This document shows, piece after piece, positions 1-64,000 of a DNA stretch of 64,000 nt. This stretch comes from a virus, in IMG/VR virus record IMGVR_UViG_3300025543_005580, positions 47,990 to 111,989 of that record. One strand, written 5' to 3'. A model generated the notes under the pieces. The model saw only the letters and a list, made by a program, of their open reading frames with translations, made no database searches and was not told where the DNA came from. The translations under genes were made by a program, and so were the position numbers. The stretch's first letter is position 1, and each line of letters starts with the position of its first letter.

Positions 1-1037
1 GTTAAACCTTGACCACCTGCTATACCAGTATAACCAGTATAACCACCTGGACCTTGGGTACCTTGAGGACCTCTATATCCCGTGTGACCTACTATACCTG
101 TATTTCCTGTTCTACCTCCTGGTCCTGTTAAACCTTGACCACCTGCTATACCAGTGTATCCTGTAGGTCCTCCAATTCCTGTAAGACCTTGTGGACCTTG
201 ATAACCTTGAGGTCCTACATATCCTATAGATCCTTGACCACCACGACCACCTTGACCACCACGACCACCTTGAGCTCCTGTAAATCCGGTTGCATTTATA
301 TATCCTTGAGGACCTTGATATCCTTGAGATCCTTGGGTACCTACAAATCCAGTTCTACCTGTATAACCAGTATATCCTTGTGGACCCTGATTACCTTGAG
401 TACCTACTCTACCTACATATCCATTATATCCTTGGGGACCCTGGTTACCTTGGGTACCTATAGGTCCAACATATCCTGTTCTACCTCCAGGTCCACCTGT
501 ACCGTTTATTCCAATTATACCATTAGCGCCTTGAGGTCCATAAAAACCTGAAAGTCCTTGGTTACCTGGGGCTCCTATTATACCTGTATATCCTAAGTTA
601 CCTGTTCTACCATTAACACCTTGACCACCTTGTGGTCCTTGTATACCTAATATTCCCTTAGGACCAACATATCCAGTAGGTCCTTGAGCACCTTGAGGTC
701 CTTGATTACCTCCACCACCTTGATTACCCCTACCACCTTGAGTACCTCTACCACCTTGACCACCTTGAGGACCTCCAGTACCAGTAGGACCAGTATATCC
801 AGTTCTACCTTGATTACCTTGTGAACCTTGACTACCACGTCCTCCTGTGTGTCCTGGTGTTTTAGCACGTCTATATAATACTCCATTAGTATCTACACCA
901 ATGTAATTACCTGTGGATGGATTTGAAGATAATACATCAACAACGGGAACATTTCCATCAAAAATCACATTTTCAATGTGAACTTCTGTATCAGTTCCTG
1001 TTGCTATTATCGTATTATTTGTTATTTGTAATCCCAT
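1..1037 (-). CDS. Collagen-like (Gly-X-Y) fibre protein, 3'-truncated by the window edge; not in the ORF track
   Basis: ATG at 1037 gives MGLQITNNTIIATGTDTEVHIENV..., followed by GPQ/GYT/GGR/GNQ triplets with no stop to base 1. N-terminus is paralogous to the upstream MGLEITGNRI gene. Confidence 0.85.
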   Translation of the reverse strand, partial: MGLQITNNTIIATGTDTEVHIENVIFDGNVPVVDVLSSNPSTGNYIGVDTNGVLYRRAKTPGHTGGRGSQGSQGNQGRTGYTGPTGTGGPQGGQGGRGTQGGRGNQGGGGNQGPQGAQGPTGYVGPKGILGIQGPQGGQGVNGRTGNLGYTGIIGAPGNQGLSGFYGPQGANGIIGINGTGGPGGRTGYVGPIGTQGNQGPQGYNGYVGRVGTQGNQGPQGYTGYTGRTGFVGTQGSQGYQGPQGYINATGFTGAQGGRGGQGGRGGQGSIGYVGPQGYQGPQGLTGIGGPTGYTGIAGGQGLTGPGGRTGNTGIVGHTGYRGPQGTQGPGGYTGYTGIAGGQGL

Positions 1038-1050
1038 TATATATAAATAT

Positions 1051-3609
1051 TTAAGACAATTTTGTTATCATTAAGCAAGATGATCCTTGTTCTGGGGATT
1101 GGCTAAAATTCATTAGACCTCCTGTTAAGTTGTAAACTCTAGGATACCTGGTTGATATAGATCCAAAAGTATAAGTCATAGCTATTGTTAATCCTGTTAC
1201 TATTAAACCTGCAGTAGCATAGTTAGATACATTTTCAAAGGTTGCTAATTCAGCCCCACCATTTCCAGGAATTATTGATTGTTGATCGTTAAAATCAATC
1301 ATTACAGTTTCTGATGTTGTACCTACATTAAGTCCTCCTTGTATTGGTTGGTTGCAACTAAATATAACACTATATTCTATATAATAAGTACCTGCATTGA
1401 ATTGAATATTATTTGCATTTACTGTTATACCGGCAATACTACCAATAGGAGAACCACAACTCAAAATAGACATTGTATTATTAGCTATTCCATTTTCACT
1501 TAATGGGACTATAACTTTAGAACCACCATTTGGATCACCTAAACCAGGTGATCCTGTAGGTCCAGTACCTGAACCAGAACTACCTTGACCACCTTGAGAA
1601 CCTCTTCTACCATTAGGCCCATCTTCTCCATTAACTCCTGTAGGTCCTTGTGATCCTCTATATCCAGAATAACCTGTATTTGCTGCTGTTCCTTGGGGAC
1701 CTCTACCACCTGGTCCTCCTGTATATCCTCCTGGTCCTCCAAATCCAGTATAACCAACTCCACCAGTACCACCTTGTGGACCTCTATATCCTGTATTTGC
1801 TGTTGAACCAACTTGACCTTGTGGTCCTTGATAACCACTACTACCTCCTCTTGTAACACCGGCAAATCCAGTAAGACCTTGACCACCTTGATTTCCTCTA
1901 TGTCCTTGATAACCTGTATATGAAGTAGAACCTGTAGGTCCAGTATATCCTGCTAATCCACCACCTCCTTGTGGTCCTCTATATCCTTGAGAACCATTAA
2001 TACCATTAAGACCTTTTGGTCCATTATTACCTTGAGGACCTTGAGGTCCTGGGCCTGCTCCTTGAGGACCTCTAGGTCCAGTAGGTGGGGCATATGAACC
2101 ATATCCTTGTGGTCCTTGATTACCTTGACCACCAACAATACCATTATATCCTTGTGGTCCTTGATTACCTTGAGGTCCAGGACCTGATCCTTGAGGACCT
2201 CTTCCACCAGTAGCGGCTAGGAAGGCTGTATATCCTTGAAGACCGGGTTGGCCTTGAGGTCCAGTGGCTCCTTGATTACCTTGACCACCTTGAGGACCTT
2301 GAGGTCCTGTAGTACCACTTTGAGCACCTCGAGCTCCTGGGGCTGCTGTTCGACCAGTATATCCTTGAGAACCACGTCCACCTTGGCCGCCTTGAGTACC
2401 TCTACCACCTTGACCACCTTGAGGACCTTGAGGTCCTGTTGTTGAGCTTTGAGCACCTCGAGCTCCTGGGGCTGCTGTTAGACCAGTATATCCTTGGGAA
2501 CCACGTCCACCTTGGCCGCCTTGAGTACCTCTACCACCTTGACCACCTTGAGGACCTTGAGGTCCTGTAGTACCACTTTGAGCACCTCGAGCTCCTGGGG
2601 CTGCTGTTCGACCAGTATATCCTTGAGAACCACGTCCACCTTGGCCGCCTTGAGTACCTCTACCACCTTGACCACCTTGAGGACCTTGAGGTCCTGTTGT
2701 TGAGCTTTGAGCACCTCTACCACCTTGACCACCCTGAGGGCCTCTATACCCAGATATACCCCTAGGTCCTGTACCTCCTTGATTTCCTATATATCCTTGA
2801 ACACCTTGGTATCCTTGAGGGCCTGTAGGACCTGAACCACCTTGTGGACCTCTAGGTCCATTAAATCCAGTGTATCCTCCTAATCCAGTAGGACCTTGTC
2901 CCCCTTGATTACCTCTACCTCCAGTAGGTCCAGTATAACCTGTAGGACCATTTACTGTACTTTGGGTACCTTGAGAACCTTGAGGTCCTCCAAATCCTGT
3001 TATACCGTTATTACCTTGAGGACCTTGACCACCTTGATTACCACGTCCACCTTGACCACCTTGAGAACCTTGTCCACCTTGTACACCTCTTAAACCTGTA
3101 TTTCCTCCAGCTCCTCCTGAAGCACCCGGAGTACCTTGTTGTCCAACAGGTCCTTGTGAACCTCTACCTCCTTGTGGACCTCTATATCCTGTAAATCCTT
3201 GATTTCCTTGTGTACCTTGACTACCACGTCCTCCAGTAGGTCCAGTGTAACCACCTCTACCTCCAGGACCTGGGGTACCTTGATACCCAGGTACTCCTTG
3301 ATATCCTGTAACACCTTGATTACCTTGTGATCCTTGGTTTCCTTGAGCACCTTGACTTCCACCATTACCTGTACGGCCTGTATTTCCTGTATATCCTTGG
3401 GGTCCTTGAGGTCCTTGTGAACCCGCACTTCTTACAGTATCATATACTCTAGCTCCGGAAGTTGTGAAGGTTACAAAATCACCATCATTAGAATGAGTTT
3501 GCAGGTTTAGGACGACAGGGTTCATTGACCCTGTCATCACTACTGTCCTCATATCTATATCATTAGAACCTGTTGGAAAGATTCTATTGCCTGTTATTTC
3601 TAAACCCAT
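1051..3609 (-). CDS. Collagen-like fibre protein with globular C-terminal domain (852 aa)
   Basis: About 630 aa of Gly-X-Y rich in Gln/Tyr/Arg, flanked by a short N-terminal domain and a ~150-aa beta-rich C-terminal domain. Confidence 0.85.
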   Translation of the reverse strand: MGLEITGNRIFPTGSNDIDMRTVVMTGSMNPVVLNLQTHSNDGDFVTFTTSGARVYDTVRSAGSQGPQGPQGYTGNTGRTGNGGSQGAQGNQGSQGNQGVTGYQGVPGYQGTPGPGGRGGYTGPTGGRGSQGTQGNQGFTGYRGPQGGRGSQGPVGQQGTPGASGGAGGNTGLRGVQGGQGSQGGQGGRGNQGGQGPQGNNGITGFGGPQGSQGTQSTVNGPTGYTGPTGGRGNQGGQGPTGLGGYTGFNGPRGPQGGSGPTGPQGYQGVQGYIGNQGGTGPRGISGYRGPQGGQGGRGAQSSTTGPQGPQGGQGGRGTQGGQGGRGSQGYTGRTAAPGARGAQSGTTGPQGPQGGQGGRGTQGGQGGRGSQGYTGLTAAPGARGAQSSTTGPQGPQGGQGGRGTQGGQGGRGSQGYTGRTAAPGARGAQSGTTGPQGPQGGQGNQGATGPQGQPGLQGYTAFLAATGGRGPQGSGPGPQGNQGPQGYNGIVGGQGNQGPQGYGSYAPPTGPRGPQGAGPGPQGPQGNNGPKGLNGINGSQGYRGPQGGGGLAGYTGPTGSTSYTGYQGHRGNQGGQGLTGFAGVTRGGSSGYQGPQGQVGSTANTGYRGPQGGTGGVGYTGFGGPGGYTGGPGGRGPQGTAANTGYSGYRGSQGPTGVNGEDGPNGRRGSQGGQGSSGSGTGPTGSPGLGDPNGGSKVIVPLSENGIANNTMSILSCGSPIGSIAGITVNANNIQFNAGTYYIEYSVIFSCNQPIQGGLNVGTTSETVMIDFNDQQSIIPGNGGAELATFENVSNYATAGLIVTGLTIAMTYTFGSISTRYPRVYNLTGGLMNFSQSPEQGSSCLMITKLS
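2281..2733. repeat. 129-bp coding tandem repeat, about 3.5 copies
   Basis: ttgaccaccttgaggaccttgaggtcctgt starts at 2281, 2410, 2539 and 2668; encodes a 43-aa unit. Confidence 0.9.
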
Positions 3610-3618
3610 ATTCGTTTA

Positions 3619-6600
3619 TTAAATATTAATGTAAGCATTAATAACATACGAGTCACCACTTCCGCTTTCGAGAGCTTTTGCAAATACTACATCTTGTAAG
3701 TTTTCGTTAATCATTTCTTCTCTCGTTATTGCTTTAGCATGTCCTACTTTATCTGAAGTAACAAGATAATCACCTTCTTTTACTATTCCAATTACAAGTA
3801 CTGGTTCAGCACCTTGAACAATTGGAATATTTTTATCAGGTACCATGACTCCCATTCTCATGTGATCTTTTTCGTTTGTACATGGAACTAAATCTCCATC
3901 TTTCCAAACCATTACAGTACCTAATTCGTGATTATTATTATCTTCTTTATTATTACCTGCTAAGTTCTGTTCAAATATACCACAAGTATTAAATGCGATT
4001 GCCCAAACATCTCTCCAACATAAATCTGGTCTACCAATATCCCAAACTCTATCTTGTATTGGGTTCATATTACCATCCCAATTGAAATCTGGGGCTGTAT
4101 AATTGGCAACTGTTAATCTATTTGGTCTACCTGCGTTGTAACTAACAATTTCACCGTTATTAGCTGTATTGCTCCAGTTAATAGCAATATCATTAGCATT
4201 AACAGTAATACCTGTACCTGAACCTATGTTTAATGTTCTATCAGTTGATAACGCACCTCCACCAGTTAAACCTGAACCTGCGATAATTGACACGTAAGTA
4301 CCGCTTGTACCCACATTACCTGATATACCACTAGTACCATCTATACCTGAAGTTCCTGATGTTCCTGAACCACCTGATACTCCACTAGCACCACCAACAC
4401 CTGAGGTACCGTTTGAACCTGTTGAACCTGATGTTCCTGATAATCTACTTAATCCGCTTGTTCCAGCTACACCACTTGTACCAATTGTACCTGAAGAACC
4501 GCTAGTTCCACTAGTAGCGCTTAATCCTGATAAACCAGCATTACCTGTTGTACCATTTGAACCTGTTGAACCACTAGTTCCAGATACTCTACTTAATCCA
4601 TTTGTACCATTATTACCTGTTGTACCATTTGAACCTGAACTACCTGATGTTCCAGATAATTTACTCAATCCATTTGTACCAGTATTACCTGAAGTACCAT
4701 TTGAACCTGTTGATCCACTTGTTCCTGATGCTCTACTTAATCCATTTGTACCAGTATTACCTGAAGTACCTGATGAACCACTAGTACCTGAAGTTCTACT
4801 AGCACCTGAGGCACCATTGACACCTGATGTACCGTTTGAACCTGAACTACCTGAAGTACCTGATAATCTAGATAATCCATTACCACCATTAACACCTGAA
4901 GTACCATTTGAACCACTTGATCCTGAAGTACCTGATACTCTAGATAATCCTGAAGTTCCAGCTACACCGCTTGTACCTATTGTACCTGAACTTCCTGAAG
5001 TTCCTGATGTAGCACTTAATGCTGATTGTCCTGCATTTCCAATAGTACCATTTGAACCTGATGAACCTGAAGTTCCTGAAGTTCCTGAAGTTCTACTAAT
5101 ACCTGAAGCACCATTAACACCTGAGGTACCATTTGAACCACTTGATCCTGAAGTACCTGATACTCTACTTAATCCTGAAGTACCATTAACACCTGAAGTA
5201 CCATTTGAACCTGTTGATCCACTTGCACCTGATGTTCTGCTTAATCCGGAAGTACCTGCAACTCCACTTGTACCAATTGTGCCTGATGAACCACTTGTTC
5301 CACTAGTAGCACTTAATCCTGATAAACCAGCATTACCTGTTGTACCATTTGAACCTGTAGAACCTGATGTTCCAGAAGTTTTACTAGCACCTGAAACACC
5401 ATTATTACCTGATGTACCTGATGAACCACTTGTTCCTGAAGTTCTAGATATTCCGGAGGCACCATTATTACCATTTGTACCTGTTGAACCTGAAGAACCA
5501 CTAGTTCCACTAGTTCTTGAAGCACCTGAAGCACCATTATTACCTGATGTACCTGAACTACCTGTTGAACCACTAGTTCCGGAAACATTACTTGTTCCGT
5601 TAGCACCTGCATTTCCTGAAGTACCATTTGAACCTGTAGAACCACTAGTTCCGGAAACATTACTTGTTCCGTTAGCACCTGCGTTTCCTGAAGTACCATT
5701 TGAACCTGTACTACCTGAAGTACCTGATACTCTAGATAATCCTGAAGTTCCAGCTACACCGCTTGTACCTATTGTACCTGAAGATCCTGAAGTACCACTT
5801 GTAGCGCTTAATCCTGATAAACCAGCATTACCTGTTGTACCATTTGAACCTGATGAACCTGAAGTACCACTTGAACCTGAAGTTCTACTAATACCTGAAG
5901 CACCGTTAACACCTGAGGTACCGTTTGAACCACTAGAACCACTTGTTCCAGAGAATCTACTTAATCCATTTGTACCATTATTACCTGTTGTACCATTTGA
6001 ACCTGAACTACCTGATGTTCCTGATAATCTACTTAATCCGTTTGTTCCAGCTACCCCACTTGTACCTATTGTACCTGAAGATCCTGATGTACCTGAAGTA
6101 GCACTTAAACCACTTTGTCCTGCGTTTCCAGTAGTACCTGTTGAACCTGATGAACCTGATGTTCCAGAAGTTCTACTAGCACCTGAAGCACCATTAGTAC
6201 CATTTGAACCACTTGATCCTGAAGTACCTGATATATTACTTGTTCCGTTATTTCCAGCTACACCACTTGTACCATTTGAACCAGTTGAACCTGAAGTACC
6301 GGATACATTACTTGTTCCATTAGCTCCTGCGTTTCCTGAGGTACCATTTGAACCTGTTGATCCAGAAGTTCCGGACAATGCACTTAATCCGTTTGTACCC
6401 GCAACTCCACTTGTACCTACTGTACCTGAAGATCCACTAGTTCCACTTGTAGCGCTTAATCCTGATTGTCCTGCATTACCTGTAGTACCGTTTGAACCGG
6501 TTGAACCTGAAGTACCTGATGTTTTACTTAATGCACTAGCTCCAGCATTTCCTGTTGTACCTGATGAACCTGATGAACCGCTTGTTCCTGATGTAGCACT

Positions 6601-9600
6601 TAATGCACTAGCACCTGCAACACCTGCGTTTCCTGATGTACCATTTGAACCTGTTGATCCGGAAGTACCTGAAGTCTTACTTAGTCCGGAAGTACCTGCT
6701 AATCCGCTTGTACCAATTGTACCTGATGAACCACTAGTTCCTGATGTAGCACTTAATCCTGATAAACCAGCATTACCTGTTGTACCATTTGAACCTGTAG
6801 AACCTGATGTTCCAGAAGTACCACTTGTAGCACTTAGAGCACTTGCTCCTGCATTTCCTGCAGTACCGTTTGAACCAGTTGAACCTGAAGTTCCCGATGT
6901 TCCTGAAGTAGCACTTAGTGCTGAAGCACCTGCGTTTCCAGCTGTACCATTTGAACCAGTACTACCTGATGTACCTGAAGTACCTGCTGTAGCACTTAAT
7001 CCTGAAGTACCTGCTACTCCTGAAGTACCTATTGTACCTGATGAACCTGAAGTTCCACTAGTAGCACTTAATCCTGATAAACCAGCATTACCTGTTGTAC
7101 CATTTGAACCTGTAGAACCTGATGTTCCAGAAGTACCACTTGTAGCACTTAGAGCACTTGCTCCTGCATTTCCTGCAGTACCGTTTGAACCAGTTGAACC
7201 TGAAGTTCCCGATGTTCCTGAAGTAGCACTTAGTGCTGAAGCACCTGCGTTTCCAGCTGTACCATTTGAACCAGTACTACCTGATGTACCTGAAGTACCT
7301 GCTGTAGCACTTAATCCTGAAGTACCTGCTACTCCTGAAGTACCTATTGTACCTGATGAACCTGAAGTTCCACTAGTAGCACTTAATCCTGATAAACCAG
7401 CATTACCTGAAGTACCATTTGAACCTGAAGAACCAGATGAACCAGATGAACCACTTGTTCCTGATGTAGCACTTAATGCGCTATCACCTGCGTTTCCAGC
7501 TGTACCATTTGAACCTGATGAACCGCTTGTTCCTGATGTATTACTTAATGCACTTGCACCTGCATCTCCGGCGGTACCTGATGAACCTGTACTACCTGAT
7601 GTTCCACTTGTTTCACTATTACCTGAAGTTCCAGCTACACCTGATGTACCTACTGTACCTGAAGAACCACTAGTACCTGATGTAGCACTTAAACCACTTT
7701 GTCCTGAGTTTCCTGATGTACCGTTTGAACCAGTTGAACCTGAACTACCAGATGTACCTGAAGTAGCACTTAAGGCTGAAGCTCCTGCGTTTCCAGCAGT
7801 ACCATTTGAACCTGAACTTCCTGAAGTACCTGAAGTAGCACTTAGTGCTGAAGCTCCTGCATCTCCTGAAGTACCACTTGAACCTGTTGAACCTGATGTT
7901 CCACTTGTTTCGCTATTTCCTGAAGTACCTGCAACTCCACTTGTACCTATTGTACCTGAGCTTCCTGAAGTACCTGAAGTTGAACTTAATGCACTTTGTC
8001 CTGCATTTCCAGCAGTACCATTTGAGCCACTTGAACCACTAGTTCCTGATGTAGCACTTAATGCGCTAGCACCTGCATTTCCTGCTGTACCTGATGAACC
8101 TGTAGAACCACTTGTTCCACTGGTGGCACTTAGAGCACTTACTCCTGCTTCACCTGCTGTACCTGATGAACCTGTACTACCTGATGAACCTGAAGTTCCT
8201 GAAGTTCCTGCAGATGCACTAGCACCTGAAGTACCTGCAACTCCACTTGTACCTACTGTACCTGAAGAACCACTAGTACCTGATGTAGCACTTAAACCAC
8301 TTTGTCCTGCGTTTCCTGATGTACCATTTGAACCTGTACTACCTGATGAACCTGAAGTACCTGCTGATCCTGATGTTGCACTAGCACCTGAAGCACCTAT
8401 ACTACCGTTTGAACCTGTACTACCTGATGTACCTGAAGTACCTGATGTATTACTAATACCTGATTCACCTGCGTTACCAGACGTTCCTGTTGAACCTGTA
8501 GAACCTGATGTTCCTGAAGTTGAACTATTTCCTGATGTACCAGCAACTCCACTTGTACCAATTGTACCTGAAGAACCTGAAGTACCACTTGTAGCACTTA
8601 GTGCACTTTGTCCTGCATTTCCAGCAGTACCGTTTGAACCTGAACTACCAGATGTACCTGATGTTGCACTTAAAGCACTTGCACCAGCATCTCCAGCTGT
8701 ACCTGAACTACCAGATGAACCACTTGTTCCTGAAGTAGCACTTAAAGCTGAAGCACCTGCTTCACCTGCTGTACCATTTGAACCAGTTGAACCTGATGTA
8801 CCTGAAGTACCTGCTGATCCTGATGTTGTACTATTACCGCTAGTACCAGCAACTCCACTAGTACCTACTGTACCTGAACTACCAGATGTACCTGATGTTG
8901 CGCTTAATCCTGATTGACCTGCATTACCTGAAGTACCATTTGAACCCGTTGATCCACTTGTTCCACTAGTTGCACTTAATGCACTAGCACCTGCATCTCC
9001 AGCAGTACCTGATGAACCTGACGAACCTGAAGTACCTGAAGTAGCACTTAAAGCTGAAGCACCTGCGTCTCCTGCTGTACCTGTTGATCCTGATGAACCT
9101 GAAGTTCCTGATGAACCTGAACTTGCACTATTTCCTGACGTACCTGCAACTCCTGAAGTACCAATTGTACCTGAAGATCCTGAAGTACCACTTGTAGCAC
9201 TTAGTGCACTTTGTCCTGCATTACCTGAAGTACCATTTGAGCCACTTGAACCGCTTGTTCCGGATGTAGCACTTAATGCGCTAGCACCTGCATTTCCTGC
9301 TGTACCACTAGAACCAGTTGAACCTGATGTACCCGAAGTACCTGAAGTTGAACTTAATGCACTAGCACCTGCTTCACCTGCTGTACCATTTGAACCAGTT
9401 GAACCTGAAGTACCTGAAGTACCTGAAGATCCTGATGAAGCACTGGCACCTGAAGTTCCAGCAACTCCACTAGTACCTACTGTACCTGAAGAACCGCTAG
9501 TTCCACTTGTAGCGCTTAATCCTGATTGACCAGCATTTCCATTTGTACCGTTTGATCCAGTACTACCTGATGATCCACTTGTACCACTAGTAGCACTTAA

Positions 9601-12600
9601 GGCTGAAGCTCCTGCTTCACCTGCTGTACCATTTGAACCTGAAGAACCACTTGTTCCACTAGTTGCACTTAGAGCACTTGCTCCTGCTTCACCTGAAGTA
9701 CCTGAGCTACCCGTTGAACCACTAGTTCCTGATGTTTCGCTATTTCCTGAAGTACCTGCAACTCCACTTGTACCTATTGTACCTGAAGAACCTGAAGTAC
9801 CTGAAGTAGCACTTAAACCACTTTGACCATCATTACCTGTAGTACCGTTTGAACCACTTGAACCTGATGTTCCTGAGGTTGCACTTAGGGCTGAAGCACC
9901 TGCATCTCCAGCAGTACCTGAACTACCTGTTGAACCTGAGGTTCCGCTAGTAGCACTTAAAGCACTAGCACCTGCTTCACCTGCTGTACCATTTGAACCA
10001 GTTGAACCTGAAGTACCTGAAGTTCCTGAAGAACCTGAACTTGCACTATCTCCACTTGTTCCAGCTACACCTGATGTACCTATAGTACCTGATGAACCAC
10101 TAGTTCCTGAAGTAGCACTTAATCCTGATTGTCCTGCATTACCTGAAGTACCATTTGAACCTGTACTACCTGAACTACCAGATGTACCTGAAGTTGCACT
10201 TAAGGCTGAAGCTCCGGCTTCACCTGCTGTACCACTTGAACCACTAGAACCACTTGTTCCAGATGTATTACTTAGAGCCGAAGCACCTGCATCTCCAGCA
10301 GTACCTGAACTACCTGTTGAACCTGAGGTTCCACTTGTTTCGCTATTTCCTGAAGTACCTGCAACTCCACTTGTACCAATTGTACCTGAAGAACCTGAAG
10401 TACCCGATGTTGCACTTAGTGCTGATTGACCAGCATTCCCCGCCGTACCATTTGAACCAGATGAACCACTAGTTCCTGAAGTAGCACTTAAAGCACTTGC
10501 TCCTGCATCTCCTGCAGTACCTGAACTACCTGTTGAACCGCTTGTTCCACTTGTTTCACTATTACCTGAAGTTCCAGCTACACCTGATGTACCGTTTGTA
10601 CCCGTACTACCTGATGAACCTGAAGTACCTGCTGATCCTGATGTTGCACTAGCACCTGAAGTGCCTGCTACTCCTGAAGTACCAATTGTACCTGAAGATC
10701 CTGAAGTTCCACTTGTAGCACTTAGAGCACTTTGTCCTGCGTTTCCTGCTGTACCATTTGAACCACTAGATCCAGATGTACCTGATGTAGCACTTAAAGC
10801 TGAAGCACCTGCGTCTCCTGCTGTACCACTAGAACCTGTTGAACCTGAAGTACCTGAAGTAGCACTTAAAGCTGAAGCACCTGCTTCACCTGCTGTACCA
10901 CTAGAACCAGTTGAACCTGAAGTTCCTGATGAACCTGAACTTGCACTATTTCCTGAAGTTCCAGCTACACCTGAGGTACCTACTGTACCTGAACTTCCTG
11001 AAGTTCCACTTGTAGCACTTAATGCGCTTTGTCCTGCGTTTCCTGCTGTACCATTTGAACCACTTGAACCACTTGAACCACTTGTTCCACTTGTAGCACT
11101 TTCAGCGGAAGCACCTGCTTCACCTGCTGTACCTGATGAACCACTTGAACCTGAAGTACCACTTGTAGCACTTAAAGCGCTTTCTCCAGCATCACCTGCT
11201 GTACCTGTTGAACCTGATGAACCTGAAGTTCCTGATGAACCTGAACTTGCACTATTTCCTGACGTACCTGCAACTCCTGAAGTACCAATTGTACCTGAAG
11301 AACCGCTAGTTCCACTTGTATCACTTAAGCCACTTTCACCTGCATTACCTGATGTACCTGTTGAACCACTAGAACCCGAAGTACCACTTGTTGCACTATC
11401 TCCTGACTCACCTGTTGTACCTGATGATCCTGTAGAACCACTTGTACCTGATTCTCCACTTGTAGCTGCAATTCCATTTTCTCCTGAAGTACCTGATGAA
11501 CCTGTTGTTCCACTAGTAGCACTAATTCCTGAAGTACCTGCAATTCCGTTTTCACCACTTGTACCTGATGAGCCTGTTGTACCTGAGGTGGCACTATCAC
11601 CACTTGTTCCAGCTACACCGCTTGTACCTATTGTACCTGATGAACCACTAGTTCCACTCGTAGCACTTAGTGCACTTTGACCAGCATTACCTGCTGTACC
11701 ATTTGAACCTGAAGAACCACTAGTTCCACTAGTAGCACTATCGGCTGAAGCACCTGCTTCACCTGCTGTACCACTTGAACCACTAGAACCACTTGTACCA
11801 CTTGTCTCACTTAAGGCAGAAGCACCAGCTTCACCTGCTGTACCTGAACTACCTGTTGAACCGCTTGTTCCACTTGAACCACTTGTTTCACTATTTCCTG
11901 ATGTACCTGCAACTCCTGAAGTACCTATTGTACCTGATGAACCTGAAGTACCTGAAGTAGCGCTTAAACCACTTTCTCCAGCATTACCATTCGTTCCTGT
12001 TGAACCTGAAGAACCACTAGTTCCACTTGTTTCACTATTTCCTGATTGACCAGCACTACCTGAAGAACCTGTAGAACCTGAAGTTCCTGATTCTCCACTA
12101 GTTGCAGCAACTCCATCAGCACCTGAAGTACCTGATGAACCTGTTGTTCCACTAGTAGCACTTATACCACTTGTTCCAGCAATTCCATCAGCACCTGCTG
12201 AACCTGAACTACCTGTTGTACCTGAGGTGGCACTATCTCCACTTGTTCCAGCTACACCACTTGTACCTATTGTACCTGAAGATCCTGATGTACCTGAAGT
12301 AGCACTATTTCCTGATTGACCTGCGTTTCCAGCAGTACCATTTGAACCCGTTGATCCACTTGTACCACTTGTGGCACTTAAAGCGGAAGCGCCTGCATCT
12401 CCTGCTGTACCTGATGAACCTGAACTTCCTGAGGTACCTGAAGTAGCACTTAAAGCTGAAGCACCTGCGTCTCCTGCTGTACCTGAACTACCTGATGAAC
12501 CTGAAGTTCCTGATGAACCTGATGAAGCACTAGCACCTGAAGTACCTGCAACTCCACTTGTACCTATTGTACCACTTGAACCAGCAGTACCTGAAGTAGC

Positions 12601-15600
12601 ACTTAAACCACTTTGTCCTGCGTTTCCAGCAGTTCCTGTTGAACCACTTGAACCTGAAGTACCACTTGTAGCACTATTTCCTGATTCTCCTACGGTACCG
12701 TTTGATCCTGTTGAACCACTTGTTCCTGATTCTCCACTTGTACCTGAAATTCCATCAGCTCCATTTGAACCTGATGAACCTGTTGTACCTGAAGTTGCAC
12801 TTGCGCCACTTGTACCTGAAATTCCATCAGCTCCATTTGAACCTGATGAACCTGTTGTACCTGAAGTTGCACTTGCGCCACTTGTACCATTAATTCCGCT
12901 AGTACCTATTGTACCTGATGAACCGCTTGTTCCGGATGTAGCACTTAAACCACTTTGTCCTGCGTTTCCAGCAGTTCCTGTTGAACCACTTGAACCGCTT
13001 GAACCGCTTGTTCCACTAGTAGCACTATCGGCTGAAGCACCTGCGTCTCCTGCTGTACCTGATGAACCTGATGAACCACTTGTTCCTGATGTTGCACTAT
13101 CTGCTGAAGCACCTGCTTCACCTACTGTACCACTTGAACCTGTTGAACCACTTGTTCCTGATGTTGCACTATCTCCACTTGTACCTGCGACTCCTGAAGT
13201 ACCTATTGTACCTGAGCTACCTGAAGTACCTGAAGTAGCACTTAAACCACTTTGTCCTGCGTTTCCAGCAGTTCCTGTTGAACCACTTGAACCTGAAGTA
13301 CCTGAAGTGGCACTATTTCCTGATTGACCTGCAATTCCATTATCTCCTGAAGTACCACTTGAACCAGTTGTACCTGAAGTACCTGATTCACCTGAAGTTC
13401 CTGCAACTCCATCAGCACCTGATGAACCTGAGCTACCTGTTGTTCCACTTGTAGCACTTTCACCACTTGTTCCAGCAATTCCATCAGCTCCGTTTGAACC
13501 TGATGAACCTGTTGTTCCACTAGTAGTACTTTCACCTGAAGTACCTGCTACACCTGAGGTACCTATTGTACCTGATGAACCACTAGTTCCTGAAGTTGCA
13601 CTTTGAGCAGATTGACCTGCGTTACCTGATGTACCAGTTGAACCACTAGTACCACTAGTTCCACTTGAAGCACTATCTCCTGAATTACCAGCAGTACCTG
13701 AACTACCTGTTGTACCTGAAGTACCTGATTCACCGCTAGTTGCTGCTATTCCATTTTCACCTGAAGTACCTGAAGAACCTGTTGTTCCTGAAGTACTTGA
13801 TTCGCCACTTGTGCCTGCAACTCCATCAGCACCTGCTGAACCTGAACTACCTGTTGTACCTGAGGTGGCACTATCTCCACTTGTACCAGCAACTCCTGAA
13901 GTACCTATTGTACCTGAAGAACCTGATGAACCGCTTGTAGCAGAAGCACCTGATTGACCTGCATTTCCTGAAGTACCTGAAGAACCATCTTCACCACTTG
14001 TACCTGAAGTACCTGTAGCACCTGATTGCCCAGCGGCACCTGTTGTACCTGAAGATCCGTCAATACCACTTGTACCTGATGTACCATCAACTCCTGAAGT
14101 ACCAACTGTACCTGAAGCACCTGATGTTCCACTTGTTGCTGAAACACCTGACTGACCTGCATTTCCTGAAGTACCTGTAGAACCGGTTGAACCTGAAGTT
14201 CCTGAGGTAGAACTTAAACCGCTTTCTCCAGCAATTCCATTATCCCCTGATGTACCTGAGCTACCTGTTGTACCTGATGTACCACTAAATCCACTAATTC
14301 CATCATTACCTGCTTCACCTGTTGTACCACTAGAACCAGTTGAACCTGAAGTACCTGATTCACCTGATGTACCTGATGTACCTGAATCTCCTGAAGTACC
14401 TGAAACTCCTGAAGTACCTATTGTACCACTTTCTCCAGACGTACCTGAAGTAGCTGTTAACCCTGATTGACCTGCATTTCCTGAAGTACCTGAAGAACCA
14501 TCTTCACCACTTGTACCTGAAGTACCTGTAGCACCTGATTGTCCAGCGGCACCTGTTGAACCTGATGAACCATCTATACCACTAGTACCTGAGGTACCAT
14601 CAACTCCACTTGTACCTATTGTACCTGAGTCTCCTGAAGTACCTGAAGTGGCACTATTTCCTGATTGACCTGCATTTCCTGAAGTACCTGAAGAACCATC
14701 TTCACCACTTGTACCTGAAGTTCCATCGGCTCCTGATTGTCCAGCAGCACCTGTTGTACCTGAAGATCCGTCAATACCACTTGTACCTGATGTACCTGCA
14801 ACTCCTGAAGTACCTATTGTACCTGAGTCTCCTGACGTACCTGAAGTACCTGCAACTCCGCTTTGTCCATCGGCACCATTTGTTCCTGATGTACCTGATT
14901 GTCCTGTTGTACCTGAAGAACCAGCTTGTCCTGATGTACCTGATGTAGCTGCTACATATCCTAGTGTTCCTGTAATAGGATCGTATGTTACTACATTTAC
15001 TATATCTTGTACAGGTAAAGTATCTACATTAAAACTACCTGTTACTTCTAAACTACCTGAAATTATTGCTGAACCAGTATATGGGAAAGCTCCTATACCT
15101 GATGTACCTGAGGTAGCAGCAATTTGACCTGTAGTAGTAATTACATATGAGTAATGTGAAGTACCTTCAGTATAGAAAGTTGTATTTAGATTTTGGTTTT
15201 CGTTGTTTTTAACCCAAATCTCAACCATCATACGATATGATGGATCAATAGTACTTCCTACTAATGTAATATCAGTTTCAAGTAATACTGGGGTTGTATT
15301 ATTGTTATTCCATCCTATTAGTGTGGGTTGAGAATTACCTAGGGTTTGTAATACGTTACCTGAACCGTCTGTAATTTTTAATGTAATAAATAATTCTACA
15401 TCATCGTTTATAGCTGGTTTAGTAGCCCATAATTTAAATTGTTGAACACCACCTGGGATTACATTAAATCCAAATGGAGTTGAAATATATGTTTGTAACT
15501 TAGTATCTGTGTTTTGAATAGCAGATACAGTAACTGATTGTTCGGCAGATACTGTTACATCTTTAGATAATTGTTTATAGGGTGATACTTCAACTACTGA

Positions 15601-16620
15601 TTCATTAAAGTAGTAAATAGCACCTGTTGTAAGACCATCTCTACCGGATGTACCTGATTCACCTGATGTACCTGATGTACCTGATGTACCTGATGTACCT
15701 GAAGTACCTGAAGTACCATTAGCACCTGAAGTACCTGCTGTAGCTGCTGCTCCACCAGTAATATCTACTAATACTCCGTTTGATCCCGAAGTTGTTACTA
15801 CAACACCAGATCCGGTAAAATTAATATCAGCATTATTTTTAGACACTAACGAACCGGTATAATATATATCAGTTTGTGTTAAATCATCTAGGAAATTTTG
15901 AACTTCAATTTGATAAGCAGCAAATTCTTGACCTGTATTTAAATCTGTAAATCCTGGGAAATTAGATTTAAACATTGGTGCTAAACTTTCGTTTTCTGAA
16001 AGAGCAACAACTGCTATATTTTGATTTGCCCCTGGGAATAAGGTATCTCCTGATTCTGTTTCTGTGCCTTTTTCATCCCACGTTATATAAATTGAACCTT
16101 CAGAACCATTTATTGCTCTATAATATACTTCTTCTATTGAATATTTATGAAATCTACCATTAATTGATTGATCAGAAAGATTAGCGGCTTGTCCTAAAAT
16201 AGCATACTCTGGGGATAATGCCGAGTTATAATCTGAATCTTCACTACCTGTAATATCATTAAAATCAATTAATCCTTGAGGATCAGTAATAGAAGCCGAT
16301 GGTATATAATAATCTCCAACGGCTGGTGATATACGAGCTAATCCTTGAGTTTCATTAGTTGCTGGAAGAGAAGCTACTGTAATAGTATTTAATACTGTAT
16401 CTACAGCTGTAATTGTTACGCCAGAAGGGAATGCTGAAGATTCTACTAGCATTTGGCCTACACGGACAAAGTCTATATTTAGATATCCAGCAACGTCTGT
16501 TACATTTGTTAGGGTTGTTGATGCTGTTGTTGCATCAAATGTTACCCTAATATATGAATTACTTCCATTACCTATTGGTGAAGCGTTTGATAGCTTCCCA
16601 TAAAAAAGTTGTCTTGCCAT
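3619..16620 (-). CDS. Giant Gly-Thr-Ser repeat fibre protein (4333 aa) with tail-fibre-like C-terminal domain
   Basis: Uninterrupted ORF: ~560-aa N-terminal region, ~3500 aa of G-T-S/G-S-S triplets, a GSGLTGGG fibre motif, and a C-terminal VKEGDYLVTSDKVGHA...FAKALE domain typical of phage fibre ends. Confidence 0.85.
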   Translation of the reverse strand: MARQLFYGKLSNASPIGNGSNSYIRVTFDATTASTTLTNVTDVAGYLNIDFVRVGQMLVESSAFPSGVTITAVDTVLNTITVASLPATNETQGLARISPAVGDYYIPSASITDPQGLIDFNDITGSEDSDYNSALSPEYAILGQAANLSDQSINGRFHKYSIEEVYYRAINGSEGSIYITWDEKGTETESGDTLFPGANQNIAVVALSENESLAPMFKSNFPGFTDLNTGQEFAAYQIEVQNFLDDLTQTDIYYTGSLVSKNNADINFTGSGVVVTTSGSNGVLVDITGGAAATAGTSGANGTSGTSGTSGTSGTSGTSGESGTSGRDGLTTGAIYYFNESVVEVSPYKQLSKDVTVSAEQSVTVSAIQNTDTKLQTYISTPFGFNVIPGGVQQFKLWATKPAINDDVELFITLKITDGSGNVLQTLGNSQPTLIGWNNNNTTPVLLETDITLVGSTIDPSYRMMVEIWVKNNENQNLNTTFYTEGTSHYSYVITTTGQIAATSGTSGIGAFPYTGSAIISGSLEVTGSFNVDTLPVQDIVNVVTYDPITGTLGYVAATSGTSGQAGSSGTTGQSGTSGTNGADGQSGVAGTSGTSGDSGTIGTSGVAGTSGTSGIDGSSGTTGAAGQSGADGTSGTSGEDGSSGTSGNAGQSGNSATSGTSGDSGTIGTSGVDGTSGTSGIDGSSGSTGAAGQSGATGTSGTSGEDGSSGTSGNAGQSGLTATSGTSGESGTIGTSGVSGTSGDSGTSGTSGESGTSGSTGSSGTTGEAGNDGISGFSGTSGTTGSSGTSGDNGIAGESGLSSTSGTSGSTGSTGTSGNAGQSGVSATSGTSGASGTVGTSGVDGTSGTSGIDGSSGTTGAAGQSGATGTSGTSGEDGSSGTSGNAGQSGASATSGSSGSSGTIGTSGVAGTSGDSATSGTTGSSGSAGADGVAGTSGESSTSGTTGSSGTSGENGIAATSGESGTSGTTGSSGTAGNSGDSASSGTSGTSGSTGTSGNAGQSAQSATSGTSGSSGTIGTSGVAGTSGESTTSGTTGSSGSNGADGIAGTSGESATSGTTGSSGSSGADGVAGTSGESGTSGTTGSSGTSGDNGIAGQSGNSATSGTSGSSGSTGTAGNAGQSGLSATSGTSGSSGTIGTSGVAGTSGDSATSGTSGSTGSSGTVGEAGASADSATSGTSGSSGSSGTAGDAGASADSATSGTSGSSGSSGSTGTAGNAGQSGLSATSGTSGSSGTIGTSGINGTSGASATSGTTGSSGSNGADGISGTSGASATSGTTGSSGSNGADGISGTSGESGTSGSTGSNGTVGESGNSATSGTSGSSGSTGTAGNAGQSGLSATSGTAGSSGTIGTSGVAGTSGASASSGSSGTSGSSGSSGTAGDAGASALSATSGTSGSSGSSGTAGDAGASALSATSGTSGSTGSNGTAGNAGQSGNSATSGTSGSSGTIGTSGVAGTSGDSATSGTTGSSGSAGADGIAGTSGISATSGTTGSSGTSGADGVAATSGESGTSGSTGSSGSAGQSGNSETSGTSGSSGSTGTNGNAGESGLSATSGTSGSSGTIGTSGVAGTSGNSETSGSSGTSGSTGSSGTAGEAGASALSETSGTSGSSGSSGTAGEAGASADSATSGTSGSSGSNGTAGNAGQSALSATSGTSGSSGTIGTSGVAGTSGDSATSGTTGSSGTSGENGIAGTSGISATSGTTGSSGTSGENGIAATSGESGTSGSTGSSGTTGESGDSATSGTSGSSGSTGTSGNAGESGLSDTSGTSGSSGTIGTSGVAGTSGNSASSGSSGTSGSSGSTGTAGDAGESALSATSGTSGSSGSSGTAGEAGASAESATSGTSGSSGSSGSNGTAGNAGQSALSATSGTSGSSGTVGTSGVAGTSGNSASSGSSGTSGSTGSSGTAGEAGASALSATSGTSGSTGSSGTAGDAGASALSATSGTSGSSGSNGTAGNAGQSALSATSGTSGSSGTIGTSGVAGTSGASATSGSAGTSGSSGSTGTNGTSGVAGTSGNSETSGTSGSTGSSGTAGDAGASALSATSGTSGSSGSNGTAGNAGQSALSATSGTSGSSGTIGTSGVAGTSGNSETSGTSGSTGSSGTAGDAGASALSNTSGTSGSSGSSGTAGEAGASALSATSGTSGSSGSTGSNGTSGNAGQSGLSATSGTSGSSGTIGTSGVAGTSGDSASSGSSGTSGTSGSTGSNGTAGEAGASALSATSGTSGSTGSSGTAGDAGASALSATSGTSGSSGSNGTTGNDGQSGLSATSGTSGSSGTIGTSGVAGTSGNSETSGTSGSTGSSGTSGEAGASALSATSGTSGSSGSNGTAGEAGASALSATSGTSGSSGSTGSNGTNGNAGQSGLSATSGTSGSSGTVGTSGVAGTSGASASSGSSGTSGTSGSTGSNGTAGEAGASALSSTSGTSGTSGSTGSSGTAGNAGASALSATSGTSGSSGSNGTSGNAGQSALSATSGTSGSSGTIGTSGVAGTSGNSASSGSSGTSGSSGSTGTAGDAGASALSATSGTSGSSGSSGTAGDAGASALSATSGTSGSTGSNGTSGNAGQSGLSATSGTSGSSGTVGTSGVAGTSGNSTTSGSAGTSGTSGSTGSNGTAGEAGASALSATSGTSGSSGSSGTAGDAGASALSATSGTSGSSGSNGTAGNAGQSALSATSGTSGSSGTIGTSGVAGTSGNSSTSGTSGSTGSTGTSGNAGESGISNTSGTSGTSGSTGSNGSIGASGASATSGSAGTSGSSGSTGSNGTSGNAGQSGLSATSGTSGSSGTVGTSGVAGTSGASASAGTSGTSGSSGSTGSSGTAGEAGVSALSATSGTSGSTGSSGTAGNAGASALSATSGTSGSSGSNGTAGNAGQSALSSTSGTSGSSGTIGTSGVAGTSGNSETSGTSGSTGSSGTSGDAGASALSATSGTSGSSGSNGTAGNAGASALSATSGTSGSSGSTGSNGTSGNSGQSGLSATSGTSGSSGTVGTSGVAGTSGNSETSGTSGSTGSSGTAGDAGASALSNTSGTSGSSGSNGTAGNAGDSALSATSGTSGSSGSSGSSGSNGTSGNAGLSGLSATSGTSGSSGTIGTSGVAGTSGLSATAGTSGTSGSTGSNGTAGNAGASALSATSGTSGTSGSTGSNGTAGNAGASALSATSGTSGTSGSTGSNGTTGNAGLSGLSATSGTSGSSGTIGTSGVAGTSGLSATAGTSGTSGSTGSNGTAGNAGASALSATSGTSGTSGSTGSNGTAGNAGASALSATSGTSGTSGSTGSNGTTGNAGLSGLSATSGTSGSSGTIGTSGLAGTSGLSKTSGTSGSTGSNGTSGNAGVAGASALSATSGTSGSSGSSGTTGNAGASALSKTSGTSGSTGSNGTTGNAGQSGLSATSGTSGSSGTVGTSGVAGTNGLSALSGTSGSTGSNGTSGNAGANGTSNVSGTSGSTGSNGTSGVAGNNGTSNISGTSGSSGSNGTNGASGASRTSGTSGSSGSTGTTGNAGQSGLSATSGTSGSSGTIGTSGVAGTNGLSRLSGTSGSSGSNGTTGNNGTNGLSRFSGTSGSSGSNGTSGVNGASGISRTSGSSGTSGSSGSNGTTGNAGLSGLSATSGTSGSSGTIGTSGVAGTSGLSRVSGTSGSTGSNGTSGNAGANGTSNVSGTSGSTGSNGTSGNAGANGTSNVSGTSGSTGSSGTSGNNGASGASRTSGTSGSSGSTGTNGNNGASGISRTSGTSGSSGTSGNNGVSGASKTSGTSGSTGSNGTTGNAGLSGLSATSGTSGSSGTIGTSGVAGTSGLSRTSGASGSTGSNGTSGVNGTSGLSRVSGTSGSSGSNGTSGVNGASGISRTSGTSGTSGSSGSNGTIGNAGQSALSATSGTSGSSGTIGTSGVAGTSGLSRVSGTSGSSGSNGTSGVNGGNGLSRLSGTSGSSGSNGTSGVNGASGASRTSGTSGSSGTSGNTGTNGLSRASGTSGSTGSNGTSGNTGTNGLSKLSGTSGSSGSNGTTGNNGTNGLSRVSGTSGSTGSNGTTGNAGLSGLSATSGTSGSSGTIGTSGVAGTSGLSRLSGTSGSTGSNGTSGVGGASGVSGGSGTSGTSGIDGTSGISGNVGTSGTYVSIIAGSGLTGGGALSTDRTLNIGSGTGITVNANDIAINWSNTANNGEIVSYNAGRPNRLTVANYTAPDFNWDGNMNPIQDRVWDIGRPDLCWRDVWAIAFNTCGIFEQNLAGNNKEDNNNHELGTVMVWKDGDLVPCTNEKDHMRMGVMVPDKNIPIVQGAEPVLVIGIVKEGDYLVTSDKVGHAKAITREEMINENLQDVVFAKALESGSGDSYVINAYINI
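6746..7409. repeat. 315-bp tandem duplication inside the giant fibre gene
   Basis: gtagcacttaatcctgataaaccagcattacctg at 6746, 7061 and 7376; the copies appear identical, including at synonymous positions. Confidence 0.85.
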
Positions 16621-16658
16621 TTTATACTAGTATGTTATGATCAATTTGAATATTCCAG

Positions 16659-16666
16659 TATAAATA
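16659..16666 (-). promoter_or_regulatory. Putative late promoter motif (TATTTATA on the coding strand)
   Basis: Recurrent intergenic motif, here just downstream of a terminator and about 40 nt before the giant fibre ATG. Confidence 0.6.
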
Positions 16667-16670
16667 TGAT

Positions 16671-16697
16671 AAAAAAAAGCCCCAAATTGGGGCTTTT
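16671..16697 (-). terminator. Rho-independent terminator
   Basis: AAAAGCCCC-aaatt-GGGGCTTTT hairpin followed by an 8-U tract on the minus strand. Confidence 0.8.
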
Positions 16698-16720
16698 AAA
16701 AATAATTTTATTTTTTTATT

Positions 16721-18748
16721 TTAGAAATGCATTGTATATAATAATGAACCAAATAAATCTAAACCACCGGATAAAGTATAAACATTATGATTAGCAGATG
16801 TGCTAAAAGTAATACCACCAGCATTTATTTGAGATGAATTAGAACCACCAACATTAAAGAATTGACATTGGGCAACATTTCTAGTATCTAAACTATTATT
16901 TTTACCAGCACCATTTTCTAAAGCATTAGAAGGTAAAGTAACTGTAATAGTACCTGTATCCGATGAATTAATAAATACTTGGAGAGATAATAATTGGCAA
17001 TTTCCTGCACTTGGTGCTTCAATAGTTAATGCTGTTTCACTTACTGCTGTTACATCAAAAGCTGGTATATAAACACCTGCTGTTCCACTTGTATCTCCTG
17101 AATCTGCTACAGTACAAGTAAATGTATTAGTACCTGTTGAAGTAATAGAAACATAAACATAATCTACATTAAAGTTTCTTAATACAACATAATCTCCAGT
17201 TGTTAAACCATGTGATGTTGAAGTTACCGTTAATGTAGTACTTGAACGAGACCAACTTAATCCACTAATAGTATTACCAGCAGACATTAATTGTGCTTTA
17301 TCTGAACCACTAGTTACTTCATATCTAACTACATTAGTATATGGAGTACCACCTCCACCGGCAGCACTAGTACCTGAAGTACCGGCAGCACCACTTGTTC
17401 CAGATGAACCTGGGTTACCTTGAGCACCTGTTTCTCCACTTGTTCCTGATGAACCTGAATCTCCTGAAGTACCTGATGTACCTATTGCTCCATTAGCTCC
17501 ACTTGTACCTGATGTACCTATTGCTCCATTAGCACCTGAAGTACCTGATGTACCTGGGGCACCTGTATCTCCACTTGTTCCTGAAGTACCTGGAGCACCT
17601 GCGGCTCCATTATCACCTGAAGTACCTGATGTACCTGGATTACCTTGAGCACCTACTTCTCCTGAAGTACCTGATGTACCTACAGCACCTGCAGCTCCAC
17701 TTGTTCCTGAAGAACCAGGAGCACCTGCTGCACCTGCGTCTCCTGAAGTACCTGAAGTACCTGGAGCACCTGTGGCTCCATTATCACCTGAAGTACCTGA
17801 AGTACCTGGATTACCTTGAGCACCTACTTCTCCTGAAGTACCTGATGTACCTGGAGCACCTGCGGCTCCATTATCACCTGAAGTACCTGATGTACCTGGA
17901 GCACCTGCGGCTCCATTATCACCTGAAGTACCTGAAGTACCTGGAGCACCTGCGTCTCCTGATGTACCTGAAGTACCTGGAGCACCTGGAGCACCTGCGT
18001 CTCCTGAAGTACCTGATGTACCTGGGTTACCTGCAGCTCCTGTGTCTCCTGAGGTACCTGAAGTACCTGGAGCACCTGCGTCTCCTGATGTACCTGAAGA
18101 GCCAGCATTACCTGAAATTCCTGATGTACCGGATGTACCTATGGCTCCATCTTCTCCTGAAGTACCTGATGTACCTGGAGCACCTGCGACTCCATTATTA
18201 CCTGAAGTACCTGAAGTACCTGGGGCACCTGTATTTCCTGAGGTACCTGAAGTACCTGGGGCACCTGTATTTCCTGAGGTACCTGATGTACCTGGAGCAC
18301 CTGCGACTCCATTATTACCTGAAGTACCTGAAGTACCTACTGCACCTGCAGCTCCATCAGCACCCGAAGTACCTGAAGTACCTACTGCACCGGCAGCTCC
18401 ACTTGTTCCTGAGGTACCTGTAGCTCCTGATTCACCAGACGTACCTGATGAACTTGCACCACCTGATATTGTTATACTAGCTACACCTGCTGCTATATCA
18501 ACACTATCAACTGCTGTACCAGCAAAGTTAAGTGTTGATGCTGTACCTACTGCTGAACCAGTATATTGTATTGGAATTAAACCACTACCACCTCCTCCGG
18601 AACCGGAGACTGCGGGATATACATTACCCTGATAGTCTTTAATATATAAACGACCTAGGTCAGTTGGTTCAGAAAAAAGTGCTACAGATCCAGATGCTGG
18701 ATTTGTTATACTTCCTGATGGGGTTGATTGTTGATTTATTTGAGCCAC
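16721..18748 (-). CDS. Collagen-like fibre protein (GTSGTSG/GAP repeats) with beta-rich C-terminal domain (675 aa, GTG start)
   Basis: About 370 aa of Gly-X-Y repeats; the C-terminal part has the TVTSTSHGLTTGDYV motif common in large-phage structural proteins. Confidence 0.8.
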   Translation of the reverse strand: MAQINQQSTPSGSITNPASGSVALFSEPTDLGRLYIKDYQGNVYPAVSGSGGGGSGLIPIQYTGSAVGTASTLNFAGTAVDSVDIAAGVASITISGGASSSGTSGESGATGTSGTSGAAGAVGTSGTSGADGAAGAVGTSGTSGNNGVAGAPGTSGTSGNTGAPGTSGTSGNTGAPGTSGTSGNNGVAGAPGTSGTSGEDGAIGTSGTSGISGNAGSSGTSGDAGAPGTSGTSGDTGAAGNPGTSGTSGDAGAPGAPGTSGTSGDAGAPGTSGTSGDNGAAGAPGTSGTSGDNGAAGAPGTSGTSGEVGAQGNPGTSGTSGDNGATGAPGTSGTSGDAGAAGAPGSSGTSGAAGAVGTSGTSGEVGAQGNPGTSGTSGDNGAAGAPGTSGTSGDTGAPGTSGTSGANGAIGTSGTSGANGAIGTSGTSGDSGSSGTSGETGAQGNPGSSGTSGAAGTSGTSAAGGGGTPYTNVVRYEVTSGSDKAQLMSAGNTISGLSWSRSSTTLTVTSTSHGLTTGDYVVLRNFNVDYVYVSITSTGTNTFTCTVADSGDTSGTAGVYIPAFDVTAVSETALTIEAPSAGNCQLLSLQVFINSSDTGTITVTLPSNALENGAGKNNSLDTRNVAQCQFFNVGGSNSSQINAGGITFSTSANHNVYTLSGGLDLFGSLLYTMHF

Positions 18749-18787
18749 GTGTTAAACTATTTTAGTTATAAATATTATATACTTTTA

Positions 18788-19093
18788 TTAGAAATTACTT
18801 TCTTCTGCATTTATTAATACTCCATTGTTTTCAATAGTACCTTCGTTTGTTAATATTGTTGCTATTTGAAGGAGACCATCTGAGTAAAATGTTTGATTAC
18901 CCACTATTACTGCCGATCCTGATTCTATTACTACTAAACCGAAATTAAAAAAATCAAACCCATAAAGTTGATCATTTTCCTTTACAATTAAAGTCTGGCC
19001 TGCATATAAAAAACGAGGAACCCTGCCTGAAATAGCAGCGGATTGTGCAAATGCAGTTACTGGGACTTGATCTAAGAATCTAACGTTAGCCAT
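18788..19093 (-). CDS. Putative virion structural protein (101 aa)
   Basis: Lies in the structural cluster, with the late motif upstream at 19112-19119. Confidence 0.6.
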   Translation of the reverse strand: MANVRFLDQVPVTAFAQSAAISGRVPRFLYAGQTLIVKENDQLYGFDFFNFGLVVIESGSAVIVGNQTFYSDGLLQIATILTNEGTIENNGVLINAEESNF

Positions 19094-19137
19094 GTTATAG
19101 TGTTTATCCTATATAAATATGATAATATTTTATTTAA

Positions 19138-19611
19138 TTAATCTCTTACACAGAGAAATTTTGAATTAGACCCTGCGGATCCAGATAACCATAATTCCCC
19201 TGGTGTGGTTGGTTCGGAGGTAGGAAGATTACTCATAATTACTCTACCTCTTATATAATTAGTACTAGTATTATTATAATTTAGATGAGTTATAGTACCA
19301 TCTTCATTAATTAATCTAAATTCACCATCAATACTAACTGCAGCCGTTGTATCTGCAGATGATTGAGTAACGGAAAGTGTTACTAATTTTTCCGCTGCAC
19401 CTGATGGGATGTTATTATAACCTACAAATACATTTTCTTTAAATAAATTTATATCGGAAAAACCATTAATTGATCCTGAAAGAAATGGTAAACTGTCTGT
19501 TAGATTAATCATGTTATTTCTAACGTCACCAGCACCAATAGCACCTGTATTATTATCTGCTAAATCAGTATTGATGTTCGATTGTAATGTTGTTTTGTTT
19601 TGTTGTGCCAT
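19138..19611 (-). CDS. Putative virion structural/fibre-associated protein (157 aa)
   Basis: C-terminal LPTSEPTTPGELW motif is seen in phage fibre/decoration proteins; structural gene context. Confidence 0.55.
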   Translation of the reverse strand: MAQQNKTTLQSNINTDLADNNTGAIGAGDVRNNMINLTDSLPFLSGSINGFSDINLFKENVFVGYNNIPSGAAEKLVTLSVTQSSADTTAAVSIDGEFRLINEDGTITHLNYNNTSTNYIRGRVIMSNLPTSEPTTPGELWLSGSAGSNSKFLCVRD

Positions 19612-19627
19612 TATTATATATTATTAA

Positions 19628-20596
19628 TTATGAAAATCCTTTATCAAATGCGTCTGAAAATTCGTTATTTCCTGAGGGTAGAGGAGCAACATAAGAACTA
19701 ATTACTTTTTTAGTTGTTTCTACTCTATCACCATTTACAACACCATCATAAAATTCAGGACCCATTTCTGTTTCTAATGAGAAAATGAGTTTTGTTTTTT
19801 CAGTGTATTTTTTTATACCATTTAAATCACGTTGTATTATTTCTGGGATTATGTATCCGTTAAGAGTTATGTCAAAGGTACTACGAACTATACGTTCATC
19901 ATTTTTAACTAATTCTGTTTGAAAAGCAAATGAATCAATCATTGCTTTAAATTGATATCTTTCAGGATTACCCCAATAAGCATCTGAAGCGTATTGTATT
20001 GCTTCTACTAAGCCATTTAATTGTTCTACATAATAAGTAAAAAGAGTACATGAATATGTTACTGTAACATAATCAGGAACAGCAGATGCATAAAATTGTT
20101 TTTGAGGTATTCTATTATTTAATACTGTAAATTGATCGTAAGCATTTCTTCTATCATATTTTTTAGTAGATACAGTAAACAAATTTGGTTGATTAGCATC
20201 TAATTTATTTGCAATACTTCTATTTTTAGTAATAGTATTACGCTTAAACATAATTAAAGGGGCCATTATTTTACCCTTTAAATCTCTATAATAACCATCC
20301 TTTTGCATTGACTTCCATTTTTCAGGAGAACCATATATAATAGGGACTGGTAAACGTTCACCATTTTGTATGACTGTAGGTTTGATTACATTTTCAAAAT
20401 AATAAAATATAGATTCGTCTATATCTTGAATACCAACAGAAAATGGTTTTACATTATCTCCAGACCATGATGTTTTAGTACCTCTATTGAAGGTATCATC
20501 AGCTGAATTAGGATTACCTGCTGCTCTATCATAAGCAACGTGTTGGTCTTCACTAATTTGTCTTTGTGTTTTTGGTACTGGTTTTCTTTCTGCCAT
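19628..20596 (-). CDS. gp15: Tail terminator / tail sheath stabiliser, T4 gp15-like
   Basis: VPIIYGSPEKW...P motif and PDYVTVTY...EQLNGLVEAI; follows two neck genes. Confidence 0.65.
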   Translation of the reverse strand: MAERKPVPKTQRQISEDQHVAYDRAAGNPNSADDTFNRGTKTSWSGDNVKPFSVGIQDIDESIFYYFENVIKPTVIQNGERLPVPIIYGSPEKWKSMQKDGYYRDLKGKIMAPLIMFKRNTITKNRSIANKLDANQPNLFTVSTKKYDRRNAYDQFTVLNNRIPQKQFYASAVPDYVTVTYSCTLFTYYVEQLNGLVEAIQYASDAYWGNPERYQFKAMIDSFAFQTELVKNDERIVRSTFDITLNGYIIPEIIQRDLNGIKKYTEKTKLIFSLETEMGPEFYDGVVNGDRVETTKKVISSYVAPLPSGNNEFSDAFDKGFS

Positions 20597-21180
20597 TATA
20601 GTCTTGCTAATTTAATATTAACTCTATCTGCTGGTACATAATGTGCTTGACATATTACCGATATAGATGAACCAAAATTCCCTAAATTAAATTCGCCAGG
20701 GGCTGATAATGGGTTATTTCCATCATCATCATTAAATGGATAATCTGGGTTTAATCCTCTAAAGAATTGGTTTGAATTAGTATTATCTACTTCCCAATAT
20801 CCATTTTGATACATAATTATATCACCTACTTCAGGAACCAAATTAGCTCCATATATGTTTGAGAATTCAAAATCATAATTAAAATCCCAATCCATTTTAT
20901 TTAATAAATCGTCTCTTAAAAATTTAAAAGTAATAGACCATGAAAAATCAACACCCATATCACTTTCGGGAAACTCTTGGTCACTACGTTCTATTAAACA
21001 TGATAGTATTACAGGATCAGCAAAATATCTACCTTCAGCGGCTTCACCATACATGTTTACTTTTGTTTCTTTAATCATATATTTGTAATATACACATTCC
21101 TCGGAAATGATATTACTAATCAATTCGCGGTTAATGTTTCTAAAGAAACTAATATCTCTTGCTTCGCCGTATAATGCCAT
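20596..21180 (-). CDS. gp14: Neck/head-closure protein, T4 gp14-like
   Basis: NMYGE...F and PEVGDII...WEV motifs; synteny with the gp13-like and gp15-like genes. Confidence 0.65.
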   Translation of the reverse strand: MALYGEARDISFFRNINRELISNIISEECVYYKYMIKETKVNMYGEAAEGRYFADPVILSCLIERSDQEFPESDMGVDFSWSITFKFLRDDLLNKMDWDFNYDFEFSNIYGANLVPEVGDIIMYQNGYWEVDNTNSNQFFRGLNPDYPFNDDDGNNPLSAPGEFNLGNFGSSISVICQAHYVPADRVNIKLARL

Positions 21181-21181
21181 A

Positions 21182-22690
21182 TTAACCTATAAAAATTGTC
21201 ATTGGTACATTGTTTATTTCAGCAACACGTGCTACTGATTCTGCTTGTCTTCTTTCAAGTAATGCTTGACGTGAAGTTTCATTAAAGTATGTTCTTAATC
21301 TTTCAATTAAGGCATTTTTTTCTGCTGTAGCTGCTGATAGTAGATCACTTTGGTTTAATGTTACTTCAGCTCCTGGAATAGGGACTGTGGCATATTTACC
21401 TCTAACATATCCTAAAGTTTCTTTTACAATAGCTAATGTATACTCAAATATCCAACTTCTACCCACTGAATTTATTTGGGAATATATTGGGTTATTATAT
21501 GGGGCGTTTGATTCATTTGTTATTTTAGAAGGAGCATCAGTTAATGCTGCGTTTGTTCTAGCATCTAATTCTACATAATTAAACCATAATTTAGCAGGAT
21601 TACCTATATTACGATTAGTAATATCATCTTCTTGTAGGGTATATATTGCTGAGGTTGAATTAAGGCCTAATTTAGTAGCGGGGATTGTTAAAAAATCTCC
21701 TTTTTTATATCCACTACCAGCTGTTGTTACAGTAATACTTGTAATAGCTCCACTAGAAACTGTTACTATTAAAGTAGCATTAGTACCACCTCCATTTGTT
21801 GTTGGAATAACAGTATAAGTTCCATCAGTTGTATTTGTAGGAGGAGTTGTTATTGATGTTAACAATGAATCTACGGTTGTTACTAAGGCTCCTGATGCTT
21901 GATTTTGGAAAGTTGGTATAGGAAATATTCTTAATTTATTATTAATTAGCTGGAAGGTATAATTGGATAATCTAACTTGATTTGACATTTCAATCGCTTG
22001 GATAGTTTGCATATCAAAGCTTAAAGGCATCATCAAAAAGTTAATTCCAGGACCATATCCTAACCCAGCAAATCCAAATGCTGTTGCTCCACCAAATCCA
22101 CCTCCTTGACCTGCCCAAGGAGAATACATTTCACTTACCGCTGGGGTATCTTGGTAAAATACTTGTTTTACTTCTATCCCACCTGTTATATTTTGATTTT
22201 CAGCCCATTGGGCTAAATCATAATCTTGGATACCTGCTTCTAAAGCTATTGAACCACTTTTCCAATCTACATTCCCACCAGTACCTGCTTCCTCGCCGTA
22301 TTGTAAAGATAATCTAACTATATTATCAAATGAGGGTGTTACTATAGAATGGTTTATATCAGGGCCTGTTGAACTATAAGGATTATCACCTCCTTCAATA
22401 GATAACATATTATCTCTTACTTTAAAAGCATATAATTCATTACCATACACAGTAACTGCTTCTTCAAAGGATGCCCAAAATTGAATATCTTGTAATTCTA
22501 CATTTTCAATAGGATAACCTAATCTTCTAGCGCAAAAATCAGTAACACGATTTGCATCACTTTTAAAATCAGAATCACTATCATAAAACCCAAAGGGAGT
22601 TGGTGAACTGCCTGTTGGTGGGGTATTATAAAAGGATGCTGATGCTACTGTAAAATCAACAGATCCACTATATATAGGAATATTAGCCAT
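21182..22690 (-). CDS. gp13: Neck/head-tail adaptor protein, T4 gp13-like, with an inserted domain
   Basis: RRLGYPIENVELQDIQ at the N-terminus and WIFEYTLAIVKETLGYVRGKY..PG.EVTLN at the C-terminus. Confidence 0.75.
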   Translation of the reverse strand: MANIPIYSGSVDFTVASASFYNTPPTGSSPTPFGFYDSDSDFKSDANRVTDFCARRLGYPIENVELQDIQFWASFEEAVTVYGNELYAFKVRDNMLSIEGGDNPYSSTGPDINHSIVTPSFDNIVRLSLQYGEEAGTGGNVDWKSGSIALEAGIQDYDLAQWAENQNITGGIEVKQVFYQDTPAVSEMYSPWAGQGGGFGGATAFGFAGLGYGPGINFLMMPLSFDMQTIQAIEMSNQVRLSNYTFQLINNKLRIFPIPTFQNQASGALVTTVDSLLTSITTPPTNTTDGTYTVIPTTNGGGTNATLIVTVSSGAITSITVTTAGSGYKKGDFLTIPATKLGLNSTSAIYTLQEDDITNRNIGNPAKLWFNYVELDARTNAALTDAPSKITNESNAPYNNPIYSQINSVGRSWIFEYTLAIVKETLGYVRGKYATVPIPGAEVTLNQSDLLSAATAEKNALIERLRTYFNETSRQALLERRQAESVARVAEINNVPMTIFIG

Positions 22691-22730
22691 ACTTTTTGAT
22701 TATAAATATTGAAGAAAATTGAACTAATTA

Positions 22731-23465
22731 CTACTTTTTATTTCTCCCACTAGTACCGGAAGAACCAGACATAATACCTCGTTCAACAGCATCCTCATAT
22801 ATACCAATTAATTCTTCAACAATTGGATCTCTGTGGTTTTGTTTTAATGTAATACTAACCATATTTTTTACTTTTCTAGCAGCTGCATATAGAAATCTAA
22901 ATCCAGATTCACGTTTTGATTTCAGATCTACTTGATGGTCATCACCACAAATTACCATTTTACTACGTAAACCAATACGTGTAGTAATCATTTCCATTTG
23001 TTCATGTGTTACGTTTTGCGCTTCATCTACAATAACCATACTATCAACAAATGTTCTTCCTCTCATAAATGATACAGGTACAATTTCAATTTTACCTTCT
23101 TCAATAAATTTTTCAATTTTTACTTTATCATATAAAAGAAACATATTCTGATAGATAGGTTGTACCCATGGGTCCATTTTTTCTCTTAAATCACCTGGTA
23201 GGAAACCTATATCTTCTTTCGATACTGTAGGGCGTGTTATGATAACTTTTTCATATTGTTTTCTAAATAATCCATCTAATGCCACTTGACATGCTAATAA
23301 TGTTTTACCTGAACCTGCTGAACCTGCTAATACAGTTAATGTATTATTTAATATTTGTTCTTTTGCTTGTTTTTGTTCTTCATTTAATTGTAATTTAAAT
23401 TTAATTGGATTTTTCAATACTTTTTTTTCTCTGAATACCTCATCGGTATGTGATTTTGAAGACAT
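22731..23465 (-). CDS. phoH: PhoH family ATPase (likely start MSSKSH at 23465)
   Basis: GSAGSGKT Walker A, IGFLPG, FMRGRTF, IVDEAQN, GDDHQVDL, NHRDPIV. Confidence 0.93.
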   Translation of the reverse strand: MSSKSHTDEVFREKKVLKNPIKFKLQLNEEQKQAKEQILNNTLTVLAGSAGSGKTLLACQVALDGLFRKQYEKVIITRPTVSKEDIGFLPGDLREKMDPWVQPIYQNMFLLYDKVKIEKFIEEGKIEIVPVSFMRGRTFVDSMVIVDEAQNVTHEQMEMITTRIGLRSKMVICGDDHQVDLKSKRESGFRFLYAAARKVKNMVSITLKQNHRDPIVEELIGIYEDAVERGIMSGSSGTSGRNKK

Positions 23466-23539
23466 ATACTTTGTTAATTTAGTGAAAATTATATAACTTA
23501 TTATTTTATTATACATATTAATAATATACAATATATAAC

Positions 23540-23568
23540 AAAAAAGAGCCCTGCTTTCGCAGGGCTCC
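23540..23568 (-). terminator. Rho-independent terminator after the major capsid gene
   Basis: GAGCCCTGC-GAAA-GCAGGGCTC followed by a U tract on the minus strand. Confidence 0.9.
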
Positions 23569-23601
23569 TTTAATTTAGAATATTACTTCTTAAATCTAAT
23601 T

Positions 23602-25260
23602 CTAGATAGTATCTAAACCAGCTACATAGATTTTACCATAGTACTCAGGACGTAACATCTTCTTAGCGTAACGAGTCATCAAACCTTTACGTGGAGTAAA
23701 CGTTTCTGGATCGTACACAAGAGGAGTCATGATTAATGGAATGTAAGGAGCAAATACAGCACCTGTTTCCAAGAATTGAGAACCTCTATATCCCATTAAC
23801 ATTAAGTTGTTAGTGAAATATGGATTTTTGTAAACTTTGTAACGGTTATTGATTGTACCAATTTTTTGTACACCAAATGCGTACTCACCTTGAGCAGCAT
23901 CACCGTTAGCGTTTGAAGCAAATCCTGGGATTGATTCCAAGATAGTAGCTACTGTTGGAGAAGTAACAATAAAGTTAGCACCACCTCTAAGAGTTAATTG
24001 GTGAATTTTATTGCTCAATTTCTGCATTTTAGTACCTAAAGTTTGGAACCACTCACCTTGAGAGTTGTAGAAACCAGTTTGTGCTACAGTTGTTGGGAAA
24101 TCGAAACTTGAACCATTCCAAACACCGTTGTTTTTAGCTGTCCAGTACTCAGTACCTGCAGCAGCATCAGCGATTAACATATCTAAGATTTCCAAATCAA
24201 TTTCCATTGAAATGTACTCACTCATGATATTTGTTAATTCAGCTTCAGCATCGATGTTTTGGTATGCAGCTAAATCTTGAGCGAACTCAGGAGTCCATAC
24301 TGCTTTCAATTTCTTGGTTTTAGCAGTAATAGCTTGTGATTGCATTTTAACGTTAATTTCTGGAATAACGATGTTAGTCGCAGATAAATCGTTAGGAGAT
24401 GCGTAACCTGGAAGTGCTTGGTCAGCTTCAAAATCACCACGGTTAATATCTGTAGTTAACTTGTTGAAGTATACAGAAGCGGGGTTAAACGTAGGCTGTA
24501 CAGATTGAGATACGAAGAACTCAAGATCAGTACCGTTAGTAGCAACTCTAGTTAAGTCTGAAAGGTTTTCAGCTAAAGTTACATCTGATGAAGAGATAAC
24601 AAATGCAGCAACACCATCTAAATCAGCATTAGCTGGGGCAGCAACAGTTACTTTCCAAATTTCACCTGCAACAAAAGAAGCAGAATATGCATCGTTTACA
24701 TCGATATCTTTGTAATCAGCAGAAACAGCAACAGTTACAGAACCTGTAAGGATAGAAGCTGTGAACTGGTTAGTTGAATAAGCAAAACGACCAGCACCGT
24801 ATAAACCACCTTCAGCTGCAGGAGTTGAGAATGGATAAGAACCAGCAGCGTTACGATCACCATAAAGTGACTCACCAACTGCGAAAGGAGTTTTAGCATT
24901 TCCGTATTGGAAATCTAAGAAGAACACTAGACCAGAAGGCATGTTCATAGGTTGAACAGAAACGAATTCTTTAGCTACGATAGTACCGAATACTTTTCTT
25001 ACTAAAGGTAAAGCAATACCAGCCCAGTTTTCACCTTCAGTACCTGAAGTGAAACCAGAGTTAGTAGAGATTACGTTAGTTTCTGTTACTAATTGTTTTG
25101 CTTGGTTTTCGAGCATCAAAGACATATTGTTCTTCTCAACTTCACCAAGACCTTCAAGTAGTCCTGTTTTAGACCACTTACCTGCTAATTTAGCAGCGTC
25201 AGACTGTAGGTTCTTCCATGAACCAGCAGCAGACTCGAGTAATGAATTTACTTGTGACAT
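23602..25260 (-). CDS. gp23: Major capsid protein, T4 gp23-like
   Basis: VSVQPMNMPSGLVF, AKTKKLKAVWTPEFAQDL, IDAEAELTNIMSEYISMEID, FAPYIPL, TPRKGLMTRY. Confidence 0.95.
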   Translation of the reverse strand: MSQVNSLLESAAGSWKNLQSDAAKLAGKWSKTGLLEGLGEVEKNNMSLMLENQAKQLVTETNVISTNSGFTSGTEGENWAGIALPLVRKVFGTIVAKEFVSVQPMNMPSGLVFFLDFQYGNAKTPFAVGESLYGDRNAAGSYPFSTPAAEGGLYGAGRFAYSTNQFTASILTGSVTVAVSADYKDIDVNDAYSASFVAGEIWKVTVAAPANADLDGVAAFVISSSDVTLAENLSDLTRVATNGTDLEFFVSQSVQPTFNPASVYFNKLTTDINRGDFEADQALPGYASPNDLSATNIVIPEINVKMQSQAITAKTKKLKAVWTPEFAQDLAAYQNIDAEAELTNIMSEYISMEIDLEILDMLIADAAAGTEYWTAKNNGVWNGSSFDFPTTVAQTGFYNSQGEWFQTLGTKMQKLSNKIHQLTLRGGANFIVTSPTVATILESIPGFASNANGDAAQGEYAFGVQKIGTINNRYKVYKNPYFTNNLMLMGYRGSQFLETGAVFAPYIPLIMTPLVYDPETFTPRKGLMTRYAKKMLRPEYYGKIYVAGLDTI

Positions 25261-25286
25261 TGTTTTTTAATTTTTAATTTTTAATT

Positions 25287-26396
25287 TTACTTAATTCCGG
25301 CAAGTTTTTGCCATCTTGCAACTTGAGAATCAACCTCTACAATAAGTTTTTTAGTCGGGGCATTACCCATTGCTTTTGATGCTCTACCTAAATTTTCTTT
25401 AACAACAGACTTTGCTGGGGTTAAACCTTCGTTTAATGTTTCAAACACTAGTTTAACTTCTGTTACGGTAGTTGCTTTATCAAATGCAGCTAATACTTTT
25501 GCTTTTTGGCTTTCGCTCAAATTTTTACCTCTGAAGATTTTATTAACATAAAGGAGTTTAGCATTCAACATATTAACTTCCATTAATTCTGATTTTAGTG
25601 CTTCTACTTCTTCTTTAATTTTTTCAAGATCTTCTTTCTCGTCCTTCATACCGTCTTTGTAGCCTTCTTCTTCAGCATCTGTACGAGCATCTTCTTCAAG
25701 ATCTTCTTTCTCGTCCTTCATGCCGTCCTTGTAGCCTTCTTCCTCAGCGTCAGTACGAGCGTTTTCATCCACAGTTACTTCTTCTTCGTCTTCTACTTCA
25801 ATATCAACATCCATATCAGATTCTTCATCTTCTTCGTCTGCATCAATTTCACCTTCTAACTCACCAGCTTTAACCATGTCTGCGATTACGTCTTCAATGA
25901 ATGATTTAAGATCGTCTTCTGACATATCTTCAAGATCAATTTCTTCATCTTCGTCTTTGTCTTCTTCGTCCTCTTTCTCGTCTTCCATTCCGTCGAGGTA
26001 ACCCTCTTCTTCTGCGTCTGTACGAGCATCTTCATTTAATTCGTTGTCGAGTTCAGCTAATAATTCGTCTAAATCCATTTCGTCTACTTCTTCAGCTTCA
26101 TCTACTTCTTTAGTACCAAGTTTTTTCTTGCCCATTTGGCCTTCGTACCCTTCAGCATCATCTGCTTCATCCATTTTCTTAACTTCTTTAGCTTCTTCTT
26201 TAGCTTCATCAGTTTTCATTTTGGCTTCTTCTAAATCGTCCTCTTCATCCATTTCGGCTAACTTTGCAGATAGCTTTTCTTTTAGATAAGGTGAGAATGA
26301 TTCTTCAAGTGCCATTTTTGCATTTGCAATAGCTGTTTCTTTAACTGCTTTAGCATCTGCGATTGCTTCTTTTAACAAATTTCTATTTGTTGCCAT
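25287..26396 (-). CDS. Prohead scaffold/core protein, gp22-like (likely start MATNRN at 26396)
   Basis: Highly acidic coiled-coil protein between the protease and capsid genes; LNAKLLY motif and RWQKLAGI C-terminus. Confidence 0.75.
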   Translation of the reverse strand: MATNRNLLKEAIADAKAVKETAIANAKMALEESFSPYLKEKLSAKLAEMDEEDDLEEAKMKTDEAKEEAKEVKKMDEADDAEGYEGQMGKKKLGTKEVDEAEEVDEMDLDELLAELDNELNEDARTDAEEEGYLDGMEDEKEDEEDKDEDEEIDLEDMSEDDLKSFIEDVIADMVKAGELEGEIDADEEDEESDMDVDIEVEDEEEVTVDENARTDAEEEGYKDGMKDEKEDLEEDARTDAEEEGYKDGMKDEKEDLEKIKEEVEALKSELMEVNMLNAKLLYVNKIFRGKNLSESQKAKVLAAFDKATTVTEVKLVFETLNEGLTPAKSVVKENLGRASKAMGNAPTKKLIVEVDSQVARWQKLAGIK

Positions 26397-26532
26397 TTTT
26401 GTCCTCAATTTAATTGTTGGAAATACGTTTATTGTTGGCGAGTGCCGAAACGTAATAAATAATTTATTTACTGATGCCATATAGGAAATGGCATATTATA
26501 CTAATACATATATGGGTATATTTCGAAGTCGC

Positions 26533-26580
26533 AAAAGAAAAAAAGACCCGAGAGCAGATCTTACGGTATGCAACTCGGGT
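26533..26580 (-). terminator. Terminator with extended internal loop, downstream of the prohead protease gene
   Basis: ACCCGAG...CTCGGGT stem followed by CTTTTTTTCTTTT on the minus strand. Confidence 0.7.
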
Positions 26581-26608
26581 TCATTTAATGCCTAAGGTAG
26601 CAGGCGAG

Positions 26609-27208
26609 TTAAATTACCGGACAAGTGCCATTAGCACACAGTATTTCCGATAATATTGTATTTACTTTTAAGTATTTATCTACTTGAACTTCTTGTCCTT
26701 CTTTAATCATATGCATGTATGATCCTGGGTTTGATGGGGTGGAAACAAAATCCCAACATAATAATTCGAAATCGTCTTGGACTTCTAATACACCATTTCT
26801 ATCCTCTAATGAACCCATACCTCGTGATGACACACCAACTTGTACGTTATTTTCAATTAATGCTTTAAGAATATTTCCTGATGTTGTAGGTAGTACTTCA
26901 ATTTTACCCATTACTTGATCTCCATCCCACCACATATCTCTAATAATATGGGATACATTTTTAAGATTGATGATAGAGGATTCTGGGTGGTCTAATTCAC
27001 CTGTTGCTCTATTTTCTTTTACAAGTACTCTGTATTTATCGATTTCACGTTCCCATAGATCTTTTGAATAATAACGACCATTGCCATTTTTTACTTCAGC
27101 AGTCGCTAAGATACCTTCAACTAATGGGTTACCTGATGGGGCTACCGATTCAGTTAAGCTAACTGGTTTAGCATTAAATGCTTGGGTTTCTATGAGGACC
27201 TGTTTCAT
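26609..27208 (-). CDS. gp21: Prohead protease, T4 gp21-like
   Basis: KNGNGRYY, GELDHP, VSHII, GVSSRGMGS, WDFVSTPS. Confidence 0.93.
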   Translation of the reverse strand: MKQVLIETQAFNAKPVSLTESVAPSGNPLVEGILATAEVKNGNGRYYSKDLWEREIDKYRVLVKENRATGELDHPESSIINLKNVSHIIRDMWWDGDQVMGKIEVLPTTSGNILKALIENNVQVGVSSRGMGSLEDRNGVLEVQDDFELLCWDFVSTPSNPGSYMHMIKEGQEVQVDKYLKVNTILSEILCANGTCPVI

Positions 27209-27209
27209 A

Positions 27210-27821
27210 TTAGTATCCTGATTCTTTATATTTGTCTACATCACCATATCCTGATTCTTTGTGTTTACCTTTAGGTTCAACAACTTTACCAGCTCCTGGA
27301 ACATCATCTTGGTAACCATCAATTTTAAGACCAAATGCTGAATTAGTAGTATAGAATGTCATATCTTTAGCTAAATTTTTAGCTACAATATCTTTTAATT
27401 CTTTAACTGTTTTATCTTCATTTTTTGGATCTTCCATCTCAACATAATATCCTGATAAGAATGCTTGGCCATAGATATTATCTATGTTTTTTTCATCTTT
27501 GTAGTCATAGTTTTTAGTTTCTAAATCGACTACATCTTTATCAGTTTCTTTTACTTCTGCCTTTACTTCTTCTGCTAAAAAATTAGCAAATGCTGTTTCG
27601 TATGAAGTTTTTTTAGATGTATGTGTTTGATTAGATTCCAAAGAAATAACACCTCCGATACCTTCAGAAATAATATTTTTACCTTGAAGAATATTTACGG
27701 TTTGTTCAAACGTATTATTAACAGTGAGAAATTTAGGAAATTGTCTCAATGCTTGTTTTAAAAAGAAATTTTTATCTCCTTTTCCTTCTTTAATTAAATT
27801 GTACTGTTGTTGTAGTGTCAT
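27210..27821 (-). CDS. Hypothetical head-cluster protein (203 aa)
   Basis: Lies between portal and protease; contains LIKE/IISE/FLAE candidate processing sites; late motif at 27825-27832. Confidence 0.6.
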   Translation of the reverse strand: MTLQQQYNLIKEGKGDKNFFLKQALRQFPKFLTVNNTFEQTVNILQGKNIISEGIGGVISLESNQTHTSKKTSYETAFANFLAEEVKAEVKETDKDVVDLETKNYDYKDEKNIDNIYGQAFLSGYYVEMEDPKNEDKTVKELKDIVAKNLAKDMTFYTTNSAFGLKIDGYQDDVPGAGKVVEPKGKHKESGYGDVDKYKESGY

Positions 27822-27832
27822 GATTATAAATA

Positions 27833-28801
27833 TTAATCTTTAAACATTTCGATTAAATCGTCTAAATAATCTACAGCTAAATCGGTGCCATAAACTACTT
27901 TAAAATCGGGGTTTTGTTTGTAATGGTCCATTGTTTTAATTTTAGCTTTAGCTAATAATGGAATGAGTTCATTTAGTTTATTTTCTACTTTATCAAATCC
28001 TAAGATACGAGAAGTAATGTGTTTTTTTAATGCTGAGCTTTCAATACCTAAATTATTAATATACTCCTCAACATTAATATCTGCTTCATTCAATGGAGTT
28101 GTTTTACTTTTAGATAAATCAACAATTGCTATTGTTTTTGAATCGTGAGGTTTAGGTGCTAATTTATATTTAAAAGTTTTAACTAATACATTATCTTTAA
28201 CTCCTTCAGGTCCAGCTGATGGACCTGGGCCCATTGTTGCTCCAGGACCTTCTTCTACTGGGGCTAATTTATATCCATACTTTTTAACTAGTATATCATT
28301 ATCAGTCCCATCTGCATCTTTATTTTTGTTAAAAGCGAATGGGGTATTATATGAACCAGCACCACCAGCAGTTGATATTTCTTCAACATCTTCTTCATTA
28401 ACAGACAATATATTTATTTCATCTAATAAGTTTTTAGCTTGTCTGTATTGGTCTGGGTAGTTTTTTCTAAGGTGGGTTCTATATTTATTAAATACACTTT
28501 TTAAATCATTAGCAATAGATTGAATACTTGCATCATCTTTTGCTTCTTTACTACTCATTAATATCTTTAAAGCTTTTACTGCTTGAGACATTTGTTTTAA
28601 TGAATCACCAAAACTAGCTAATTTAATAACATCATGGGAAACAGAATTAGTTTCAGTATCAATATCTCCTGTTTTAAAATAAGTATCTAAATCATCCGAG
28701 AAAAAATCAGTATCCTTGATAGGACCATATTGGTCCTCAAGGCGTTTGAGTAAAGCTGGATCTACATCTTTTGGTTTTAAAGATTCGTTTAGATTATTCA
28801 T
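27833..28801 (-). CDS. Hypothetical head-cluster protein (322 aa)
   Basis: LNE/VEE-delimited segments and an EISTAGGAGSYNTPFAF motif; head-gene context. Confidence 0.6.
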   Translation of the reverse strand: MNNLNESLKPKDVDPALLKRLEDQYGPIKDTDFFSDDLDTYFKTGDIDTETNSVSHDVIKLASFGDSLKQMSQAVKALKILMSSKEAKDDASIQSIANDLKSVFNKYRTHLRKNYPDQYRQAKNLLDEINILSVNEEDVEEISTAGGAGSYNTPFAFNKNKDADGTDNDILVKKYGYKLAPVEEGPGATMGPGPSAGPEGVKDNVLVKTFKYKLAPKPHDSKTIAIVDLSKSKTTPLNEADINVEEYINNLGIESSALKKHITSRILGFDKVENKLNELIPLLAKAKIKTMDHYKQNPDFKVVYGTDLAVDYLDDLIEMFKD

Positions 28802-29651
28802 TTGCTAATTTTAATTCTTCTAATAATTCACAATATTGTAAAAGATTAATTAAGTTATCATCATTAACATGAGATGTTTTACCTAATGGTTGTAATAAAT
28901 TAGCTACTTCATTAATTTTAATCTTAATTACTTGTGATTGAGTTTGAGTCGCTAAAATATTTAATTCTTCTTTTATTAAAGATATTTTATTATTATAATA
29001 TTCCTTTAATTTAGGAGTATTATCTACCGAATTAATAAATTCTCTAAGAATTTCTTTTTGATCATTATTTAATGTACCGTACTTATCATTAAATTTTTCT
29101 AAAAGGACTCTATATGTAAGAATTCTAATATCTTTATCATATGATTGAAATTCTTGAATCAAATCAGCTTCAACTTTTTTAGATTCGATAGGTGAAGCAA
29201 CCATATATTCTAATAAGGTTACTTTATTATCAATAATTTGATTAGGATTTGACAATACATCACTATTATATATTTCTAGAAGAGTATATAAAGAAGCATA
29301 TGTTTTATAACTTGGTAATTTAGTTTTAAAAAATTCTTCTAAGTTATAATGTTTAGATATTTCTTTAATTAAGTTATATTTTTGTCTTTTTAAAACACTA
29401 CGATTAAGTGAGCGTGAACTCTCAATAATTGTAGTTAAAATCATATCTGCTTTTGCTTCTGATATATTTTGGTGTTTTGAAATAGTCTCGTATAATTTAT
29501 ATTCTTTCCCTAATTCAGATTTTACAAAGAATTTTTTCATTATTCCAGACGCTTTTGAATTATTACCAGATAAAGTATCCGCCGTAATTTGTCTTACGAG
29601 TAATTCAAAAAGAAGCCCAGTATTTTTATACTTTGAATGTTTAATATTCAT
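28794..29651 (-). CDS. Hypothetical head protein downstream of portal (285 aa)
   Basis: Alpha-helical ORF beginning IKHSKYKNTGLLFELL; late motif at 29667-29674. Confidence 0.6.
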   Translation of the reverse strand: MNIKHSKYKNTGLLFELLVRQITADTLSGNNSKASGIMKKFFVKSELGKEYKLYETISKHQNISEAKADMILTTIIESSRSLNRSVLKRQKYNLIKEISKHYNLEEFFKTKLPSYKTYASLYTLLEIYNSDVLSNPNQIIDNKVTLLEYMVASPIESKKVEADLIQEFQSYDKDIRILTYRVLLEKFNDKYGTLNNDQKEILREFINSVDNTPKLKEYYNNKISLIKEELNILATQTQSQVIKIKINEVANLLQPLGKTSHVNDDNLINLLQYCELLEELKLANE

Positions 29652-29682
29652 TCCCTAGGATTTTATTATAAATATATAAAAA

Positions 29683-31566
29683 TTATTGTTCCTTAATATT
29701 ACTTTCATCTAAAAGCGACTCGCCTTCATTCATCAAGCTTAATTTTTTATTAAGAGATTCAAATAATTGTTTATTTTTTAATTTTTCTTGTAATGCTAAT
29801 GGTGAACCCCCCTTATATTGTGGTTTAATTGAATCCGATTCGTTATCATCATCTTTCATTCCTTTAGCACCTAAACGATCTTTACCAAAATTATCATCTT
29901 GGGTATTACGATCTGTTGATTTTTCCTCAGGACGTCCTAATGGTGCTTTTTCATTATACCCATCAGGAACATTTGCTGGGTCTGAATCCATTCTACCAGT
30001 TCCATATAATGAAGCTAGATCATGTGGTGTACCATATGATTTACCTGTTTCTAACGGATCATTACCCTCTGCTTCAATTTGAGTTACGCGGAACTTACGT
30101 TTTTGGTCTTGTACAATTAAATCTCTATATTCATCATATTGATCAACACTGAAATGGAATACGTTTTCATATATCCAATCTGATGGGAATAATTTTGATT
30201 CCATCATTGAATTGGCTAAATCTACTTTTTGGGTTAATAACGCAATTTTTTCTTGATCATAAATAATAGAAGGTGTTGTTAAACTTAATTCAAAATTAGT
30301 TAACGATTCTTCAGTGTATCCTTGTGTATATAAATGCACTAACGCGATCTTATACAATTCCGATAATACAATACGTTGAATACGATCAATAGTACGAGCA
30401 AAACGTATATCTTCTGCTGCTAATGTAGCTTTACCAGTTAAATCTTTCTCATAACCCATAAATGCTTTAGGCACTTTAAGAGCAGCAAATAATTTATCTC
30501 TTAAATATTCAACATCTTGAATACCATCATATGTTAGTCCTGGTTGTGTTTCTATTTTGGTAGATGTATCATTACCTCTAATTGGAATATAAAAATCTTC
30601 CATTAGGTTTTGCATGTTATATTTTTGATTATATTCCCCACTTTGTGGATCTATTAATGGAGTACGTTTCATTGTAGAAATAGTTTTCTGCATGAAATTT
30701 TCTACTTCATTTGGTGGAATAGAACCAACATTAATATAGAATGTACGGCGATCAGGACTACGAGATATTCTATGAATTAACATAGCATCTTCCATCAACG
30801 CATATTGTTTATAAATTCTACGAGCTGGTTCAATATATGAGCGACCATAAGGTAAGAAATTAACATCCGTTAATAAACGGAAGTGAGCCATTTCGTAATT
30901 ATCGAAATAAATAGCATCATCGTTTTCTTGATATGTATTTGGAACACCATAATATCCTGAACCACCTGAATATATTCCTTCTGGGGAGTATTTAAATCTA
31001 ATAGTACTTGGGTTTTCTTGATCGTATGCTTCTTGTCTTTCAATATGGTATGCTGTATAAGGTATTACATTATAAACACCAAATTTTTCAGCAATTTCTA
31101 ATTTAAGGAAAAAATCACCATATTTGTTCATTTGGCGAATCCATGACCATAAATTAAATTCAATATTTAACACGTCATAAAATAGGTTATATAATATTTT
31201 TTGAATATTATCATCACTACTTCTAATTTGAAGCACCTCACCCATATCATTTTTTAATGTACACTCATCAGCAATAATATCAAGTGCTGAAGCAACAATA
31301 GCGTCATTATCCATTACATCATAATCTGAGTAGATAAATGTACGCATATATTGGTAATTCATGTTTAGCTGTTGGCCAAACAATGAAGTTGAAGAAGGAG
31401 AATAAATACGATTGTATTTATCCATCAATGAATTAGTTGCAATGTCTCCCGATTTTTGGATCGAATCAACGTCCATCACTTTAAGTTGGTTACCCCCTTG
31501 ATTTCTAATGATTACATCAGAAGAGAATAAACGTTGTAGTCGAGTAAATAATCTAGTATCTGCCAT
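29683..31566 (-). CDS. gp20: Portal protein, T4 gp20-like
   Basis: LMEDAMLIHRISRSPDRRTFYINVG, MEDFYIPIRG, DVEYLRDKLFAALKVP, EDIRFARTI. Confidence 0.95.
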   Translation of the reverse strand: MADTRLFTRLQRLFSSDVIIRNQGGNQLKVMDVDSIQKSGDIATNSLMDKYNRIYSPSSTSLFGQQLNMNYQYMRTFIYSDYDVMDNDAIVASALDIIADECTLKNDMGEVLQIRSSDDNIQKILYNLFYDVLNIEFNLWSWIRQMNKYGDFFLKLEIAEKFGVYNVIPYTAYHIERQEAYDQENPSTIRFKYSPEGIYSGGSGYYGVPNTYQENDDAIYFDNYEMAHFRLLTDVNFLPYGRSYIEPARRIYKQYALMEDAMLIHRISRSPDRRTFYINVGSIPPNEVENFMQKTISTMKRTPLIDPQSGEYNQKYNMQNLMEDFYIPIRGNDTSTKIETQPGLTYDGIQDVEYLRDKLFAALKVPKAFMGYEKDLTGKATLAAEDIRFARTIDRIQRIVLSELYKIALVHLYTQGYTEESLTNFELSLTTPSIIYDQEKIALLTQKVDLANSMMESKLFPSDWIYENVFHFSVDQYDEYRDLIVQDQKRKFRVTQIEAEGNDPLETGKSYGTPHDLASLYGTGRMDSDPANVPDGYNEKAPLGRPEEKSTDRNTQDDNFGKDRLGAKGMKDDDNESDSIKPQYKGGSPLALQEKLKNKQLFESLNKKLSLMNEGESLLDESNIKEQ

Positions 31567-31593
31567 GTTATATATATTATATCCTATAAATAT

Positions 31594-33165
31594 TTAAAGA
31601 AGCCACTTAATGTCCTCTTTCCCTCCATAAGGGTTATCAATTTGGTAAGGGTTACTTCCATTTTTAGTTCCGTATGCACCAACATACGTAGTTTTATTCA
31701 TACCTCCTAGGGTAGCTCTAGTCATATCGTGGGAATGTTGTTGGAATTTGAGTGATGTATCTCTTAAATACATCCCTATACCAAAAGCCATTACTAAATC
31801 ATCATTATAACCTGATTGTGCTTCTGGTCTACCATTTCTCCAGATAAATACTTTCATTTCTTCTAACAAACGTTTGGAACGAATTGTTACTGATCTATCA
31901 CCAACATATTCTCTAAATTTGTTTACAACTAATGGTCTTGATCTCATAGACATAGTAAATCCAGGGGTCATATCACTATTACCCTCAAATACTTTAAGAT
32001 AAGCATCTGCAGTAAATTGGTCTGATTTAGGGGAATGGTATAAATTTGAATAACCACGTTCAATAATTGAATCAATTGTAGCCCAACCAATTGAAGCGTT
32101 TTCTACAGCTAACATTGCATTATTATATTCGGATCCTAAACCAACTAAAAAATAACCAAATTCTTTAGGAGACATCTGTCCCCTATATTCACCTACTTGT
32201 GTATTAGTTGCAATATCAATTATATGTGCTGTTGAAAAATCTTTACCATCTCCACGAGCAACATCTGCGGTGATCATATATTCTCTAGAATAATCAGCTG
32301 CTTCCCAAATCCATAAGTTTTGATCTACACCTCGTCTTTCTAATGGATCTTGGATTGTTGTTTCTTTTAAAAATTCAATCCATTCATTATAGAATACAAC
32401 ATCTCCTGATGTACTAAAATCACAATCACATTCTTGTGCAGCCATTCTAGGATCACCTAGTAATTCATCTTGTCTATCTCTCCATGCTTGGTCCCTTTCA
32501 GGGTGAACATACCAGGGTAGTTTAATAGGAATAAAGTCATTTTCTTTATTTTCAGCTGATACCCATGTTTTGTGGAACCAATTACCCGTACCATAAGGAG
32601 TAGATAATACAATAGCACCACCACCAGTTGCTAGGGTTTGTTGAGCTGAGGCCCATATTTCACCAATTTGATCAATAAATGCTGCCTCATCAATTAACAA
32701 CAAGGAAACGGCTTCTGATCTACCAGCATCACTACTTGCAGATGTTGCTTTTATTTGTGAGCCATTATTTAATCTAAGTGATAATTTATTATTTTCATCA
32801 GCTGGTATTTTAAGCCAAGAAGGTAAGTTATCATACATAAACTTAACCTTAGTAACCATATTACGAGCTGTTTCTTGCTTTGTCGCAATACAAAGAATAT
32901 TTTTATCCTTTTGGAATAACATCATCCATAAAGAATAACCTGCTGATAATGTTGAGATACCTAACTGTCTTGATTTTAAAATAATCGAGTATGGGTTATC
33001 TCTAAATAAATGTAATGTTTTTTCTTGGAAGGGGTATAGATTAAATAATACTCTACCACGTTGTGGGTGTTGAATATTACAATATTTTTTCATAAAATGA
33101 GCTGGGTCTTGAGCACATTTTAAGTATTCTTGTCTAATTATCGATTTTAAATCTTGATCTGCCAT
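31594..33165 (-). CDS. gp17: Terminase large subunit, T4 gp17-like
   Basis: LKSRQLGIST Walker A, LLLIDEAAF Walker B, STPYG, ADVARGDGKDFS, NDDLVMA. Confidence 0.95.
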   Translation of the reverse strand: MADQDLKSIIRQEYLKCAQDPAHFMKKYCNIQHPQRGRVLFNLYPFQEKTLHLFRDNPYSIILKSRQLGISTLSAGYSLWMMLFQKDKNILCIATKQETARNMVTKVKFMYDNLPSWLKIPADENNKLSLRLNNGSQIKATSASSDAGRSEAVSLLLIDEAAFIDQIGEIWASAQQTLATGGGAIVLSTPYGTGNWFHKTWVSAENKENDFIPIKLPWYVHPERDQAWRDRQDELLGDPRMAAQECDCDFSTSGDVVFYNEWIEFLKETTIQDPLERRGVDQNLWIWEAADYSREYMITADVARGDGKDFSTAHIIDIATNTQVGEYRGQMSPKEFGYFLVGLGSEYNNAMLAVENASIGWATIDSIIERGYSNLYHSPKSDQFTADAYLKVFEGNSDMTPGFTMSMRSRPLVVNKFREYVGDRSVTIRSKRLLEEMKVFIWRNGRPEAQSGYNDDLVMAFGIGMYLRDTSLKFQQHSHDMTRATLGGMNKTTYVGAYGTKNGSNPYQIDNPYGGKEDIKWLL

Positions 33166-33746
33166 TATTTACCTATTTTCCAATATAAACGGCCTGTATA
33201 TATTGGGGTAAATTCATTATTTACTCCTATTCCAAAACCGTATGCTTGTCTTTTTTTATTAACAAACAAAATTTCTCCATTTAAATTTTGAATTGCTGTT
33301 GGAGAACTACCTACCGAAATACCCCCGAAAAATTCCCTTTGGTAGATGTAAGAAGTATTAGTAACTGTAATTGTTGGGATGAATATGTTGGGTTGAACAT
33401 CTCTAAATAATATTGAGTTTTTACTTATAGTGTCATTTATGACAATACTCCCTAATGAATCTAAACTTAAGGTATCCGTGTAGGCGTATGTAGAATAATA
33501 ATCATTTAAAATAAATGCAGTATCAACATTAGCTAAAACAGTATCATGTATAGTAGTAACTTTAGTTCTCCATTTGGGGATATATTGTGTTTTTTCAACA
33601 ACTACAGTGTCCCATTTAACTACGGTTTCTGTAATAATTTTAGGTTCAGGAATAGTTTTATTTCCTGAACAACTTCTCATAAGAAGAATTATAACTACTA
33701 ATACTACTATAAGTAATGATTGTATATTTTTAAAGAAGTCCTTCAA
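33165..33746 (-). CDS. Membrane-anchored exported protein, possible spanin-like lysis component (193 aa)
   Basis: N-terminal hydrophobic helix, multiple D-(T/S)-hydrophobic motifs, and amphipathic beta-strand C-terminus (GRLYWKIGK). Confidence 0.5.
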   Translation of the reverse strand: MKDFFKNIQSLLIVVLVVIILLMRSCSGNKTIPEPKIITETVVKWDTVVVEKTQYIPKWRTKVTTIHDTVLANVDTAFILNDYYSTYAYTDTLSLDSLGSIVINDTISKNSILFRDVQPNIFIPTITVTNTSYIYQREFFGGISVGSSPTAIQNLNGEILFVNKKRQAYGFGIGVNNEFTPIYTGRLYWKIGK

Positions 33747-34092
33747 GTTCTTTTTTAATTTTAGTTAGAGTCTTTAATCGTTTTAAAAGCTCTTCTTTTT
33801 CAGCACCTTCAGCTTTTTTCCATTGATTAACTACCGTTTTCATTTCTTTATCAGTAGCAGATAATTTGGTAGCTATTTTAGCAACTGAGTCACCTTTTTT
33901 GATGTCAGCATTTGAAGGTTCCATATCATCATCGTCTATATCCTCAGCTAGTCCTGCTTCTTTAGATAATGCAATGGTTTTTTCTAATTCATCATTATAT
34001 TCTTTTTGGGCATCTACATCAGCATCAGAAACCTCAGATAGGATTTCAACTATTTCATTTTTAATGTATTCTTTAAACTCAGACTTTTTCAT
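33730..34092 (-). CDS. Putative internal head protein (MKKSEFKEYIK leader)
   Basis: Leader ending ILSE, charged coiled coil, late motif at 34110-34117. Confidence 0.55.
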   Translation of the reverse strand: MKKSEFKEYIKNEIVEILSEVSDADVDAQKEYNDELEKTIALSKEAGLAEDIDDDDMEPSNADIKKGDSVAKIATKLSATDKEMKTVVNQWKKAEGAEKEELLKRLKTLTKIKKELEGLL

Positions 34093-34119
34093 TATTTATA
34101 TATTTTCGTTATAAATATG

Positions 34120-34650
34120 TTAAAGATTCATATAGTTTACCATTTGATATATTCTATCCTCTGTACTACCTTCTAATGTATGTAATTTTTTGATTCTATG
34201 ATTATATTTATTTGTTAATTTAACAATCATATTATCAATTATATTTCTATATTGAGCATCTGTTTCACGAACGCCATTATCTTCAATTTCTACACCTTCA
34301 GGAGATACATAAAAGATATAGTCATACTCTCTAATTAGGTGAGATGCTAATGTTTCAAAATCTTCTTTATCATAAATGTCCATTGAAGTAGAACAATTAG
34401 CAAACGCCATAACATCAATTACAGTACGATCTGTAATAATATTTTCTACCATTAACTCACTTGATCGTTCAGCTAAAAATACACATTGACCTTTTAATGT
34501 TGAATCAGTATTCATTGGAATGCCTTGTACCATTAATTCCTTAGAACGTTCAGTTCTAAAGTTATAACCTTTAAAATAATCTAGCTCTTTAAGAGCATTA
34601 ACTAATGTAGTTTTACCTACACTCATTGTACCACATAATCCTATTTTCAT
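34120..34650 (-). CDS. P-loop kinase, NadR/AAA_28-like
   Basis: MKIGLCGTMSVGKTTL, ITDRTVID, YDYIFY, EDNGVR. Confidence 0.75.
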   Translation of the reverse strand: MKIGLCGTMSVGKTTLVNALKELDYFKGYNFRTERSKELMVQGIPMNTDSTLKGQCVFLAERSSELMVENIITDRTVIDVMAFANCSTSMDIYDKEDFETLASHLIREYDYIFYVSPEGVEIEDNGVRETDAQYRNIIDNMIVKLTNKYNHRIKKLHTLEGSTEDRIYQMVNYMNL

Positions 34651-35042
34651 ACGTCTTTATTATCTAACCATTTTCTATATACTCTATAACTATCACTATC
34701 AAAGTGTTCTGTACTAACCTCAAACAATGTTCCATCAGTTAACGCTTTAACTTGATGTGGTTGTCCAGGATATTGTCTTACACTATCACCTTCAATTAAA
34801 TGTTGCTCGTGAACTTCACCTGTTTCAGTATCAACCCAACGATATAAAAATTCGCCTTCTTGTACATACCAAGTTTCATCCTTAATCAAATGATAATGCA
34901 TGCTAAAGTTACAACCTTTTTTGAACACTAACAACTTACCACAGTAAAGCTCGTTATTTTCAAATATAATTTCATGTCCCCAACCTTTAGGAACATTACA
35001 TTCTTTACATTCTTTAGCGTTAAATACTATTGGTTTTTCCAT
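34647..35042 (-). CDS. Cupin-fold protein (sugar isomerase-like)
   Basis: KGWGHE, YCGKLL, SMHYHLIKDETWYV, PGQPH, FEVST. Confidence 0.8.
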   Translation of the reverse strand: MEKPIVFNAKECKECNVPKGWGHEIIFENNELYCGKLLVFKKGCNFSMHYHLIKDETWYVQEGEFLYRWVDTETGEVHEQHLIEGDSVRQYPGQPHQVKALTDGTLFEVSTEHFDSDSYRVYRKWLDNKDV

Positions 35043-35043
35043 A

Positions 35044-35310
35044 TTATAATCTTGAAGTACCTCTCATTGATGGGTTTTTATACCAAGGTAAACCTTCTCT
35101 TTCTTTCATTAATTCATTATAATCATCATAATTAAATGGTATACCATGAAGGTAATATGATTTTTCAAATTCAGAATCTTTATTAAATGGGACAATTGCT
35201 GGACCATCCCATCTGTGATGTTTCCATATATTTTTATTTTCTATTCTAATTAAATAATGTTTTGCTCCCTTAAAACTGATTGTTTTGTATTCATATAATT
35301 TTTCACTCAT
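35044..35310 (-). CDS. Hypothetical protein with HRWDGPA motif (88 aa)
   Basis: H-R-x-D-G-P-A-I..YYLHG motif common in phage proteins. Confidence 0.65.
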   Translation of the reverse strand: MSEKLYEYKTISFKGAKHYLIRIENKNIWKHHRWDGPAIVPFNKDSEFEKSYYLHGIPFNYDDYNELMKEREGLPWYKNPSMRGTSRL

Positions 35311-35321
35311 AATTCTTTTTA

Positions 35322-36704
35322 TTAAAATGTAATATTATCTCCTTGATGATTATCCCATTCGCAAATATACGAACCATTTTCTACTTTACAAAATCGCTCT
35401 AAAATATCTTCAGCAACATATGTTCCTTGTGCTCCTGAAACTGTAATACCACGAGCTGAGAGTGCATCACCTACAAAGTGAACATTATCAAAATCAGCCA
35501 ATGCCAGATTTTTATAATCTACAAGTGGCTCAGGTGATAGATATTTTACTTCAGGAATATAAACACCCCAATCATCTCCAAGTGTTGGAAATACTTTTTT
35601 CATATCATCAATAAAGTCATCAATGTATTTATAGTAACCTTGAAATGCTTCTCTTACTGCATCCATTTTATCAATTGAAATAGCACTTACTATATCACCT
35701 TCTGATGTTGTAGATGGTGTACGAGTTGGACTATAATATAAACCAGTACCTTCTTTATTTACTTTAGATACTAATTCTCTAGACCAAGCAAATGGTTCTT
35801 CAATTCCTGGTATTTCCATTAGGATACCAAAATTGGTCATATTATTTCTAAACGCTTCATCTTTTTTAGCGTGTCCGTTGTAGCTGTGATCTCCATACGT
35901 TTCTTCAACGGCAACATATGCTGCATTGTTGTTTGTACAGAAAGAACGTAGTGATACTCCTTCATCAAATTTTCTATATAATTTAAAATCATAACTAATA
36001 TCAATTAGTTTCTGGAAGTGTTTTTGTGGTGCCTCAAATCGCACCCCAATTTGTACTGGTTTTGGTTCAGTAGGTAGTTCATAATCGTCTGCTAATTGTT
36101 TACCAAAATCAATACCTGATTTGCCAACAGCAAACATTAGGCGATCATAGCTAATAGGCCAATTTTTAGGATTAATAAATGTTTCTTCTTCTCCTATAAA
36201 TAATTCTTGAGAATTAAAATCAATTGAAGTTACTTTAGTCTCCCAAATAAATTTAACACCTTTAGACACTAGATAATCATACCAATTTTTACCAATCTCG
36301 TGTAGATAATCTGTACCAACGTGCCATACAGGAAATAATCTTAAACCGAAATATGGTTTAATAAAATCTGGTTCCGCTACTGGGTTTGAACATTGTACTT
36401 CTTCTGGTTTAGGATGGAAACGTTTGAAATTGGTAATTACCTGATCAAACAATTCCATTGCTTTATCTTCCCCACAATACTTAGACATATGACCTCCAAT
36501 TGCTGTGTGATAAGTTAATTTACCATCACTCCAACCACCAGCACCTAAAAATCCTTCCATCACTTCAGAATATTTTCGGTTATATGGATCTTTACCCATA
36601 TCGATGATAGTAATATTATCACCAGGATAACCATTATCTACCAATTTTGTAGCAGCATTAACACCTGCTACACCTGCTCCTACGATTACTAATTTTTCTA
36701 CCAT
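35322..36704 (-). CDS. FAD-dependent oxidoreductase (COG2509-like)
   Basis: IVGAGVAG Rossmann motif, GFLGAGGWSDGKL, IGVRFE, RSFC, YNGH, PEVKY, VGD...RGI. Confidence 0.85.
   Translation of the reverse strand: MVEKLVIVGAGVAGVNAATKLVDNGYPGDNITIIDMGKDPYNRKYSEVMEGFLGAGGWSDGKLTYHTAIGGHMSKYCGEDKAMELFDQVITNFKRFHPKPEEVQCSNPVAEPDFIKPYFGLRLFPVWHVGTDYLHEIGKNWYDYLVSKGVKFIWETKVTSIDFNSQELFIGEEETFINPKNWPISYDRLMFAVGKSGIDFGKQLADDYELPTEPKPVQIGVRFEAPQKHFQKLIDISYDFKLYRKFDEGVSLRSFCTNNNAAYVAVEETYGDHSYNGHAKKDEAFRNNMTNFGILMEIPGIEEPFAWSRELVSKVNKEGTGLYYSPTRTPSTTSEGDIVSAISIDKMDAVREAFQGYYKYIDDFIDDMKKVFPTLGDDWGVYIPEVKYLSPEPLVDYKNLALADFDNVHFVGDALSARGITVSGAQGTYVAEDILERFCKVENGSYICEWDNHQGDNITF
35362..35392 (-). promoter_or_regulatory. 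Bacteroidota-type sigma70 promoter
   Basis: TTTG-N19-TATATTTG matches the -33/-7 consensus; about 50 nt upstream of ORF 35044..35310. Confidence 0.65.
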
Positions 36705-36735
36705 TATATAGTTATTGCCTTTATTTTTAACTCAT

Positions 36736-36767
36736 TGAATATACAAACAAAAAGTGGCGCCTCCAAA
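36736..36767 (-). promoter_or_regulatory. Bacteroidota-like promoter overlapping a terminator
   Basis: TTTG-N20-TATATTCA upstream of the oxidoreductase gene. Confidence 0.45.
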
Positions 36768-36778
36768 GGAGACGCCAC
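36745..36778 (-). terminator. Rho-independent terminator
   Basis: GTGGCGTCTCC-TTT-GGAGGCGCCAC followed by TTTTTGTTT. Confidence 0.8.
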
Positions 36779-36838
36779 AGATGTCATTTTTTTTTACTTT
36801 AAATCGACTGGCTATGAATCAGTCTATAATATGATTAA

Positions 36839-37486
36839 TTATACACCTAATGCGGTCATCATCGCGCCATCTTGAGTTGTAGGATCTTCATAAGTAACCA
36901 AACATCCTTTAGCATATATACCTGTTGAACCTTCAATATCTTCAATTTCAGTTCCATTTAAGTTATATGGACCTTGTTGACCTATTAAACTTGGGAGTCT
37001 TTTTGTTAAATCTAAAAGAGTAGTAAGATTATTACCAGTTTCAGGTTGCCCAGGTAGATCTGTAACCCATTCAACAGAGAATACCATTACGTTTTTATCT
37101 TCAGAACCAACATAAATACACCATCTAGAATCACCTCCTAAAATTGGGGTTCCATTAATTGTAGATATTGCGGTCTGGATTAAACCATCAGAAGCGATTA
37201 GATTTGCACCTCTTCTACACTCATAACCTATATTTAGATTATCTGCGCCTGTTAATTGGCTTTCACGTATTGCAAAAGTACCTACTTCTGCGGCAGGTAT
37301 TCTTCCCCCGTTAACAGATCCGTTAAAAAATCCACCTATATTGTAGATACTTCTAATATCTTGGGCGATAGGGATACGAGCAGCAATATCACCTTGTTGC
37401 GCTACAGAAATTCCTGTTAGGAATGAGTTTGGACAAGCCACATATCTAATGTTATCTTGTGGGCTTTGTGTTAAAATAATTGGCAT
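36839..37486 (-). CDS. Hypothetical protein (215 aa)
   Basis: Clean ORF with A-rich start, ATATGTATT motif upstream and its own terminator. Confidence 0.65.
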   Translation of the reverse strand: MPIILTQSPQDNIRYVACPNSFLTGISVAQQGDIAARIPIAQDIRSIYNIGGFFNGSVNGGRIPAAEVGTFAIRESQLTGADNLNIGYECRRGANLIASDGLIQTAISTINGTPILGGDSRWCIYVGSEDKNVMVFSVEWVTDLPGQPETGNNLTTLLDLTKRLPSLIGQQGPYNLNGTEIEDIEGSTGIYAKGCLVTYEDPTTQDGAMMTALGV

Positions 37487-37535
37487 TTTTATTTGGTTTT
37501 AAGTTATGTTGTTGATAATACATATATGGAAAAAT

Positions 37536-37838
37536 TTACTCTTTCCAAATTTTTATTATTAATTTTCCTTCTCCTTTTATAACACGATGCCATTCGTGTT
37601 TTGGAATAAATATAGGCACATTCATTGAAGTTGGTAATTGGTCTTCTAACTGTATTTGCCAATCTGTTTTACCTATAATCTCAATTGTTCTATCTTCATC
37701 ATCACGATGCCACATAAGTTCAATTGGGTCTATATTTTCACTAAATTCCCTAATTGTATATTTGTTGTTGATTTCTATATCAACATAAGGTCTACCAGAA
37801 ACCTCCGAAATTTGATTTGAGTCCGAGTAATTTTGCAT
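37536..37838 (-). CDS. Small cupin-fold protein (start uncertain; ATG at 37838 overlaps the upstream gene)
   Basis: ELMWHRDDEDR...WQIQL...IFIPKHEWHRVIKG. Confidence 0.7.
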   Translation of the reverse strand: MQNYSDSNQISEVSGRPYVDIEINNKYTIREFSENIDPIELMWHRDDEDRTIEIIGKTDWQIQLEDQLPTSMNVPIFIPKHEWHRVIKGEGKLIIKIWKE

Positions 37839-38619
37839 AACGTGGTAAGCGACAAGACCAATATCCTGCCTTTGTTTTATCCTTTTTAGTTGAACATTTA
37901 TGACGTGCCGCAAATGCATTACGTGCTTTTTTATCGTTGATTTTAGCTCTTAAACCACCTGAACCGAAACGTACTGTTTTAATTTTCTTGGTTTTAGGAT
38001 CTTTAACATAAACCTTATATGCTTTACCTCCTGAAGAGTCACGCATTGGTTTATTTAATTTTTTATTGTCGTTTTTGGCTTCTTTAAGTACAAACTTATC
38101 CACCCAAACATCGTGGGTTAATCTATATAATACTTTGTCTGGTATTCTATCTGTGTATATTTTTATTACACCTTCAGTACCACTATGTCTAGTATGATTG
38201 ATATTCATATCTTGCAATTTATCAATCATAAGGTCATAATTTTCAGGTCTAACTTTTAATAGAGCATATTTTCTATCATCTTCTCCACCTTCTTCATATG
38301 TTCCTTCGTCTAACATAGGAAAATCTAATGGTACTTTTTTACCTTCAAACATGCCATAATGACCTAAATCTGTTTCTGTTAGAACAGCTAAATCATCTTC
38401 ATGAGTAATCTCTAAAATATTACGAGAATATAAAGAACGAGCTTCAGCCCATAAGTTAAAGTAACTATCCGAACCAGCACGATATAAGTGTTCTGTTAGC
38501 GGTTTATTAGCGTCCATATGGTATTTTAAACCTTCAGACAATATAGCACGTGGAGCTAAACTTTCGTTGAGCATTAACGTTGATTTTGTATCGCAAGTAT
38601 TACATCCGCAGTCGCACAT
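37792..38619 (-). CDS. Putative internal head protein with basic Cys-containing C-terminal domain
   Basis: LNE/LSE/LDE/LKE-delimited modules; KVYVKDPKT...VRFG...ARHKC...YWSC domain. Confidence 0.65.
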   Translation of the reverse strand: MCDCGCNTCDTKSTLMLNESLAPRAILSEGLKYHMDANKPLTEHLYRAGSDSYFNLWAEARSLYSRNILEITHEDDLAVLTETDLGHYGMFEGKKVPLDFPMLDEGTYEEGGEDDRKYALLKVRPENYDLMIDKLQDMNINHTRHSGTEGVIKIYTDRIPDKVLYRLTHDVWVDKFVLKEAKNDNKKLNKPMRDSSGGKAYKVYVKDPKTKKIKTVRFGSGGLRAKINDKKARNAFAARHKCSTKKDKTKAGYWSCRLPRYAKLLGLKSNFGGFW

Positions 38620-38635
38620 ATTATTTTGTTTTATT

Positions 38636-39823
38636 TTATTTTATACCAGAATATTGGAATTTTAACATCCCCATTTGACCTAACCTACCCACATTACTAG
38701 GTGGTCTGTCAGGTTTAATACTTTTATCACTTCTGATAGTCATTTTTAATTTTAATTCTTCACCAGTAGCACCTTCAATTATTATATAAAATCCTTGAAC
38801 TGAAGAATCATCCATAACAGCTTTAAAGGATTTAATTGATCCTAAGGTAGAGGCTAGTATGTCTGATTTTTGAGATGCACTATTTCCTACTGCTTTTACA
38901 AGTATTAAAGGTATTTCTTGTTCTTTTTGAAGGTTAAAACTATTAAACACCCACCCTTTAAATTCTTCTAAACTTAATGAATTAATAGCATCAATGACTA
39001 CTTCTCTATTTACATTAAGCATCTCTCTATAAAGATCATTTGCTTCAATTTCATCTTCTAAATAAAATTGAACATATAAATCTACTACAGCTCTTTTATA
39101 TGTTTTTGTAAAATAGTTTGAGGCGTTAACACCTTCTATATTTTTTATTCCTGGTATTTTGCTATAAACTCTATCCCACATTTCTTGGTATAGGGCAGGT
39201 AAAAAATCCTCTTTACCCATAGCATTTAATTGAGTAGTAACAAAGGAATTAAGTAAAGGTTCTGATGATTTTTCAGTTCCCGCTTTTAATGACACCCCTA
39301 CAATTGATCCATCTTTAAAAAAGATAAATATGTCTCCAGCATGTCCGCTAGGTACTCCTTCTGGTTTTGCTCTATAACCCCAAACAACATAATCTATGGG
39401 ATTTTTACTATTTAAATCATAAAGCCAATTAGTTATCCCTATAGCATTTTGAAATTTTTCATCTAACATTTTGGGAGATAATACCTCTTCCATTGTATCA
39501 AAAATATTCTTTGCGGATTGTCTATCACCTGAATTAACAAAAGCTTTACTATTAAGGGAATGGTTTTTTACAAAGTCTTTAAAATCTTCTACTGAGGATG
39601 GTTTGTACCCGTCATTAAAGGCTAATGCTGGGGGTAGTTCTGTTATAGCTGCTGATAAAGTAGTATCAACTCTACCCTCATTTTCTTCTAAGCTAAATTT
39701 TTCACCTAAAAATTCACTTAATAATGTCTCCAATAACAAAACATCCTGATCATTATTCATGTCAGGATATCCTTTAGGAAATTTATATGCAATCCTATTT
39801 AAATATTTTGTAATATTATCCAA
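38636..39823 (-). CDS. Putative PD-(D/E)XK restriction-endonuclease-like protein with N-terminal leader
   Basis: HAGDIFIFF...GVSLK motif; N-terminal YKFPKGYPD...LLSE...SLEE segment. Confidence 0.5.
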   Translation of the reverse strand: MDNITKYLNRIAYKFPKGYPDMNNDQDVLLLETLLSEFLGEKFSLEENEGRVDTTLSAAITELPPALAFNDGYKPSSVEDFKDFVKNHSLNSKAFVNSGDRQSAKNIFDTMEEVLSPKMLDEKFQNAIGITNWLYDLNSKNPIDYVVWGYRAKPEGVPSGHAGDIFIFFKDGSIVGVSLKAGTEKSSEPLLNSFVTTQLNAMGKEDFLPALYQEMWDRVYSKIPGIKNIEGVNASNYFTKTYKRAVVDLYVQFYLEDEIEANDLYREMLNVNREVVIDAINSLSLEEFKGWVFNSFNLQKEQEIPLILVKAVGNSASQKSDILASTLGSIKSFKAVMDDSSVQGFYIIIEGATGEELKLKMTIRSDKSIKPDRPPSNVGRLGQMGMLKFQYSGIK

Positions 39824-39830
39824 TTTTATT

Positions 39831-40124
39831 TTATTTTACTATTACTTTAAATAAACCTGGGTGTTCTTTTTCGAAATATTTAGCTTGATTATAGCTACGA
39901 CCAAAAACAAATTCATCTAATTCATCTGCATCAGTATATGTCGTAACATCTACTTCACCATCTTCTATTTCATCTTCAGTACCAAATTCATATGGAGAAT
40001 CTGCTAATTCACCTGACTCAACGTCAAAAGCTATTTCTGGGGTTAGAAGTTCAATGTGGTAATCCACTTCTTCTTCAAATAAGCGGCCTTCAGCTAAATA
40101 TTTTTTTAAATTGAAATTGTTCAT
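39831..40124 (-). CDS. Leader-bearing putative head cargo protein (97 aa, acidic)
   Basis: N-terminus MNNFNLKKYLAEGRLFEE. Confidence 0.7.
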   Translation of the reverse strand: MNNFNLKKYLAEGRLFEEEVDYHIELLTPEIAFDVESGELADSPYEFGTEDEIEDGEVDVTTYTDADELDEFVFGRSYNQAKYFEKEHPGLFKVIVK

Positions 40125-40152
40125 TGTTTTATTTTTTTATTTTAATTTTATT

Positions 40153-40683
40153 TTAGATGATATAATACAAATCGTCTTTTAACATTTTCCTCATTTCATC
40201 TTTACTGAATTGAGGGATTGGTTTTCCATTAGCATCCATTTTAAATGCAGGAAGGAATTCTCTTCCATCTTCATCAGATAATTGTGGTATAGCATAAATT
40301 TCAATATCACCATTACTATGGATTTCTACATACCCCTCATCTCCAACAGCATACATACCAGGTTTAACCATTTGAGCTACCATATCAAAATCGTAGGGAT
40401 AATCATTTTCTTCAGCAAATTCTTTTTCGTATACATTAGAATTAAAGCTAAAATTATTATAAAATTTATTAAATTCTTCTTCGTTCCAAGGGCCTGATTG
40501 GTTATAGCCATATATATCATCATTTACTCCATCATAATATCCTGCACCACCTGAACCTACTCCCCCTAAAAGACCATCATCAAATCTAAATCCTGCTTTT
40601 ACGAGTACATCTTCAATGTCTCTTAGTTCTTCTTTTAATAAGCGACCTTCGGCTAAATATTTTTTTAAATCAAAGTTATCCAT
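40153..40683 (-). CDS. Leader-bearing putative head cargo protein (176 aa)
   Basis: N-terminus MDNFDLKKYLAEGRLLKE. Confidence 0.7.
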   Translation of the reverse strand: MDNFDLKKYLAEGRLLKEELRDIEDVLVKAGFRFDDGLLGGVGSGGAGYYDGVNDDIYGYNQSGPWNEEEFNKFYNNFSFNSNVYEKEFAEENDYPYDFDMVAQMVKPGMYAVGDEGYVEIHSNGDIEIYAIPQLSDEDGREFLPAFKMDANGKPIPQFSKDEMRKMLKDDLYYII

Positions 40684-40715
40684 TTTATTTTTATTTTATT
40701 TCCTTTTATTTTATT

Positions 40716-41273
40716 TTATTCGCTTGCTAAATCCATAGCATATTGTTCAACTTCATCGGCATCATACCCAAAATCTTCAACATCTTCTATAAATTCTGCT
40801 TTACCATTAGTAAGTATATTAGCTAATACAGTACCTGCTTCTCCTAAAGCATACTCAAAATCTTCCATTTTACTAAGATCCATTATAGCAGATTTAAAAC
40901 TTTTTTTCTGTATGGGGGTAAGAAAAATTGGTTTTGATTCTTCTTTTTGTTTTTGAATTGGTTGAGATGGTTGAGATGGTGGAGTAAGTTTTTGTAAATT
41001 TAAATCGTTATCCCAAGTTAATTCATAATCCATTAATTTTCCTGTATTAGTTTCCGCTGTAACATTAGCCTGAATTGCTTTATGCTGTATCTTGTTGTTT
41101 TTGGAAGATGTAACCCTAATAGATTGTATAGGATCTAATCCGTTTTGTTCATTATATGTTGATATTATTGGGAATGCCATTTTTTCAATTTCCTCCATAC
41201 CAACATTCACAAAGTTTTCTTCTTCAAATAAGCGACCTTCAGCTAAATATTTTTTTAAATCAAAGTTGTTCAT
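40716..41273 (-). CDS. Leader-bearing putative head cargo protein (185 aa)
   Basis: N-terminus MNNFDLKKYLAEGRLFEE. Confidence 0.7.
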   Translation of the reverse strand: MNNFDLKKYLAEGRLFEEENFVNVGMEEIEKMAFPIISTYNEQNGLDPIQSIRVTSSKNNKIQHKAIQANVTAETNTGKLMDYELTWDNDLNLQKLTPPSQPSQPIQKQKEESKPIFLTPIQKKSFKSAIMDLSKMEDFEYALGEAGTVLANILTNGKAEFIEDVEDFGYDADEVEQYAMDLASE

Positions 41274-41292
41274 TTTATTTTATTATTTTATT

Positions 41293-41814
41293 TTATACTT
41301 CTATATCTGTTGTATCGTCAACTTCTACATCTATTTCTTCAGTATCACTACCTTCTCCTGGTGATGAGGTTGTTGATGCGGTATCTGATGCTTCTAAAGC
41401 TGCTTCATCTCCCATTTCAGCATCGCTGTTACCATAAGATAACATACGAGCTATAGCTTCAATAGCTCTTTCTTCCTCATTTAAATTAAGTAAATAATAT
41501 TTTTTACCTTCAATTTTAGCAATCCAACTACGAACTGCCCAAATTAAATAAAATACTTCATCATTTGCTAGTACAATTCTAAATGTAGTAGGTTTTGGAG
41601 CTACCCATTGGATATCTTTAACGAATGTTTCAAATTGATCCGTTAGCATATCAACTAATATTCTCTTTAGTTCTGGGAATTTTAAGAGCATTGGAAATTT
41701 TTCAATTTCTAAATCTATAGTGGAATTACCCCCATCCAAATCAACGAATGATCCTGGTTTGTATACTTGGCTTACAAGTCCTTTGATTTTATCTCTTAAT
41801 TCTGATTTAGTCAT
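41293..41814 (-). CDS. Hypothetical protein (MTKSELRDKIK leader, acidic tail)
   Basis: Clean ORF in the head-cargo block. Confidence 0.65.
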   Translation of the reverse strand: MTKSELRDKIKGLVSQVYKPGSFVDLDGGNSTIDLEIEKFPMLLKFPELKRILVDMLTDQFETFVKDIQWVAPKPTTFRIVLANDEVFYLIWAVRSWIAKIEGKKYYLLNLNEEERAIEAIARMLSYGNSDAEMGDEAALEASDTASTTSSPGEGSDTEEIDVEVDDTTDIEV

Positions 41815-43157
41815 TATTTAGACTTTAATTTTTCTGCTAATCTTTTAGCAATTTTTTCGGCTTTACTTAAATCGCCTTTATTCATTGCTTTTCTAGCTTG
41901 TTGGAGTTGATAAGTTTTAGATATATCTCCTTTATGTTTATTCAATGCCTTTTGAATAGCAGAAGCTAACATATCAGCTTTACCTGGGGTTTCTTCGTTT
42001 ATTTCAATATCATCAACAACATCAACTTCCATTTCAGGGGTGATATCATCCATTCTATCTACTACAGCATCAATTGCTGGTTCTTTTAGTTCAAAATCTA
42101 AGTAATGCTTAGCACCTACAATAGCTGATTTAGCATTTGAGATTTTTGATTGCCACCAATGTGGTAAATCAACTTCTCCTTTACCTTCAAAATCATCCAT
42201 CATTTGGTATAATTCCATAGCATATTTTCCAATACGATATAGATCACCTTTTAACATATGAGGTTCGTTATCTTGATGACCAAGATCCATATCTTCTTGC
42301 ATCATGTCCTCATCTTCATCTTCTTCCTCACCGTATTCTTCAATTTCGTCTACGATTGAAGCAATTGTAGTATCGTATCTGTTTGAGCTAGAACCTAAAT
42401 CGAAAGCACCATATGCGTCTCCTTTACTAAGGTAAGATGGGAAGTTTTGTGCGATAATATCTCTGGCTTGATCTCCTAATACTTGGAGTTCATCTAAGAT
42501 ATTTCTTAGCTCCATAAGAGCTTCTACTTTATCTTCATTTAATGCATTTTCACTTAAAAATTTAGCTTTTGCTGCTTTAAAATCACCTTTGTATAGTTGT
42601 TTAACTATTTTACGTCCTAAAGTTTCTAATTGATCTAAATCTAAAGAATGAGGTTTACCAAATCCTTTTAAATATGCCGCTCCAATGTCTCCATACTCTG
42701 CAGGATCAATTACATCTTCAACACCTTCTTTTAGATCACCTAATTCCTTAGCTGCTCTAACAAGATCATTTCTTGCTTCATCTTCACCAACACCTCTGTA
42801 TTTGGCTATCTTTTTAATAGCCATTTTAGCAATGCGTTTTTCTTCAGATGAAGAACTTTCATCTAGGTTTTTTTCAATTGCCGCGCCACGTTTTTCTTCG
42901 TAATCTGAAAGTTTACCATCTTTATTTAGATCGGCTGCTTTAGGATTTTTAAGAGAATCTTTAATCATCTCTCTAACTTTATCTTGATTCATATTTTCAG
43001 TTTTTTTCTTAGCCATATTAGTTGCGCGACCATACATTACTGCTTCCGCGTCCTTACCATAACGTTTAACGAAGGACCTCTTATTTGTTTTGAGGTCCAT
43101 TATCGCATCTTCTCGATTTTCGAGTTCTTGTTTAGTAAGTTCGCGTTCGTTAAGCAT
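41814..43157 (-). CDS. Modular putative internal head protein (likely start MLNERE at 43157)
   Basis: Modules bounded by LDE/LKE/LSE/LNE/INE. The ORF-track 5' extension overlaps the Hc1-like gene. Confidence 0.65.
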   Translation of the reverse strand: MLNERELTKQELENREDAIMDLKTNKRSFVKRYGKDAEAVMYGRATNMAKKKTENMNQDKVREMIKDSLKNPKAADLNKDGKLSDYEEKRGAAIEKNLDESSSSEEKRIAKMAIKKIAKYRGVGEDEARNDLVRAAKELGDLKEGVEDVIDPAEYGDIGAAYLKGFGKPHSLDLDQLETLGRKIVKQLYKGDFKAAKAKFLSENALNEDKVEALMELRNILDELQVLGDQARDIIAQNFPSYLSKGDAYGAFDLGSSSNRYDTTIASIVDEIEEYGEEEDEDEDMMQEDMDLGHQDNEPHMLKGDLYRIGKYAMELYQMMDDFEGKGEVDLPHWWQSKISNAKSAIVGAKHYLDFELKEPAIDAVVDRMDDITPEMEVDVVDDIEINEETPGKADMLASAIQKALNKHKGDISKTYQLQQARKAMNKGDLSKAEKIAKRLAEKLKSK

Positions 43158-43167
43158 GTGTTTTTTT

Positions 43168-43323
43168 TTACTTGTGTCCTCTTTTGAAGTCAGCGGATAA
43201 GTTTTTGATTTTGTTAGCGGCAGATCTACATCTTCCTTTAGCTGCAGCTGATGTTTTGTCAATTTCTGCTTCAATCAATAATACTTGTTCTTTGATTCCT
43301 TCTAATAATTCTTTAGTTTCCAT
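43168..43323 (-). CDS. Histone H1-like (Hc1-type) small basic protein, 51 aa; not in the ORF track
   Basis: METKELLEGIKEQVLLIEAEIDKTSAAAKGRCRSAANKIKNLSADFKRGHK with an A-rich start; resembles the KAAGTRARKAS pattern of Bacteroidota Hc1-like proteins. Confidence 0.6.
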   Translation of the reverse strand: METKELLEGIKEQVLLIEAEIDKTSAAAKGRCRSAANKIKNLSADFKRGHK

Positions 43324-43370
43324 AATTTTTATTGTTTTATAAATTTAATTGTTTGTTTATTTTTATTTTA

Positions 43371-44687
43371 TTATAATAATTTGTTTATCAAGCCATCGTT
43401 ACCTCTACGAACTGTAGATTCGTTAATTGACTCATTATTATCTACTTTAGAAACGTGTGCTCTAGTAAAGTAAGTAATTGTATTACCAATTTGATCAGTT
43501 AGTTTTTCATCTCCTAATTTTTCAGCTTCTTCTTGAGCTTTCATTAGTAAACTTTGAACTGCGATTTCATCTTCACCTTCACCTGGCATACTACCTTTTA
43601 CGTCAATATCGGTTTCAACTGATTCATCATCAACTTCAACATCTTTTTCAATGTCAACATCAACTTTTTCGTTGTCTTCAACATCTACTTCTTCTGCTTC
43701 ATACATATCATCTCCTTCATCCATATCTTCTATTTCGGCTACTGGGTCATATGCATCTGTAGTATCATTGATTGTGATTTCAGCTTCAGCCATCATAGCT
43801 GCTTTAATCATTTCTTTTAACTCTGATTTTTTCATTTTAGTTTTATTTTCGTTTAATTCAGTAGGCATTTCTTCATCTACTATTTCTTCTTTGGTATATG
43901 ATTTTCCACACATTTTTTCGTATAGTTTTTCCATCTTGGCTTTTCGTCTTTCAAGATCTTTAACTTCACGCTGCATTTCTTTCATTTTTTTCTTATCAAC
44001 TAATTGCGATAAGTTATCATCCTCAGTAACCATTGAAATTCTTTGGTTTTTAGATTCGATCATTTCATCAATAGCTGCAATTTTAGCTTCTAAAGCAACA
44101 ACTTGTGATTGTTTTTCGATTTCAGCTAATTTGCTGTCTACTGTTTCTTTTTTCATTTTATTTGATTTTGTTTTTTTAATTTCTTCTTCTTTAATTTCTT
44201 CCATGTAGTCGCTCATTTCTTTTCTGCGCTCCATATAATCGGTTTCTACATCATCAGTCATACCAAGATCCGCTTTGGAATCTTCGGCTGAAATGATTTC
44301 AATTTCGCCTTCAGGGGTAATATAAGCTACTTTAGCATTTCTTGAAGCAGCATTAGTAACTAAATAACCATCACCTTCAGGACGGATTACAAATGAACCA
44401 CCAGCATAATCACCTAAATAATTAGCAATACCGAATCCTCTACTGTCTTCCCAATCATCACCTGGTGTGTTAGGTCCTGCTTCTACATCTAAATCAAAAC
44501 CACCACCACGAGGATCAGCTTCAATTGAGTTAGGTGTAATTATATATTTAAGATCTAATTCATTATCTTCAGCTGTAAATTCATCAGCAACTGCTTGAGC
44601 TACTTTTTGAACTAAATCATCAGTAAGTTCTACTTCGTTTAGTAGCTTACCTTCAGCTAAATATTTTTTATAATTAAAATTATCCAT
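43371..44687 (-). CDS. Leader-bearing modular putative head protein (438 aa)
   Basis: MDNFNYKKYLAEGKLLNE leader and internal MKKSELKEMIK; late motif at 44704-44711. Confidence 0.7.
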   Translation of the reverse strand: MDNFNYKKYLAEGKLLNEVELTDDLVQKVAQAVADEFTAEDNELDLKYIITPNSIEADPRGGGFDLDVEAGPNTPGDDWEDSRGFGIANYLGDYAGGSFVIRPEGDGYLVTNAASRNAKVAYITPEGEIEIISAEDSKADLGMTDDVETDYMERRKEMSDYMEEIKEEEIKKTKSNKMKKETVDSKLAEIEKQSQVVALEAKIAAIDEMIESKNQRISMVTEDDNLSQLVDKKKMKEMQREVKDLERRKAKMEKLYEKMCGKSYTKEEIVDEEMPTELNENKTKMKKSELKEMIKAAMMAEAEITINDTTDAYDPVAEIEDMDEGDDMYEAEEVDVEDNEKVDVDIEKDVEVDDESVETDIDVKGSMPGEGEDEIAVQSLLMKAQEEAEKLGDEKLTDQIGNTITYFTRAHVSKVDNNESINESTVRRGNDGLINKLL

Positions 44688-44714
44688 TCCTAATATATTT
44701 ATGTATAAATATGG

Positions 44715-45008
44715 TTATTTTTTAGACTGATACGTCCCTTTCTTGTATTTTGCAGATTTTGTGTTTTTAACAAATTGTTTACCTTTTTTATCACCACGGA
44801 CTTTTTTAGCTACTGTAGCTTTTCTTTCTGCCTTTGTTAAGGATTGAGCTTTTTTTCTAGGCAAACATCTAGTAGTTGCTTTACCTTTTTTCATAGTACC
44901 ACAAGGGCCAGTAATGTTACCAGCCGTATCAATTCGAACCCAATCCTCTTTTTTAAACCAATCGCGAAGGGATTCTGAAATTATTTCTTGTAGTCTTTCG
45001 TTTGTCAT
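44715..45008 (-). CDS. Small basic putative head protein (97 aa)
   Basis: IISE followed by SLRDWFKKEDWV...PCG...CLP...ERK basic domain. Confidence 0.65.
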   Translation of the reverse strand: MTNERLQEIISESLRDWFKKEDWVRIDTAGNITGPCGTMKKGKATTRCLPRKKAQSLTKAERKATVAKKVRGDKKGKQFVKNTKSAKYKKGTYQSKK

Positions 45009-45589
45009 TATGAAACTGCGTCTTCAACAGCACCTTTTAAAATAGTATTTACTTCAATACCTTTAATTGCTGCTTTTAAACTATATATTCCACCTTTAAG
45101 ATAACTTGCTTTTTTAAGATAAGCAACAGCTTCACCTCCTGCTTGACCTGCCATTAAGAAGATTATAACAGCATATAATACATCGGATATCCATTTTTGT
45201 TTTTTGGTGTCTTTAGTAAAGATACTTACTATTCGTTTAATTGGAGCTTTAAATGCTTCTTCATTTTTATGAGTAAAATCATAAATTTTCTTGGCGGCCT
45301 CTTCACCTTTACCAAAATTATGTTTAGCAAATTGTTTTTTAGCAAATTTAGAAAGCATATTAGCTATTGTATTAGATAATAAAATATATCCTATAATACT
45401 AACAGTAATTGCTACCTCATTGATTTCTTTATCGGACTTTTGAATTTCTTCTTTATGGTCTTCTAATTCATCTTTAATTTCATCTGCTAGATCATCTGCA
45501 AATGCATCTAATTCAGCACCAAATTGATCTTCTTCACTTTCAAATAGCTTGCCTTCAGCTAAATATTTTCTTAAATCGAAATTATCCAT
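45008..45589 (-). CDS. Leader-bearing putative head cargo protein with hydrophobic helices (193 aa)
   Basis: MDNFDLRKYLAEGKLFE leader; INE followed by VAITVSIIGYILLS; VLYAVIIFLMAG. Confidence 0.7.
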   Translation of the reverse strand: MDNFDLRKYLAEGKLFESEEDQFGAELDAFADDLADEIKDELEDHKEEIQKSDKEINEVAITVSIIGYILLSNTIANMLSKFAKKQFAKHNFGKGEEAAKKIYDFTHKNEEAFKAPIKRIVSIFTKDTKKQKWISDVLYAVIIFLMAGQAGGEAVAYLKKASYLKGGIYSLKAAIKGIEVNTILKGAVEDAVS

Positions 45590-45619
45590 TTTATTTTTTC
45601 TTTAAGGGGTTTAGTTGAA

Positions 45620-46015
45620 TTAACTATTTTCCCAGTCTTTTTTTCTTCTATCTACTTCTTGGTAAAAAGCTTCTTCTCCTTTTTCTTTCCAACTTAAATA
45701 ATCAGCATATTTTTCAGGAAAACTAACTATCCATTTATTAATAGCATCATAAGCCTTTTTAACAGATTCAGGTGAAGGATTTATTCTAGGAACAGAGACA
45801 TCAAATTGGCCATCCCACCATCCTGTCATATCATCATTCCAATCGATTCTGAATACATCTGGAAATCGCATAGTTCTAAGTTTTGCTCCTGTTTTGATTT
45901 CTAAATCTTTAGCCATTTGTTCAAAGTCATTAAACATTTCTTTTCTTGAAGGAGTAGTTTCTTGTTCAAATAATCTACCTTCAGCTATATATTTTTTTAA
46001 ATCGAATGTATCCAT
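45620..46015 (-). CDS. Leader-bearing putative head cargo protein (131 aa; likely start 46015)
   Basis: MDTFDLKKYIAEGRLFE begins right after the upstream stop codon. Confidence 0.7.
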   Translation of the reverse strand: MDTFDLKKYIAEGRLFEQETTPSRKEMFNDFEQMAKDLEIKTGAKLRTMRFPDVFRIDWNDDMTGWWDGQFDVSVPRINPSPESVKKAYDAINKWIVSFPEKYADYLSWKEKGEEAFYQEVDRRKKDWENS

Positions 46016-46016
46016 T

Positions 46017-47801
46017 TTATTTTTTCTTTTTTCTTCCAGACATTTGTCCTTTACATACTTTAACTGCACGACCTGATAAATAAGCAGATGATTTTTCTCC
46101 TGCTGCTTTACGTCTTTTGATATATGCCTTGCCTTTAGGACATAATTCTTCTTCAATTACACCTTCACCTAATTTAATAGTTTCGGCTAATTCTTGAGCC
46201 ACTGATTTTTTCTTTTCATCACTACTATGACCAAAGGTTTTATGAACTAGTTTATCTAATTCTTTGTGAAATTCATTTTCCTCGTCTTCTGTAGCTTCAT
46301 TTACACCATCAAAATCTCTTTGTTTTAAAGCAGCCATAATAGCGTATACAGCATCTTGTTCGCTATAATCGTATCGTTTAGCCATTGCCTTAATAAAACG
46401 ACTTACTGCTTTAGATACTTCAGGATTAAGTGATTCTTTTATTTCACCTAACATGTTTGGATCCATATTAATGAAATCATCTGATACAGCAAATACTTGG
46501 ACAACTCCATTTTCTTTATCTACTATGTCGATGTCTTCTAAATCATATTCTGCTTTCAAATCTCTAGCTACATCACCAGCTAATCGCATAGCTTCAGCAG
46601 CACTTTCTCTTCGGATTTGACCAGTCATTGTTTCTTTACCTAATGCAATTGATGAACCACCTGGTCCTAAATCATATTCGATATTAACATATAGGAAGTT
46701 AGGGAATTTTTTATCTTTAACATAGCTAGGCATAGATACTCTTGCTCTAGAAGCTTCAGCTATTGATTTACCTCGTTGTTTAGCTTTTCTAACTAATGAA
46801 TTCCAATTAGATAAATCATATTCATCCCATGGTTCAACCTCCATTTTATTGAATGTTTTTTCTTGACCTTCTACTGGTTTGCTATTTAGGTAATGTGTTT
46901 CGTTTTGAGTTAATTCAAAGAATCTATCTACTTGATCTTGGGTAGGCATTTTGCTTTCACCTTCAGCTATTGCTTGATCATAGGTCATTTCTTTTCTACC
47001 TGATAGTTTAGCTATTACTTTATCAATACGATTTAATTTACTACCATATTCATCAGCAATTGGCCCACCTTCTGGTTCAGCTTCTTGCTCCATATCACGC
47101 ATTAATTGTGCTCTTTCTTTTTTGAGGAATGCTATTTTTTTAGCATTATCAAAGAATTTATCGTTACCATCATCACCAGCATTAGCAGCTCTCATTTTAG
47201 CTAATTTATCTTTAGCAGCTCTCATTTTCATAAGAACTGGGTCATTGATGTCCATTTCTTCTAAATTGCCTGCTTGAAGTTCGTACCCCCAACGCTTAAG
47301 TTTAGCTTCTAATTCAGCTTTATCTTTAGCTTCAAAATCGAATGAATCGTTTACACCATAGTAACCCATACCTCTTTTATAGATTTTAGTTTCACCAGCA
47401 TCACCTTTAGGATCATCATAGATAGCAATTTCACCATCGGTAAATGTACCTTCGTTTACTGATTCTTCATAGTAATCTTTATGACCACCGTTTACTCTAA
47501 AAATATCGCTATATTCTCTTCTTGAATAATTTGATGAATCACCTGAAATAGTGATACCTGAATTTCCACCCCAATTCAAACCTGCTGAATCTAGTCTTTG
47601 ACCAATGTCATCAACAATTTCATCTGGGGAATCTTGGCCTGTAATAATATCAATTTCATCCCATTTTGGAACTAACATTATAGTGAATGGGTAGGTTGAT
47701 TTGCTTAGTATTTTAACTACTTTATCAAAATCTTCTTTTGTTACCTTATTTTCTTCTAAAGGTTTAGAAAAGAATTCTTGTATTTTTTTAATATCTTCCA
47801 T
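46017..47801 (-). CDS. Modular polyprotein-like putative head protein (594 aa)
   Basis: About 8 short segments separated by LEE/VNE/IAE/IKE sites; basic ELCPKGKAY...VCKG C-terminal module. Confidence 0.7.
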   Translation of the reverse strand: MEDIKKIQEFFSKPLEENKVTKEDFDKVVKILSKSTYPFTIMLVPKWDEIDIITGQDSPDEIVDDIGQRLDSAGLNWGGNSGITISGDSSNYSRREYSDIFRVNGGHKDYYEESVNEGTFTDGEIAIYDDPKGDAGETKIYKRGMGYYGVNDSFDFEAKDKAELEAKLKRWGYELQAGNLEEMDINDPVLMKMRAAKDKLAKMRAANAGDDGNDKFFDNAKKIAFLKKERAQLMRDMEQEAEPEGGPIADEYGSKLNRIDKVIAKLSGRKEMTYDQAIAEGESKMPTQDQVDRFFELTQNETHYLNSKPVEGQEKTFNKMEVEPWDEYDLSNWNSLVRKAKQRGKSIAEASRARVSMPSYVKDKKFPNFLYVNIEYDLGPGGSSIALGKETMTGQIRRESAAEAMRLAGDVARDLKAEYDLEDIDIVDKENGVVQVFAVSDDFINMDPNMLGEIKESLNPEVSKAVSRFIKAMAKRYDYSEQDAVYAIMAALKQRDFDGVNEATEDEENEFHKELDKLVHKTFGHSSDEKKKSVAQELAETIKLGEGVIEEELCPKGKAYIKRRKAAGEKSSAYLSGRAVKVCKGQMSGRKKKK

Positions 47802-48238
47802 TATTTAAATGCGTTTATTGCTCTTTCGTCTTTAAAATGATCTTGGACTGCTTTTAATGCTACCTCTCTATCTTCAGGGGATAAAGCATTGAATCTAGCT
47901 AATATTCTATCGTTATTGTCTTTTGCTCTTCTATACTGACCACCATCATCTATGTACTCATAGTAAGCATCGTATGATTTAAAGTATTTTAAAAAATCAT
48001 CTAATGATGATAAATCTTCGTTTTCATTAATAGATTCATTCATGCCTAATTCAGCATGTAACACTTCCATAAAAGGACCAAAATTATGAGAGCCATACTC
48101 GTCTTTAAGAATAGCGGCTACACCAATTGCAAAATCTTTGTATGATAAATTTTCATCAACAGAAGCAATAGCATTATCTATCGCTTTTGCTACTTCATTT
48201 TCTACAAGATCAGAATAATATTCTTTAAGGTTTTTCAT
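47801..48238 (-). CDS. Putative internal head protein (145 aa)
   Basis: MKNLKEYYSDLVE start and internal MNESINE junction. Confidence 0.6.
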   Translation of the reverse strand: MKNLKEYYSDLVENEVAKAIDNAIASVDENLSYKDFAIGVAAILKDEYGSHNFGPFMEVLHAELGMNESINENEDLSSLDDFLKYFKSYDAYYEYIDDGGQYRRAKDNNDRILARFNALSPEDREVALKAVQDHFKDERAINAFK

Positions 48239-48449
48239 TGTTATTTTTTTTAGTTCTTCTACGTTTTTTTGGTTTAGGTATTTCTTTTACTACCTTTTCT
48301 AATGATGATTCACCACTCATTTTAATTTCTACTTGTGGTTCTTCTGTGGTTACTCTAGTAACTTGTACTGGGTTAGTATCTCGGATTACTTTTTGGTTGC
48401 CTTTAGGGGCATGAAAAGTTCTACTATTTTCAAATTTACCTAATTCCAT
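48225..48449 (-). CDS. Hypothetical protein with basic tail (74 aa)
   Basis: Tightly packed ORF. Confidence 0.5.
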   Translation of the reverse strand: MELGKFENSRTFHAPKGNQKVIRDTNPVQVTRVTTEEPQVEIKMSGESSLEKVVKEIPKPKKRRRTKKNNNEKP

Positions 48450-49066
48450 TATTTTTTAGTATTTAGGTATTCGTCAAGTAATGTACCGATAACACCTGCT
48501 TTCTGTCGTATAAATATCCACTCTTCCTTAGATAATTTATGTTGTTGTTGAAAATCTACACAAAGAACGCCAATAAAACGATCTTTTAAATCGTCTAAAG
48601 CAAGTAAATAATAAGATTGGGCACCATAAGGTTCAGCAACGGCTCCTAACCCATAAGTTTCACCATTAGCATCCGATACGGCTATTTCACCATTTTTATA
48701 AAGTTCAGACATTGCTTTTGGAAATAATGATACTGGGATGTTTTGGAAGTTATGTTGTGCTGCTAGAATATTTGGTCCTACTTTTTCATAGAACATAGAA
48801 AATTTCTGGATTGATTTACCTGTTGGATAAAAATGTCCACCATTATGAAATTGGGTAACCCATACTCGGTCGCAATTTAATTCATCCATAATAACATCAA
48901 GTTGTTCATCAACTAAGTTATTTAGTTCTATTGCTTCATGTACAGGATTTTTTTCCTCTTTTTTCTTTCCAAAATGATTTTTTGCCCATTCAACAGCAAT
49001 TGGCCCAAATACAGCTGTTATTAAAGCAACGATTATTGTCGAAAGCATCATTATTGTAGTTTCCAT
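48449..49066 (-). CDS. Single-TM protein with GAF-like domain (holin T-like candidate)
   Basis: N-terminal hydrophobic helix; CDRVWVTQFHNGG...FIGVLCVDF pattern. Confidence 0.55.
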   Translation of the reverse strand: METTIMMLSTIIVALITAVFGPIAVEWAKNHFGKKKEEKNPVHEAIELNNLVDEQLDVIMDELNCDRVWVTQFHNGGHFYPTGKSIQKFSMFYEKVGPNILAAQHNFQNIPVSLFPKAMSELYKNGEIAVSDANGETYGLGAVAEPYGAQSYYLLALDDLKDRFIGVLCVDFQQQHKLSKEEWIFIRQKAGVIGTLLDEYLNTKK

Positions 49067-49067
49067 C

Positions 49068-49640
49068 TTATTTTTTAAGTGATTGTAAAAATTTAATTGT
49101 TTCTTCTTTACTTTCTAGCATTTTTATTTTATTAGAACCAACCCAGCTTTCTATATCACCAGCTTCTGTTATAAAATCTTCGTTAGATTGATTTAGCATT
49201 TCGTCAAACCAAACCTCAAATTCTTTTGTTAAATTATCAACGTTATCGTTTATAAATACGTTATTATATTCTTCCCATAAACCCTTTAATTTTAAATCAG
49301 CTTCAAAGCTAACTTGACATGTTAAACATCTTTTAAATTGTAAATAAAAACGTTTATCTGCTTGCTTTTTCATTAAATTATTACATGAAGGACAAAATAA
49401 AGGCATATGTATTTCCTTTTTAGCATTATCCAGTTTAGTGATGTTTTGTTTAATACCGTTTTTAATAGTCCAAGTACGACCATCAGATTCCCAAACATCA
49501 CCTTCTTCATGAAATTCTTCTACTTTAGTATAACCAACACCTTGTACATTACGAGCCCCATGCTTGCCTGTCATTAGGTTACGAAGACGTTGTACGTCTT
49601 TTTCTTTAAATTCTTTCTTTAAAACTGATTCTTTACTCAT
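49068..49640 (-). CDS. Hypothetical zinc-finger protein (likely start MSKES at 49640)
   Basis: CPSC...CLTC; EGDVWE..GRTWTIKNG. Confidence 0.65.
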   Translation of the reverse strand: MSKESVLKKEFKEKDVQRLRNLMTGKHGARNVQGVGYTKVEEFHEEGDVWESDGRTWTIKNGIKQNITKLDNAKKEIHMPLFCPSCNNLMKKQADKRFYLQFKRCLTCQVSFEADLKLKGLWEEYNNVFINDNVDNLTKEFEVWFDEMLNQSNEDFITEAGDIESWVGSNKIKMLESKEETIKFLQSLKK

Positions 49641-51988
49641 AAACCTAATTTTTTTAATTCTTTTATTGTTTGTTCTGTAGATATAAATAATATACCTATT
49701 CCTCCTGCTGCCTTCCATTGGTCAATATTTGAAGGACGATCATCGATTAATATATTATTACCATCAGCATAGTTTTTCTTATTATAAGAATTAGCTAATA
49801 TTAATTTAGTTCCTGGGAGGTTATTTCTAACCCATAAACGTTTACCTAAACGAGAGGAATTTGAACGGGATGGTGAAGATAATAACATTGGGTTATTTGG
49901 TTTAATATACTCCCATAATTGTTTACCATTAGGCATCCAAGGCATACCAACCCAAAATCCAACACCATTTTCATTGTCAATTAAATTCCAAAATGCTTCT
50001 TTGCCATTTTTTTCTTCATATTCACGAGGAGAAATACCACCAGATGCTTTTTCAAATTGCTTATCAAAGTCAACTAATACACCATCCATATCACAATAGA
50101 TAGTATATTTTTGATCATTTACTTCATTCATAACTTTACTTTTATATTCGAATATGGGTAAAGATAATGCCTTAGCTCGGTTTCTCCAAATTTTTAATAT
50201 GTTTTCTCTTTCCTCAGCATTAATAGGTTGAGTATCAAGATAATCATTGATTACATCAATATATGGTTTTTTCGATTTTTTAGCTTTAAAGTATAAACCT
50301 TGAAGCATAGCATCTATTTCTTTGGGTAATCTAAAGTAATCTGCTTTAGGTAGTAAATCCAAATTAATTAAATCTCTAATTGTTTGATCATCATCCATTT
50401 GCTTACTAGGTCTTACTAGTTTTGGATCATCACTATCTACTCCACCTTTAACATTTTCTCCATCTTGAGTTAAATGCTCAAGCTCGTGTCTTACAACATC
50501 TTTAATATCAAATGATACTTTTTGCCAGTCTGGGTTTTTAGGTATTTTAAATTTAACTGATAGTAAGGGGGTTATTTCATTTCCTTTAGTATCAAATCCA
50601 GCATTTGCTCCTCCATCCACATTATACTCATCATCTGTAATTTCTACTACGCCTTCAAAATCAAAATAAAATTCTTCAGATGGAATATCATGTTCATCAT
50701 CTGGGTGGTCTACTCTAAATTCAAAGTCGCCTTTTTTATCTCCTCTATCGTGAATATCTTTAAATGCTTCAAATGCAATTTTAGATAATTGGTTAGTTAG
50801 TGTATCATAACGACCTTCGTTTAATGATTCTTCTAAACCTTGGGCTAATTCACGAGCGTATTGATTTAAACCAAATGGGTCTTTATTTTTTTTCTCTTCA
50901 AGTGGGGTATTATTATGCTCACATTTATGGCATGTAAATAAATCATCCCCACCATCTGCTATTTTCCAACTCCAGCCACAATTGTCACATTCGATTTTAT
51001 CGCCTATAATTGCTTCATTTAAGCTATCAGTCCAATTTCTAAATGTCATTGTACCTTTCAAATTAGCTTCAGCTTCAATATCATTTAAGTTATCGTCTTC
51101 CTGTGTATTAGTTGTAGTAATATCACTCAATCTACCCTCTAAATTTTGAATGTGATGTACCATTTCATGTGAGAATGAACGTACTATATCTTTAGGATGT
51201 CGTCCCTCAGTATATAGCACGATTGTACTTGTGTTTGGGTTATAATACGCTGTTTTACCGAAAAAATCACGTGCGTTTTCGCTATCACCGTTAATAAATT
51301 CAACTGTGGGTAAGGGATCAATATTATATCCCTTATCTCTCATATAATTAGTTAATTCGATTATTTTATTTTTATAATCTATATCTTTAGAATATGAAGC
51401 ATTTTCGTTTAATGACTCCTTAACTACATCTTGTATGTAACCAAATATTTCTAATTTTTCATCATCAGTTAAATTTGATGGTAAAAATTTGTAGAATGAT
51501 TCTGGGGATTGCTTTGCTGCTGATCTTGCTTTAGTACCACTAACATTGGCATCTGGAGTTTGGATTATTTTAACTTTAACATTTGGATATTTATCTTCTA
51601 CACCAGTTGTTCTTAAAGCAACATCTGTTAGATCATCTTCATTTCCTTGCCTAGCACCTATAATAAAGTAAACTACTTCTTCAGGATGGTTTTTTCCATA
51701 TCTTAAAATATCACCTATTGGTGCTTTTGATGGTTGTATTTCTACTTTTGATGGAAGATAATTTTTATATATATCCCATATCAACAAAGATTCTTCTTGA
51801 GTAATACCATTACGTTCTCCACTACCCACATAAATAATAAATTTATCTATTTCAGGGAAGTCAGATAGTGCTTTTTGTACTACTTCAAGATGTCCTTTTG
51901 TTGGTGGTTTGAAACCGCCACCATAAACAGCGGTTACCAAATTATCACCAACTAGTTCGGATATTAACGACTTAGTTAGTGAATTCAT
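49637..51988 (-). CDS. Multidomain protein: cytidylyltransferase-like NTase, HExxH domain, Zn ribbon, second HExxH domain, HAD 5'(3')-nucleotidase-like
   Basis: GGGFKPPTKGH...SGTKAR; SHEMVH; CDNC..CHKC; RHELEH..Q; IYCDMDGVLVDF...ILIDDR. Confidence 0.8.
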   Translation of the reverse strand: MNSLTKSLISELVGDNLVTAVYGGGFKPPTKGHLEVVQKALSDFPEIDKFIIYVGSGERNGITQEESLLIWDIYKNYLPSKVEIQPSKAPIGDILRYGKNHPEEVVYFIIGARQGNEDDLTDVALRTTGVEDKYPNVKVKIIQTPDANVSGTKARSAAKQSPESFYKFLPSNLTDDEKLEIFGYIQDVVKESLNENASYSKDIDYKNKIIELTNYMRDKGYNIDPLPTVEFINGDSENARDFFGKTAYYNPNTSTIVLYTEGRHPKDIVRSFSHEMVHHIQNLEGRLSDITTTNTQEDDNLNDIEAEANLKGTMTFRNWTDSLNEAIIGDKIECDNCGWSWKIADGGDDLFTCHKCEHNNTPLEEKKNKDPFGLNQYARELAQGLEESLNEGRYDTLTNQLSKIAFEAFKDIHDRGDKKGDFEFRVDHPDDEHDIPSEEFYFDFEGVVEITDDEYNVDGGANAGFDTKGNEITPLLSVKFKIPKNPDWQKVSFDIKDVVRHELEHLTQDGENVKGGVDSDDPKLVRPSKQMDDDQTIRDLINLDLLPKADYFRLPKEIDAMLQGLYFKAKKSKKPYIDVINDYLDTQPINAEERENILKIWRNRAKALSLPIFEYKSKVMNEVNDQKYTIYCDMDGVLVDFDKQFEKASGGISPREYEEKNGKEAFWNLIDNENGVGFWVGMPWMPNGKQLWEYIKPNNPMLLSSPSRSNSSRLGKRLWVRNNLPGTKLILANSYNKKNYADGNNILIDDRPSNIDQWKAAGGIGILFISTEQTIKELKKLGL

Positions 51989-52366
51989 TTATTGTTTTAG
52001 TTTTTGGATTTTTTCCTTAGCTATACGTTTCTTTTCTTCGATGTCCTTTTTAGCACCTCGAAAAGACTCCATAGCATCTTCCATTTCTTTGAGACTATCT
52101 TGATATGCATTTAGTGCTTCTGATCCTGCTCTCTTTGCATCTAATTTTTGTTTATAGATACCTAAAATATTTTTAACATCTAATCCACCTTTGATTTGAA
52201 GAGCGAATGAAGGAAGGTCTAATTCGTAAACCACATCTTCCATTTCGGAATCTTTGGTTGGTTTTTCTACGATAAAAAATTTGCCGATCTCATCTACCAT
52301 TGAAGTCGCTACTTCAGTAACTACTTCATTTGTTTCTATTTCGTTTAATATATCTACTAATTTCAT
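51989..52366 (-). CDS. Putative internal head protein (MKLVDILNE leader)
   Basis: N-terminus resembles a capsid-targeting sequence; coiled-coil tail. Confidence 0.6.
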   Translation of the reverse strand: MKLVDILNEIETNEVVTEVATSMVDEIGKFFIVEKPTKDSEMEDVVYELDLPSFALQIKGGLDVKNILGIYKQKLDAKRAGSEALNAYQDSLKEMEDAMESFRGAKKDIEEKKRIAKEKIQKLKQ

Positions 52367-53160
52367 TTTTTAAGGAATTGGTTTAATCTCATTTGTGCCT
52401 CTTCTTTAGACATAGTATATTCAATTACATCATATACAAAGTCATCACTTAACATAGATTGAATTTCTTCTTTATCTTGAGCATTTCGCTCATCTGATTT
52501 TTTCTGTTGAGCTGGAGTTTTTGGTTTAGTATCTGTAGGTGCGAATGGTTTAAGATATTTATCTATAATCTTATCTATATCTTGCATTCTATCATCTAAT
52601 GTATTAGCTACAGCAACAAAATTATTACCAAATAAATCAGCATATTTAGGTAGGTTTTCTGTTACACCTTTCCAAGTACGCATTACAATAGCAGGTGCTA
52701 AGCTTCTATCTTCACCACCTGATTTTTGGTATCTATCTTGATTTTGTCTTAACGAACGTTCTAGATCAGTATAAACGTAAAGCATAAATACATCGTATCC
52801 TGCTTCCTCCAATTGTTGTTTTAATTCAGCTGTTTTTTTAAATGAAGCGGCTGTACCATCTAAAACAAAGGATTGTTTACCATCTATTACACCTTGTAGC
52901 TCACCCTTAAATTCTTTGTTAGCTGCAGCCATTGCTTTAGCTTGCTCACTTCTTTCCTCAGGAGTAGCATTTTTTAAATCTAAAGATACATTGGCTTGTT
53001 TAAGTTTACTAATAAAGGTATTGTCTATATTAAGGATTTTTAAATCACCTATATCTAATTTTGATAAAATAGACCCTTTACCAGCACCCGGGGCACCAGC
53101 AAGAATTACTGCTTTAGGTTTAGATATAGCCTCCTTTAAAAGTTCTGTCAACAAAATCAT
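52363..53160 (-). CDS. P-loop kinase, zeta-toxin/AAA_33-like, with LLKE leader
   Basis: AVILAGAPGAGKG, LNIDN, FVLDGT, GYDVFMLYV..DLERSL..N..R. Confidence 0.75.
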   Translation of the reverse strand: MILLTELLKEAISKPKAVILAGAPGAGKGSILSKLDIGDLKILNIDNTFISKLKQANVSLDLKNATPEERSEQAKAMAAANKEFKGELQGVIDGKQSFVLDGTAASFKKTAELKQQLEEAGYDVFMLYVYTDLERSLRQNQDRYQKSGGEDRSLAPAIVMRTWKGVTENLPKYADLFGNNFVAVANTLDDRMQDIDKIIDKYLKPFAPTDTKPKTPAQQKKSDERNAQDKEEIQSMLSDDFVYDVIEYTMSKEEAQMRLNQFLKK

Positions 53161-53184
53161 TAAGTATATGTTTAGTCATACATA

Positions 53185-53970
53185 TTACAACTTTCTTTTA
53201 GCTTGCGTTCTAAACTCAGTAAATATTGGTGAATGGTTAGGGTTTTCTAAATCAAATAATCTTTTAACAGTCATAAAAATATCAATATTTTCTTCTTGTG
53301 TACGTTTTGACTCATACATCTCCCATCCTTTACCTTGAATTTTACCTTCTGCTGCTTTACGTTTATTAGATTTTAACCAAAGTACACCGTATCTATCGGC
53401 TTTTTTACCAAAACATTCCTCATAACATTTACCATAAATTGCAGTTTGTAAATCATATGTTGTCTGGAGGTGGTTTGATGTTTTAAAATCAATAATCCAA
53501 AGTTCTGTTTTACCATCGATTTCAATCTCACATACCATATCACAAGTACCTGCTACTCTAATTTCATCTGAGAATAAATGTACTTCCGTTTCAATTAATT
53601 TAGGATTGTATTCTTCCCAAAAATCAACAAAACGTAAAAACATTTGCCACACTAATGGATCATATTGTGGATTACCTGATGGTGATAAAAAATTTAATTC
53701 TTCTCCATTTAGAAAATCTTCAATCATTTCATGAGTTTGAGTTCCTTGATCTGCTGCTTTACGCACTATGTGTTCAGAAGCATAACCTACTTTTTTAAGC
53801 CAATCTTCAAAAAATTTGCCTTTTGGATACGCACCTAAAACATATGTAATAGAAGGGTAATATTCACCATTACGTTGATAGTAACGGGAATCTGGCATAG
53901 TTATTTGTTTTGCATCTTCAGAAATTTCTAAAATTCTGTTGTAAGATTGCTTAATGTTTCTTTTTTTCAT
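53185..53970 (-). CDS. PD-(D/E)XK exonuclease
   Basis: YPSIT, AADQGTQTH, AGTCD, IIDFKTS, LQTAIY. Confidence 0.85.
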   Translation of the reverse strand: MKKRNIKQSYNRILEISEDAKQITMPDSRYYQRNGEYYPSITYVLGAYPKGKFFEDWLKKVGYASEHIVRKAADQGTQTHEMIEDFLNGEELNFLSPSGNPQYDPLVWQMFLRFVDFWEEYNPKLIETEVHLFSDEIRVAGTCDMVCEIEIDGKTELWIIDFKTSNHLQTTYDLQTAIYGKCYEECFGKKADRYGVLWLKSNKRKAAEGKIQGKGWEMYESKRTQEENIDIFMTVKRLFDLENPNHSPIFTEFRTQAKRKL

Positions 53971-54896
53971 AGAAATAATTTTCTTTCCAATAGCCCTGAA
54001 AATGTTATGGGGTATGTTTCTTGGATTAATTTTGTGAAATTGTCAAAACCCATTTCACCCGGGTCCTTATCTTGCAAATCTACAAGATAAACTTCTTTAC
54101 CTTCATTCATTAAACGTTCACAGAACGTTAATGCCTGTTTTTGAGCGTCTTTATCCAACGCGATATATATTTTTTCAACACTCGATGTAACAATTTTTTT
54201 CATCAAATTAGACTGTATATTCTTACCTAATAATGGTATAGCGTTACGTTTGATTGATAATGCATCGAATGGACCTTCACATAATATAAGAGGTAAATTC
54301 CAATTAATATATAATTCAAAAGGAATAATATCTCTAGATACTGAAGGATTTTTATATTTTATATATGGTTCTTTTTCAAATGAACGTCCTGTAAAATAAT
54401 TAAGAGTTCCATTAGAATCATATGATGGGATTATGATCATTTTAGAATAACGACCTGTAGCACAATAACCAATATTATATTTTAGAATATCATCCATACT
54501 TATATTTCTGGATTTTAGGTAGGCTAATGCTTGTCTGCCTTCAATATTAGATTGTTTTATATTTTCGAATGTTTGGTATTCTTTAGGTAATTTAACTATT
54601 TCATTAATTATTGTATCTGTTTCTTTACCTACATACTTTACAATAGCCTTTAATTCAGCCATTTTTTCGGATGAGGCACTTACTGCTCTAAATAATTGAT
54701 ATAATTTTTTACCTTTTTTATCACAAACCCAACAATGCCATGGGTTTTCTCCTTTAGAATTTTCGGATAAATTAACTTCTAATTTTGGTTTTGTATGATG
54801 GCATAAAGGGCAGTGATAAGCATAATTACCTCTTGCCGTTGATTTCCCAGAACCGAGCACCGAATTAGTCAGTGCAACTAGACTTTGATTTACCAT
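53967..54896 (-). CDS. DNA primase-like protein (Zn finger + TOPRIM)
   Basis: CPLC...HCWVC, YLKSRNI, IIIP, KYKNP, CEGPFDA, ALDKDA, KDPGEM. Confidence 0.85.
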   Translation of the reverse strand: MVNQSLVALTNSVLGSGKSTARGNYAYHCPLCHHTKPKLEVNLSENSKGENPWHCWVCDKKGKKLYQLFRAVSASSEKMAELKAIVKYVGKETDTIINEIVKLPKEYQTFENIKQSNIEGRQALAYLKSRNISMDDILKYNIGYCATGRYSKMIIIPSYDSNGTLNYFTGRSFEKEPYIKYKNPSVSRDIIPFELYINWNLPLILCEGPFDALSIKRNAIPLLGKNIQSNLMKKIVTSSVEKIYIALDKDAQKQALTFCERLMNEGKEVYLVDLQDKDPGEMGFDNFTKLIQETYPITFSGLLERKLFL

Positions 54897-54903
54897 ATAG
54901 CTC

Positions 54904-54934
54904 GTAATATACGAACAATATTCTACACATCAAA
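54904..54934 (-). promoter_or_regulatory. Bacteroidota-like promoter upstream of primase
   Basis: TTTG-N19-TATATTAC; shares TTCGTATATT with the 35362 site. Confidence 0.5.
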
Positions 54935-55369
54935 GTCGCGAGTGAAGAACTTGCCGAGAATGTTGTCGTTGAAGAACTCATCAGGTTTTTCTAAAACCTC
55001 ATAGAGTATTTGATATTTTAACTCATAGTAAGTTAATAACTTTTTTGTAGGAGCACAAATTAAAATTTCACGTTCGAAGTTTTCTTTTGGTTCAATTTTA
55101 TATAAATCTTTTAAGAATTTATTTGAACCCCAATATGTTTTCCAATTAGATTCTTTAACCGCCATTTTATATGATGGTCGTCTACCTACTACACCTGCAA
55201 GTTCTTTAAGTTCTTTTTTACCTAATTTTACTTTAGTAGTATTTTGAAGTATTTTTCTACCTATGTAAATTTTACCTGTTGGTTTATGTATTATTCGATA
55301 TACAAATCCATGAGTATCGTTTGGAAAATCGGATATCGATTCCATTTCTTTTTTATTATATAACCACAT
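54923..55369 (-). CDS. GIY-YIG endonuclease, T4 EndoII (DenA)-like
   Basis: GFVYRI...KIYIGRK, ESNWKTYWGS, FEREIL, YYE, NDNI. Confidence 0.75.
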   Translation of the reverse strand: MWLYNKKEMESISDFPNDTHGFVYRIIHKPTGKIYIGRKILQNTTKVKLGKKELKELAGVVGRRPSYKMAVKESNWKTYWGSNKFLKDLYKIEPKENFEREILICAPTKKLLTYYELKYQILYEVLEKPDEFFNDNILGKFFTRDFDV

Positions 55370-55379
55370 ATTAATTTAA

Positions 55380-56051
55380 TTATAATCGGTACCAACCCTG
55401 ATACATTACATTTGCTGTTGCTCCTTCAAATGTTACTACATTAACATTGAGGGATGGAGATATTGTAACTGCTGGTGAAGAAGGGGAAACTATTTCGTTT
55501 GCTGTTATGATTAAATCAACACCAAAACCACCTACGGGGGCAAATCCAAATATGGTAAATAAATCAACAGATGCACCCGGTCCTGCAAAATATTGGGCAA
55601 CACCTGCAATTGGGATCCATGTTGCTGATGTTGCGGGGTTTTGGCTATCGGGAGTAGTAGCCATTGTTAATGAAGAACCACCACCTGCATTTAAAGCATG
55701 TGAAGCTGTTACTGCAAATGATGCAGTGACAGTTAAAGTATCTGTAGATGGTTGATAATGCATACCTGAACCATCTGAACCTGAATCAGCGTATATTTGT
55801 TTATTAGCTGAACTTACAGGGCTATCAGTAAATAATACTGAGTATATTGTGGGAGATGTTGTGTTATTATTTATTCTTGCAAAGTTGGCATTTGTTGATG
55901 TACCTTGAACATCTCCTTTTAAACTACCAGTCATTACCAATCCAGTAATAGTTCCTGGATTTCCTGTGCCTAAGGCTGTATATAATTGGGTAATATCTGT
56001 TGTTTCTACTGTATTACCATTTACAATATTTGAATTATCTAAAGTTGCCAT
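55380..56051 (-). CDS. Putative virion structural protein (223 aa)
   Basis: S/T/G-rich with TASFAVTASHAL fibre-type repeat; at the end of the baseplate cluster. Confidence 0.6.
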   Translation of the reverse strand: MATLDNSNIVNGNTVETTDITQLYTALGTGNPGTITGLVMTGSLKGDVQGTSTNANFARINNNTTSPTIYSVLFTDSPVSSANKQIYADSGSDGSGMHYQPSTDTLTVTASFAVTASHALNAGGGSSLTMATTPDSQNPATSATWIPIAGVAQYFAGPGASVDLFTIFGFAPVGGFGVDLIITANEIVSPSSPAVTISPSLNVNVVTFEGATANVMYQGWYRL

Positions 56052-56055
56052 TTTA

Positions 56056-57027
56056 TTATCTGTCTATATTAATAAGTATTGTTGTATCTGTAGTAGTTGA
56101 AGTAGGTAGTGGTTGTGATAATTTACCCACTGCTAATAAATTTTGGTATTCATCGTATAATCCTACAGTAGTAACATAAGGACTAAAATAAGATTCAGTT
56201 ACAAATCCATAAAGGGTTCCATCTGTTGAACCTGAAATTATTGAAGGGTTTAAACTAAAATTAAATTCACTTTCTCTAAGTGTACATTTATATTGTGTTT
56301 CAAATATATCAAGAGATGATGAAAACGAGCAAGTTACATTAGATGATGTTACAAAATTTTCTATAAAGGTTGAATCTCCTAGGCCATAAAATATACTACC
56401 ATATGAACCCTCACCATAGCCATCTCCTAAGGGAATACCATCGCTAGTTAATATTATCAAACCATGGTCATAAAATATATTCCCACAAATTTGATTATTG
56501 TATATAATATTTCCTTCACCATCATCTGTTATAGAACCACTAGGGGCTGTATAATTGAATGAATTAGGTTGTATGTAATTACCATATAATCTTGATGGTA
56601 TTGAAATAACACCTATTATATTATTTGAACCTGTGGGGAAATATTTTTCAAATGTTAAATCAGTTTGTGGGTAATTAAAATACCTACCATCTGATTGAGT
56701 TGTACCTACTAATCTATCACCTTCAGTATCTCTACCAGGAACTAAACTTGCTGTGTTAAGTACATCACTATATGATGAACTTATATGGTTTGAATAGTAT
56801 AATTCTTTTACAGAATTATAAATTAATTCTTGATCCTCAATAGAAATAAATCCAGTTGTAGGGTTAGAACCTGAAATAAATGGGTTAGATTGTATATTTT
56901 TACCTAAAAATCTATCAATAGAAACATCAGAGTTAGTAAAGTCCTCACCATTAAAGGTAAAACCTTTGTTTACTTCAAATGGAGTAACTATTATATCGGA
57001 TGCTAAAAATTGTTTGAATGTACTCAT
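56056..57027 (-). CDS. Putative baseplate/tail-collar protein (323 aa)
   Basis: C-terminal YVTTVGLYD...LLAVGKLSQP domain; TDDGEGNI...GNIFYDHG. Confidence 0.6.
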   Translation of the reverse strand: MSTFKQFLASDIIVTPFEVNKGFTFNGEDFTNSDVSIDRFLGKNIQSNPFISGSNPTTGFISIEDQELIYNSVKELYYSNHISSSYSDVLNTASLVPGRDTEGDRLVGTTQSDGRYFNYPQTDLTFEKYFPTGSNNIIGVISIPSRLYGNYIQPNSFNYTAPSGSITDDGEGNIIYNNQICGNIFYDHGLIILTSDGIPLGDGYGEGSYGSIFYGLGDSTFIENFVTSSNVTCSFSSSLDIFETQYKCTLRESEFNFSLNPSIISGSTDGTLYGFVTESYFSPYVTTVGLYDEYQNLLAVGKLSQPLPTSTTTDTTILINIDR

Positions 57028-57032
57028 TCATT

Positions 57033-58088
57033 TTAAAAGTCTAGCTTTACGCGGATTAGTGCTTCTTTGGTAAAATCTTTAACTAACGGTCTTGATAATT
57101 TAGCTACAGCTAATAATTCATTTGTATCACTATATAATCCAACAGTTGTCATATATGTTTGTGGATTATTAATAAAACTACTATATAATACTTCACCTGT
57201 TGATCCTGAAATAAAGGATGGGTTTGCTGAGTAATTATATTCTGAACTTCTTGGTCTTACAAATATAAAATCTGAAGTAATTGTTTCTTCTGAATTTATA
57301 AAGAATGGTTTATTAATTGCTCCTCCTAAAGATCCACTAATAGCTCTAAATAATTGTGAGGGAGCTGATGTATTAGAATTATATACCGCTGAACCACTAT
57401 ATCCTGAACCACTGTAAATAAGACCACAACCGCCAGATGCTAATGATCCACTTAAAGCAAATGGATTTAATATAATTGCTCCAATATCTGGGAGTAACCA
57501 TCCATATGACCCGGAATTTGTAGTATATCCTGTTGATGTATCATTTGCAGATGGAGATACAACACCTTGTGAGCCTGAGATTAATTGGAATACACGACCT
57601 GCTTCGTTAAATTGAACAGAAGTTACATAATTACTATTATCTGTTAATTCCAATACCCCTAAAGACCCAGAAATTCGTAGTGCTGTTGATCCAAGGAATA
57701 TTTTTTCTTTATAACATGCTCTTTCAAAAGGCATAGCAAAGAATTCAGATGAAGTAAAGTTACCAAATACAAAATCTGCATTTTCATCTCCTAAAACTAA
57801 ATCTTGCCATTGACCATAAACTGTTGAAGTTGGCGATTTACCATCAACTGCTGGGTTGTATACGGCACTACCACTTCCATATGAATTACCATAAGTTAAA
57901 GCAAATTGAACTGATTCGGTTGCTGATGTTTGGTAAACATTTAAATAAAAATCACCTGATGATCCAGCAGCCTGTGCTGAGGATGTAAATGCTGTTGTAA
58001 GTGATGGAGAACCGTCAGTCCACAATGTTGAGGAGATTGAATCTGCGGATACTACGAAATCGTCGTCTGTTAATCTTGTAAATGACAT
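57033..58088 (-). CDS. Putative baseplate/tail-collar protein (351 aa), paralogous C-terminus
   Basis: YMTTVGLYS...LLAVAKLSRP, shared with the downstream gene. Confidence 0.6.
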   Translation of the reverse strand: MSFTRLTDDDFVVSADSISSTLWTDGSPSLTTAFTSSAQAAGSSGDFYLNVYQTSATESVQFALTYGNSYGSGSAVYNPAVDGKSPTSTVYGQWQDLVLGDENADFVFGNFTSSEFFAMPFERACYKEKIFLGSTALRISGSLGVLELTDNSNYVTSVQFNEAGRVFQLISGSQGVVSPSANDTSTGYTTNSGSYGWLLPDIGAIILNPFALSGSLASGGCGLIYSGSGYSGSAVYNSNTSAPSQLFRAISGSLGGAINKPFFINSEETITSDFIFVRPRSSEYNYSANPSFISGSTGEVLYSSFINNPQTYMTTVGLYSDTNELLAVAKLSRPLVKDFTKEALIRVKLDF

Positions 58089-58098
58089 ATTTTATATT

Positions 58099-58755
58099 TT
58101 ATGATGCTTTATTTACAGTTACTGGAATTGTTACTCTAGCACCACTATCTCTACCTACTACAGTTAAAGTAGCATATAAAGAAGTTGAACTAGAACCAAA
58201 CAATGTGTTTACTGTAGTTGCTCTTAAGTTAATTGTTGTACCTACTACTGTTTTAGATACACTTGTACCTACTGTTGTTGTTGAATTTAAAGCCTGTACT
58301 TCAGGGGTATTAATACCTACACCATCAAATGAATTAAATAATCTAACATCTGATATGGTTGCGGTATAACCTGCGGTTTCAAATGTATTTCCTCCAAAAT
58401 AATTTAATGTTTGAGGAGTAATTGCTAATGAAGCTCCTTGTTTAATTACAATTGCATTGTATCCTAAATCTAAGATTGGCATTTTAGCAGTACCACGAGG
58501 TAAAGTAACTAATTTATATTTCATTACTTGTGTTTCTTGTGGAAACGCTTCTAGTAAAGGCATGTTTTGTAATGCTTCACCATAATATGCAGAACCTGAG
58601 GGGTGGTTTGGATTATACAATGTATAATCGATTTCATCATCAGCTAATGCAAACTGTGTAATACGGAATGAACCGTCATTTTGAGCTAACATTTGACGTC
58701 CTTTTGTTGTCAAAATGGCATCTACTGTTACTACCGAATTATTTAAATATCCCAT
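58099..58755 (-). CDS. Putative baseplate protein (218 aa)
   Basis: DAILTTKGRQMLA...ITQFALADDEIDY N-terminus; late motif at 58773-58780. Confidence 0.6.
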   Translation of the reverse strand: MGYLNNSVVTVDAILTTKGRQMLAQNDGSFRITQFALADDEIDYTLYNPNHPSGSAYYGEALQNMPLLEAFPQETQVMKYKLVTLPRGTAKMPILDLGYNAIVIKQGASLAITPQTLNYFGGNTFETAGYTATISDVRLFNSFDGVGINTPEVQALNSTTTVGTSVSKTVVGTTINLRATTVNTLFGSSSTSLYATLTVVGRDSGARVTIPVTVNKAS

Positions 58756-58782
58756 TTGTTATTTGTTTTCGTTATAAATATA

Positions 58783-61700
58783 TTAAGTTGTTGAAATTAA
58801 ACCATTATCTGTGAGGTTTCGCACGATACTTGAGAGGTTTTCTTTAAGTAATGGTGTTTGAAACTCAGGTAATATAAATCCGGGTTGCATTACAGCCCCA
58901 GGACCATCTATTATTATTGAATTTTTTTGAAATACATTTCTTCTAAATACATAATAATCTTTATCTACACTATTCATATCCAATGGTTTAGGAAAATAAA
59001 CAAATAAATTATATTTAGTAGGATTTGATAATACATCTACTTCATATTCTACTTTACTTATTTCTACTACTTTTTGTTCAGTTCCATTATATCTAATTTC
59101 ATCATTTTGTTGTAAATTGAATAGAAGGGGGTATTGGAACCCACTTCCAGGTACATTAGCCTGAACATAATTATATGCTTGGGCTAACTCTTGAGAAGCG
59201 GTTATAACTGATGTAAAATTACTAGATCCAGAATCATACAGCCACGATCCTGTAGTTTGTACTGTTATTGTTTGATCCAAAGGATATAATCGAAAATGTG
59301 GTTGATCGTTAAATATATCAAAGTCTTTTATTGTTAAATTTCCCGAACTTGTATTCTCTACGTTTATCCAGTATGAATTTCCAGATATAAGTTTTACATC
59401 TTTAGTTATATCTAGGTTAAATTCTACACCAGTTGTTCCTCTAGGTACTGATGATGATGCTATTAGTTGATTTCCTAAAGAACTACTTTCGTATAATTTT
59501 ACGGCAAACGTTCCAGTATTAGCATTTGTACATTCTAAATCGATATCTATTCTGGCTAAAATATTGGACGATTGGCTAACATAATATTGGTATTGTCCAG
59601 TTTGATTAAATCCCCATCCTATAGCTTGGTCATCAAATACAAAAGTAGGTTCATATCTTTTTACTGAGTTTGATGATACTGTTATATTACTAGTATTAGT
59701 AACATAAGTATTGAAATTAGCAAATTCATTCGGATCAGGAATAAAAGACATTGTAGTATAACTTCCTGATACTAAAAAATCATTTCCTAAAGAACCTGTA
59801 TCTGAGTATATAATTGGTTTAATTTTAGTAGCAGGGAGATGAACATTATAAGTTCCTGCTACAGTTGATCCCGTATCTGTAGGTACAAAAGTAATTTTAC
59901 TATCTTTCCCAAACGCAGAATATAAATTAGGTAAATAAGAAGATTCTGATTCTTGGGGTTCGTAGGTATTTCCTAATTCATCTACCATAAACCCAATTGT
60001 GTATAAAGCACTACCAGATCTATCAGCAATATTATTAAAATTACCTCCGGGGCTATATAAGAAATATGCTGAAGTGTGGTCAATTGATGCTAAACCATCA
60101 TCTGTTATTGCATTTAATTTAGGTGATGTATTTTTAGTCCCTAAATATCTTGGATTTATATTACGTAATAATGTATAATTTGAATTTTGTACATTAGCTT
60201 TTGGAGCACTACCATTTAATATTGCTCTTTCATTTACAGCTGTTACCGCATTTGATGAATAATCTACATCATAATATCTATTTGATACTCTATTAAAAGA
60301 AGCATTATTTAAAATAACATTACAATCACTAACAGGAAATGATGGTTGAACAAATGGTTCGATAGAAGTTACTGTGTTTAAATCCCAAGTACCTAATTGA
60401 GGTGCTACTATTGGGGTTGAACCAGATAGAGCAGAAATAAATTGGTTTTGTTGAATTAATATAGATACATTTGAACTTAAGGCACTGATTAAGTAATAAT
60501 TATCAACCCCTGGATATGCTATATTTTCTTGAATAGTTTCCCTTACTATTTCAACATGAGGACCTCCTATAAGTGTAGGACCTGATGTAACTCCAGACCA
60601 ATCTACAGGGAGTGAAATATCTGATTGTTGGAGATTTATAAAGGGAAATGAAAAATTTAATGCTTGTGGGATAATAGATGATAAATTAACGCCATTTGAA
60701 GATGTATCACTTAAACCTATTTGTTTGATAGTATAATAATAATTTACTATAGCAATATTTGTAGGATCTCTTTCTATTCTATCTAAAGCCCACCATAATA
60801 TAACTCTACCATTTGTAGTATTATAAAGATGAGCATTACTCCATCCTGATTGAGTACCAGAAAAATATGAAGAAGAGAAATTAGTTTCTGTTGTGTTGGG
60901 TGTTTTAAAAGGATCACATTCTGTATTAAGTTCTCCATTAGTAACAACAAATGCAGATCCACTTAATTCACCATCATAAAATTCATGTTGGTCATTATTT
61001 ACAAATTCAACTGATCCTGATAATGATGGTGTTGAACCGGTCCAACTTTGTGTTATAGGAATTATATTAAACCCAGGACCACTTCCTGATATTTCACCTT
61101 CTAAATCAGGCATTGATCCACCATTTCCGGCACTATATTCTCCTATTTCAATAGAAGCAGTATATATATCTTCTGAATATGTTGCTTGAGGAACAGGGAA
61201 TTTATTTCTTTCAAGTAAATGTTGTTTAATTACAACCCCAGCAGCTAAAGATGATCTAGCAGGGATAAAATCTTGTAACATTTTAAATAATGAATTATCT
61301 AAATATTTAATTAAACGTACATAATCAAATATATTATATTCATTTTTATATTTAGCAAAATATTCGTCTCTTAACGTATCTAATTGTGGATATGTTTCGG
61401 ATGATGACGATACCTGCCTTGGGTCACCAATGTAGTCACCTATGTTAAGATACCCGATACTATCGATAATATCATCGTTTATTTCGTTTTGAGGTGAAAA
61501 TGCTACTTCAACATAATCTAAATCATGAGTATAACTTTCACTTGCATAAGTATTTTGTTGTACTCGGATAAACGGAGATAATGAAGTATTTGGTATTGTA
61601 TTAGATAATGATCCTGTATATGGTAATACTATAGATGATTGTTTTATTTTATCAGAAACTCTATTTTTTATACCAGCTGGAAATTGATCTAAATAAATAT

Positions 61701-64000
61701 ATTCTTCTTTAGATGTAAATCTACCACCTTCTATTGCAAAACTACTATTAGTACTAAAAGATTGTGTTATTGATGAACCTGTTACTTTTGGATGTATTGA
61801 TGTTGAACCGGTGTACAATTCACCACCTAAAGATGCTCTAAATGCTAATTGATTTGCTGATTGGTAGACGGAATTACCCTCAATAGAGTTATGATTCATT
61901 ACATAATCATTAAATACACTTTGAGATAATGCGGGGATGTAATATCTAATTTCTTGTAGAGAACCGCTAAATTTATCAAATGTTGATATATTAGCGAAAG
62001 TTGAAGTAGTACCAGAAATATATGGAGATGGGTCTTCAGTAAAAGAAACTGAACCTGTAAATCCAATTGAAGATCCTTCTTCACCCGTATATATATTATT
62101 ACCTGCTAATAATGTAAATGTATTAAGTGAAGGATCAGGGTCGTAAGCTTCTTTTGTAACTGCAACAGACCACCATCCACCATCAAAGAAAGGTAGATAA
62201 ATACTTTCTGTAGTTCCATTTACAGATAATACTAATTTAGCATATTCATTTTCTGGGTTGGGGATTGAACCACTATATGAACCAGAAGTGTATCCTGAAC
62301 CTGTATATTGGAGATACAATTCTACATCAGTATCTAATTTCCATAAACTTTGTGTAGGTGAAGATATTGCTGAATCTAATCCTGGGGTTTTAAAACGGAA
62401 TTGAACTGTATTTGGAACAAAATTACCTGATGGGTCTTGCCAAGAATTATTTAATGCAAATTCTGATTCTATATACCCATCTGCTTGGGTATCCCATTTA
62501 TAATCATATTGGTTTTGCCAAAAATCATAATCATCAGAATCATCTATATCTTTACCACCAAATTCATTTACACGTAAGATTGTATCAGGAATACCATATA
62601 ATGATATTAATGATTTTAAACCAGCAACTGTACCTTTTTTCTTAAGTAAATATGGTAAATTATGATATATTCTTTTATAGATAGATTTATTAATATCATC
62701 TACTGGGTATAATGAACCTGTTGCTGATGCTGTTATATAAGTATCAATATATTCATATCCTGGAGGTGATGGTAATGAACCTGTGGTATTAGGTAAATTA
62801 AATAAACTGCCTGAAGGGGTAATACCTAATAAGGCACTATATAAATCTCCTGTTGAAAAATTATTTTGATATATATTTACACCTAAATCTCTAATTGCTT
62901 GAGCAATTAAATCTTTTGATATACCATAATTTAATCTATTATCAGCATCAAACTTATTTGTAACATCTTTTAAATATACCCATACATTATCATAATTTTG
63001 TCCTATCATTTCAACAAATAACTCGTAAGGAGCATTTGCTAAGTCATCTAAAATATATGATGGAATTGAATTAATTAAAGCATTATTGTTTTCACTATCA
63101 AAATATTCGGCTACTGCTGATTGGCTAGTTAGGAAATTTTGTCCTGCTGTAGAAACTGTAGTTGCATTAGTATATGGAAATGTATTATTTGTTTTAGGCC
63201 AAGAAGTTGATCCTGAAGTATAATATAAGTGATATTCATACCCATCAAAATTAGTAATAATATCATCTATTTTAGATTGATATATTACATTACTAGATGA
63301 TACATAATAATTAGAAGTAGTATTATCTGATAAACTGGCACTATTATTATATTCTTCTATAAGAGATAATTTATAATAAAAATTTTCTAATCTAGTTTGT
63401 GCTGAGGAGAAATTAATGAATTGAGAATAATCATTATAATCAATATTTATTTTAATTCCCTTATTAGCTAATAAACTATTTATTTGGTATTGTAAACTAC
63501 CTGATCCTTGTGATGAAGTAGTTTGAGATAAAGAAGAATAATTACCATATTCTGTGGAATTATTTATTTGGTCCTTAATAGCTAAATTAACATTAGGACC
63601 TTTTAAATAAATGTTTTGATCATTTGTGTCAAAAACCGTTGTAATATTAATATTATATGCTTGAGGTTCTGCTACTTTTTCAACTACCCATAATGTAGTA
63701 TTAACTGAGAAGTCTTGGGGTAATGGTTCATATAATTTAATTAATACTGTTGGGTTATTAACGTCAGAATCATCTAATAACACATTATTAGCTATAACTA
63801 GTTGATTATACCCAAAATTAAGGTAAAAATCAGGATATGCTAGTGATGATGATTGATTTTGTTCAATAAATTCTGCAGTAGATCCGATTATATCTGTAGT
63901 GGATATATCAGTACTATTTAATCTAATTTCTGTTCTATTAGTAGATATTTCACTAATATAGTATAAAGTAGATCCATTTGAACCTAATAATGGTCTTAAA
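58783..64000 (-). CDS. Large baseplate wedge-like protein with LamG-like domain, 5'-truncated by the window edge
   Basis: The frame stays open from 63783 to the window end (YYISEISTNRTEIRL). Contains the LLKKKGTVAGL..YG wedge motif and DGGWWSVAVT...FSGSLQEIRYY LamG-like motif. Confidence 0.7.
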   Translation of the reverse strand, partial: LRPLLGSNGSTLYYISEISTNRTEIRLNSTDISTTDIIGSTAEFIEQNQSSSLAYPDFYLNFGYNQLVIANNVLLDDSDVNNPTVLIKLYEPLPQDFSVNTTLWVVEKVAEPQAYNINITTVFDTNDQNIYLKGPNVNLAIKDQINNSTEYGNYSSLSQTTSSQGSGSLQYQINSLLANKGIKINIDYNDYSQFINFSSAQTRLENFYYKLSLIEEYNNSASLSDNTTSNYYVSSSNVIYQSKIDDIITNFDGYEYHLYYTSGSTSWPKTNNTFPYTNATTVSTAGQNFLTSQSAVAEYFDSENNNALINSIPSYILDDLANAPYELFVEMIGQNYDNVWVYLKDVTNKFDADNRLNYGISKDLIAQAIRDLGVNIYQNNFSTGDLYSALLGITPSGSLFNLPNTTGSLPSPPGYEYIDTYITASATGSLYPVDDINKSIYKRIYHNLPYLLKKKGTVAGLKSLISLYGIPDTILRVNEFGGKDIDDSDDYDFWQNQYDYKWDTQADGYIESEFALNNSWQDPSGNFVPNTVQFRFKTPGLDSAISSPTQSLWKLDTDVELYLQYTGSGYTSGSYSGSIPNPENEYAKLVLSVNGTTESIYLPFFDGGWWSVAVTKEAYDPDPSLNTFTLLAGNNIYTGEEGSSIGFTGSVSFTEDPSPYISGTTSTFANISTFDKFSGSLQEIRYYIPALSQSVFNDYVMNHNSIEGNSVYQSANQLAFRASLGGELYTGSTSIHPKVTGSSITQSFSTNSSFAIEGGRFTSKEEYIYLDQFPAGIKNRVSDKIKQSSIVLPYTGSLSNTIPNTSLSPFIRVQQNTYASESYTHDLDYVEVAFSPQNEINDDIIDSIGYLNIGDYIGDPRQVSSSSETYPQLDTLRDEYFAKYKNEYNIFDYVRLIKYLDNSLFKMLQDFIPARSSLAAGVVIKQHLLERNKFPVPQATYSEDIYTASIEIGEYSAGNGGSMPDLEGEISGSGPGFNIIPITQSWTGSTPSLSGSVEFVNNDQHEFYDGELSGSAFVVTNGELNTECDPFKTPNTTETNFSSSYFSGTQSGWSNAHLYNTTNGRVILWWALDRIERDPTNIAIVNYYYTIKQIGLSDTSSNGVNLSSIIPQALNFSFPFINLQQSDISLPVDWSGVTSGPTLIGGPHVEIVRETIQENIAYPGVDNYYLISALSSNVSILIQQNQFISALSGSTPIVAPQLGTWDLNTVTSIEPFVQPSFPVSDCNVILNNASFNRVSNRYYDVDYSSNAVTAVNERAILNGSAPKANVQNSNYTLLRNINPRYLGTKNTSPKLNAITDDGLASIDHTSAYFLYSPGGNFNNIADRSGSALYTIGFMVDELGNTYEPQESESSYLPNLYSAFGKDSKITFVPTDTGSTVAGTYNVHLPATKIKPIIYSDTGSLGNDFLVSGSYTTMSFIPDPNEFANFNTYVTNTSNITVSSNSVKRYEPTFVFDDQAIGWGFNQTGQYQYYVSQSSNILARIDIDLECTNANTGTFAVKLYESSSLGNQLIASSSVPRGTTGVEFNLDITKDVKLISGNSYWINVENTSSGNLTIKDFDIFNDQPHFRLYPLDQTITVQTTGSWLYDSGSSNFTSVITASQELAQAYNYVQANVPGSGFQYPLLFNLQQNDEIRYNGTEQKVVEISKVEYEVDVLSNPTKYNLFVYFPKPLDMNSVDKDYYVFRRNVFQKNSIIIDGPGAVMQPGFILPEFQTPLLKENLSSIVRNLTDNGLISTT

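Follow-up and report, generated by a model that had tools for sequence, protein, structure and literature searches.

A single conserved leader with predicted head-protease sites precedes six mutually unrelated genes of an uncultured T4-like phage whose hosts are aquatic Flavobacteria, which makes it most likely that the phage packs the six proteins into its head, trims them and delivers them along with its DNA, in the manner of the T4 internal proteins. The complete explanation, in which the leader docks the protein, a gp21-type cut removes the leader, the cargo is delivered and a set of shorter leaders probably behaves alike, is one that we consider probable. The window referred to below is the whole stretch of 64,000 nucleotides that was analyzed, and its minus strand holds all of the genes.

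Identification of a conserved two-part tag

Six ORFs located between 39831 and 46015, together with a seventh gene that lies elsewhere in the genome (outside the window) among early or metabolic genes, begin with the tag MDNFDLKKYLAE. This is an instance of an 18-residue N-terminal consensus, M(D/N)NF(D/N)LKKYLAEG(K/R)L(x)xE. A sequence-only reading of this DNA had described N-terminal segments ending in (L/I/V)xE on most ORFs of the region, and the KYLAE that it quoted is one part of this longer tag. When the ORFs of the phage were searched with an HMM of the tag, the seven scored 30-37 bits and all remaining ORFs scored 3.4 bits or less. The tagged genes of the block are the following:

39831..40124, minus strand: tagged cargo of 97 aa, very acidic (pI 4.1), starting MNNFNLKKYLAEGRLFEEE; 33.8 bits with the tag HMM
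40153..40683, minus strand: tagged cargo of 176 aa, pI 4.2; tag HMM
40716..41273, minus strand: tagged cargo of 185 aa, pI 4.5; tag HMM
43371..44687, minus strand: tagged gene of 438 aa, net charge -56, coiled-coil middle
45008..45589, minus strand: tagged gene of 193 aa, an acidic stretch followed by two hydrophobic membrane-type segments
45620..46015, minus strand: tagged cargo of 131 aa; tag HMM; its true start is an internal ATG within a longer TTG ORF, 45620-46156

The tag ranges in length from 17 to 24 residues and has two LxE sites, LAE at residues 10-12 and a second LxE at residues 15-18. Both sites are present in 128 of 151 distinct tags, with the first only in 15, the second only in 8 and neither in none, the background rate being 23%. 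Information content drops sharply directly after the second (L/I/M)xE, which is where conservation ends. The cargo that follows has no informative family in Pfam or PHROGs searches of all block proteins, no Pfam domain was found in any of the six tagged proteins, and none was found in the ten largest tagged proteins from other loci.

The tag is present in at least 119 viral contigs, nearly always two residues past the start Met, and a profile search of metagenomes recovered 1,534 tag-headed protein clusters at 50% identity. Among 185,579 prokaryote species genomes there are just 3 true copies, each in metagenome bins. The tag is phage-specific. A literature search on the motif and capsid targeting in Flavobacterium phages found no paper.

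The T4-like head module

The head module keeps the T4 order, with a T4-type terminase, a Portal_T4 protein, three core genes, a Peptidase_S77 protease, the scaffold and Gp23, so that the run of portal, three small genes, protease, scaffold and Gp23 compares with T4 genes 20-67-68-21-22-23. Its relevant features are:

23602..25260, minus strand: major capsid protein, Gp23 family
25287..26480, minus strand: scaffold-type protein, acidic and repeat-rich, with 24 [LIVM]xE sites
26609..27208, minus strand: prohead protease, S77 family (T4 gp21); PF03420, 7e-30
27210..29651, minus strand: three genes in the portal-protease interval, at the position of T4 genes 67/68

The S77 profile match reaches 104.4 bits against a curated cut-off of 27. 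The protease can be aligned to T4 gp21 (5JBL), with His74 and Ser127 opposite the two catalytic positions occupied by Ala in the 5JBL chain, and is intact as judged from its sequence. Its N-terminus has LIE-7 and that of T4 gp21 has LIE-9 (PMC9026906). All three genes of the portal-protease interval have a conserved N-terminal LxE, and the 203-aa gene among them (MTLQQQYNLIKEGKG) always adjoins the protease gene; no sequence similarity to gp67 or gp68 was detected in the three small genes. The likely start of the scaffold is the ATG at 26396, and its C-terminal end, ...ARWQKLAGIK, is kept at the extreme C-terminus in eight scaffold orthologues. In the Gp23-family capsid protein [LIVM]xE occurs five times in the first 60 residues and five times in the other 490, and MLE51 and VTE60 flank the position aligned with the T4 gp23 maturation site.

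An S77 protease is encoded by seven of seven complete tag-bearing phage genomes examined, among them that of the cultured Flavobacterium phage immuto, a co-occurrence that common descent confounds. The genome of immuto (vB_FspM_immuto, MW353175) has three tagged genes, at 1803, ~103.8 kb and ~118.6 kb, and its S77 gene is at 124.7 kb. In one complete genome the scaffold and protease genes flank a tagged gene. No virion proteome was found in the papers that cite phage immuto, nor for any related phage.

Leader exchange and reuse of the second half of the tag

The 176-aa cargo has 164 homologues, and its orthologues carry at least four leader types or an internal half-tag, each joined at ...E|ELRDVED; the canonical tag, the internal half-tag and the other leaders always end ...xE right before ELRDVED. 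The leaders on orthologues of the 193-aa protein vary similarly, being A-type, B-type or of another kind. An alternative leader, (R)MQKLAGLITE, is a copy of the sequence at the scaffold C-terminus (ARWQKLAGIK in this phage). Local alignment of the tag with the phage's own head proteins did not exceed shuffles; the link to the scaffold is visible solely via the alternative leader, not via alignment of the canonical tag. Additionally, the second half of the tag, LAEGKLLKE, is found as a polyprotein linker between domains. In the form LAEG(K/R)LLKE it separates unrelated domains at 83 internal sites in the 150 best matches, and the linker was confirmed in DNA-readable ORFs of two loci (L101 and L109).

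These observations bear on two accounts that do not involve the capsid. If the shared 5' end acted at the nucleic-acid level, whether as an enhancer of translation initiation or as a recombination cassette for shuffling genes, the peptide would be incidental; the AT-rich DNA of the tag, its location at the start codon and the arrangement of tagged genes in arrays, comparable to hyperplastic regions, would fit such an element. However, residues are fixed while synonymous codons vary at every position of the tag, which indicates that selection acts on the peptide, the upstream DNA is not conserved, and the half-tag is conserved deep within ORFs, leaving this account scarcely credible. The second account, that a RiPP-like or radical-SAM modifying enzyme recognizes the tag as its leader or that the tag directs proteins to a place in the cell such as a membrane or replication compartment, accommodates the seventh tagged gene with its metabolic neighbours but is very unlikely. 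Genes recurring in the neighbourhood of tags belong to the head, the baseplate and the block, and none encodes a modifying enzyme; the sole radical-SAM-like gene seen in the genome is QueE-type and belongs to a 7-deazaguanine cluster (named from sequence only). The tag is furthermore charged and is not a signal peptide, and the internal half-tags, the LxE at every boundary and the swap for a scaffold-tail mimic indicate the head protease and the scaffold instead.

Proposed mechanism of loading, trimming and delivery

We propose that the first half of the tag, MDNFDLKKY, would dock the protein on the scaffolding core during prohead assembly, and that the second half, LAE|G(K/R)L(x)xE|, would serve as a double cutting site for the gp21-type serine protease of the phage. 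This protease would strip the leader after shell closure, and the mature cargo would then stay in the head beside the DNA and exit with it at infection. If the analogy to T4 IPI* holds, the delivered cargo would meet host defences ahead of phage gene expression. Core binding, cleavage, retention in the virion, ejection and an anti-defence role are steps that we only infer. Counting against this reading, the seventh tagged gene has early or metabolic neighbours, and the late motif precedes just one tagged gene.

A different fate for the same proteins would be that of prohead core or scaffold accessories, which are degraded and expelled before packaging like T4 gp22, gp67 and gp68, so that nothing is injected. 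The cargo is mostly acidic (median pI 4.6), as is scaffold, and the alternative leader copies the scaffold tail. Moreover, in six other phages the head-core protein encoded beside the protease has a C-terminal extension homologous to residues ~155-278 of the 438-aa protein, giving the two proteins a coiled-coil domain in common, and the acidic, coiled-coil 438-aa protein may belong to the core or scaffold and be degraded instead of being delivered. As a description of the tagged proteins in general, however, this fate is improbable. The AlphaFold model of the 176-aa protein (mean pLDDT 87.8) predicts a flexible tag at residues 1-20 (pLDDT ~60) and a confident globular fold at residues 21-176, with most of the cargo domain above 90 and a loop at residues 41-50 at ~66; this cargo thus appears compact and confidently folded, and has no internal LxE-rich stretch. 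No match to the model was found by Foldseek against PDB (best E 0.075) or by VIA-align against 48,161 chains (best Z 4.0). Additionally, 141 cargo sequences fall into 96 clusters, a diversity typical of conflict proteins and not of structural parts, the tag is also found on orthologues of a kinase, and T4 internal proteins that bear a capsid-targeting sequence (CTS) remain in the head and are ejected (PMC3012670). Head loading followed by delivery is the reading that we retain for the tagged cargo.

Short leaders on the kinase, its neighbour and a multi-domain chain

Three further genes at the upstream end of the block have leaders of a shorter kind, MxLxxLLxE, or a related arrangement:

52363..53160, minus strand: Zeta-toxin/AAA_33-type P-loop kinase of 265 aa with the 10-residue leader MILLTELLKE
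51989..52366, minus strand: 125-aa protein with the short leader MKLVDILNE, of the kinase-leader type
49637..51988, minus strand: multi-domain chain of 783 aa

The kinase matches PF06414 at 1.3e-17 (64 bits against a cut-off of 22) and has the Walker A sequence GAPGAGKGS at residues 22-30, so that the kinase named by the sequence-only reading is confirmed by Pfam as Zeta_toxin/AAA_33. In six of 120 close orthologues the full tag replaces the short leader and meets the protein at the same LLKE. With 80-96% identity across many phages, the kinase looks more like a core enzyme than arms-race cargo. The leader is conserved in 66 relatives of the 125-aa protein, where a variable linker separates it from the core DEIGKFF.

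The 783-aa chain consists of a 20-aa leader, a cytidylyltransferase-like NTase, an HExxH region, a CxxC-CxxC ribbon, a second HExxH region and a HAD 5'-3' deoxyribonucleotidase; the NTase and nucleotidase had been called previously and are both borne out. The predicted zincins correspond to two HExxH motifs (HEMVH at 274 and HELEH at 501), but the best Pfam matches of these regions, Peptidase_M91 (E 0.005) and DUF6782 (E 0.01), are under their cut-offs. Domain junctions are marked by SLNE195, SLNE325, SLNE391 and VMNE622, which coincide with shuffling breakpoints in relatives (~193, 325 and 613-625). About a quarter of 80 NTase orthologue loci appear leaderless, starting directly at the first strand. 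The same logic of docking and cutting probably applies to the kinase, the 125-aa neighbour and the 783-aa chain, and the chain would be cut at its SLNE/VMNE junctions.

The remainder of the block

The other untagged ORFs of the block, and a nuclease beside it, are as follows:

37792..38619, minus strand: 275-aa basic protein with a Cys-rich N-terminus, then MLNE and ILSE before a conserved core, LKYH
38636..39823, minus strand: 395-aa protein with a TTG start; phrog_2496
41293..43274, minus strand: 173-aa and 447/486-aa ORFs with no assigned function
44715..45008, minus strand: 97-aa very basic protein, pI 10.4, leader MTNERLQEIISE|SLRDWFK
46017..48238, minus strand: 594-aa and 145-aa ORFs with no assigned function
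48225..49640, minus strand: 74-aa basic ORF, 205-aa ORF with an N-terminal hydrophobic segment and 190-aa Zn-ribbon ORF
53185-53970: PD-(D/E)XK nuclease, just beyond the end of the block

The first ~47 residues of the 395-aa protein (...YKFPKGYPDMNNDQDVLLLE...) form a separate conserved N-terminal module that is present at 35 or more viral loci before some ten different continuations, and this module is a candidate third leader type. For the 97-aa basic protein the junction xE|SLRDWFK is kept where its domain is embedded in larger proteins. The case for packaging appears weak to moderate for the 594-aa protein, residues 226-292 of which match a canonically tagged 699-aa protein, and for the 145-aa protein, the relatives of which begin with tag-like variants. 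It appears weak for the 173-aa and 447/486-aa proteins, one domain of the latter also being part of a 1108-aa protein whose tag is a variant (L047), and likewise weak for the 275-aa protein, the relatives of which have variable N-extensions. A leader search of the three ORFs in 48225-49640 found none, and these have no sign of packaging. The nuclease that had been included in the payload does exist, but outside of the block.

Motif statistics define how far the block resembles the head module. [LI]xE within residues 4-25 is present in 9 of 12 untagged block ORFs versus 26 of 82 elsewhere. The segments EIISE, DILNE, ELLKE, SLISE, KPLEE, DLVE and MLNE, which had been read as processing signals, are indeed at the N-termini where they were placed. 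For some eight block ORFs outside the tagged and short-leader groups, a generic LxE is the only evidence. N-terminal LxE conserved among orthologues was set aside as a marker, as it is conserved in clear non-virion families too; DNA polymerase and other such families also reach 100%, with the exonuclease motif of the polymerase serving as a non-virion control for a conserved generic LxE. Overall [LIV]xE density, which had been suggested as a check against non-virion genes, was likewise rejected since it is accounted for by Glu-rich composition (Glu 9.7% in the block versus 5.6% elsewhere) and is not above the composition expectation. A stricter amphipathic-leader pattern matches 3 of 13 block ORFs and 2 of 82 others (Fisher p = 0.017), the prohead protease being one of these two. 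The block and the head proteins alone are enriched, 4-5 times, in (L/M)NE, which has a frequency per 1000 aa of 2.4 in the block (0.59 expected), 2.3 in head-module proteins and 0.5 in the rest of the genome.

Transcription signals were also located. The late-type motif ATATTTATA (gene sense) occurs in 12 copies versus 3.7 expected, in a single orientation and mostly before structural genes, and the T4 late promoter TATAAATA is unused in gene sense, the recurring motif being its reverse. The signals within and next to the block are:

36754..36778, minus strand: strong intrinsic terminator, 11-bp stem with 8 GC pairs and a T run, ending the transcription unit downstream of the block
44704..44712, minus strand: late-type motif ATATTTATA before the 438-aa tagged gene
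48509-48517, minus strand: second block copy of the late-type motif

The statement that most ORFs of the block follow the late motif is thus wrong in that form, there being only these two copies, and the 438-aa gene is the sole block gene with the motif directly upstream. A sigma-70 promoter scan returned fewer sites than in shuffles.

The broadest claim, that the whole 16-kb block of ~20 ORFs including its enzymes is one packaged, processed and injected payload, gains from the kinase orthologues with a swapped-in tag, from the short leader common to two adjacent unrelated genes, from the SLNE/VMNE junctions together with block-wide (L/M)NE enrichment, from the third N-terminal module, and from a position flanked by baseplate and head modules with one terminator at the end. 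Against this, the three ORFs of 48225-49640 are leaderless, about five others offer generic LxE as their sole evidence, [LIV]xE density follows composition, and about a quarter of the NTase loci seem to lack a leader. The canonical tag was moreover absent among 66-80 relatives each of the NTase, 275-aa, 97-aa and 125-aa proteins, the four families tested for tag-swapped orthologues. We regard the claim for the entire block as unlikely; what stands of it, judged from sequence, is the set of six tagged ORFs and, with moderate support for a connection to the head system, the kinase, the 125-aa neighbour and the 783-aa chain.

Implications

If the tag works as proposed, the injected proteins of a large group of abundant environmental phages would be readable from sequence, and ~1,500 unexplored clusters would be candidate anti-defence or host-takeover proteins. 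The two-part tag also provides testable rules for loading and release, with a docking half, a cutting half that is also a linker, and exchange for a copy of the scaffold tail. For engineering of Flavobacterium phages it would be a natural packaging tag, as the T4 CTS is for T4. A more tentative extension, about which we have considerable doubt, is that the tag, the short leaders and the scaffold-tail mimic together constitute a sequence-readable "injectome" of far more than 1000 families in T4-like phages of aquatic Bacteroidota. It would include enzymes (the Zeta-like kinase and the NTase-zincin-nucleotidase chain cut at (L/M)NE), loading would operate through mimicry of scaffold-shell contacts, and the head protease would also be a polyprotein processor.

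Comparison with known systems

Iyer, Burroughs, Anand, de Souza and Aravind reportedly described in 2017 polyvalent proteins of phages and conjugative elements that were proposed to be delivered with DNA and that are module-shuffled. The 783-aa chain resembles these in linking an NTase and a nucleotidase to two HExxH regions and a Zn ribbon, modules that its relatives shuffle. It differs in that its junctions carry (L/M)NE of the prohead-protease type, which suggests that the head protease, rather than an embedded peptidase, makes the cuts, and in that its HExxH regions are below Pfam thresholds. The scaffold C-terminal tail of other phages, such as P22, holds the scaffold to the coat shell, and (R)MQKLAGLITE is a copy of the extreme C-terminal tail of the scaffold in this phage group. 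The copy is, however, at the N-terminus of the cargo with an I-T-E site after it, and contact of this scaffold tail with the capsid protein is putative.

In the giant phages phiKZ, 201phi2-1 and SPN3US, head and ejection propeptides are cut after (S/A/G)-x-E by a gp21 homologue (PMC5694885, PMC7411985). As is proposed for the present phage, a T4-like protease acts after Glu on many of the head proteins; propeptides have several cleavage sites, and there are paralogues with conserved N-termini (SPN3US gp53/gp54). In contrast, their propeptides are mostly >100 residues with the motif A/S-x-E, there is no single portable tag, and no common leader spans hundreds of families.

The closest comparison is with T4 itself, where the CTS of IPI, IPII, IPIII and Alt is removed by the prohead protease gp21 (Mullaney and Black 1996; PMC3012670, PMC9026906, PMC5694885), residues 4 and 7 being responsible for targeting and residues 8 and 10 for processing (PMC9026906). 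In both phages a short N-terminal leader is common to otherwise unrelated, fast-evolving proteins, has an aromatic residue at position 4 and ends in aromatic-(I/L)-A-E (FIAE in T4 and YLAE here). The N-terminus of T4 IPII and IPIII, MKTYQEFIAE, has only this pattern in common with the tag, at 10-12 residues too short for statistics, and is otherwise not alignable. Both phages also have a gp21-family S77 protease, a T4-ordered head module and variable, clustered leader-bearing genes. There are clear differences as well. The leader of the present phage is 17-24 residues, bipartite and has two LxE, versus a 10-residue leader with one site in IPII and IPIII; acidic proteins make up most of its cargo; the cleavage half recurs as a linker within polyproteins; and the leader is exchangeable with one that copies the scaffold C-terminus. 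Its hosts belong to the Flavobacteria, as opposed to enterobacteria, and the phage system is known here from sequence alone. For the six tagged ORFs the analogy to T4 that had been drawn earlier is upheld by the gp20/gp21/gp23 module, the S77 protease, the CTS-like build with its terminal LxE and the scaffold-tail leader swap. By this analogy, the tag system appears to be a new variation on the T4 capsid-targeting system.

A conserved N-terminal tag shared by seven proteins

Six ORFs within the minus-strand block at 37792-53160 share a conserved 18-residue N-terminal leader, the tag, whose consensus start is M(D/N)(N/T)F(D/N)(L/Y)(K/R)KY(L/I)AEG(K/R)L(x)xE.

39831-40124, minus strand, tagged ORF (shared N-terminus)
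40153-40683, minus strand, tagged ORF (shared N-terminus), 176 aa
40716-41273, minus strand, tagged ORF (shared N-terminus)
43371-44687, minus strand, tagged ORF (shared N-terminus), 438 aa
45008-45589, minus strand, tagged ORF (shared N-terminus), 193 aa
45620-46015, minus strand, tagged ORF (shared N-terminus)

A seventh tagged gene (contig 9044-9607; 187 aa, MNFDLKKYLAEGKLHEEE) is located 39 kb before the window start with thymidylate-synthase and hydrolase-type genes as neighbours, and the tag is present in eight of eight of its relatives. These seven ORFs score 30-37 bits with a tag HMM, and the next best ORF of the genome scores 3.4 bits.

The tag occurs in two main forms, form A as found in the window, MDNFDLKKYLAEG(K/R)L(x)xE, and form B, M(D/E)NF(D/N)LKK(F/Y)LVENK(L/V)TxNS(K/R)xLxE, and in both forms information content falls to background directly past the second (L/I/M)xE. 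Both LxE sites are present in 128 of 151 distinct tags; a further 15 retain just the first and 8 just the second, and no tag lacks both; the background rate of a site in the second window is 23%. Diverged tags without the first site (YLANN, YLKNN, FISKN) retain a terminal LLQE, LLNE or LLEE. DNA 5' of the start codons of the tagged genes is not conserved, and the tag codons vary at synonymous sites. Since several synonymous codons are used at every tag position among 134 distinct tag DNAs from other phages, selection acts on the tag peptide, and that the tag is a nucleic-acid element is an explanation to which we give hardly any weight.

A sequence-only reading had pointed to KYLAE and a series of similar motifs at the starts of the block ORFs. 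KYLAE proved to be the centre of the far stronger tag signal and the other quoted motifs are present, but as a class these are weak evidence. An [LI]xE within residues 4-25 is found in 9 of 12 untagged block ORFs versus 26 of 82 ORFs elsewhere, and a stricter amphipathic-leader pattern in 3 of 13 block ORFs versus 2 of 82 elsewhere (p = 0.017), one of the latter two being the prohead protease. Overall [LIV]xE density in the Glu-rich block equals that expected from composition. A better discriminator is (L/M)NE, which reaches 2.4 sites per 1000 aa in the block, where 0.59 would be expected, and 2.3 in the proteins of the head module, compared with 0.5 in the remaining genome. Among the controls, neither an N-terminal LxE nor a tagged orthologue occurs for the portal, terminase and baseplate proteins or for the neighbours of 309 and 148 aa. 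However, N-terminal LxE is unreliable as a sole criterion because it is also conserved in several non-virion families.

A two-part build

The second half of the tag, (K)(Y)LAEG(K/R)LLKE, also occurs alone, in-chain between unrelated domains of many database proteins. There are 83 such internal half-tag sites among the best 150 profile matches, with conservation limited to the nine residues. A 264-aa ORF of another viral locus (L101), confirmed in DNA, carries in succession a tag, an internal full tag whose Met is replaced by Ile, and a half-tag, and a 343-aa ORF (L109), also confirmed in DNA, has a similar arrangement. This recurrence argues that the tag is bipartite, with a part restricted to protein starts and a portable part that, judged from sequence, would behave like a processing linker.

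The head module and its links with the tag

The window represents 64 kb at the right-hand end of a viral contig (112 kb) with nearly all genes on the minus strand, and contains a T4-type head module with genes in T4 order.

31594-33165, large terminase
29683-31566, Portal_T4
portal-to-protease interval, three small genes
26609-27208, Peptidase_S77 prohead protease (PF03420, 7e-30)
25287-26480, acidic scaffold-type protein
23602-25260, Gp23-family capsid protein

The prohead protease can be aligned to T4 gp21 (PDB 5JBL), and the two catalytic positions that are Ala in the 5JBL chain are His74 and Ser127 here. It has LIE-7 at its N-terminus, where T4 gp21 has LIE-9 (PMC9026906). Of the [LIVM]xE sites of the capsid protein, five lie in residues 1-60 and five in the other 490, and MLE51 and VTE60 are on either side of the position aligned with the T4 gp23 maturation site. 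At the DNA level the only cultured-phage relatives are Flavobacterium 'immuto' phages.

An orthologue of one of the three small genes, a 203-aa gene of head-core type, adjoins the protease gene in 13 loci, and 6 of these 13 orthologues are extended at the C-terminus by a region sharing 36-66% identity with residues ~155-278 of the 438-aa tagged protein. The same domain is therefore positioned either as a fusion with a protein of the head core or downstream of the tag. Gene order in one complete genome is core protein, protease, tagged 98-aa gene and scaffold. That the tagged proteins are themselves core proteins, degraded rather than injected, we consider rather unlikely.

Orthologues of the 176-aa cargo (the part behind the tag) begin with the canonical tag, with an internal half-tag in a polyprotein, or with the unrelated leaders MKELYRFRQFLTEGIIKE, MAKFNYVKWVTESKYGKLLKE, MKKLLTERFQELAGLKPLYTLQE or MNKELLRMQKLAGLITESELKE, and every one of these N-termini stops in xE immediately ahead of a common ELRDVED. 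The leader family MNKELLRMQKLAGLITESELKE is a copy of the scaffold's extreme C-terminus. This tail reads ...ARWQKLAGIK here (window 25287-25320) and is invariant among eight orthologues of the scaffold, as (R)(W/M/F)QKLAGI(I)K; the cargo leaders, ...(R)MQKLAGLITE, are the scaffold-tail peptide with an added I-T-E site (loci for tail or tail-copying leader: L005, L022, L056, L064, L091, L099, L105). In related phages, small unrelated proteins begin with the same peptide, extended by TE, as their leader. The tail part of the scaffold holds the scaffold to the shell in other phages. By this analogy, a leader that is interchangeable with the canonical tag and imitates the shell-holding part of the scaffold is the strongest argument that the tag would serve as a capsid address. 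The six tagged genes very probably constitute a T4-style set of capsid-targeted, protease-trimmed proteins.

Upstream motifs

The block ORFs had also been said to follow a late motif. This motif, ATATTTATA in gene sense, is real, with 12 copies in the window versus 3.7 expected, in a single orientation and mostly just 5' of structural genes, but the block has only two of them, one at 48509 and one at 44704, where the 438-aa tagged gene follows. A distinct motif, CCATATATGTATTA, is common to 26481-26550 (upstream of the scaffold gene) and 37487-37556 (upstream of ORF 36839-37486) and may represent a second promoter class. An A-rich repeat, ATAAAATAAAAT(A), which may be a translation-initiation region or promoter element, occurs in gene sense only, immediately 5' of four block genes in a row (starts 38619, 39823, 40683, 41273).

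38643-38655, gene sense, A-rich repeat
39834-39849, gene sense, A-rich repeat
40717-40730, gene sense, A-rich repeat
41283-41307, gene sense, A-rich repeat

A strong terminator at 36778-36754 closes the transcription unit of the block. Outside the block, a 120-aa ORF (33730-34092) has the late motif upstream and the N-terminus MKKSEFKEYIKNEIVEILSE; another complete phage has a 72-aa ORF of similar start, MKKSEFIEVLRELIQQELNE, in its head-core cluster (L124 363-581), and the 120-aa ORF may be a further small head-internal protein.

Cargo and distribution of the tag

Among the loci there are 141 distinct proteins with the tag, which form 96 clusters (78 of them singletons) and have a median length of 137 aa and a median mature pI of 4.6; 78% are acidic versus 53% of other ORFs. 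Neither the six tagged window proteins nor the ten largest ones from elsewhere contain a Pfam domain. Two segments of the 193-aa protein are hydrophobic. For the 176-aa protein there are 164 homologues, and its cargo domain has invariant Gly/Asp/Tyr positions. AlphaFold models this protein confidently (mean pLDDT 87.8), the tag residues 1-20 being flexible (~60); a search of solved structures gave no match to the model (best VIA Z 4.0).

A degenerate DNA pattern covering ten residues of the tag matches at least 119 stretches in IMG/VR contigs; among the matches listed, nearly all of 149 occurrences begin two residues past the initiator Met. Prokaryote genomes (one per species, 185,579 species) gave nine matches to this pattern; three of them are genuine tags, each from a metagenome bin, and the others are due to chance. 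A 30-column tag profile retrieved 1,534 representative proteins (of clusters at 50% identity) at E <= 0.001 among 1.84 billion. Five tag-bearing genomes that are complete or nearly so (156-173 kb) all encode S77, with 1-6 tags each, often arrayed, and the cultured phage vB_FspM_immuto has an S77 protease and three tags. No partner enzyme recurs near tags, and a leader for a modifying enzyme, or some other cellular address, is an improbable role for the tag. Our literature search found no paper on the motif. Novel aspects are the tag family and how large it is, its bipartite architecture, in which one part is reused as a linker in polyproteins, and the swapping of the tag with a mimic of the scaffold tail.

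The rest of the block

The kinase at 52363-53160 (Zeta_toxin, 1.3e-17) has 120 close orthologues, of which 114 begin MISLxxLL(N/K)E and six begin with a full tag (e.g. MDDFDFKKYLAEGRLLKE) that joins at the same LLKE ahead of the P-loop strand. Its 125-aa neighbour has a short leader of the same type; in 66 relatives MKLLDLLNE is kept, and a variable linker separates it from the core. The 783-aa protein (49637-51988) has a 20-residue leader, apparently absent in about a quarter of 80 orthologue loci. This enzyme chain contains (E/D)SLNE three times (SLNE195, SLNE325, SLNE391) and VMNE622, all at domain junctions; its relatives break and rejoin modules at the same points (~193, 325 and 613-625), and the nucleotidase profile begins at residue 625. 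Judged from sequence, the chain resembles a polyprotein that the head protease would cut. ORF 38636-39823 begins with a conserved module of ~47 residues (...KGYPDMNNDQDVLLLE...; IAYKFPKGYPDMNNDQDVLLLE) that is found in at least 35 viral loci (L450-L484) with about ten different continuations and may be a third kind of leader. A 97-aa basic protein retains xE|SLRDWFK both as N-terminal and as internal junction. Just outside the block, a PD-(D/E)XK nuclease (53185-53970) has an N-terminal (I/L)LE(I/V)S(E/D)D conserved in 15 relatives, which may be either a leader or a piece of the fold.

There are only hints of cargo status for 37792-38619, 41293-43274 and 46017-48238, and no evidence for payload membership was found for the ORFs of 48225-49640. 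The original proposal of an injected, protease-processed block probably holds for the six tagged genes, and that the whole 16 kb is payload seems doubtful.

Comparison with the T4 capsid targeting sequence

In the T4 capsid targeting sequence (CTS), targeting is governed by residues 4 and 7 and processing by residues 8 and 10 (PMC9026906), a split into targeting and processing residues that is mirrored by the bipartite tag. The N-terminus of T4 IPII and IPIII is MKTYQEFIAE. Its likeness to the tag is a pattern too short for statistics: position 4 is aromatic in both, and both end in aromatic-(I/L)-A-E.

What the first reader, a model, noticed from the sequence alone, without database searches (positions are those of the whole stretch)
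39831..46015. Cassette array: a conserved MDNFDLKKYLAEG(R/K)L leader on six unrelated cargos
Seen: genes starting at 40124, 40683, 41273, 44687, 45589 and 46015 share an ~18-aa leader M(D/N)(N/T)F(D/N)(L/Y)(K/R)KY(L/I)AEG(R/K)L(F/L)xE and then diverge completely. The leader is also conserved as ~50 bp of DNA and is usually preceded by (TAAAA)n spacers. It contains a gp21-like LAE-G site, in some copies followed by a second (LKE, LNE). Inference: a plug-in system in which one element supplies translation start, capsid targeting, protease removal and recombination homology, so new effectors can be captured, shuffled and injected. This would be an integron-like array without an integrase, probably enriched in anti-defence proteins.
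Basis: partly seen in the sequence, partly recalled or inferred. Interest (0 to 1): 0.88.

Follow-up and report, generated by a model that had tools for sequence, protein, structure and literature searches.

The report
Capsid-loading-type leader on swappable phage cargo
An uncultured T4-like phage, probably of flavobacteria, starts seven unrelated small genes with one 18-residue tag that looks like a "load into the head, then cut off" label of the phage T4 kind; it is new in sequence and scale but not in principle, and neither loading nor cutting has been measured.

Summary
Observation confirmed. Six minus-strand genes (starts 40124, 40683, 41273, 44687, 45589, 46015) and a seventh outside the window begin M-(D/N)-N-F-(D/N)-L-K-K-Y-L-A-E-G-(K/R)-L-x-x-E and are otherwise unrelated.

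The phage has T4-type head genes: Peptidase_S77 protease, Gp23 capsid and T4 portal, in T4's gene order.

The tag heads 227 genes in 118 related viral contigs and at least 1,799 protein clusters in metagenomes. Conservation stops at residue 18. Codon usage shows selection on the peptide, not the DNA.

The same cargo family occurs behind other leaders, all ending (L/I/V)-x-E just before the conserved body. The tag's second half, LAEG(K/R)LLKE, recurs as the joint between modules of polyproteins.

Related phages carry different cargos in at least five slots, one between the protease and scaffold genes.

Best reading (0.7): a bipartite capsid-targeting and cleavage propeptide, a variant of T4's CTS/internal-protein system. 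Here most cargos are acidic and of unknown function.

Not supported:
- the "integron-like" part: no integrase, no attC, no homogenisation of leader copies
- the "anti-defence" part: no evidence either way

This scan has already reported the same leader in other genomes, with the same reading.

The parts
39831..40124 (-). Leader gene 1, 97 aa; leader codons 40071-40124; acidic cargo (pI 4.05)
40153..40683 (-). Leader gene 2, 176 aa; leader codons 40630-40683. The cargo is a confident globular alpha/beta fold with no PDB match; the leader is modelled as a flexible extension.
40716..41273 (-). Leader gene 3, 185 aa; leader codons 41220-41273; acidic cargo (pI 4.44)
39837..41243 (-). Block of three leader cassettes that is absent from the closest relative found (L012). 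There the gene equivalent to 41293-41814 is followed directly by the gene equivalent to 38636-39823.
40127..40155 (-). (AAAAT)n A-rich spacer before the start codon. Similar spacers lie at 40684-40720 and 41274-41296.
43371..44687 (-). Leader gene 4, 438 aa; leader codons 44634-44687. It contains an in-frame fossil gene start at 43835: the spacer is read as ENKTK, followed by a second leader type, MKKSELKE. This looks like two cassettes fused.
45008..45589 (-). Leader gene 5, 193 aa; leader codons 45536-45589. The cargo has two hydrophobic 19-residue segments. The same cargo family sits in a different slot in L004, L010, L091 and L107.
45620..46015 (-). Leader gene 6, 131 aa; leader codons 45962-46015. 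The same cargo occurs elsewhere behind MKKSELRQ..VLKE, behind an immuto-type leader, and as the second module of a two-module protein joined by SLNE.
26609..27208 (-). Prohead protease of the T4 gp21 family (Peptidase_S77, 104 bits), the presumed cutter. Its own N-terminus reads KQVLIE-T, like T4 gp21 QLLIE-T.
25287..26480 (-). Scaffold protein, probable true start at 26396. Its N-terminus MATNRNLLKE-AIADAK carries the same LLKE as the commonest leader end.
23602..25260 (-). Gp23-type major capsid protein. Its N-terminal ~76 residues lie outside the Pfam match and hold conserved SLLE, GLLE-G, ILE-N and QLV(V/T)E motifs.
52363..53160 (-). Zeta-toxin-like P-loop kinase with a 10-residue alternative leader, MILLTELLKE. 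Its counterparts in L041 and L045 carry the 18-residue leader instead, joined at the same LLKE.

Best explanation
The 18-residue leader is a two-part head-loading propeptide of the phage T4 'capsid targeting sequence' kind.

Residues 1-9 (MDNFDLKKY) are the start and probable address. Residues 10-18 (LAE-G-(K/R)-L-x-x-E) hold two cutting sites of the phage's own Peptidase_S77 prohead protease.

Inferred mechanism: tagged proteins are built into the scaffold core of the prohead. The protease then clips the tag at or near residue 18. The mature cargos, mostly small and acidic, stay in the head and enter the next host with the DNA.

Because the tag is self-contained, any open reading frame that acquires it becomes cargo. 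Cargos then exist interchangeably as separate genes, as in-frame fusions, or as beads of a polyprotein joined by the cut-site half of the tag.

Shown here: the anatomy, the selection on the peptide, the exchangeability of leaders, the joints, the variable arrays and the T4-type head genes. Inferred: binding to the core, cutting, packaging and injection.
For: 1. T4-type head module. Peptidase_S77, Gp23 and Portal_T4 are present in T4's order portal-x-x-protease-scaffold-capsid.

2. Sharp module boundary. Over 189 distinct copies, residues 1-18 are conserved and entropy jumps to background at residue 19.

3. Selection on the peptide. Positions 14-18 were not in the search pattern, yet are conserved across synonymous and non-synonymous codon families. 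Leu15 is coded TTA 79, CTA 69, CTT 12, TTG 9.

4. A second cut-site motif. 92% of leaders have [LIVMFY]-x-E with the Glu at residues 17-20, against 10.7% for equal windows inside cargos.

5. Exchangeable leaders. The same cargo family is found behind at least six other leaders, each ending (L/I/V)-x-E right before the conserved body. Examples: MKELYRFRQFLTEG..KE; the 10-residue MI.L..LLKE; MKKSELKE...L.E; MKKLLTERFQELAGL..LQE.

6. Polyprotein joints. The leader profile finds 1,799 representative proteins. In 87 of the best 150, LAEG(K/R)LLKE recurs inside the chain without the MDNFDLKKY part, between bodies that are separate cargos elsewhere.

7. Position in the head operon. In 10 related loci, leader genes sit directly between the protease gene and the scaffold or capsid genes.

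8. Matching motifs in head proteins. The scaffold starts ..R(D/E/N)(F/L/I)LKE-A, the capsid propeptide has GLLE-G, and the protease starts ..VLIE-T as T4 gp21 does.

9. Resemblance to T4. T4 IPII and IPIII start MKTYQEFIAE, that is aromatic-(I/L)-A-E, like KYLAE here. T4 CTS biology is taken from PMC9026906, PMC3012670 and PMC5694885.

10. Structure. AlphaFold gives a confident cargo fold (pLDDT about 90) and a low-confidence detached leader (about 55).
Against: - No virion proteomics, N-terminal mapping or packaging test exists for any phage with this leader.
- (L/I)-x-E is a short motif, and the protease's specificity is carried over from T4 by homology only.
- 77% of cargos have pI below 5 (25% for other genes of the same loci). 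T4 IPII and IPIII are basic, pI 9.6-9.7.
- The seventh copy, and immuto gp003, lie among nucleotide-metabolism or replication genes, not head genes.
- The count of internal joints comes from the top-scoring hits, which favours proteins with several copies.
Confidence: 0.7

Rival explanations
1. The tag is a docking and processing label for a destination other than the capsid. Examples: cytoplasmic polyprotein processing, timed degradation, or binding to a hub protein of phage or host. On this reading the cargos act inside the producing cell and are not injected.
For: Cargos are acidic, unlike the T4 internal proteins. One copy here and one in immuto lie outside the structural region. No packaging data exist.
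Against: The only protease seen in the contig is the prohead protease, and its family motif fits the sites. Leader genes are embedded in the head operon in 10 relatives. Scaffold, capsid and protease N-termini carry the same motif type.
Confidence: 0.15
2. The conserved ~54-nt leader with its A-rich spacer is above all a recombination site that moves cassettes, an integron-like system without an integrase. The peptide is secondary.
For: DNA similarity between homologous cassettes ends within 30 nt upstream of the ATG in 85 of 190 pairs, and within 30 nt after the stop in 67 of 190. The same cargo family occupies different slots. The closest relative lacks exactly three cassettes.
Against: Leader copies within a genome are not homogenised at synonymous sites. 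Selection acts on the peptide. The cut-site half persists at internal joints, where no gene boundary exists. There is no integrase and no attC-like repeat. Cassettes have no conserved 3' element.
Confidence: 0.07
3. The genes are diverged paralogues of one family, and the leader is just their best-kept part.
For: They are tandem genes of similar size with a shared start.
Against: Profile-profile comparison of the 14 largest cargo families gives at most 5% probability. Cargo lengths run from 55 to 491 aa. The same cargo carries unrelated leaders.
Confidence: 0.03
4. The conserved stretch is an mRNA-level translation-start or regulatory element.
For: An A-rich stretch at -14 to -1 precedes most copies, typical of Bacteroidota-type initiation (my own knowledge).
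Against: Codons vary synonymously while residues are kept. The second half recurs in-frame deep inside polyproteins.
Confidence: 0.03

Closest known systems
Phage T4 capsid targeting sequence (CTS) on internal proteins IPI, IPII, IPIII and Alt, removed by prohead protease gp21 (PMC9026906, PMC3012670, PMC5694885)
   Same: A short N-terminal propeptide is shared by otherwise unrelated proteins. It ends in (L/I)-x-E. A homologous S77 protease, gp23-type capsid and the same head gene order are present. The cargo set varies between related phages. The end of the first half, KYLAE, resembles T4's EFIAE.
   Different: The leader is 18 residues with two sites, not 10 with one, and shows no demonstrable sequence homology to T4's. 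Its second half doubles as a polyprotein joint. Cargos are mostly acidic, not basic. There are at least 120 cargo clusters in 118 loci and at least 1,799 in metagenomes, spread over at least five genomic slots. Nothing has been tested at the bench.
Propeptides of ejection and inner-body proteins of giant phages phiKZ, 201phi2-1 and SPN3US, cut by their gp21-like protease (PMC5694885, PMC10052503)
   Same: A head protease related to gp21 removes N-terminal propeptides from many head-internal proteins. Some paralogues share identical N-termini. There are multiple cut sites per propeptide.
   Different: Those propeptides are mostly over 100 residues, the motif is (S/A/G)-x-E, and many of the clients are paralogues. 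Here the tag is short and the clients are unrelated.
Integron gene cassettes (IntI integrase, attI and attC sites)
   Same: Arrays of small, unrelated, exchangeable genes whose content differs between close relatives.
   Different: There is no integrase in the contig, no attC-like inverted repeats, and no single insertion point: at least five slots are used. The shared element is translated and selected as a peptide.
Hyperplastic regions and mobile promoter-stem-loop cassettes of T4-type genomes (Krisch laboratory work, recalled from memory, not read here)
   Same: Blocks of small accessory genes are swapped between related T4-type phages at short conserved sequences at gene starts.
   Different: Those conserved elements are untranslated promoter and stem-loop units. 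Here the conserved element is coding, and no conserved promoter was found upstream.

Membership tests
T4-type CTS / internal-protein system | Short N-terminal peptide shared by otherwise unrelated proteins | tested here: met
   There are 7 copies in the contig and 227 in related loci. Cargos fall into 120 clusters, and hhalign gives at most 5% probability between families.
T4-type CTS / internal-protein system | Peptide ends in the prohead-protease motif (L/I)-x-E | tested here: met
   L10-A-E12 is present in 96-97% of copies. [LIVMFY]-x-E ends at residues 17-20 in 92%, against a 10.7% background.
T4-type CTS / internal-protein system | Genome encodes a gp21-family protease with a gp22-like scaffold and gp23-like capsid | tested here: met
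   Peptidase_S77 scores 104 bits, Gp23 258 bits and Portal_T4 222 bits. Gene order is as in T4.
T4-type CTS / internal-protein system | Peptide is cleaved off during head maturation | not testable with these tools
   There is only indirect support: alternative leaders and polyprotein joints all end at the same motif.
T4-type CTS / internal-protein system | Tagged proteins are present in mature heads and enter the host | not testable with these tools
   No proteome of a leader-bearing phage was found. The motif string KYLAEG occurs in 0 papers of the library.
T4-type CTS / internal-protein system | Sequence homology of the tag to the T4 CTS (MKTYQEFIAE) | tested here: inconclusive
   Only the pattern aromatic-(I/L)-A-E is shared. 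The peptides are too short for a statistical test.
Integron | Tyrosine-recombinase integrase next to the array | tested here: not met
   PF00589 has no match in the 112-kb contig, which is estimated 69% complete, so absence from the whole genome is not proven.
Integron | attC imperfect inverted repeat at the 3' end of each cassette | tested here: not met
   Only weak, long-range inverted repeats were found, none flanking the cassettes.
Integron | Cassette content varies between close relatives | tested here: met
   This is seen in the gene-order comparison of 118 loci and in the L012 comparison.

The most novel reading that the evidence does not exclude
A whole lineage of abundant aquatic T4-like phages of Bacteroidota uses a two-part peptide grammar: an address (MDNFDLKKY) plus a cut-site joint (LAEG(K/R)LLKE). 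This turns any open reading frame into injected cargo, written as a separate gene, a fused gene or a bead of a polyprotein. It would create an open pan-genome of well over a thousand mostly acidic, fold-novel effector proteins delivered with the DNA, many of them counter-defence or host-takeover factors. The tag would then be a sequence-only way to list the injected proteins of uncultured phages.
Probability: 0.35. Interest if true: 0.75.

Novelty: new variant of a known kind. Interest (0 to 1): 0.55.

Why it matters
If the tag is a head-loading label, it gives a purely sequence-based handle on what an abundant group of uncultured marine and freshwater phages injects along with its DNA. That amounts to hundreds to thousands of small proteins with no known family, which are natural candidates for host takeover and counter-defence.

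The tag and its cut-site joint would also be a ready tool for packaging foreign proteins into flavobacterial phages, as the T4 CTS is for E. coli.

The principle is known from T4, so the value lies in the scale, the bipartite design and the polyprotein joints, not in a new mechanism.

Tried and rejected
- Megablast of the region against cultured phages gave no match.
- Pfam and PHROGs on the six cargos gave nothing meaningful. For 114 cargo representatives, only 4 had Pfam hits and 14 had PHROG hits, mostly of unknown function.
- Fold search of the well-modelled cargo 40153-40683 gave Foldseek best E 0.056 and VIA-align best Z 3.9, so no usable match.
- The test for gene conversion between leaders within a genome was negative at synonymous sites.
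- The sigma-70-type promoter scan found fewer sites than in shuffles. The T4 late-promoter word TATAAATA is not enriched overall, and only one leader gene (44687) has it nearby, in the opposite orientation.
- A blastn hit in the Flavobacterium psychrophilum FpV9-type phages is a coincidence. The protein reads MDNFDILKQNLD and shares only five residues.
- My first, loose cargo clustering chained everything through low-complexity acidic stretches and was replaced by a stricter one.
- 'Singleton' status within the IMG/VR loci is a sampling effect. The cargo of 40153-40683 has more than 170 homologue clusters in metagenomes.
Full report
**What is there**

The window is the right-hand 64 kb of a 112-kb viral contig. 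Almost all genes lie on the minus strand.

Six genes start at 40124, 40683, 41273, 44687, 45589 and 46015. Each begins with M-(D/N)-(N/T)-F-(D/N)-(L/Y)-(K/R)-K-Y-(L/I)-A-E-G-(K/R)-L-(L/F)-x-E, and they then diverge completely.

- The repeat finder returns one six-copy direct-repeat family of 88 nt at exactly these starts.
- A seventh copy lies about 38 kb upstream of the window.
- The extended motif occurs 7 times in the contig and never in 200 shuffles.
- (AAAAT)n spacers precede three of the six genes.

The spacer claim holds for only half of the genes.

**What kind of phage**

The head module is of the T4 type. It has a large terminase, a Portal_T4 portal, a Peptidase_S77 prohead protease (104 bits), a scaffold and a Gp23 capsid protein (258 bits). 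The order is portal, three small genes, protease, scaffold, capsid, which is T4's 20-67-68-21-22-23 order.

The nearest cultured relative is Flavobacterium phage vB_FspM_immuto, with 55% capsid identity. No cultured phage matches at the DNA level.

**How widespread the leader is**

These stretches and the contig hold 227 leader genes, and in about 95% of them the leader starts at residue 1.

A profile of the first 38 residues finds 1,799 representative proteins (clusters at 50% identity) at E up to 0.001 among 1.84 billion.

The string KYLAEG occurs in no paper of the library. No Pfam family covers the leader.

**A peptide, not a DNA element**

Over 189 distinct copies, residues 1-18 are conserved and entropy rises to background at residue 19.

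Positions 14-18 were not part of the search pattern, so their conservation is unbiased:
- K/R14 is spread over several codon families.
- Leu15 is coded TTA 79, CTA 69, CTT 12 and TTG 9.
- Glu18 is present in 123 of 189 copies.

Upstream, only an A-rich stretch from -14 to -1 is kept.

Copies within one genome are no more alike at synonymous sites than copies from different genomes (0.733 against 0.724; 122 of 500 permutations reach this). There is no sign of gene conversion between copies.

**The cargos are unrelated**

- With the leader masked, 227 genes fall into 120 clusters.
- Profile-profile comparison of the 14 largest families gives at most 5% probability over 91 pairs.
- Lengths run from 55 to 491 aa, with a median of 138.
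- 77% of cargos have pI below 5, against 25% for other genes of the same loci.
- Only 4 of 114 representatives match Pfam. One of these is a Zeta-toxin-like kinase.

The cargo of 40153-40683 has more than 170 homologue clusters in metagenomes. It folds with mean pLDDT 86. The leader is modelled at pLDDT about 55, as a detached extension. The fold has no convincing PDB match.

**Evidence that the end of the leader is a processing site**

Four points bear on this. I regard the second and third as the strongest results.

1. 92% of leaders have [LIVMFY]-x-E ending at residues 17-20, against 10.7% in equal windows inside cargos.

2. Orthologous cargos carry quite different leaders, and every one ends (L/I/V)-x-E immediately before the conserved body.
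   - For the 40153-40683 family: MDNFDLKKYLAEGRLLKE, MKELYRFRQFLTEG.IKE, MKKLLTERFQELAGLKPLYTLQE and MNKELLRMQKLAGLITESELKEKLSLNE.
   - For the 45620-46015 family: the canonical leader, MKKSELRQLIREEISKVLKE, an immuto-type leader ending RLNE, and a two-module protein joined by SLNE.
   - The window's own kinase (52363-53160) starts with the 10-residue MILLTELLKE. Its counterparts in L041 and L045 carry the 18-residue leader, joined at the same LLKE.

3. In 87 of the 150 best profile hits, the second half LAEG(K/R)LLKE recurs inside the chain without the MDNFDLKKY part. It lies between bodies that are separate cargos elsewhere. Twelve further proteins are in-frame fusions that keep the whole leader and translate the A-rich spacer. 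These top hits are biased towards proteins with several copies, so the proportion is not representative. Gene 43371-44687 of the window is itself such a fusion, with a fossil start at 43835.

4. Proteins known to be processed in T4 show the same motif here.
   - The scaffold starts ..RNLLKE-A, and seven homologues agree.
   - The capsid propeptide has SLLE, GLLE-G, ILE-N and QLV(V/T)E.
   - The protease starts KQVLIE-T, like T4 gp21 QLLIE-T.

T4 IPII and IPIII start MKTYQEFIAE, so KYLAE resembles the end of the T4 CTS.

**Genomic behaviour**

Gene-order strings for all loci show a conserved backbone with leader genes in at least five slots:
- Slot A, between the counterparts of 48449-49066 and 43168-43323. 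In this window it holds 46015, 45589 and 44687.
- Slot B, between the counterparts of 41293-41814 and 37792-38619. In this window it holds 41273, 40683 and 40124.
- Slot C, between the counterparts of 37536-37919 and 35322-36704. This is the commonest slot elsewhere and is empty of leader genes here.
- Slot D, directly between the protease and the scaffold or capsid genes, used in 10 loci.
- A slot among nucleotide-metabolism genes, which holds the seventh copy.

The same cargo family turns up in different slots. The 45589 family is in slot A here and slot C in L004, L010, L091 and L107.

The closest relative found is L012, about 90% identical over 2.3 kb. It lacks exactly the three cassettes of slot B. 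Where the window has 46015 and 45589, it has one unrelated 302-aa protein, with the breaks at gene boundaries.

Among homologous cassettes, DNA similarity ends within 30 nt upstream of the ATG in 85 of 190 pairs, and within 30 nt after the stop in 67 of 190.

The arrays are therefore highly plastic. The mechanism of exchange is unknown. There is no integrase, no attC-like repeat and no conserved 3' element.

**Interpretation**

The best reading is a bipartite T4-type capsid-targeting and cleavage propeptide (confidence 0.7). T4 biology supplies the model:
- Propeptides of 10-19 residues target internal proteins to the scaffold core.
- gp21 removes them at (L/I)-x-E.
- Foreign proteins fused to the tag are packaged and injected.
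- T-even phages carry diverse internal proteins with a conserved CTS (PMC9026906, PMC3012670, PMC5694885).

What differs here: the length and two-site design of the tag, the use of its second half as a polyprotein joint, the acidity of the cargos, the number of slots and the sheer number of cargos.

Cutting, packaging and injection are all inferred. The main rival is that the tag serves a non-capsid destination (0.15).

**Status within this scan**

Earlier follow-ups in this scan reported the same leader in other genomes (e1-5669873, e1-5928626, e1-5928642) and reached the same reading. Notes on this genome describe neighbouring polyproteins with protease motifs at their joints (e1-5982963, e1-5982964). 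I used these as leads only. The results above were computed here.

Noticed in passing
window 1042, 16659, 18767, 19112, 22701, 27825, 29667, 31585, 34110, 44704, 58773 and others: The word TATAAATA is not enriched overall (17 found, 12 expected). However, 15 of the 17 hits are on the plus strand, and most sit in short gaps between minus-strand genes. In gene orientation the recurring word just upstream of many starts is therefore TATTTATA. It may be a promoter or start-region element of this phage group.
   Followed up: no
window 43371-44687, internal start at 43835: Two cassettes appear fused in frame. An A-rich spacer is translated as ENKTK and is followed by a second leader type (MKKSELKEMIK..MAE) in the middle of the 438-aa protein.
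   Followed up: partly
window 25287-26480: The scaffold ORF probably starts at 26396 (MATNRNLLKE), as in seven homologues. The 28 residues upstream look like an over-extended ORF.
   Followed up: partly
window 52363-53160: A Zeta-toxin-like P-loop kinase (Pfam 64 bits) carries a 10-residue T4-CTS-like leader, MILLTELLKE. It would be a candidate packaged enzyme.
   Followed up: partly
window 45008-45589: The cargo has two hydrophobic 19-residue segments (residues 58-79 and 133-158). The unrelated protein that replaces it in L012 also has a hydrophobic stretch. This is a possible membrane-inserting ejection protein.
   Followed up: no
L124 (Flavobacterium phage immuto_13-6C) 5001-6301: The protein annotated as cob(I)alamin adenosyltransferase and its 99-aa neighbour, both just upstream of the terminase, start with a 25-residue variant of the leader (M(A)(D/E)NF.L..FL.EN.LT.N...L.E).
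   Followed up: partly
L121 (CBFHZN010000003.1, 'Microbacteriaceae' MAG) and L122: Contigs filed under bacterial metagenome-assembled genomes carry canonical leader genes. They are most likely phage contigs binned into the MAGs.
   Followed up: no
window 37536-37919 and 37792-38619: These two conserved backbone ORFs overlap by 128 nt, so one start is probably mis-set. The second begins with a Cys-rich MCDCGCNTCD motif followed by MLNE and ILSE sites. In L020 and L067 its basic C-terminal domain occurs behind the canonical leader.
   Followed up: no

Follow-up and report, generated by a model that had tools for sequence, protein, structure and literature searches.

Targeting by the capsid-targeting sequence (CTS) and processing by gp21 are textbook knowledge for phage T4, where they are known as an arrangement of one leader per cargo. 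The T4 core proteins gp22, gp67 and gp68 are made late from the head cluster and are cut by gp21 at several L/I-x-E motifs, some of the resulting peptides remaining in the head.

The CTS of T4 reads MKTYQEFIAE, and its residues 8 and 10 are needed for processing (10.1101/2021.01.19.427310; PMC9026906). An Asp at P1 prevents this processing (PMC9026906). T4 internal proteins measure ~8–21 kDa and their repertoire differs between related phages (PMC3012670, PMC9026906), as it does in the family described here. In the giant phages phiKZ, 201phi2-1 and SPN3US, inner-body and ejection proteins are processed by gp175/gp245 (PMC5694885, PMC9026906). As proposed for the chain described below, head proteins of these phages have cuts after Glu at a short motif, often with several sites per protein; they include paralogues with common N-terminal sequences, their propeptides being thought to target the prohead. 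A third point of comparison comes from phages and conjugative elements, whose polyvalent proteins (Iyer et al. 2017, PMC5512222) resemble our chain in combining many unrelated domains in one polypeptide, in genes placed by virion genes, in highly variable architectures, and in presumed delivery with the DNA and possible proteolytic release, as is thought for polyvalent proteins.

We analysed a window of 64,000 nucleotides, the whole stretch of DNA examined, from a distant T4-like phage whose closest isolate is Flavobacterium phage immuto. The phage encodes a T4-type major capsid protein (MCP), portal, large terminase (TerL) and prohead protease. On the minus strand, ORF 46017-47801 is intact and encodes 594 aa, with its ATG at 47801 and its stop at 46017–46019. 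A first-pass annotation had divided this ORF at eight candidate cleavage sites. All eight exist, with P1 Glu at E17 (47751), E117 (47451), E182 (47256), E280 (46962), E349 (46755), E456 (46434), E502 (46296) and E551 (46149); they split the protein, as proposed, into small segments, measured at 43–107 aa, the last of them basic with two Cys (C553 and C582). The reading we favour, with a probability of about 0.65, is that the ORF encodes a capsid-targeted precursor that the prohead protease would cut into small internal head proteins.

Evidence from the hydrophobic-x-Glu motif lies in its placement. The raw count of [LIV]xE in the ORF (13 versus 10.2 in shuffled sequences) is not above chance, and motif enrichment was dropped as an argument. 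Yet all 13 [LIVM]xE motifs (P1 = 9, 17, 117, 182, 280, 349, 453, 456, 502, 540, 546, 550 and 551) fall in the leader or at a joint, and the 520 residues of the module interiors hold none, against 7.5 expected (P ~5e-5). Across 149 metagenomic representatives, which gave 349 aligned domain hits, 58–98% of aligned hits retain the motif at P1 = 9, 17, 117, 182, 280, 349, 453/456, 502, 540 and 551. Per residue, its frequency among relatives is 8.7% in joint zones versus 0.24% in interiors, making it ~36 times rarer inside modules. Across the family, gaps between motifs of 5–12 aa and 41–130 aa are in excess, and those of 13–40 aa and >130 aa in deficit. A logo built from 591 joint instances has L/I/V at P3 (81%) and E at P1 (84%), with a variable P2 (N, E, A, K, D). 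As judged from these alignments, fixed P3 and P1 with a free P2 is the signature of a recognition site rather than of overall conservation. The sites do bear a conserved motif such as T4 gp21 cuts. Because many L-x-E motifs in folded proteins escape cutting by T4-type proteases, the motif alone does not prove a cut.

The idea of a chain of about eight independent mini-domains is borne out by homology breakpoints, by shuffling and by the AlphaFold model. Among 524 breakpoints in the 149 representatives, 48% lie within 6 aa of the eight sites versus 17% for random positions, and none of 5000 random site sets reached the observed value. Breakpoints peak at aa 115–120, 175–186, 265–288, 343–360, 445–462, 493–510 and 529–540. 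Seven of the eight sites are accompanied by clustered breakpoints and stand as module borders; the final break in homology falls around aa 529–540 (LAE|T, P1 = 540), not at VIEE-551. Module order is altered in 42 of the 149 representatives, others drop or duplicate modules, and the joins are exact to 1–2 residues. Segment shuffling, a test named beforehand, was found in relatives, with borders matching the proposed sites. In gp079 of immuto, modules found in three separate window ORFs are joined in one chain, each with the motif at its flanks and none inside; the predicted joints of gp079 follow aa 296, 389, 487, 532 and 698. A direct-repeat search gave no DNA-level recombination signal at the internal joints of ORF 46017-47801. 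The only repeat it found was the class-A leader region shared by neighbouring genes.

The leader, aa 1–17 (MEDIKKIQEFFSKPLEE; 47751..47801, minus strand), ends in L-E-E and is a candidate capsid-targeting propeptide. Its pattern, M.D..KIQEFFSKPL.E, is conserved in ~50 representatives, 96–98% of which retain the motif at E9 and E17. Its aliphatic-x-Glu end, L15-E16-E17, has L at P3 in 94% and E at P1 in 98% of 52 relatives, and aa 4–12 are predicted to form a helix in the AlphaFold model. The leader is separable: at least 14 representatives match the window protein in the leader region only (query residues 1–22 to 1–45) and then diverge, and elsewhere it is joined directly to M3 (L027, L029) or to M8 (L025).

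The modules follow on the minus strand. M1 (aa 18–117; 47451..47750), an alpha/beta mini-domain with pLDDT ~90 over aa 20–100, ends in ESVNE|G, and VNE-117 is retained in 95% of aligned hits. Chains in P0013, P0020, P0033 and P0124 hold it at an internal position with no such leader, and in L077 it forms a 104-aa ORF of its own behind another leader. M2 (aa 118–182; 47256..47450), which ends in NLEE|M with the motif retained in 78%, is poorly modelled owing to its shallow alignment; it appears as a separate unit in P0144 (query residues 116–182), P0086 and P0148. M3 (aa 183–280; 46962..47255), a helical hairpin whose loop (EQEAEPEGGPIAD.YG) is conserved, ends in QAIAE|G. It is the most widespread module, near-universal in the phage group and highly conserved, and is homologous to aa 388–488 of immuto gp079. 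It stands behind at least seven different leaders or contexts, almost always preceded by [LIVM]xE, and the ORFs of some relatives (L032, L037) end exactly where it ends.

M4 (aa 281–349; 46755..46961) ends in KSIAE|A, with pLDDT <50 at its edges (aa 278–283 and 344–350). ORFs carrying a Cys-rich leader (L006, L031, L038, L044) match it separately (query residues 282–345), and P0004 has it duplicated out of order. M5 (aa 350–456; 46434..46754), a beta-beta-alpha-beta-beta mini-domain with pLDDT 90–97, ends in LGE-IKE|S; it directly follows M1 in P0009, P0028 and P0057, and many representatives have it ahead of M3. M6 (aa 457–502; 46296..46433) consists of two helices, ends in DGVNE|A with the motif retained in 78%, and is a separate unit in P0016 (query residues 456–502) and P0146; one metagenome contig diverges at 46295, the M6 border. 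M7 plus a spacer (aa 503–551; 46149..46295) is helical and carries the conserved sites LAE-540 and IEE-551, each retained in 90%, with breakpoints accumulating at aa 529–540. M8 (aa 552–594; 46020..46148) is a basic two-Cys peptide (LCPKGKAY...VKVCKG...KKKK). After site 551, L at P2' and C at P3' are conserved in 98% and 97%. M8 is the C-terminal unit in most family members, with 82 domain ends at query residues 589–594, and is found stand-alone or fused to a leader in P0152 and L025.

The AlphaFold model built on alignment A3 (mean pLDDT 72.9, pTM 0.35) shows confident mini-domains; its stretches of pLDDT <50 (aa 112–115, 174–183, 278–283, 344–350, 501–504 and 544–550) are the joints, although the low confidence is partly technical at aa 118–180 and 500–530, where the alignment is thin. 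Two earlier attempts were discarded: a single-sequence model (mean pLDDT 38, unusable) and a fragment alignment, A2, in which M4 and M5 fragments were misplaced. The whole protein had no family match in Pfam or PHROG, and Pfam found no domain in seven separate segments at E <= 0.001. Profile searching of the PDB with alignment A4 of M5 gave nothing significant, Foldseek with the A3-based model gave no PDB match at E <= 0.001, and ESM Atlas with M5 gave no feature match (TM <= 0.47). A search of BFVD with the A3-based model returned only uncharacterised proteins of uncultured phages. A wide VIA-align search, with a list filled by one domain and the remaining modules barely covered, related only the M3 hairpin to generic hairpins at Z 7–8, the noise level for helical models, and was rejected. 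Domains of known effectors or enzymes (ART, MuF, nucleases, methylases and others) were thus found neither by Pfam in the seven segments nor by Foldseek with the A3-based model, and Pfam found no embedded peptidase domain in the ORF, HExxH stretches being confined to the neighbouring ORF 49637-51988. The description of the products as effectors has no support in these data, no module matching a known family or fold. Since M3 is so universal in the phage group, it is as likely to serve structure or assembly as to act on the host. M8 plausibly binds DNA, and looks more like a DNA-binding internal peptide than a host-directed effector.

A gp21 homologue, a prohead protease as the first-pass annotation supposed, is encoded by the phage at 26609..27208 on the minus strand (phrog_207, E = 1e-57) and is the presumed cutting enzyme. 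It is 38% identical to T4 gp21, with which its His (ELDHP) and Ser (GVSSRG) motifs and an N-terminal L-I-E self-cleavage site align. The MCP (ORF 23602-25260) has its maturation site, V-T-E|T, at aa 58–60 (25081..25089, minus strand), which aligns with L-T-E|A of T4 gp23, cut after residue 65, and with V-S-E|A of immuto (alignment A1).

These observations bear on a reading in which the protein is never cut, a hub- or scaffold-like series of mini-domains on flexible linkers whose motif reflects a linker or helix-capping habit and no protease. The low pTM and disordered-looking linkers, as in any beads-on-a-string protein, fit this reading, as does the chance-level raw count. A linker habit, however, leaves the motif-free interiors, here and in relatives, unexplained, as well as the fixed P3 and P1 beside a drifting P2, and the presence of the same motif at the MCP maturation site and the protease N-terminus. 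We regard an uncut protein as unlikely.

A late-promoter-like motif, ATATTTATA (48509..48517, minus strand), opens a run of abutting genes from 48449 to 44715 that includes ORF 46017-47801, and lies 60 nt upstream of this run. The window holds 12 copies of it, every one on the minus strand, versus 4.1 expected, and the remaining copies are just upstream of virion genes. At more than 60 loci such chains lie between an NMNAT gene and TerL/portal on the same strand, a fixed place by head genes. The stretch is found in public runs from freshwater, marsh and aquatic metagenomes and in RNA libraries from several studies. Contigs from the RNA libraries cover the ORF, with DNA carry-over possible, and contigs from public runs are uninformative on transcription, strand and level. 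As an anecdotal observation, some contig joints or loose ends fall at module borders (47458->47751, 47752 and 46295) and others elsewhere.

Neighbouring cargo genes occupy 39831..46015 on the minus strand. Six of them (39831-40124, 40153-40683, 40716-41273, 43371-44687, 45008-45589 and 45620-46015) start with MDNFDLKKYLAEG, the class-A leader. For five of the six, every aligned relative has LAE-12; for ORF 45008-45589, 9 of 16 have it. Beyond aa 20, the five short MDNFDLKKYLAEG genes together have 5 motifs versus 14.4 expected (P = 0.001). The first-pass annotation had called ORF 41814-43157 similar; numbered on its 447-aa ATG-start product, it does have conserved motifs at aa 4, 63, 100, 288 and 359, but also many unconserved ones. 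The module that directly follows its MQE-288 belongs to another chain in immuto.

We propose that the precursor would be made late, alongside the head genes, and that its 17-residue leader would dock it to the prohead scaffolding core, as does the CTS found on T4 internal proteins. Once active, the gp21-type protease (26609-27208) would cut after the Glu of [L/I/V]-x-E at every joint. Besides the leader and a handful of short spacers, this would free seven or eight products of 43–107 aa, folded or basic. The products should survive the protease because they have no such motif inside. They would stay beside the DNA inside the head and probably accompany it into the host. Loading of the chain into the capsid and its cutting there are probable.

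A second alternative accepts the cutting and gives the chain an auxiliary part in the core or scaffold, comparable to T4 gp22, gp67 and gp68: its pieces would help to build the prohead and then be expelled or stay inert inside, none of them acting on the host. The near-universal, highly conserved M3 fits assembly better than an arms race, the end piece is a basic peptide, and the adjoining head ORFs 25287-26480 and 28794-29651 are motif-rich like T4 core proteins, the latter with 16 motifs versus 6.6 expected. Removable core proteins, in contrast, are themselves motif-rich and are degraded to short peptides, whereas the chain is motif-free between joints 43–107 aa apart and its units are predicted to fold (pLDDT >90 for M1 and M5); for motif-free units of this size that are predicted to fold, their bulk should keep them inside the shell. 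Fast gain, loss and reordering of modules are moreover typical of accessory cargo and not of an assembly machine, and we consider a core role quite improbable. Processing outside the capsid by another peptidase, giving cytoplasmic products, is very unlikely: ORF 49637-51988 (783 aa), in the same conserved block and with conserved SLNE joints of its own, does contain HEMVH and HELEH, and embedded metallopeptidases have been proposed to process phage polyvalent proteins (PMC5512222), but Pfam found no peptidase family in these HExxH stretches, the joint motif agrees with what gp21-type enzymes cut and with the sites in the MCP and protease of this phage, and the conserved N-terminal leader would be left without a role.

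The precursor reading sets the chain closest to IPI, IPII, IPIII and Alt of T4, with which it has in common a T4-type head, a gp21 homologue and a short leader common to otherwise unrelated proteins, ending in aliphatic-x-Glu, as well as small, partly basic products. There is no sequence homology to these proteins (Pfam/PHROG), and the leader sequence differs, its resemblance to the T4 CTS being loose (QEF, then L-x-E). T4 has one cargo per leader, whereas here about eight modules follow one leader, each with its own site, and are exchanged between chains and phages. In giant phages, propeptides of at least 100 aa are removed from one mature product at S/A/G-x-E; here the motif is L/I/V-x-E, and what lies between sites is itself conserved, folded and shuffled. 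Polyvalent proteins have recognisable enzyme or DNA-binding domains, often with an embedded metallopeptidase, which ORF 46017-47801 lacks; its modules are tiny, and their release would be by a prohead protease acting in trans at conserved joints. A literature search, limited in range, found no description of such chains.

More tentatively, with odds somewhat short of even, the chains may represent a plug-in cargo system of aquatic T4-like phages, in which an address leader and any number of motif-bounded modules are encoded in a single gene. Such a system would load the head with a changeable, stoichiometric set of proteins and generate new sets by module swaps at joints. A leader with protease-site punctuation would provide a simple sequence rule for proteins carried into the host, and would single out hundreds of small proteins that may act in early host takeover or anti-defence. 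The cultured relative immuto makes this rule directly testable, and the design may serve to load several proteins into phage capsids from one construct. If the plug-in reading is true, the family, whose representative clusters number more than 1500, would amount to a large reservoir of injected proteins that can be predicted from sequence, possibly with anti-defence factors among them.

The ORF at 46017-47801 (-) is intact and encodes a product of 594 aa for which no Pfam family and no PHROG family was found. The first-pass annotation read it as a polyprotein of about eight mini-domains, and the eight cleavage sites that it proposed are all present, with the P1 Glu (the Glu of [LIVM]xE, followed by the putative cut) at residues 17, 117, 182, 280, 349, 456, 502 and 551. 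The protein contains [LIV]xE about as often as chance predicts (13 vs 10.2 expected). Its 13 [LIVM]xE motifs are all confined to the leader and the joints; shuffling within each module predicts 7.5 for the module interiors (520 residues), where there are none (P about 5e-5). In relatives, the motif is retained at P1 = 9, 17, 117, 182, 280, 349, 453/456, 502, 540 and 551 in 58-98% of the aligned matches, and its frequency per residue reaches 8.7% in the joint zones vs 0.24% in the interiors. The joint motif is, on this comparison of sequences, under selection. Among 591 joint instances, P3 was L, I or V in 81% and P1 was Glu in 84%, while P2 varied (N, E, A, K or D) and P4 was small. Because P3 and P1 are fixed while P2 wanders, the pattern looks like that of a protease recognition site, unlike a conserved linker. 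In motif spacing over the full length of 149 metagenomic representatives, a count that took in parts unrelated to the target ORF, gaps of 5-12 aa (double sites) and of 41-130 aa are over-represented, and those of 13-40 aa and of more than 130 aa are under-represented.

A HMMER scan of 1.84 billion representatives returned 1528 proteins at E <= 1e-3 (206 at E <= 1e-30), and an IMG/VR search returned 78 loci with relatives; full-length matches were nearly absent. The ends of 349 aligned stretches cluster at aa 115-120, 175-186, 265-288, 343-360, 445-462, 493-510 and 529-540. Of 524 internal breakpoints, 48% fall within 6 aa of the eight annotated sites, compared with 17% at random positions, a value matched by none of 5000 random site sets. 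Seven of the eight sites are therefore true module borders; at the eighth, VIEE-551, the motif is conserved and the last homology border is LAE-540. Shuffling of segments in relatives, which the first-pass annotation had proposed to look for, is borne out by a changed module order in 42 of the 149 representatives; others lack modules or repeat them, with joins precise to one or two residues. One representative (P0004) reads leader+M1, M3-M4-M5, a second M4 and the end piece, another (P0009) M1, M5, M3, and a third (P0057) is only leader+M1+M5. M3 (aa 183-280) follows at least seven different N-terminal leaders, the residues before it are almost always aliphatic-x-Glu regardless of the preceding context, and some relatives' ORFs stop exactly at its end. 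In Flavobacterium phage vB_FspM_immuto, gp079 (841 aa; L001:10840-13365) unites modules from the window ORFs 46017-47801, 41814-43274 and 41293-41814 (all -); the motif flanks each shared module, as VDE-296 and MNE-389 bound the GHQDNEP module, and is found inside none. The stretch 44600-49100 also occurs in freshwater, marsh and aquatic metagenomes and in RNA libraries of several studies. Some joints or loose ends of public-run contigs (47458->47751, 47752, 46295) coincide with module borders, a hint that variants with exchanged modules exist in nature.

AlphaFold gave a useless model without an alignment. With 62 collinear relatives (alignment A3), mean pLDDT was 72.9 and pTM only 0.35, and confident mini-domains were predicted: M1 alpha/beta, M3 a helical hairpin, M5 beta-beta-alpha-beta-beta, and M6 to M8 helical. 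In this model pLDDT falls below 50 at 112-115, 174-183, 278-283, 344-350, 501-504 and 544-550, which are joints; over aa 118-157, the thin alignment probably accounts for the low confidence. Searches with the modules against solved structures and Pfam gave no match for any of them.

The leader (residues 1-17, MEDIKKIQEFFSKPLEE), predicted to be helical, ends in L-E-E and is conserved in about 50 representatives, and at least 14 share only the leader region with the target (aligned q1-22 to q1-45, target residues). It is fused straight to M3 in two related loci (L027 and L029) and to the basic end piece in another (L025), and in a fourth (L036) it precedes an additional 60-aa module ending PLNE|G. 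The capsid targeting sequence of T4, MKTYQEFIAE (10.1101/2021.01.19.427310), behaves in this way too; its residues 4 and 7 direct targeting, and 8 and 10 are required for cutting (PMC9026906). A second leader, MDNFDLKKYLAEG(R/K)L, whose Y-L-A-E mirrors the F-I-A-E of T4, opens six neighbouring ORFs (39831-40124, 40153-40683, 40716-41273, 43371-44687, 45008-45589 and 45620-46015, all -, within 39831-46015) and one elsewhere in the genome (C1:9044-9607). These seven ORFs are otherwise unrelated to one another, and the five short ones among the six neighbours contain 5 motifs past residue 20 vs 14.4 expected (P = 0.001). The six window copies have in common an 88-nt DNA repeat whose span takes in some 30 nt before the ATG. 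For ORF 45620-46156 the annotated TTG start is probably incorrect; the leader begins with the ATG at 46015. ORF 37792-38619 (-) opens with a leader rich in Cys, MCDCGCNTCDTK...LMLNE|S, that 46 loci conserve; M4 (q282-345) or M1-M3-like parts (q67-236, q114-236) occur in relatives that have it.

The late region of a distant T4-like myophage makes up the 31%-GC part of the window and encodes a Gp23-family major capsid protein (MCP; 23602-25260), a T4-type portal (29683-31566) and a T4-type large terminase (31594-33165); the closest isolate is immuto (MCP identity 55%). Region 1-18748, at 40-47% GC vs about 31% for the rest, holds a 4333-aa ORF (3619-16620, -) and adjoining collagen-repeat ORFs. 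The MCP V-T-E|T (V-S-E|A in immuto) aligns with L-T-E|A of T4 gp23, the cut that takes off the 65-residue propeptide. The head maturation protease (26609-27208; phrog_207, E = 1e-57) is 38% identical to T4 gp21, whose specificity is aliphatic-x-Glu, and its His (ELDHP) and Ser (GVSSRG) motifs and N-terminal L-I-E all align with that enzyme. LIE-9 of gp21 is a proposed self-cleavage site (PMC9026906). With a gp21-like protease and a conserved MCP maturation motif, the enzyme and the expected aliphatic-x-Glu specificity are therefore both in place. In the head cluster, ORFs 28794-29651 (-) and 25287-26480 (-) have 16 vs 6.6 and 21 vs 14 expected [LIV]xE motifs, the majority conserved in the former; they look like scaffold/core proteins destined for shredding, a pattern opposite to that of the target.

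The target is one of a series of genes, from 48449 to 44715, that abut or overlap one another; the series begins 60 nt past a copy of ATATTTATA. The window has 12 copies of this sequence (e.g., 48509-48517, 44704-44712, 31585-31593, 29667-29675 and 27825-27833), all on the - (coding) strand, against 4.1 expected (0/100 shuffles reach 12), and nearly all are directly upstream of virion genes. This position makes it a candidate late promoter related to TATAAATA of T4. More than 60 loci keep a one-strand slot order of NMNAT chain, Zn-ribbon ORF, variable chains, and TerL with portal. In the window, the 783-aa chain of ORF 49637-51988 (-) has an NMNAT-like N-terminus, HEMVH and HELEH (HExxH), a CxxC ribbon and a nucleotidase-like C-terminal part. 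Its SLNE at aa 195, 325 and 391 is retained in 37/58, 34/43 and 30/31 relatives, homology breakpoints cluster at 191-200, 321-330, 361-390 and 611-630, and the whole resembles another jointed chain, this one carrying enzyme parts.

The simplest account is that the target is a capsid-targeted precursor. We infer that the prohead protease would cut it into small internal head proteins, which would be retained in the head and later ejected. Processing outside the head by a different peptidase was also considered. A multi-domain protein left uncut would not explain why the interiors are purged of the motif, and a core protein destined for degradation conflicts with the predicted folded, motif-free units of 43-107 aa. 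Of the polyprotein interpretation in the first-pass annotation, the modular build, joint motifs, shuffling and presence of the protease stand; its 'effectors' find no support in the data. A separable leader and the gene context are established as well. Since M3 is so universal, a role in assembly is plausible for it, and the basic end piece with its two Cys resembles an internal peptide that binds DNA.

The target would work like T4 IPI-III and Alt, without homology to them, and differs from them in having many cargo units chained behind a single leader. Multi-site processing, which we infer for the target, is common to head proteins of phiKZ, 201phi2-1 and SPN3US (PMC5694885). Polyvalent proteins share the idea of many delivered domains per chain, but their defining domains and embedded peptidase are absent here (PMC5512222). 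A literature search of limited coverage found no description of such leader-plus-module chains.

Follow-up and report, generated by a model that had tools for sequence, protein, structure and literature searches.

A putative phage polyprotein with a conserved candidate head-protease site at the joints between its enzyme modules

In the giant phages phiKZ, 201phi2-1 and SPN3US, a T4-like prohead protease reportedly cuts many head-internal proteins after Glu at (S/A/G)-x-E, with several of the fragments remaining in the head. In T4, the protease gp21 cleaves after Glu in I/LxE and can also cleave a cytoplasmic protein (PMC12991175), so that cleavage by such an enzyme would not prove packaging. 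T4 internal proteins with a capsid targeting sequence are a precedent for head cargo (PMC3012670). Another kind of system is formed by the polyvalent proteins (Iyer, Burroughs, Anand, de Souza, & Aravind, 2017; PMC5512222), which carry 2–15 unrelated domains per polypeptide; the commonest is a zincin-like module, which is often repeated within a protein. Their relatives show extreme domain mosaicism, and proteolytic release and delivery with the DNA are predicted for them (PMC5512222).

The window analyzed here is a stretch of 64,000 nucleotides (positions 47,990 to 111,989) of the IMG/VR virus record IMGVR_UViG_3300025543_005580, a contig of 112 kb with an estimated completeness of 69%. The contig encodes terminase, portal, MCP, and protease, as expected for a T4-like phage, and the lineage is one of 160-kb aquatic T4-like phages, whose hosts are probably Bacteroidota. 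The genome is tightly packed, with stop–start overlaps between genes. An open reading frame of 783 codons was confirmed at window positions 49637..51988 (-), within a primase/exonuclease/kinase operon and outside the head module. The first-pass annotation had described this frame as a chain of enzyme domains with an xNE motif at their junctions, and all the elements that it listed were found: LISE (residues 8–11), PPTKGH (28–33), HEMVH (274–278), CxxC...CxxC (334–356), PLEE (362–365), HELEH (501–505), and DMDGV (633–637). Its motif coordinates were exact, with the Glu codons of four motifs ending at 51404, 51014, 50816, and 50123. Pfam, PHROG, Foldseek, and AlphaFold models showed five separately recognizable modules (A to E), as had been proposed, with low-pLDDT linkers between them. 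We read the frame as a polyvalent polyprotein of independently folding enzyme modules on flexible linkers; taken as one claim with cleavage by the phage's S77 protease, prohead loading, and delivery, this has in our judgment about an even chance of being right.

The merging of adjacent genes by an assembly or sequencing error would also yield a long frame, and it might be suspected because the nucleotidase that ends the chain is a separate gene in Flavobacterium phage immuto and because short split forms occur in metagenomes. Such an artefact is very improbable: the frame runs over 2,349 bases without a stop or frameshift, an identical 783-residue protein is encoded on an independent contig, and the frame is likewise uninterrupted in hundreds of homologues.

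Module A (residues 12–195; 51404..51955, (-) strand) is a nucleotidyltransferase with the HIGH motif, PPAT/NMNAT-like, whose C-terminal end reads VKE-SLNE. It matched Pfam CTP_transf_like (PF01467) with 22.9 bits, over the cut-off of 21, and the family motifs TKGH (30–33) and SGTKAR (150–155) could be read in it. The AlphaFold model of this module (pLDDT 80–92) matched the PPAT structure 1gn8 in Foldseek with an E-value of 2.5e-7 and a TM-score of 0.80, against 0.6 for NadD structures, and sequence profiles run against the PDB gave weak PPAT matches. The search for an equivalog-level NCBIfam match was negative, the NMNAT, NadD, and CoaD models giving 14–23 bits against cut-offs of 103–181. A profile search did not find Nampt (PF04095) in the 69%-complete contig or in four complete relatives. 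The suggestion that the protein counters NAD-depleting defences is without support because no Nampt was found and module A lies below the NMNAT equivalog cut-offs; on the same grounds we rejected a role in NMNAT-dependent NAD rebuilding of the NARP2 type. A weak NAD_synthase match turned out to be a QueC-like PP-loop gene.

Modules B and D are zincin-like in motif and modelled topology and are putative peptidases. Module B (residues 196–325; 51014..51403, (-) strand) has the minimal form of such a metallopeptidase, with HEMVH, downstream Glu 305/307, and SLNE at its end. It was found in nearly all relatives, and His274, Glu275, His278, Glu305, and Glu307 were invariant in 40 sequences. Its modelled topology runs helix, three strands, HExxH helix, Glu helix, and its Pfam matches, Peptidase_M91 and DUF6782, were both under threshold. 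Module D (residues 392–614; 50147..50815, (-) strand) is a second HExxH module (HELEH) of zincin-like topology and ends at LSLPIFE. Modelled separately, it reached a pLDDT of 83 and a pTM of 0.74; the HExxH and a downstream Glu are invariant, and the order of secondary-structure elements is that of zincins. Its fold matches were weak: gluzincins recurred at Z 4–4.5, the highest Z in a wide structure search (VIA) was 5.0, without one match standing out, and Foldseek found no PDB match at E ≤ 0.001. Sequence profiles of B and D gave no PDB match either. In BFVD, module D matched uncharacterized phage proteins only, and the look-alikes in the ESM Atlas belonged to unnamed viral clusters, which pointed to stand-alone forms. 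Between the two modules lies module C (residues 326–391; 50816..51013, (-) strand), a CxxC-CxxC zinc ribbon that runs to PLEE and is followed by a conserved helical peptide of 26 residues to SLNE. Many homologues have PLNE at the position of PLEE, and the linker at the end of this module (362–396) was modelled with a pLDDT <50.

Module E (residues 623–783; 49640..50122, (-) strand) is a HAD-superfamily 5'(3')-deoxyribonucleotidase of the NT5C type, with DMDGV at 633–637. The identity proposed from this motif was borne out by PHROG 2643, which matched practically the whole module (625–783) with an E-value of 4e-27. The Pfam NT5C score of 15.9 bits is below the cut-off of 24.8, and that of a relative passes it with 30.7 bits; tblastn matched stand-alone phage 5' nucleotidases. 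A short, variable linker (residues 615–622; 50123..50146, (-) strand) joins D to E and contains VMNE with a conserved Met. This VMNE was rejected as a fourth conserved joint, since relatives have VMEN, VMRE, DMDY, and VMNY there. In an alignment of 57 distinct D–E junctions, conservation was limited to the Met and the upstream LSLPxFE. The conserved candidate site before the nucleotidase is LSLPxFE, which lies 6–8 residues upstream; VMNE is a lineage-specific accident around a vestigial Met that looks like the start codon of a former nucleotidase gene.

The claim that the domain junctions fall at the motif held, with one correction: each of the four [LIVM]NE sites is exposed in a linker of low AlphaFold confidence, and VMNE is not conserved among homologues. 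An exactly shared joint, SLNE, ends modules A, B, and C. Leader and linkers make up 17.6% of the residues and hold four of the four [LIVM]NE sites (binomial P 1e-3) and 7 of the 10 [LI]xE sites (P 4e-4). SLNE occurs three times in the 112-kb contig, always in the polyprotein, against 0.6 expected genome-wide, and the count for LNE is 28, compared with 10.1 ± 3.8 in shuffles. In 40 homologues, 124 motif sites stood in linker columns, compared with one per 25,315 residues of folded modules, where about 20–38 would be expected; the density is approximately 600 times higher in linkers than in folded parts. LNE sites in head-module proteins of the same phage speak for a site of the head protease; the propeptide region of the MCP, where the [LIVM]xE sites never read LNE, speaks against it. 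The codons of the motif vary synonymously (TTA/CTT/CTC, AAT/AAC, GAA/GAG), which argues for a peptide signal and not a DNA signal. LNE as a DNA signal (TTAAATGAA: a TAA-ATG stop–start remnant or a recombination signal) was rejected, because two of the three SLNE use AAC and codons vary synonymously across loci.

A homologue of gp21 had been named as the protease to use in cleavage assays, and one is indeed encoded in the window: a T4 gp21-type prohead protease (Peptidase_S77) at 26609..27208 (-), with a PF03420 match over the cut-off (E 4.2e-31) and a PHROG 207 match (E 1e-57). An S77 protease is also encoded in five of five large genomes from relatives with the polyprotein. At the joints, P3–P1 are conserved and P1' is variable, which fits a gp21-type protease, and the S77 protease is a candidate processing enzyme for the polyprotein. 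Zincins mostly read P1'. A different possibility is self-processing, in which the LNE linkers are cut in cis or trans by module B, module D, or both, either while still in the cytoplasm or once delivered, with the head protease uninvolved. Two HExxH modules with invariant catalytic residues, the presence of module B in nearly every relative, and the leaderless forms, which self-processing would account for, speak for it, as does the role of the metallopeptidase as hub of polyvalent proteins, predicted to free the other domains (PMC5512222). We nevertheless consider it unlikely: neighbouring proteins without HExxH have joints of the same kind, conservation of P3–P1 up to the Glu, but not of P1', is the signature of gp21, and B and D are putative peptidases, with weak fold matches for D.

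The search for relatives revealed homologues from aquatic viruses, numbering more than 4,600 (clusters at 90% identity from ocean and freshwater viral data) and 725–1780 residues long, which share a common core and differ by inserted, duplicated, and reordered modules. Domain shuffling among homologues, which had been named as a check, was strongly evident. Independent insertions of at least 40 residues (n = 25) ended in [LIVM]NE in 20 cases and in another [LIVM]xE in 4. Tandem copies of module D have LLNE between them, and stand-alone module D genes (210–213 residues) begin with the residue that follows the third SLNE and end at LSLPxF. The modules found in relatives include superoxide dismutase, a plastocyanin-like copper protein, ADP-ribosyltransferase, and a Pol-beta NTase. 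Since modules are swapped precisely at the joints among thousands of related phages, the chain is probably cut apart.

These data can also be read as those of an uncleaved multidomain enzyme, in which LNE is a favoured linker or helix cap carried along with recombining modules and fusion serves co-expression. The TDSLNE tails that recur on unrelated inserted modules suggest that the joint was copied with each insertion; the tight packing of the genome, with its stop–start overlaps, and the lack of LNE at some module borders in long relatives would agree with this. Against it, the motif is kept through synonymous and L/I/V changes at joints of unrelated sequence, is nearly absent from folded modules (the single site noted above), and fits the specificity of a protease that the phage encodes. 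We regard this alternative as improbable, if still worth weighing.

The leader (residues 1–11; 51956..51988, (-) strand) is an amphipathic helix that ends in I-S-E; in the AlphaFold model the helix spans 3–13. Among 45 distinct N-termini of homologues, about 20 had it, and the others begin at the first Rossmann strand. In one class of homologues the leader ends in ILNE followed by Gly, and stand-alone module D genes have no leader. Identity with the tag shared by window genes 39831–45589 was not borne out, as the likeness of the ILNE class was by eye only and the profile gave no match: a five-tag profile scored 4.8–6.1 bits against the leaders, the same as against random 22-mers.

Our main model, which we put at even probability, is that the modules are joined by [LIV]NE sites, cut by the S77 protease, loaded into the prohead, and delivered with the DNA. 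The Leu/Ile/Val-Asn-Glu sites of the linkers would be targets of the phage's own protease, cut after Glu as in I/L-x-E. The precursor would enter the prohead, with the short N-terminal helix as a possible loading signal, about five pieces would be cut inside it and exit with the DNA, and the infecting phage would bring ready-made enzymes. Relatives would swap modules through the gain or loss of entire units at the joints. That the chain is cut at its joints is probable; we infer the cutting itself, the choice of protease, capsid loading, injection, and the substrates of the enzymes. The placement in a primase/exonuclease/kinase operon, the lack of a leader in roughly half of the homologues, its ending here in ISE and not LNE, and the borders without LNE in long relatives count against the model, as do the superoxide dismutase and plastocyanin-like modules, which look like ordinary cytoplasmic helpers. 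No virion proteome was found in the literature searched for the clade or for phage immuto, the only cultured relative of this phage. A wider version, somewhat short of even, is that such a cargo train is general to aquatic T4-like phages: a chain of swap-in enzymes would be loaded into the prohead, cut by the head protease at LNE, and injected as a metabolic and counter-defence set, with the joints as insertion points for new modules.

If the joints are truly cut, large DNA phages would rely on polyproteins with a defined, transferable cut site for the production or delivery of accessory enzyme sets. A sequence rule would then allow mature phage proteins, and the cargo of virions, to be predicted from metagenomes, and the exchange of accessory modules would be accounted for. 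Two abundant uncharacterized zincin families and a divergent nucleotidyltransferase would be flagged as early-acting phage enzymes, and the polyprotein could be a natural scaffold to load foreign proteins into the capsids of non-model phages.

The closest cultured homologue is encoded by genes 183 and 184 of Flavobacterium phage vB_FspM_immuto (MW353175); it aligns with 90% of the query at 41% identity, and its annotation says no more than NMN adenylyltransferase. It shares the order A, B, D and the primase–exonuclease neighbourhood. It differs in an extra N-terminal Pol-beta-like module, the lack of the zinc ribbon, a nucleotidase in its own gene with an L-L-E-E leader, and other joints, for example M-A-E before GRYD.

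As in phiKZ, 201phi2-1, and SPN3US, a short motif ending in Glu is combined here with a gp21-like protease in the phage, with cutting predicted from sequence. Unlike in those phages, the motif is Leu-Asn-Glu and the lineage another one, and their substrates are not modular multi-enzyme fusions. The likeness to IPI, IPII, IPIII, and Alt of T4 lies in a protease of the gp21 family, a short N-terminal helix leading to I-x-E, Leu/Ile at P3, and Glu at P1, and Alt is a precedent for a large enzyme as head cargo. T4 cargo, however, loses only its leader, with one additional cut in IPIII, and does not consist of enzyme chains with sites in between; in the polyprotein, for which packaging is predicted, the leader is optional in the family and is not linked by the profile to the tag of the neighbouring cargo candidates.

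With polyvalent proteins the locus shares unrelated domains in one phage polypeptide and mosaicism among relatives, and its two HExxH modules may correspond to their zincin-like ones. In the passages of their description that were consulted (PMC5512222), we found no mention of a junction motif of the LNE kind. The joints described here are instead an explicit, conserved three-residue site that fits a head protease and not a zincin, and in place of the DNA/RNA-directed effectors, ArdC-N, and MuF of the described classes, there are small-molecule enzymes, with superoxide dismutase and a copper protein in relatives. The polyprotein may thus be seen as a processing variant of polyvalent proteins and T4 internal proteins, in which the new element would be a conserved site of the head-protease type at the enzyme joints.

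The window covers the last 64 kb (3' end) of an IMG/VR viral contig of 111,989 bp (completeness estimate 69%) from a T4-like phage with a G+C content of ~31%, whose minus strand carries the terminase, portal, prohead protease and major capsid protein genes. The polyprotein ORF (49637-51988, minus strand) is stop-free and codes for 783 residues. An assembly artefact is excluded in practice, as an independent 5.7-kb contig encodes the identical polyprotein. The operon is tightly packed: the TAA of the upstream gene abuts the polyprotein ATG, and the polyprotein TGA shares bases with the start codon (ATG) of the gene that follows. A DnaG-type primase, a PD-(D/E)XK nuclease, a Zeta-toxin-family kinase, and a 125-aa protein are encoded upstream, and a zinc-ribbon protein downstream. 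The listed start of this downstream ORF (49068-49718, minus strand) is probably an error; the polyprotein TGA is overlapped (ATGA) by an ATG at 49640, from which translation, coupled to that of the polyprotein, would yield 190 aa with an RPB9-like zinc ribbon.

Every element that the first-pass annotation had listed was found in the ORF, and its four motif coordinates were correct to the base (Glu codons ending at 51404, 51014, 50816, and 50123). Module A (residues 12-195) is a HIGH-motif nucleotidyltransferase that scored over the cut-off of Pfam CTP_transf_like and was modelled with a pLDDT of 80-92. In Foldseek, it matched phosphopantetheine adenylyltransferase (PPAT) 1gn8 with an E of 2.5e-7 and a TM of 0.80, and NadD structures with a TM of only about 0.6; the predicted fold is thus nearest to PPAT. 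The proposal that NAD is rebuilt was unsupported, because module A reached only 14-23 bits against the NMNAT, NadD, and CoaD equivalog models (cut-offs above 100) and Nampt was not found in the 69% complete contig or in four complete relatives. Module B (residues 196-325) carries HEMVH, with the His, Glu, His, and a downstream Glu invariant, and weakly matched Peptidase_M91 and DUF6782. In module C (residues 326-391), a CxxC-CxxC ribbon is followed by a helical peptide of 26 residues that is conserved. Module D (residues 392-614) contains HELEH; modelled alone with a 54-sequence alignment (pLDDT 83, pTM 0.74), it was predicted to run from a helix through a four-stranded sheet and the HExxH helix to helices bearing a nearly invariant Glu, and searches with Foldseek against the PDB, VIA wide search, and BFVD returned no confident structural relative. 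Module E (residues 623-783) is an NT5C-like HAD nucleotidase (PHROG 2643, E 4e-27).

The tetrapeptide SLNE occurs three times in the entire contig, always inside the polyprotein, and LNE occurs 28 times versus 10.1 ± 3.8 in within-protein shuffles. The full-length AlphaFold model has inter-domain segments with pLDDT <50 at residues 188-202, 288-329, 362-396, and 596-625. These linkers and the leader make up 17.6% of the residues and hold all four sites of the joint motif [LIVM]NE (binomial P 1e-3) and seven of the ten looser [LI]xE sites (binomial P 4e-4), in agreement with the earlier claim that domain junctions fall at the motif. Among 40 aligned sequences, [LIVM]NE was found 124 times in linker columns and once in 25,315 folded-module residues, where 20-38 were expected from the genome's own rates; the rows are related, and this comparison is not a P value. 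Codons for the motif vary: TTA, CTT, or CTC for Leu, which Ile or Val sometimes replaces, AAT or AAC for Asn, and GAA or GAG for Glu; the motif is kept at the protein level. Positions P3-P1 of the joints are conserved, and P1' is variable (Asn, Gly, Ala, and others).

The fourth proposed joint, VMNE, did not hold up across 57 distinct D-E junctions, in which conservation was confined to a Met just ahead of the HAD core and an LSLP[VLI]FE upstream. This Met looks like a relic start codon from a time when the nucleotidase had its own gene. In the closest cultured relative, Flavobacterium phage immuto (MW353175), the nucleotidase is a separate gene directly after the A-B-D gene. Gene 183 of this phage, annotated as a NadR-type NMN adenylyltransferase, really encodes four modules in a chain: a Pol-beta-like NTase, a HIGH NTase, and a pair of HExxH modules. 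Gene 184, for the nucleotidase, has a separate leader of 15 residues that ends in L-L-E-E.

The comparative evidence is the strongest part of the case. A search of 5.8 billion proteins (E <= 0.001) revealed, among the candidates scored, 4,623 polyprotein relatives of 725 to 1,323 aa with query coverage of 50-100%, besides 58 of 1,372-1,780 aa and 957 shorter forms. When the five modules were mapped on 120 relatives, the core was constant, extra modules entered at the A/B, B/C, and C/D borders, and module D was tandemly duplicated in some. The shuffling of domains among homologues bore out the proposed junctions, with inserted modules ending at the joint motif in most cases: when 40 members were aligned with MAFFT and all inserts of at least 40 residues relative to the polyprotein were chosen blind to the motif, 20 of 25 distinct insertions ended in [LIVM]NE, four in another [LIVM]xE, and one was ambiguous. 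Insertions after module A come behind Val-x-Glu, so VKE-SLNE in the polyprotein is a pair of joints that meet directly because no insert lies between them. Module D also exists in other phages as a free gene without any leader (metagenome proteins P0209, P0220, P0222, and P0238; 210-213 aa, contigs up to 182 kb), starting with Met plus the exact residue that follows the third SLNE and ending in LSLPxF, so its function is independent of chain membership.

Long relatives of 1,428-1,617 aa (P0249, P0272, P0265, P0276, and P0298) carry Fe/Mn superoxide dismutase (SOD), plastocyanin/azurin-like copper, and Tox-ART-HYD1 ADP-ribosyltransferase domains, together with Pol-beta palm, HD, and DUF6934 modules. 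With this variety, the chain carries accessory enzymes in general and is not a pathway dedicated to nucleotides. In P0249, the 880 inserted residues that include the SOD and copper domains are free of [LIVM]NE. Repeated TDSLNE tails in the long relatives hint that the joint sequence was merely copied along with each inserted module in a fusion that stays uncleaved, an explanation we consider unlikely.

A leader was present in about 20 of 45 distinct homologue N-termini, the others beginning at the first Rossmann strand; the leader is thus optional. In one class of leaders, ILNE comes last and Gly follows, as at an internal joint; the polyprotein reads differently at the equivalent place, and only an I-S-E four residues earlier remains. 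By eye, this class resembles a tag common to five genes at 39831-45589. A five-tag profile did not bear out this likeness: it gave the leaders 4.8-6.1 bits, a score that random 22-mers also reached. A further copy of the tag (MxNFDLKKYLAEG) lies outside the window at genome 9044-9676 (window -38945 to -38313, minus strand) and begins at a Met within the called ORF. The two genes immediately 5' of the polyprotein (52363-53160 and 51989-52366, both minus strand) have short N-terminal extensions ending in L-K-E and L-N-E and may be members of the same processed set. The former encodes the Zeta-toxin-family P-loop kinase (PF06414, E 1.3e-17), with its extension placed just ahead of the Walker A strand.

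T4 gp21 cleaves after Glu in I/L-x-E (PMC12991175). The same protease family is encoded in this phage (Peptidase_S77, 26609-27208, minus strand) and in five of five large related genomes. LNE is present, along with many further [LIVM]xE sites, in head-module proteins and a scaffold-like acidic protein of the phage, and VNE sites were observed in neighbouring proteins. The first ~70 residues of the major capsid protein (23602-25260, minus strand) contain five [LIVM]xE (LLE, LLE, LGE, MLE, and VTE) and no LNE; if this protein is trimmed as in T4, the protease is not restricted to LNE. In the simplest model, the polyprotein would be a substrate of the S77 protease and be cut at its joints. Since gp21-type proteases act mainly inside proheads, it would also be loaded into the head and delivered with the DNA. 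We give this model an even chance. Doubt arises from the optional leader, the position of the gene within a replication neighbourhood, and the demonstration that T4 gp21 also cleaves a host protein in the cytoplasm (PMC12991175). Cutting of the joints by the polyprotein's own predicted zincin modules, as proposed for polyvalent proteins (PMC5512222), seems improbable to us, given that the joints show a Glu-at-P1 signature and the same joints are used in neighbouring proteins without HExxH.

The internal proteins of T4 are loaded by way of a short targeting sequence at the N-terminus, which the protease then cuts off (PMC3012670). The polyprotein, a candidate member of this class, would resemble them in its proposed loading and trimming. 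It fits the published polyvalent-protein class (PMC5512222) in its many domains, its predicted metallopeptidase modules, and its mosaicism. Relative to the class as described in the available part of PMC5512222, it differs in two features: an explicit site, conserved at the junctions and compatible with the head protease, and partner modules that are small-molecule enzymes.
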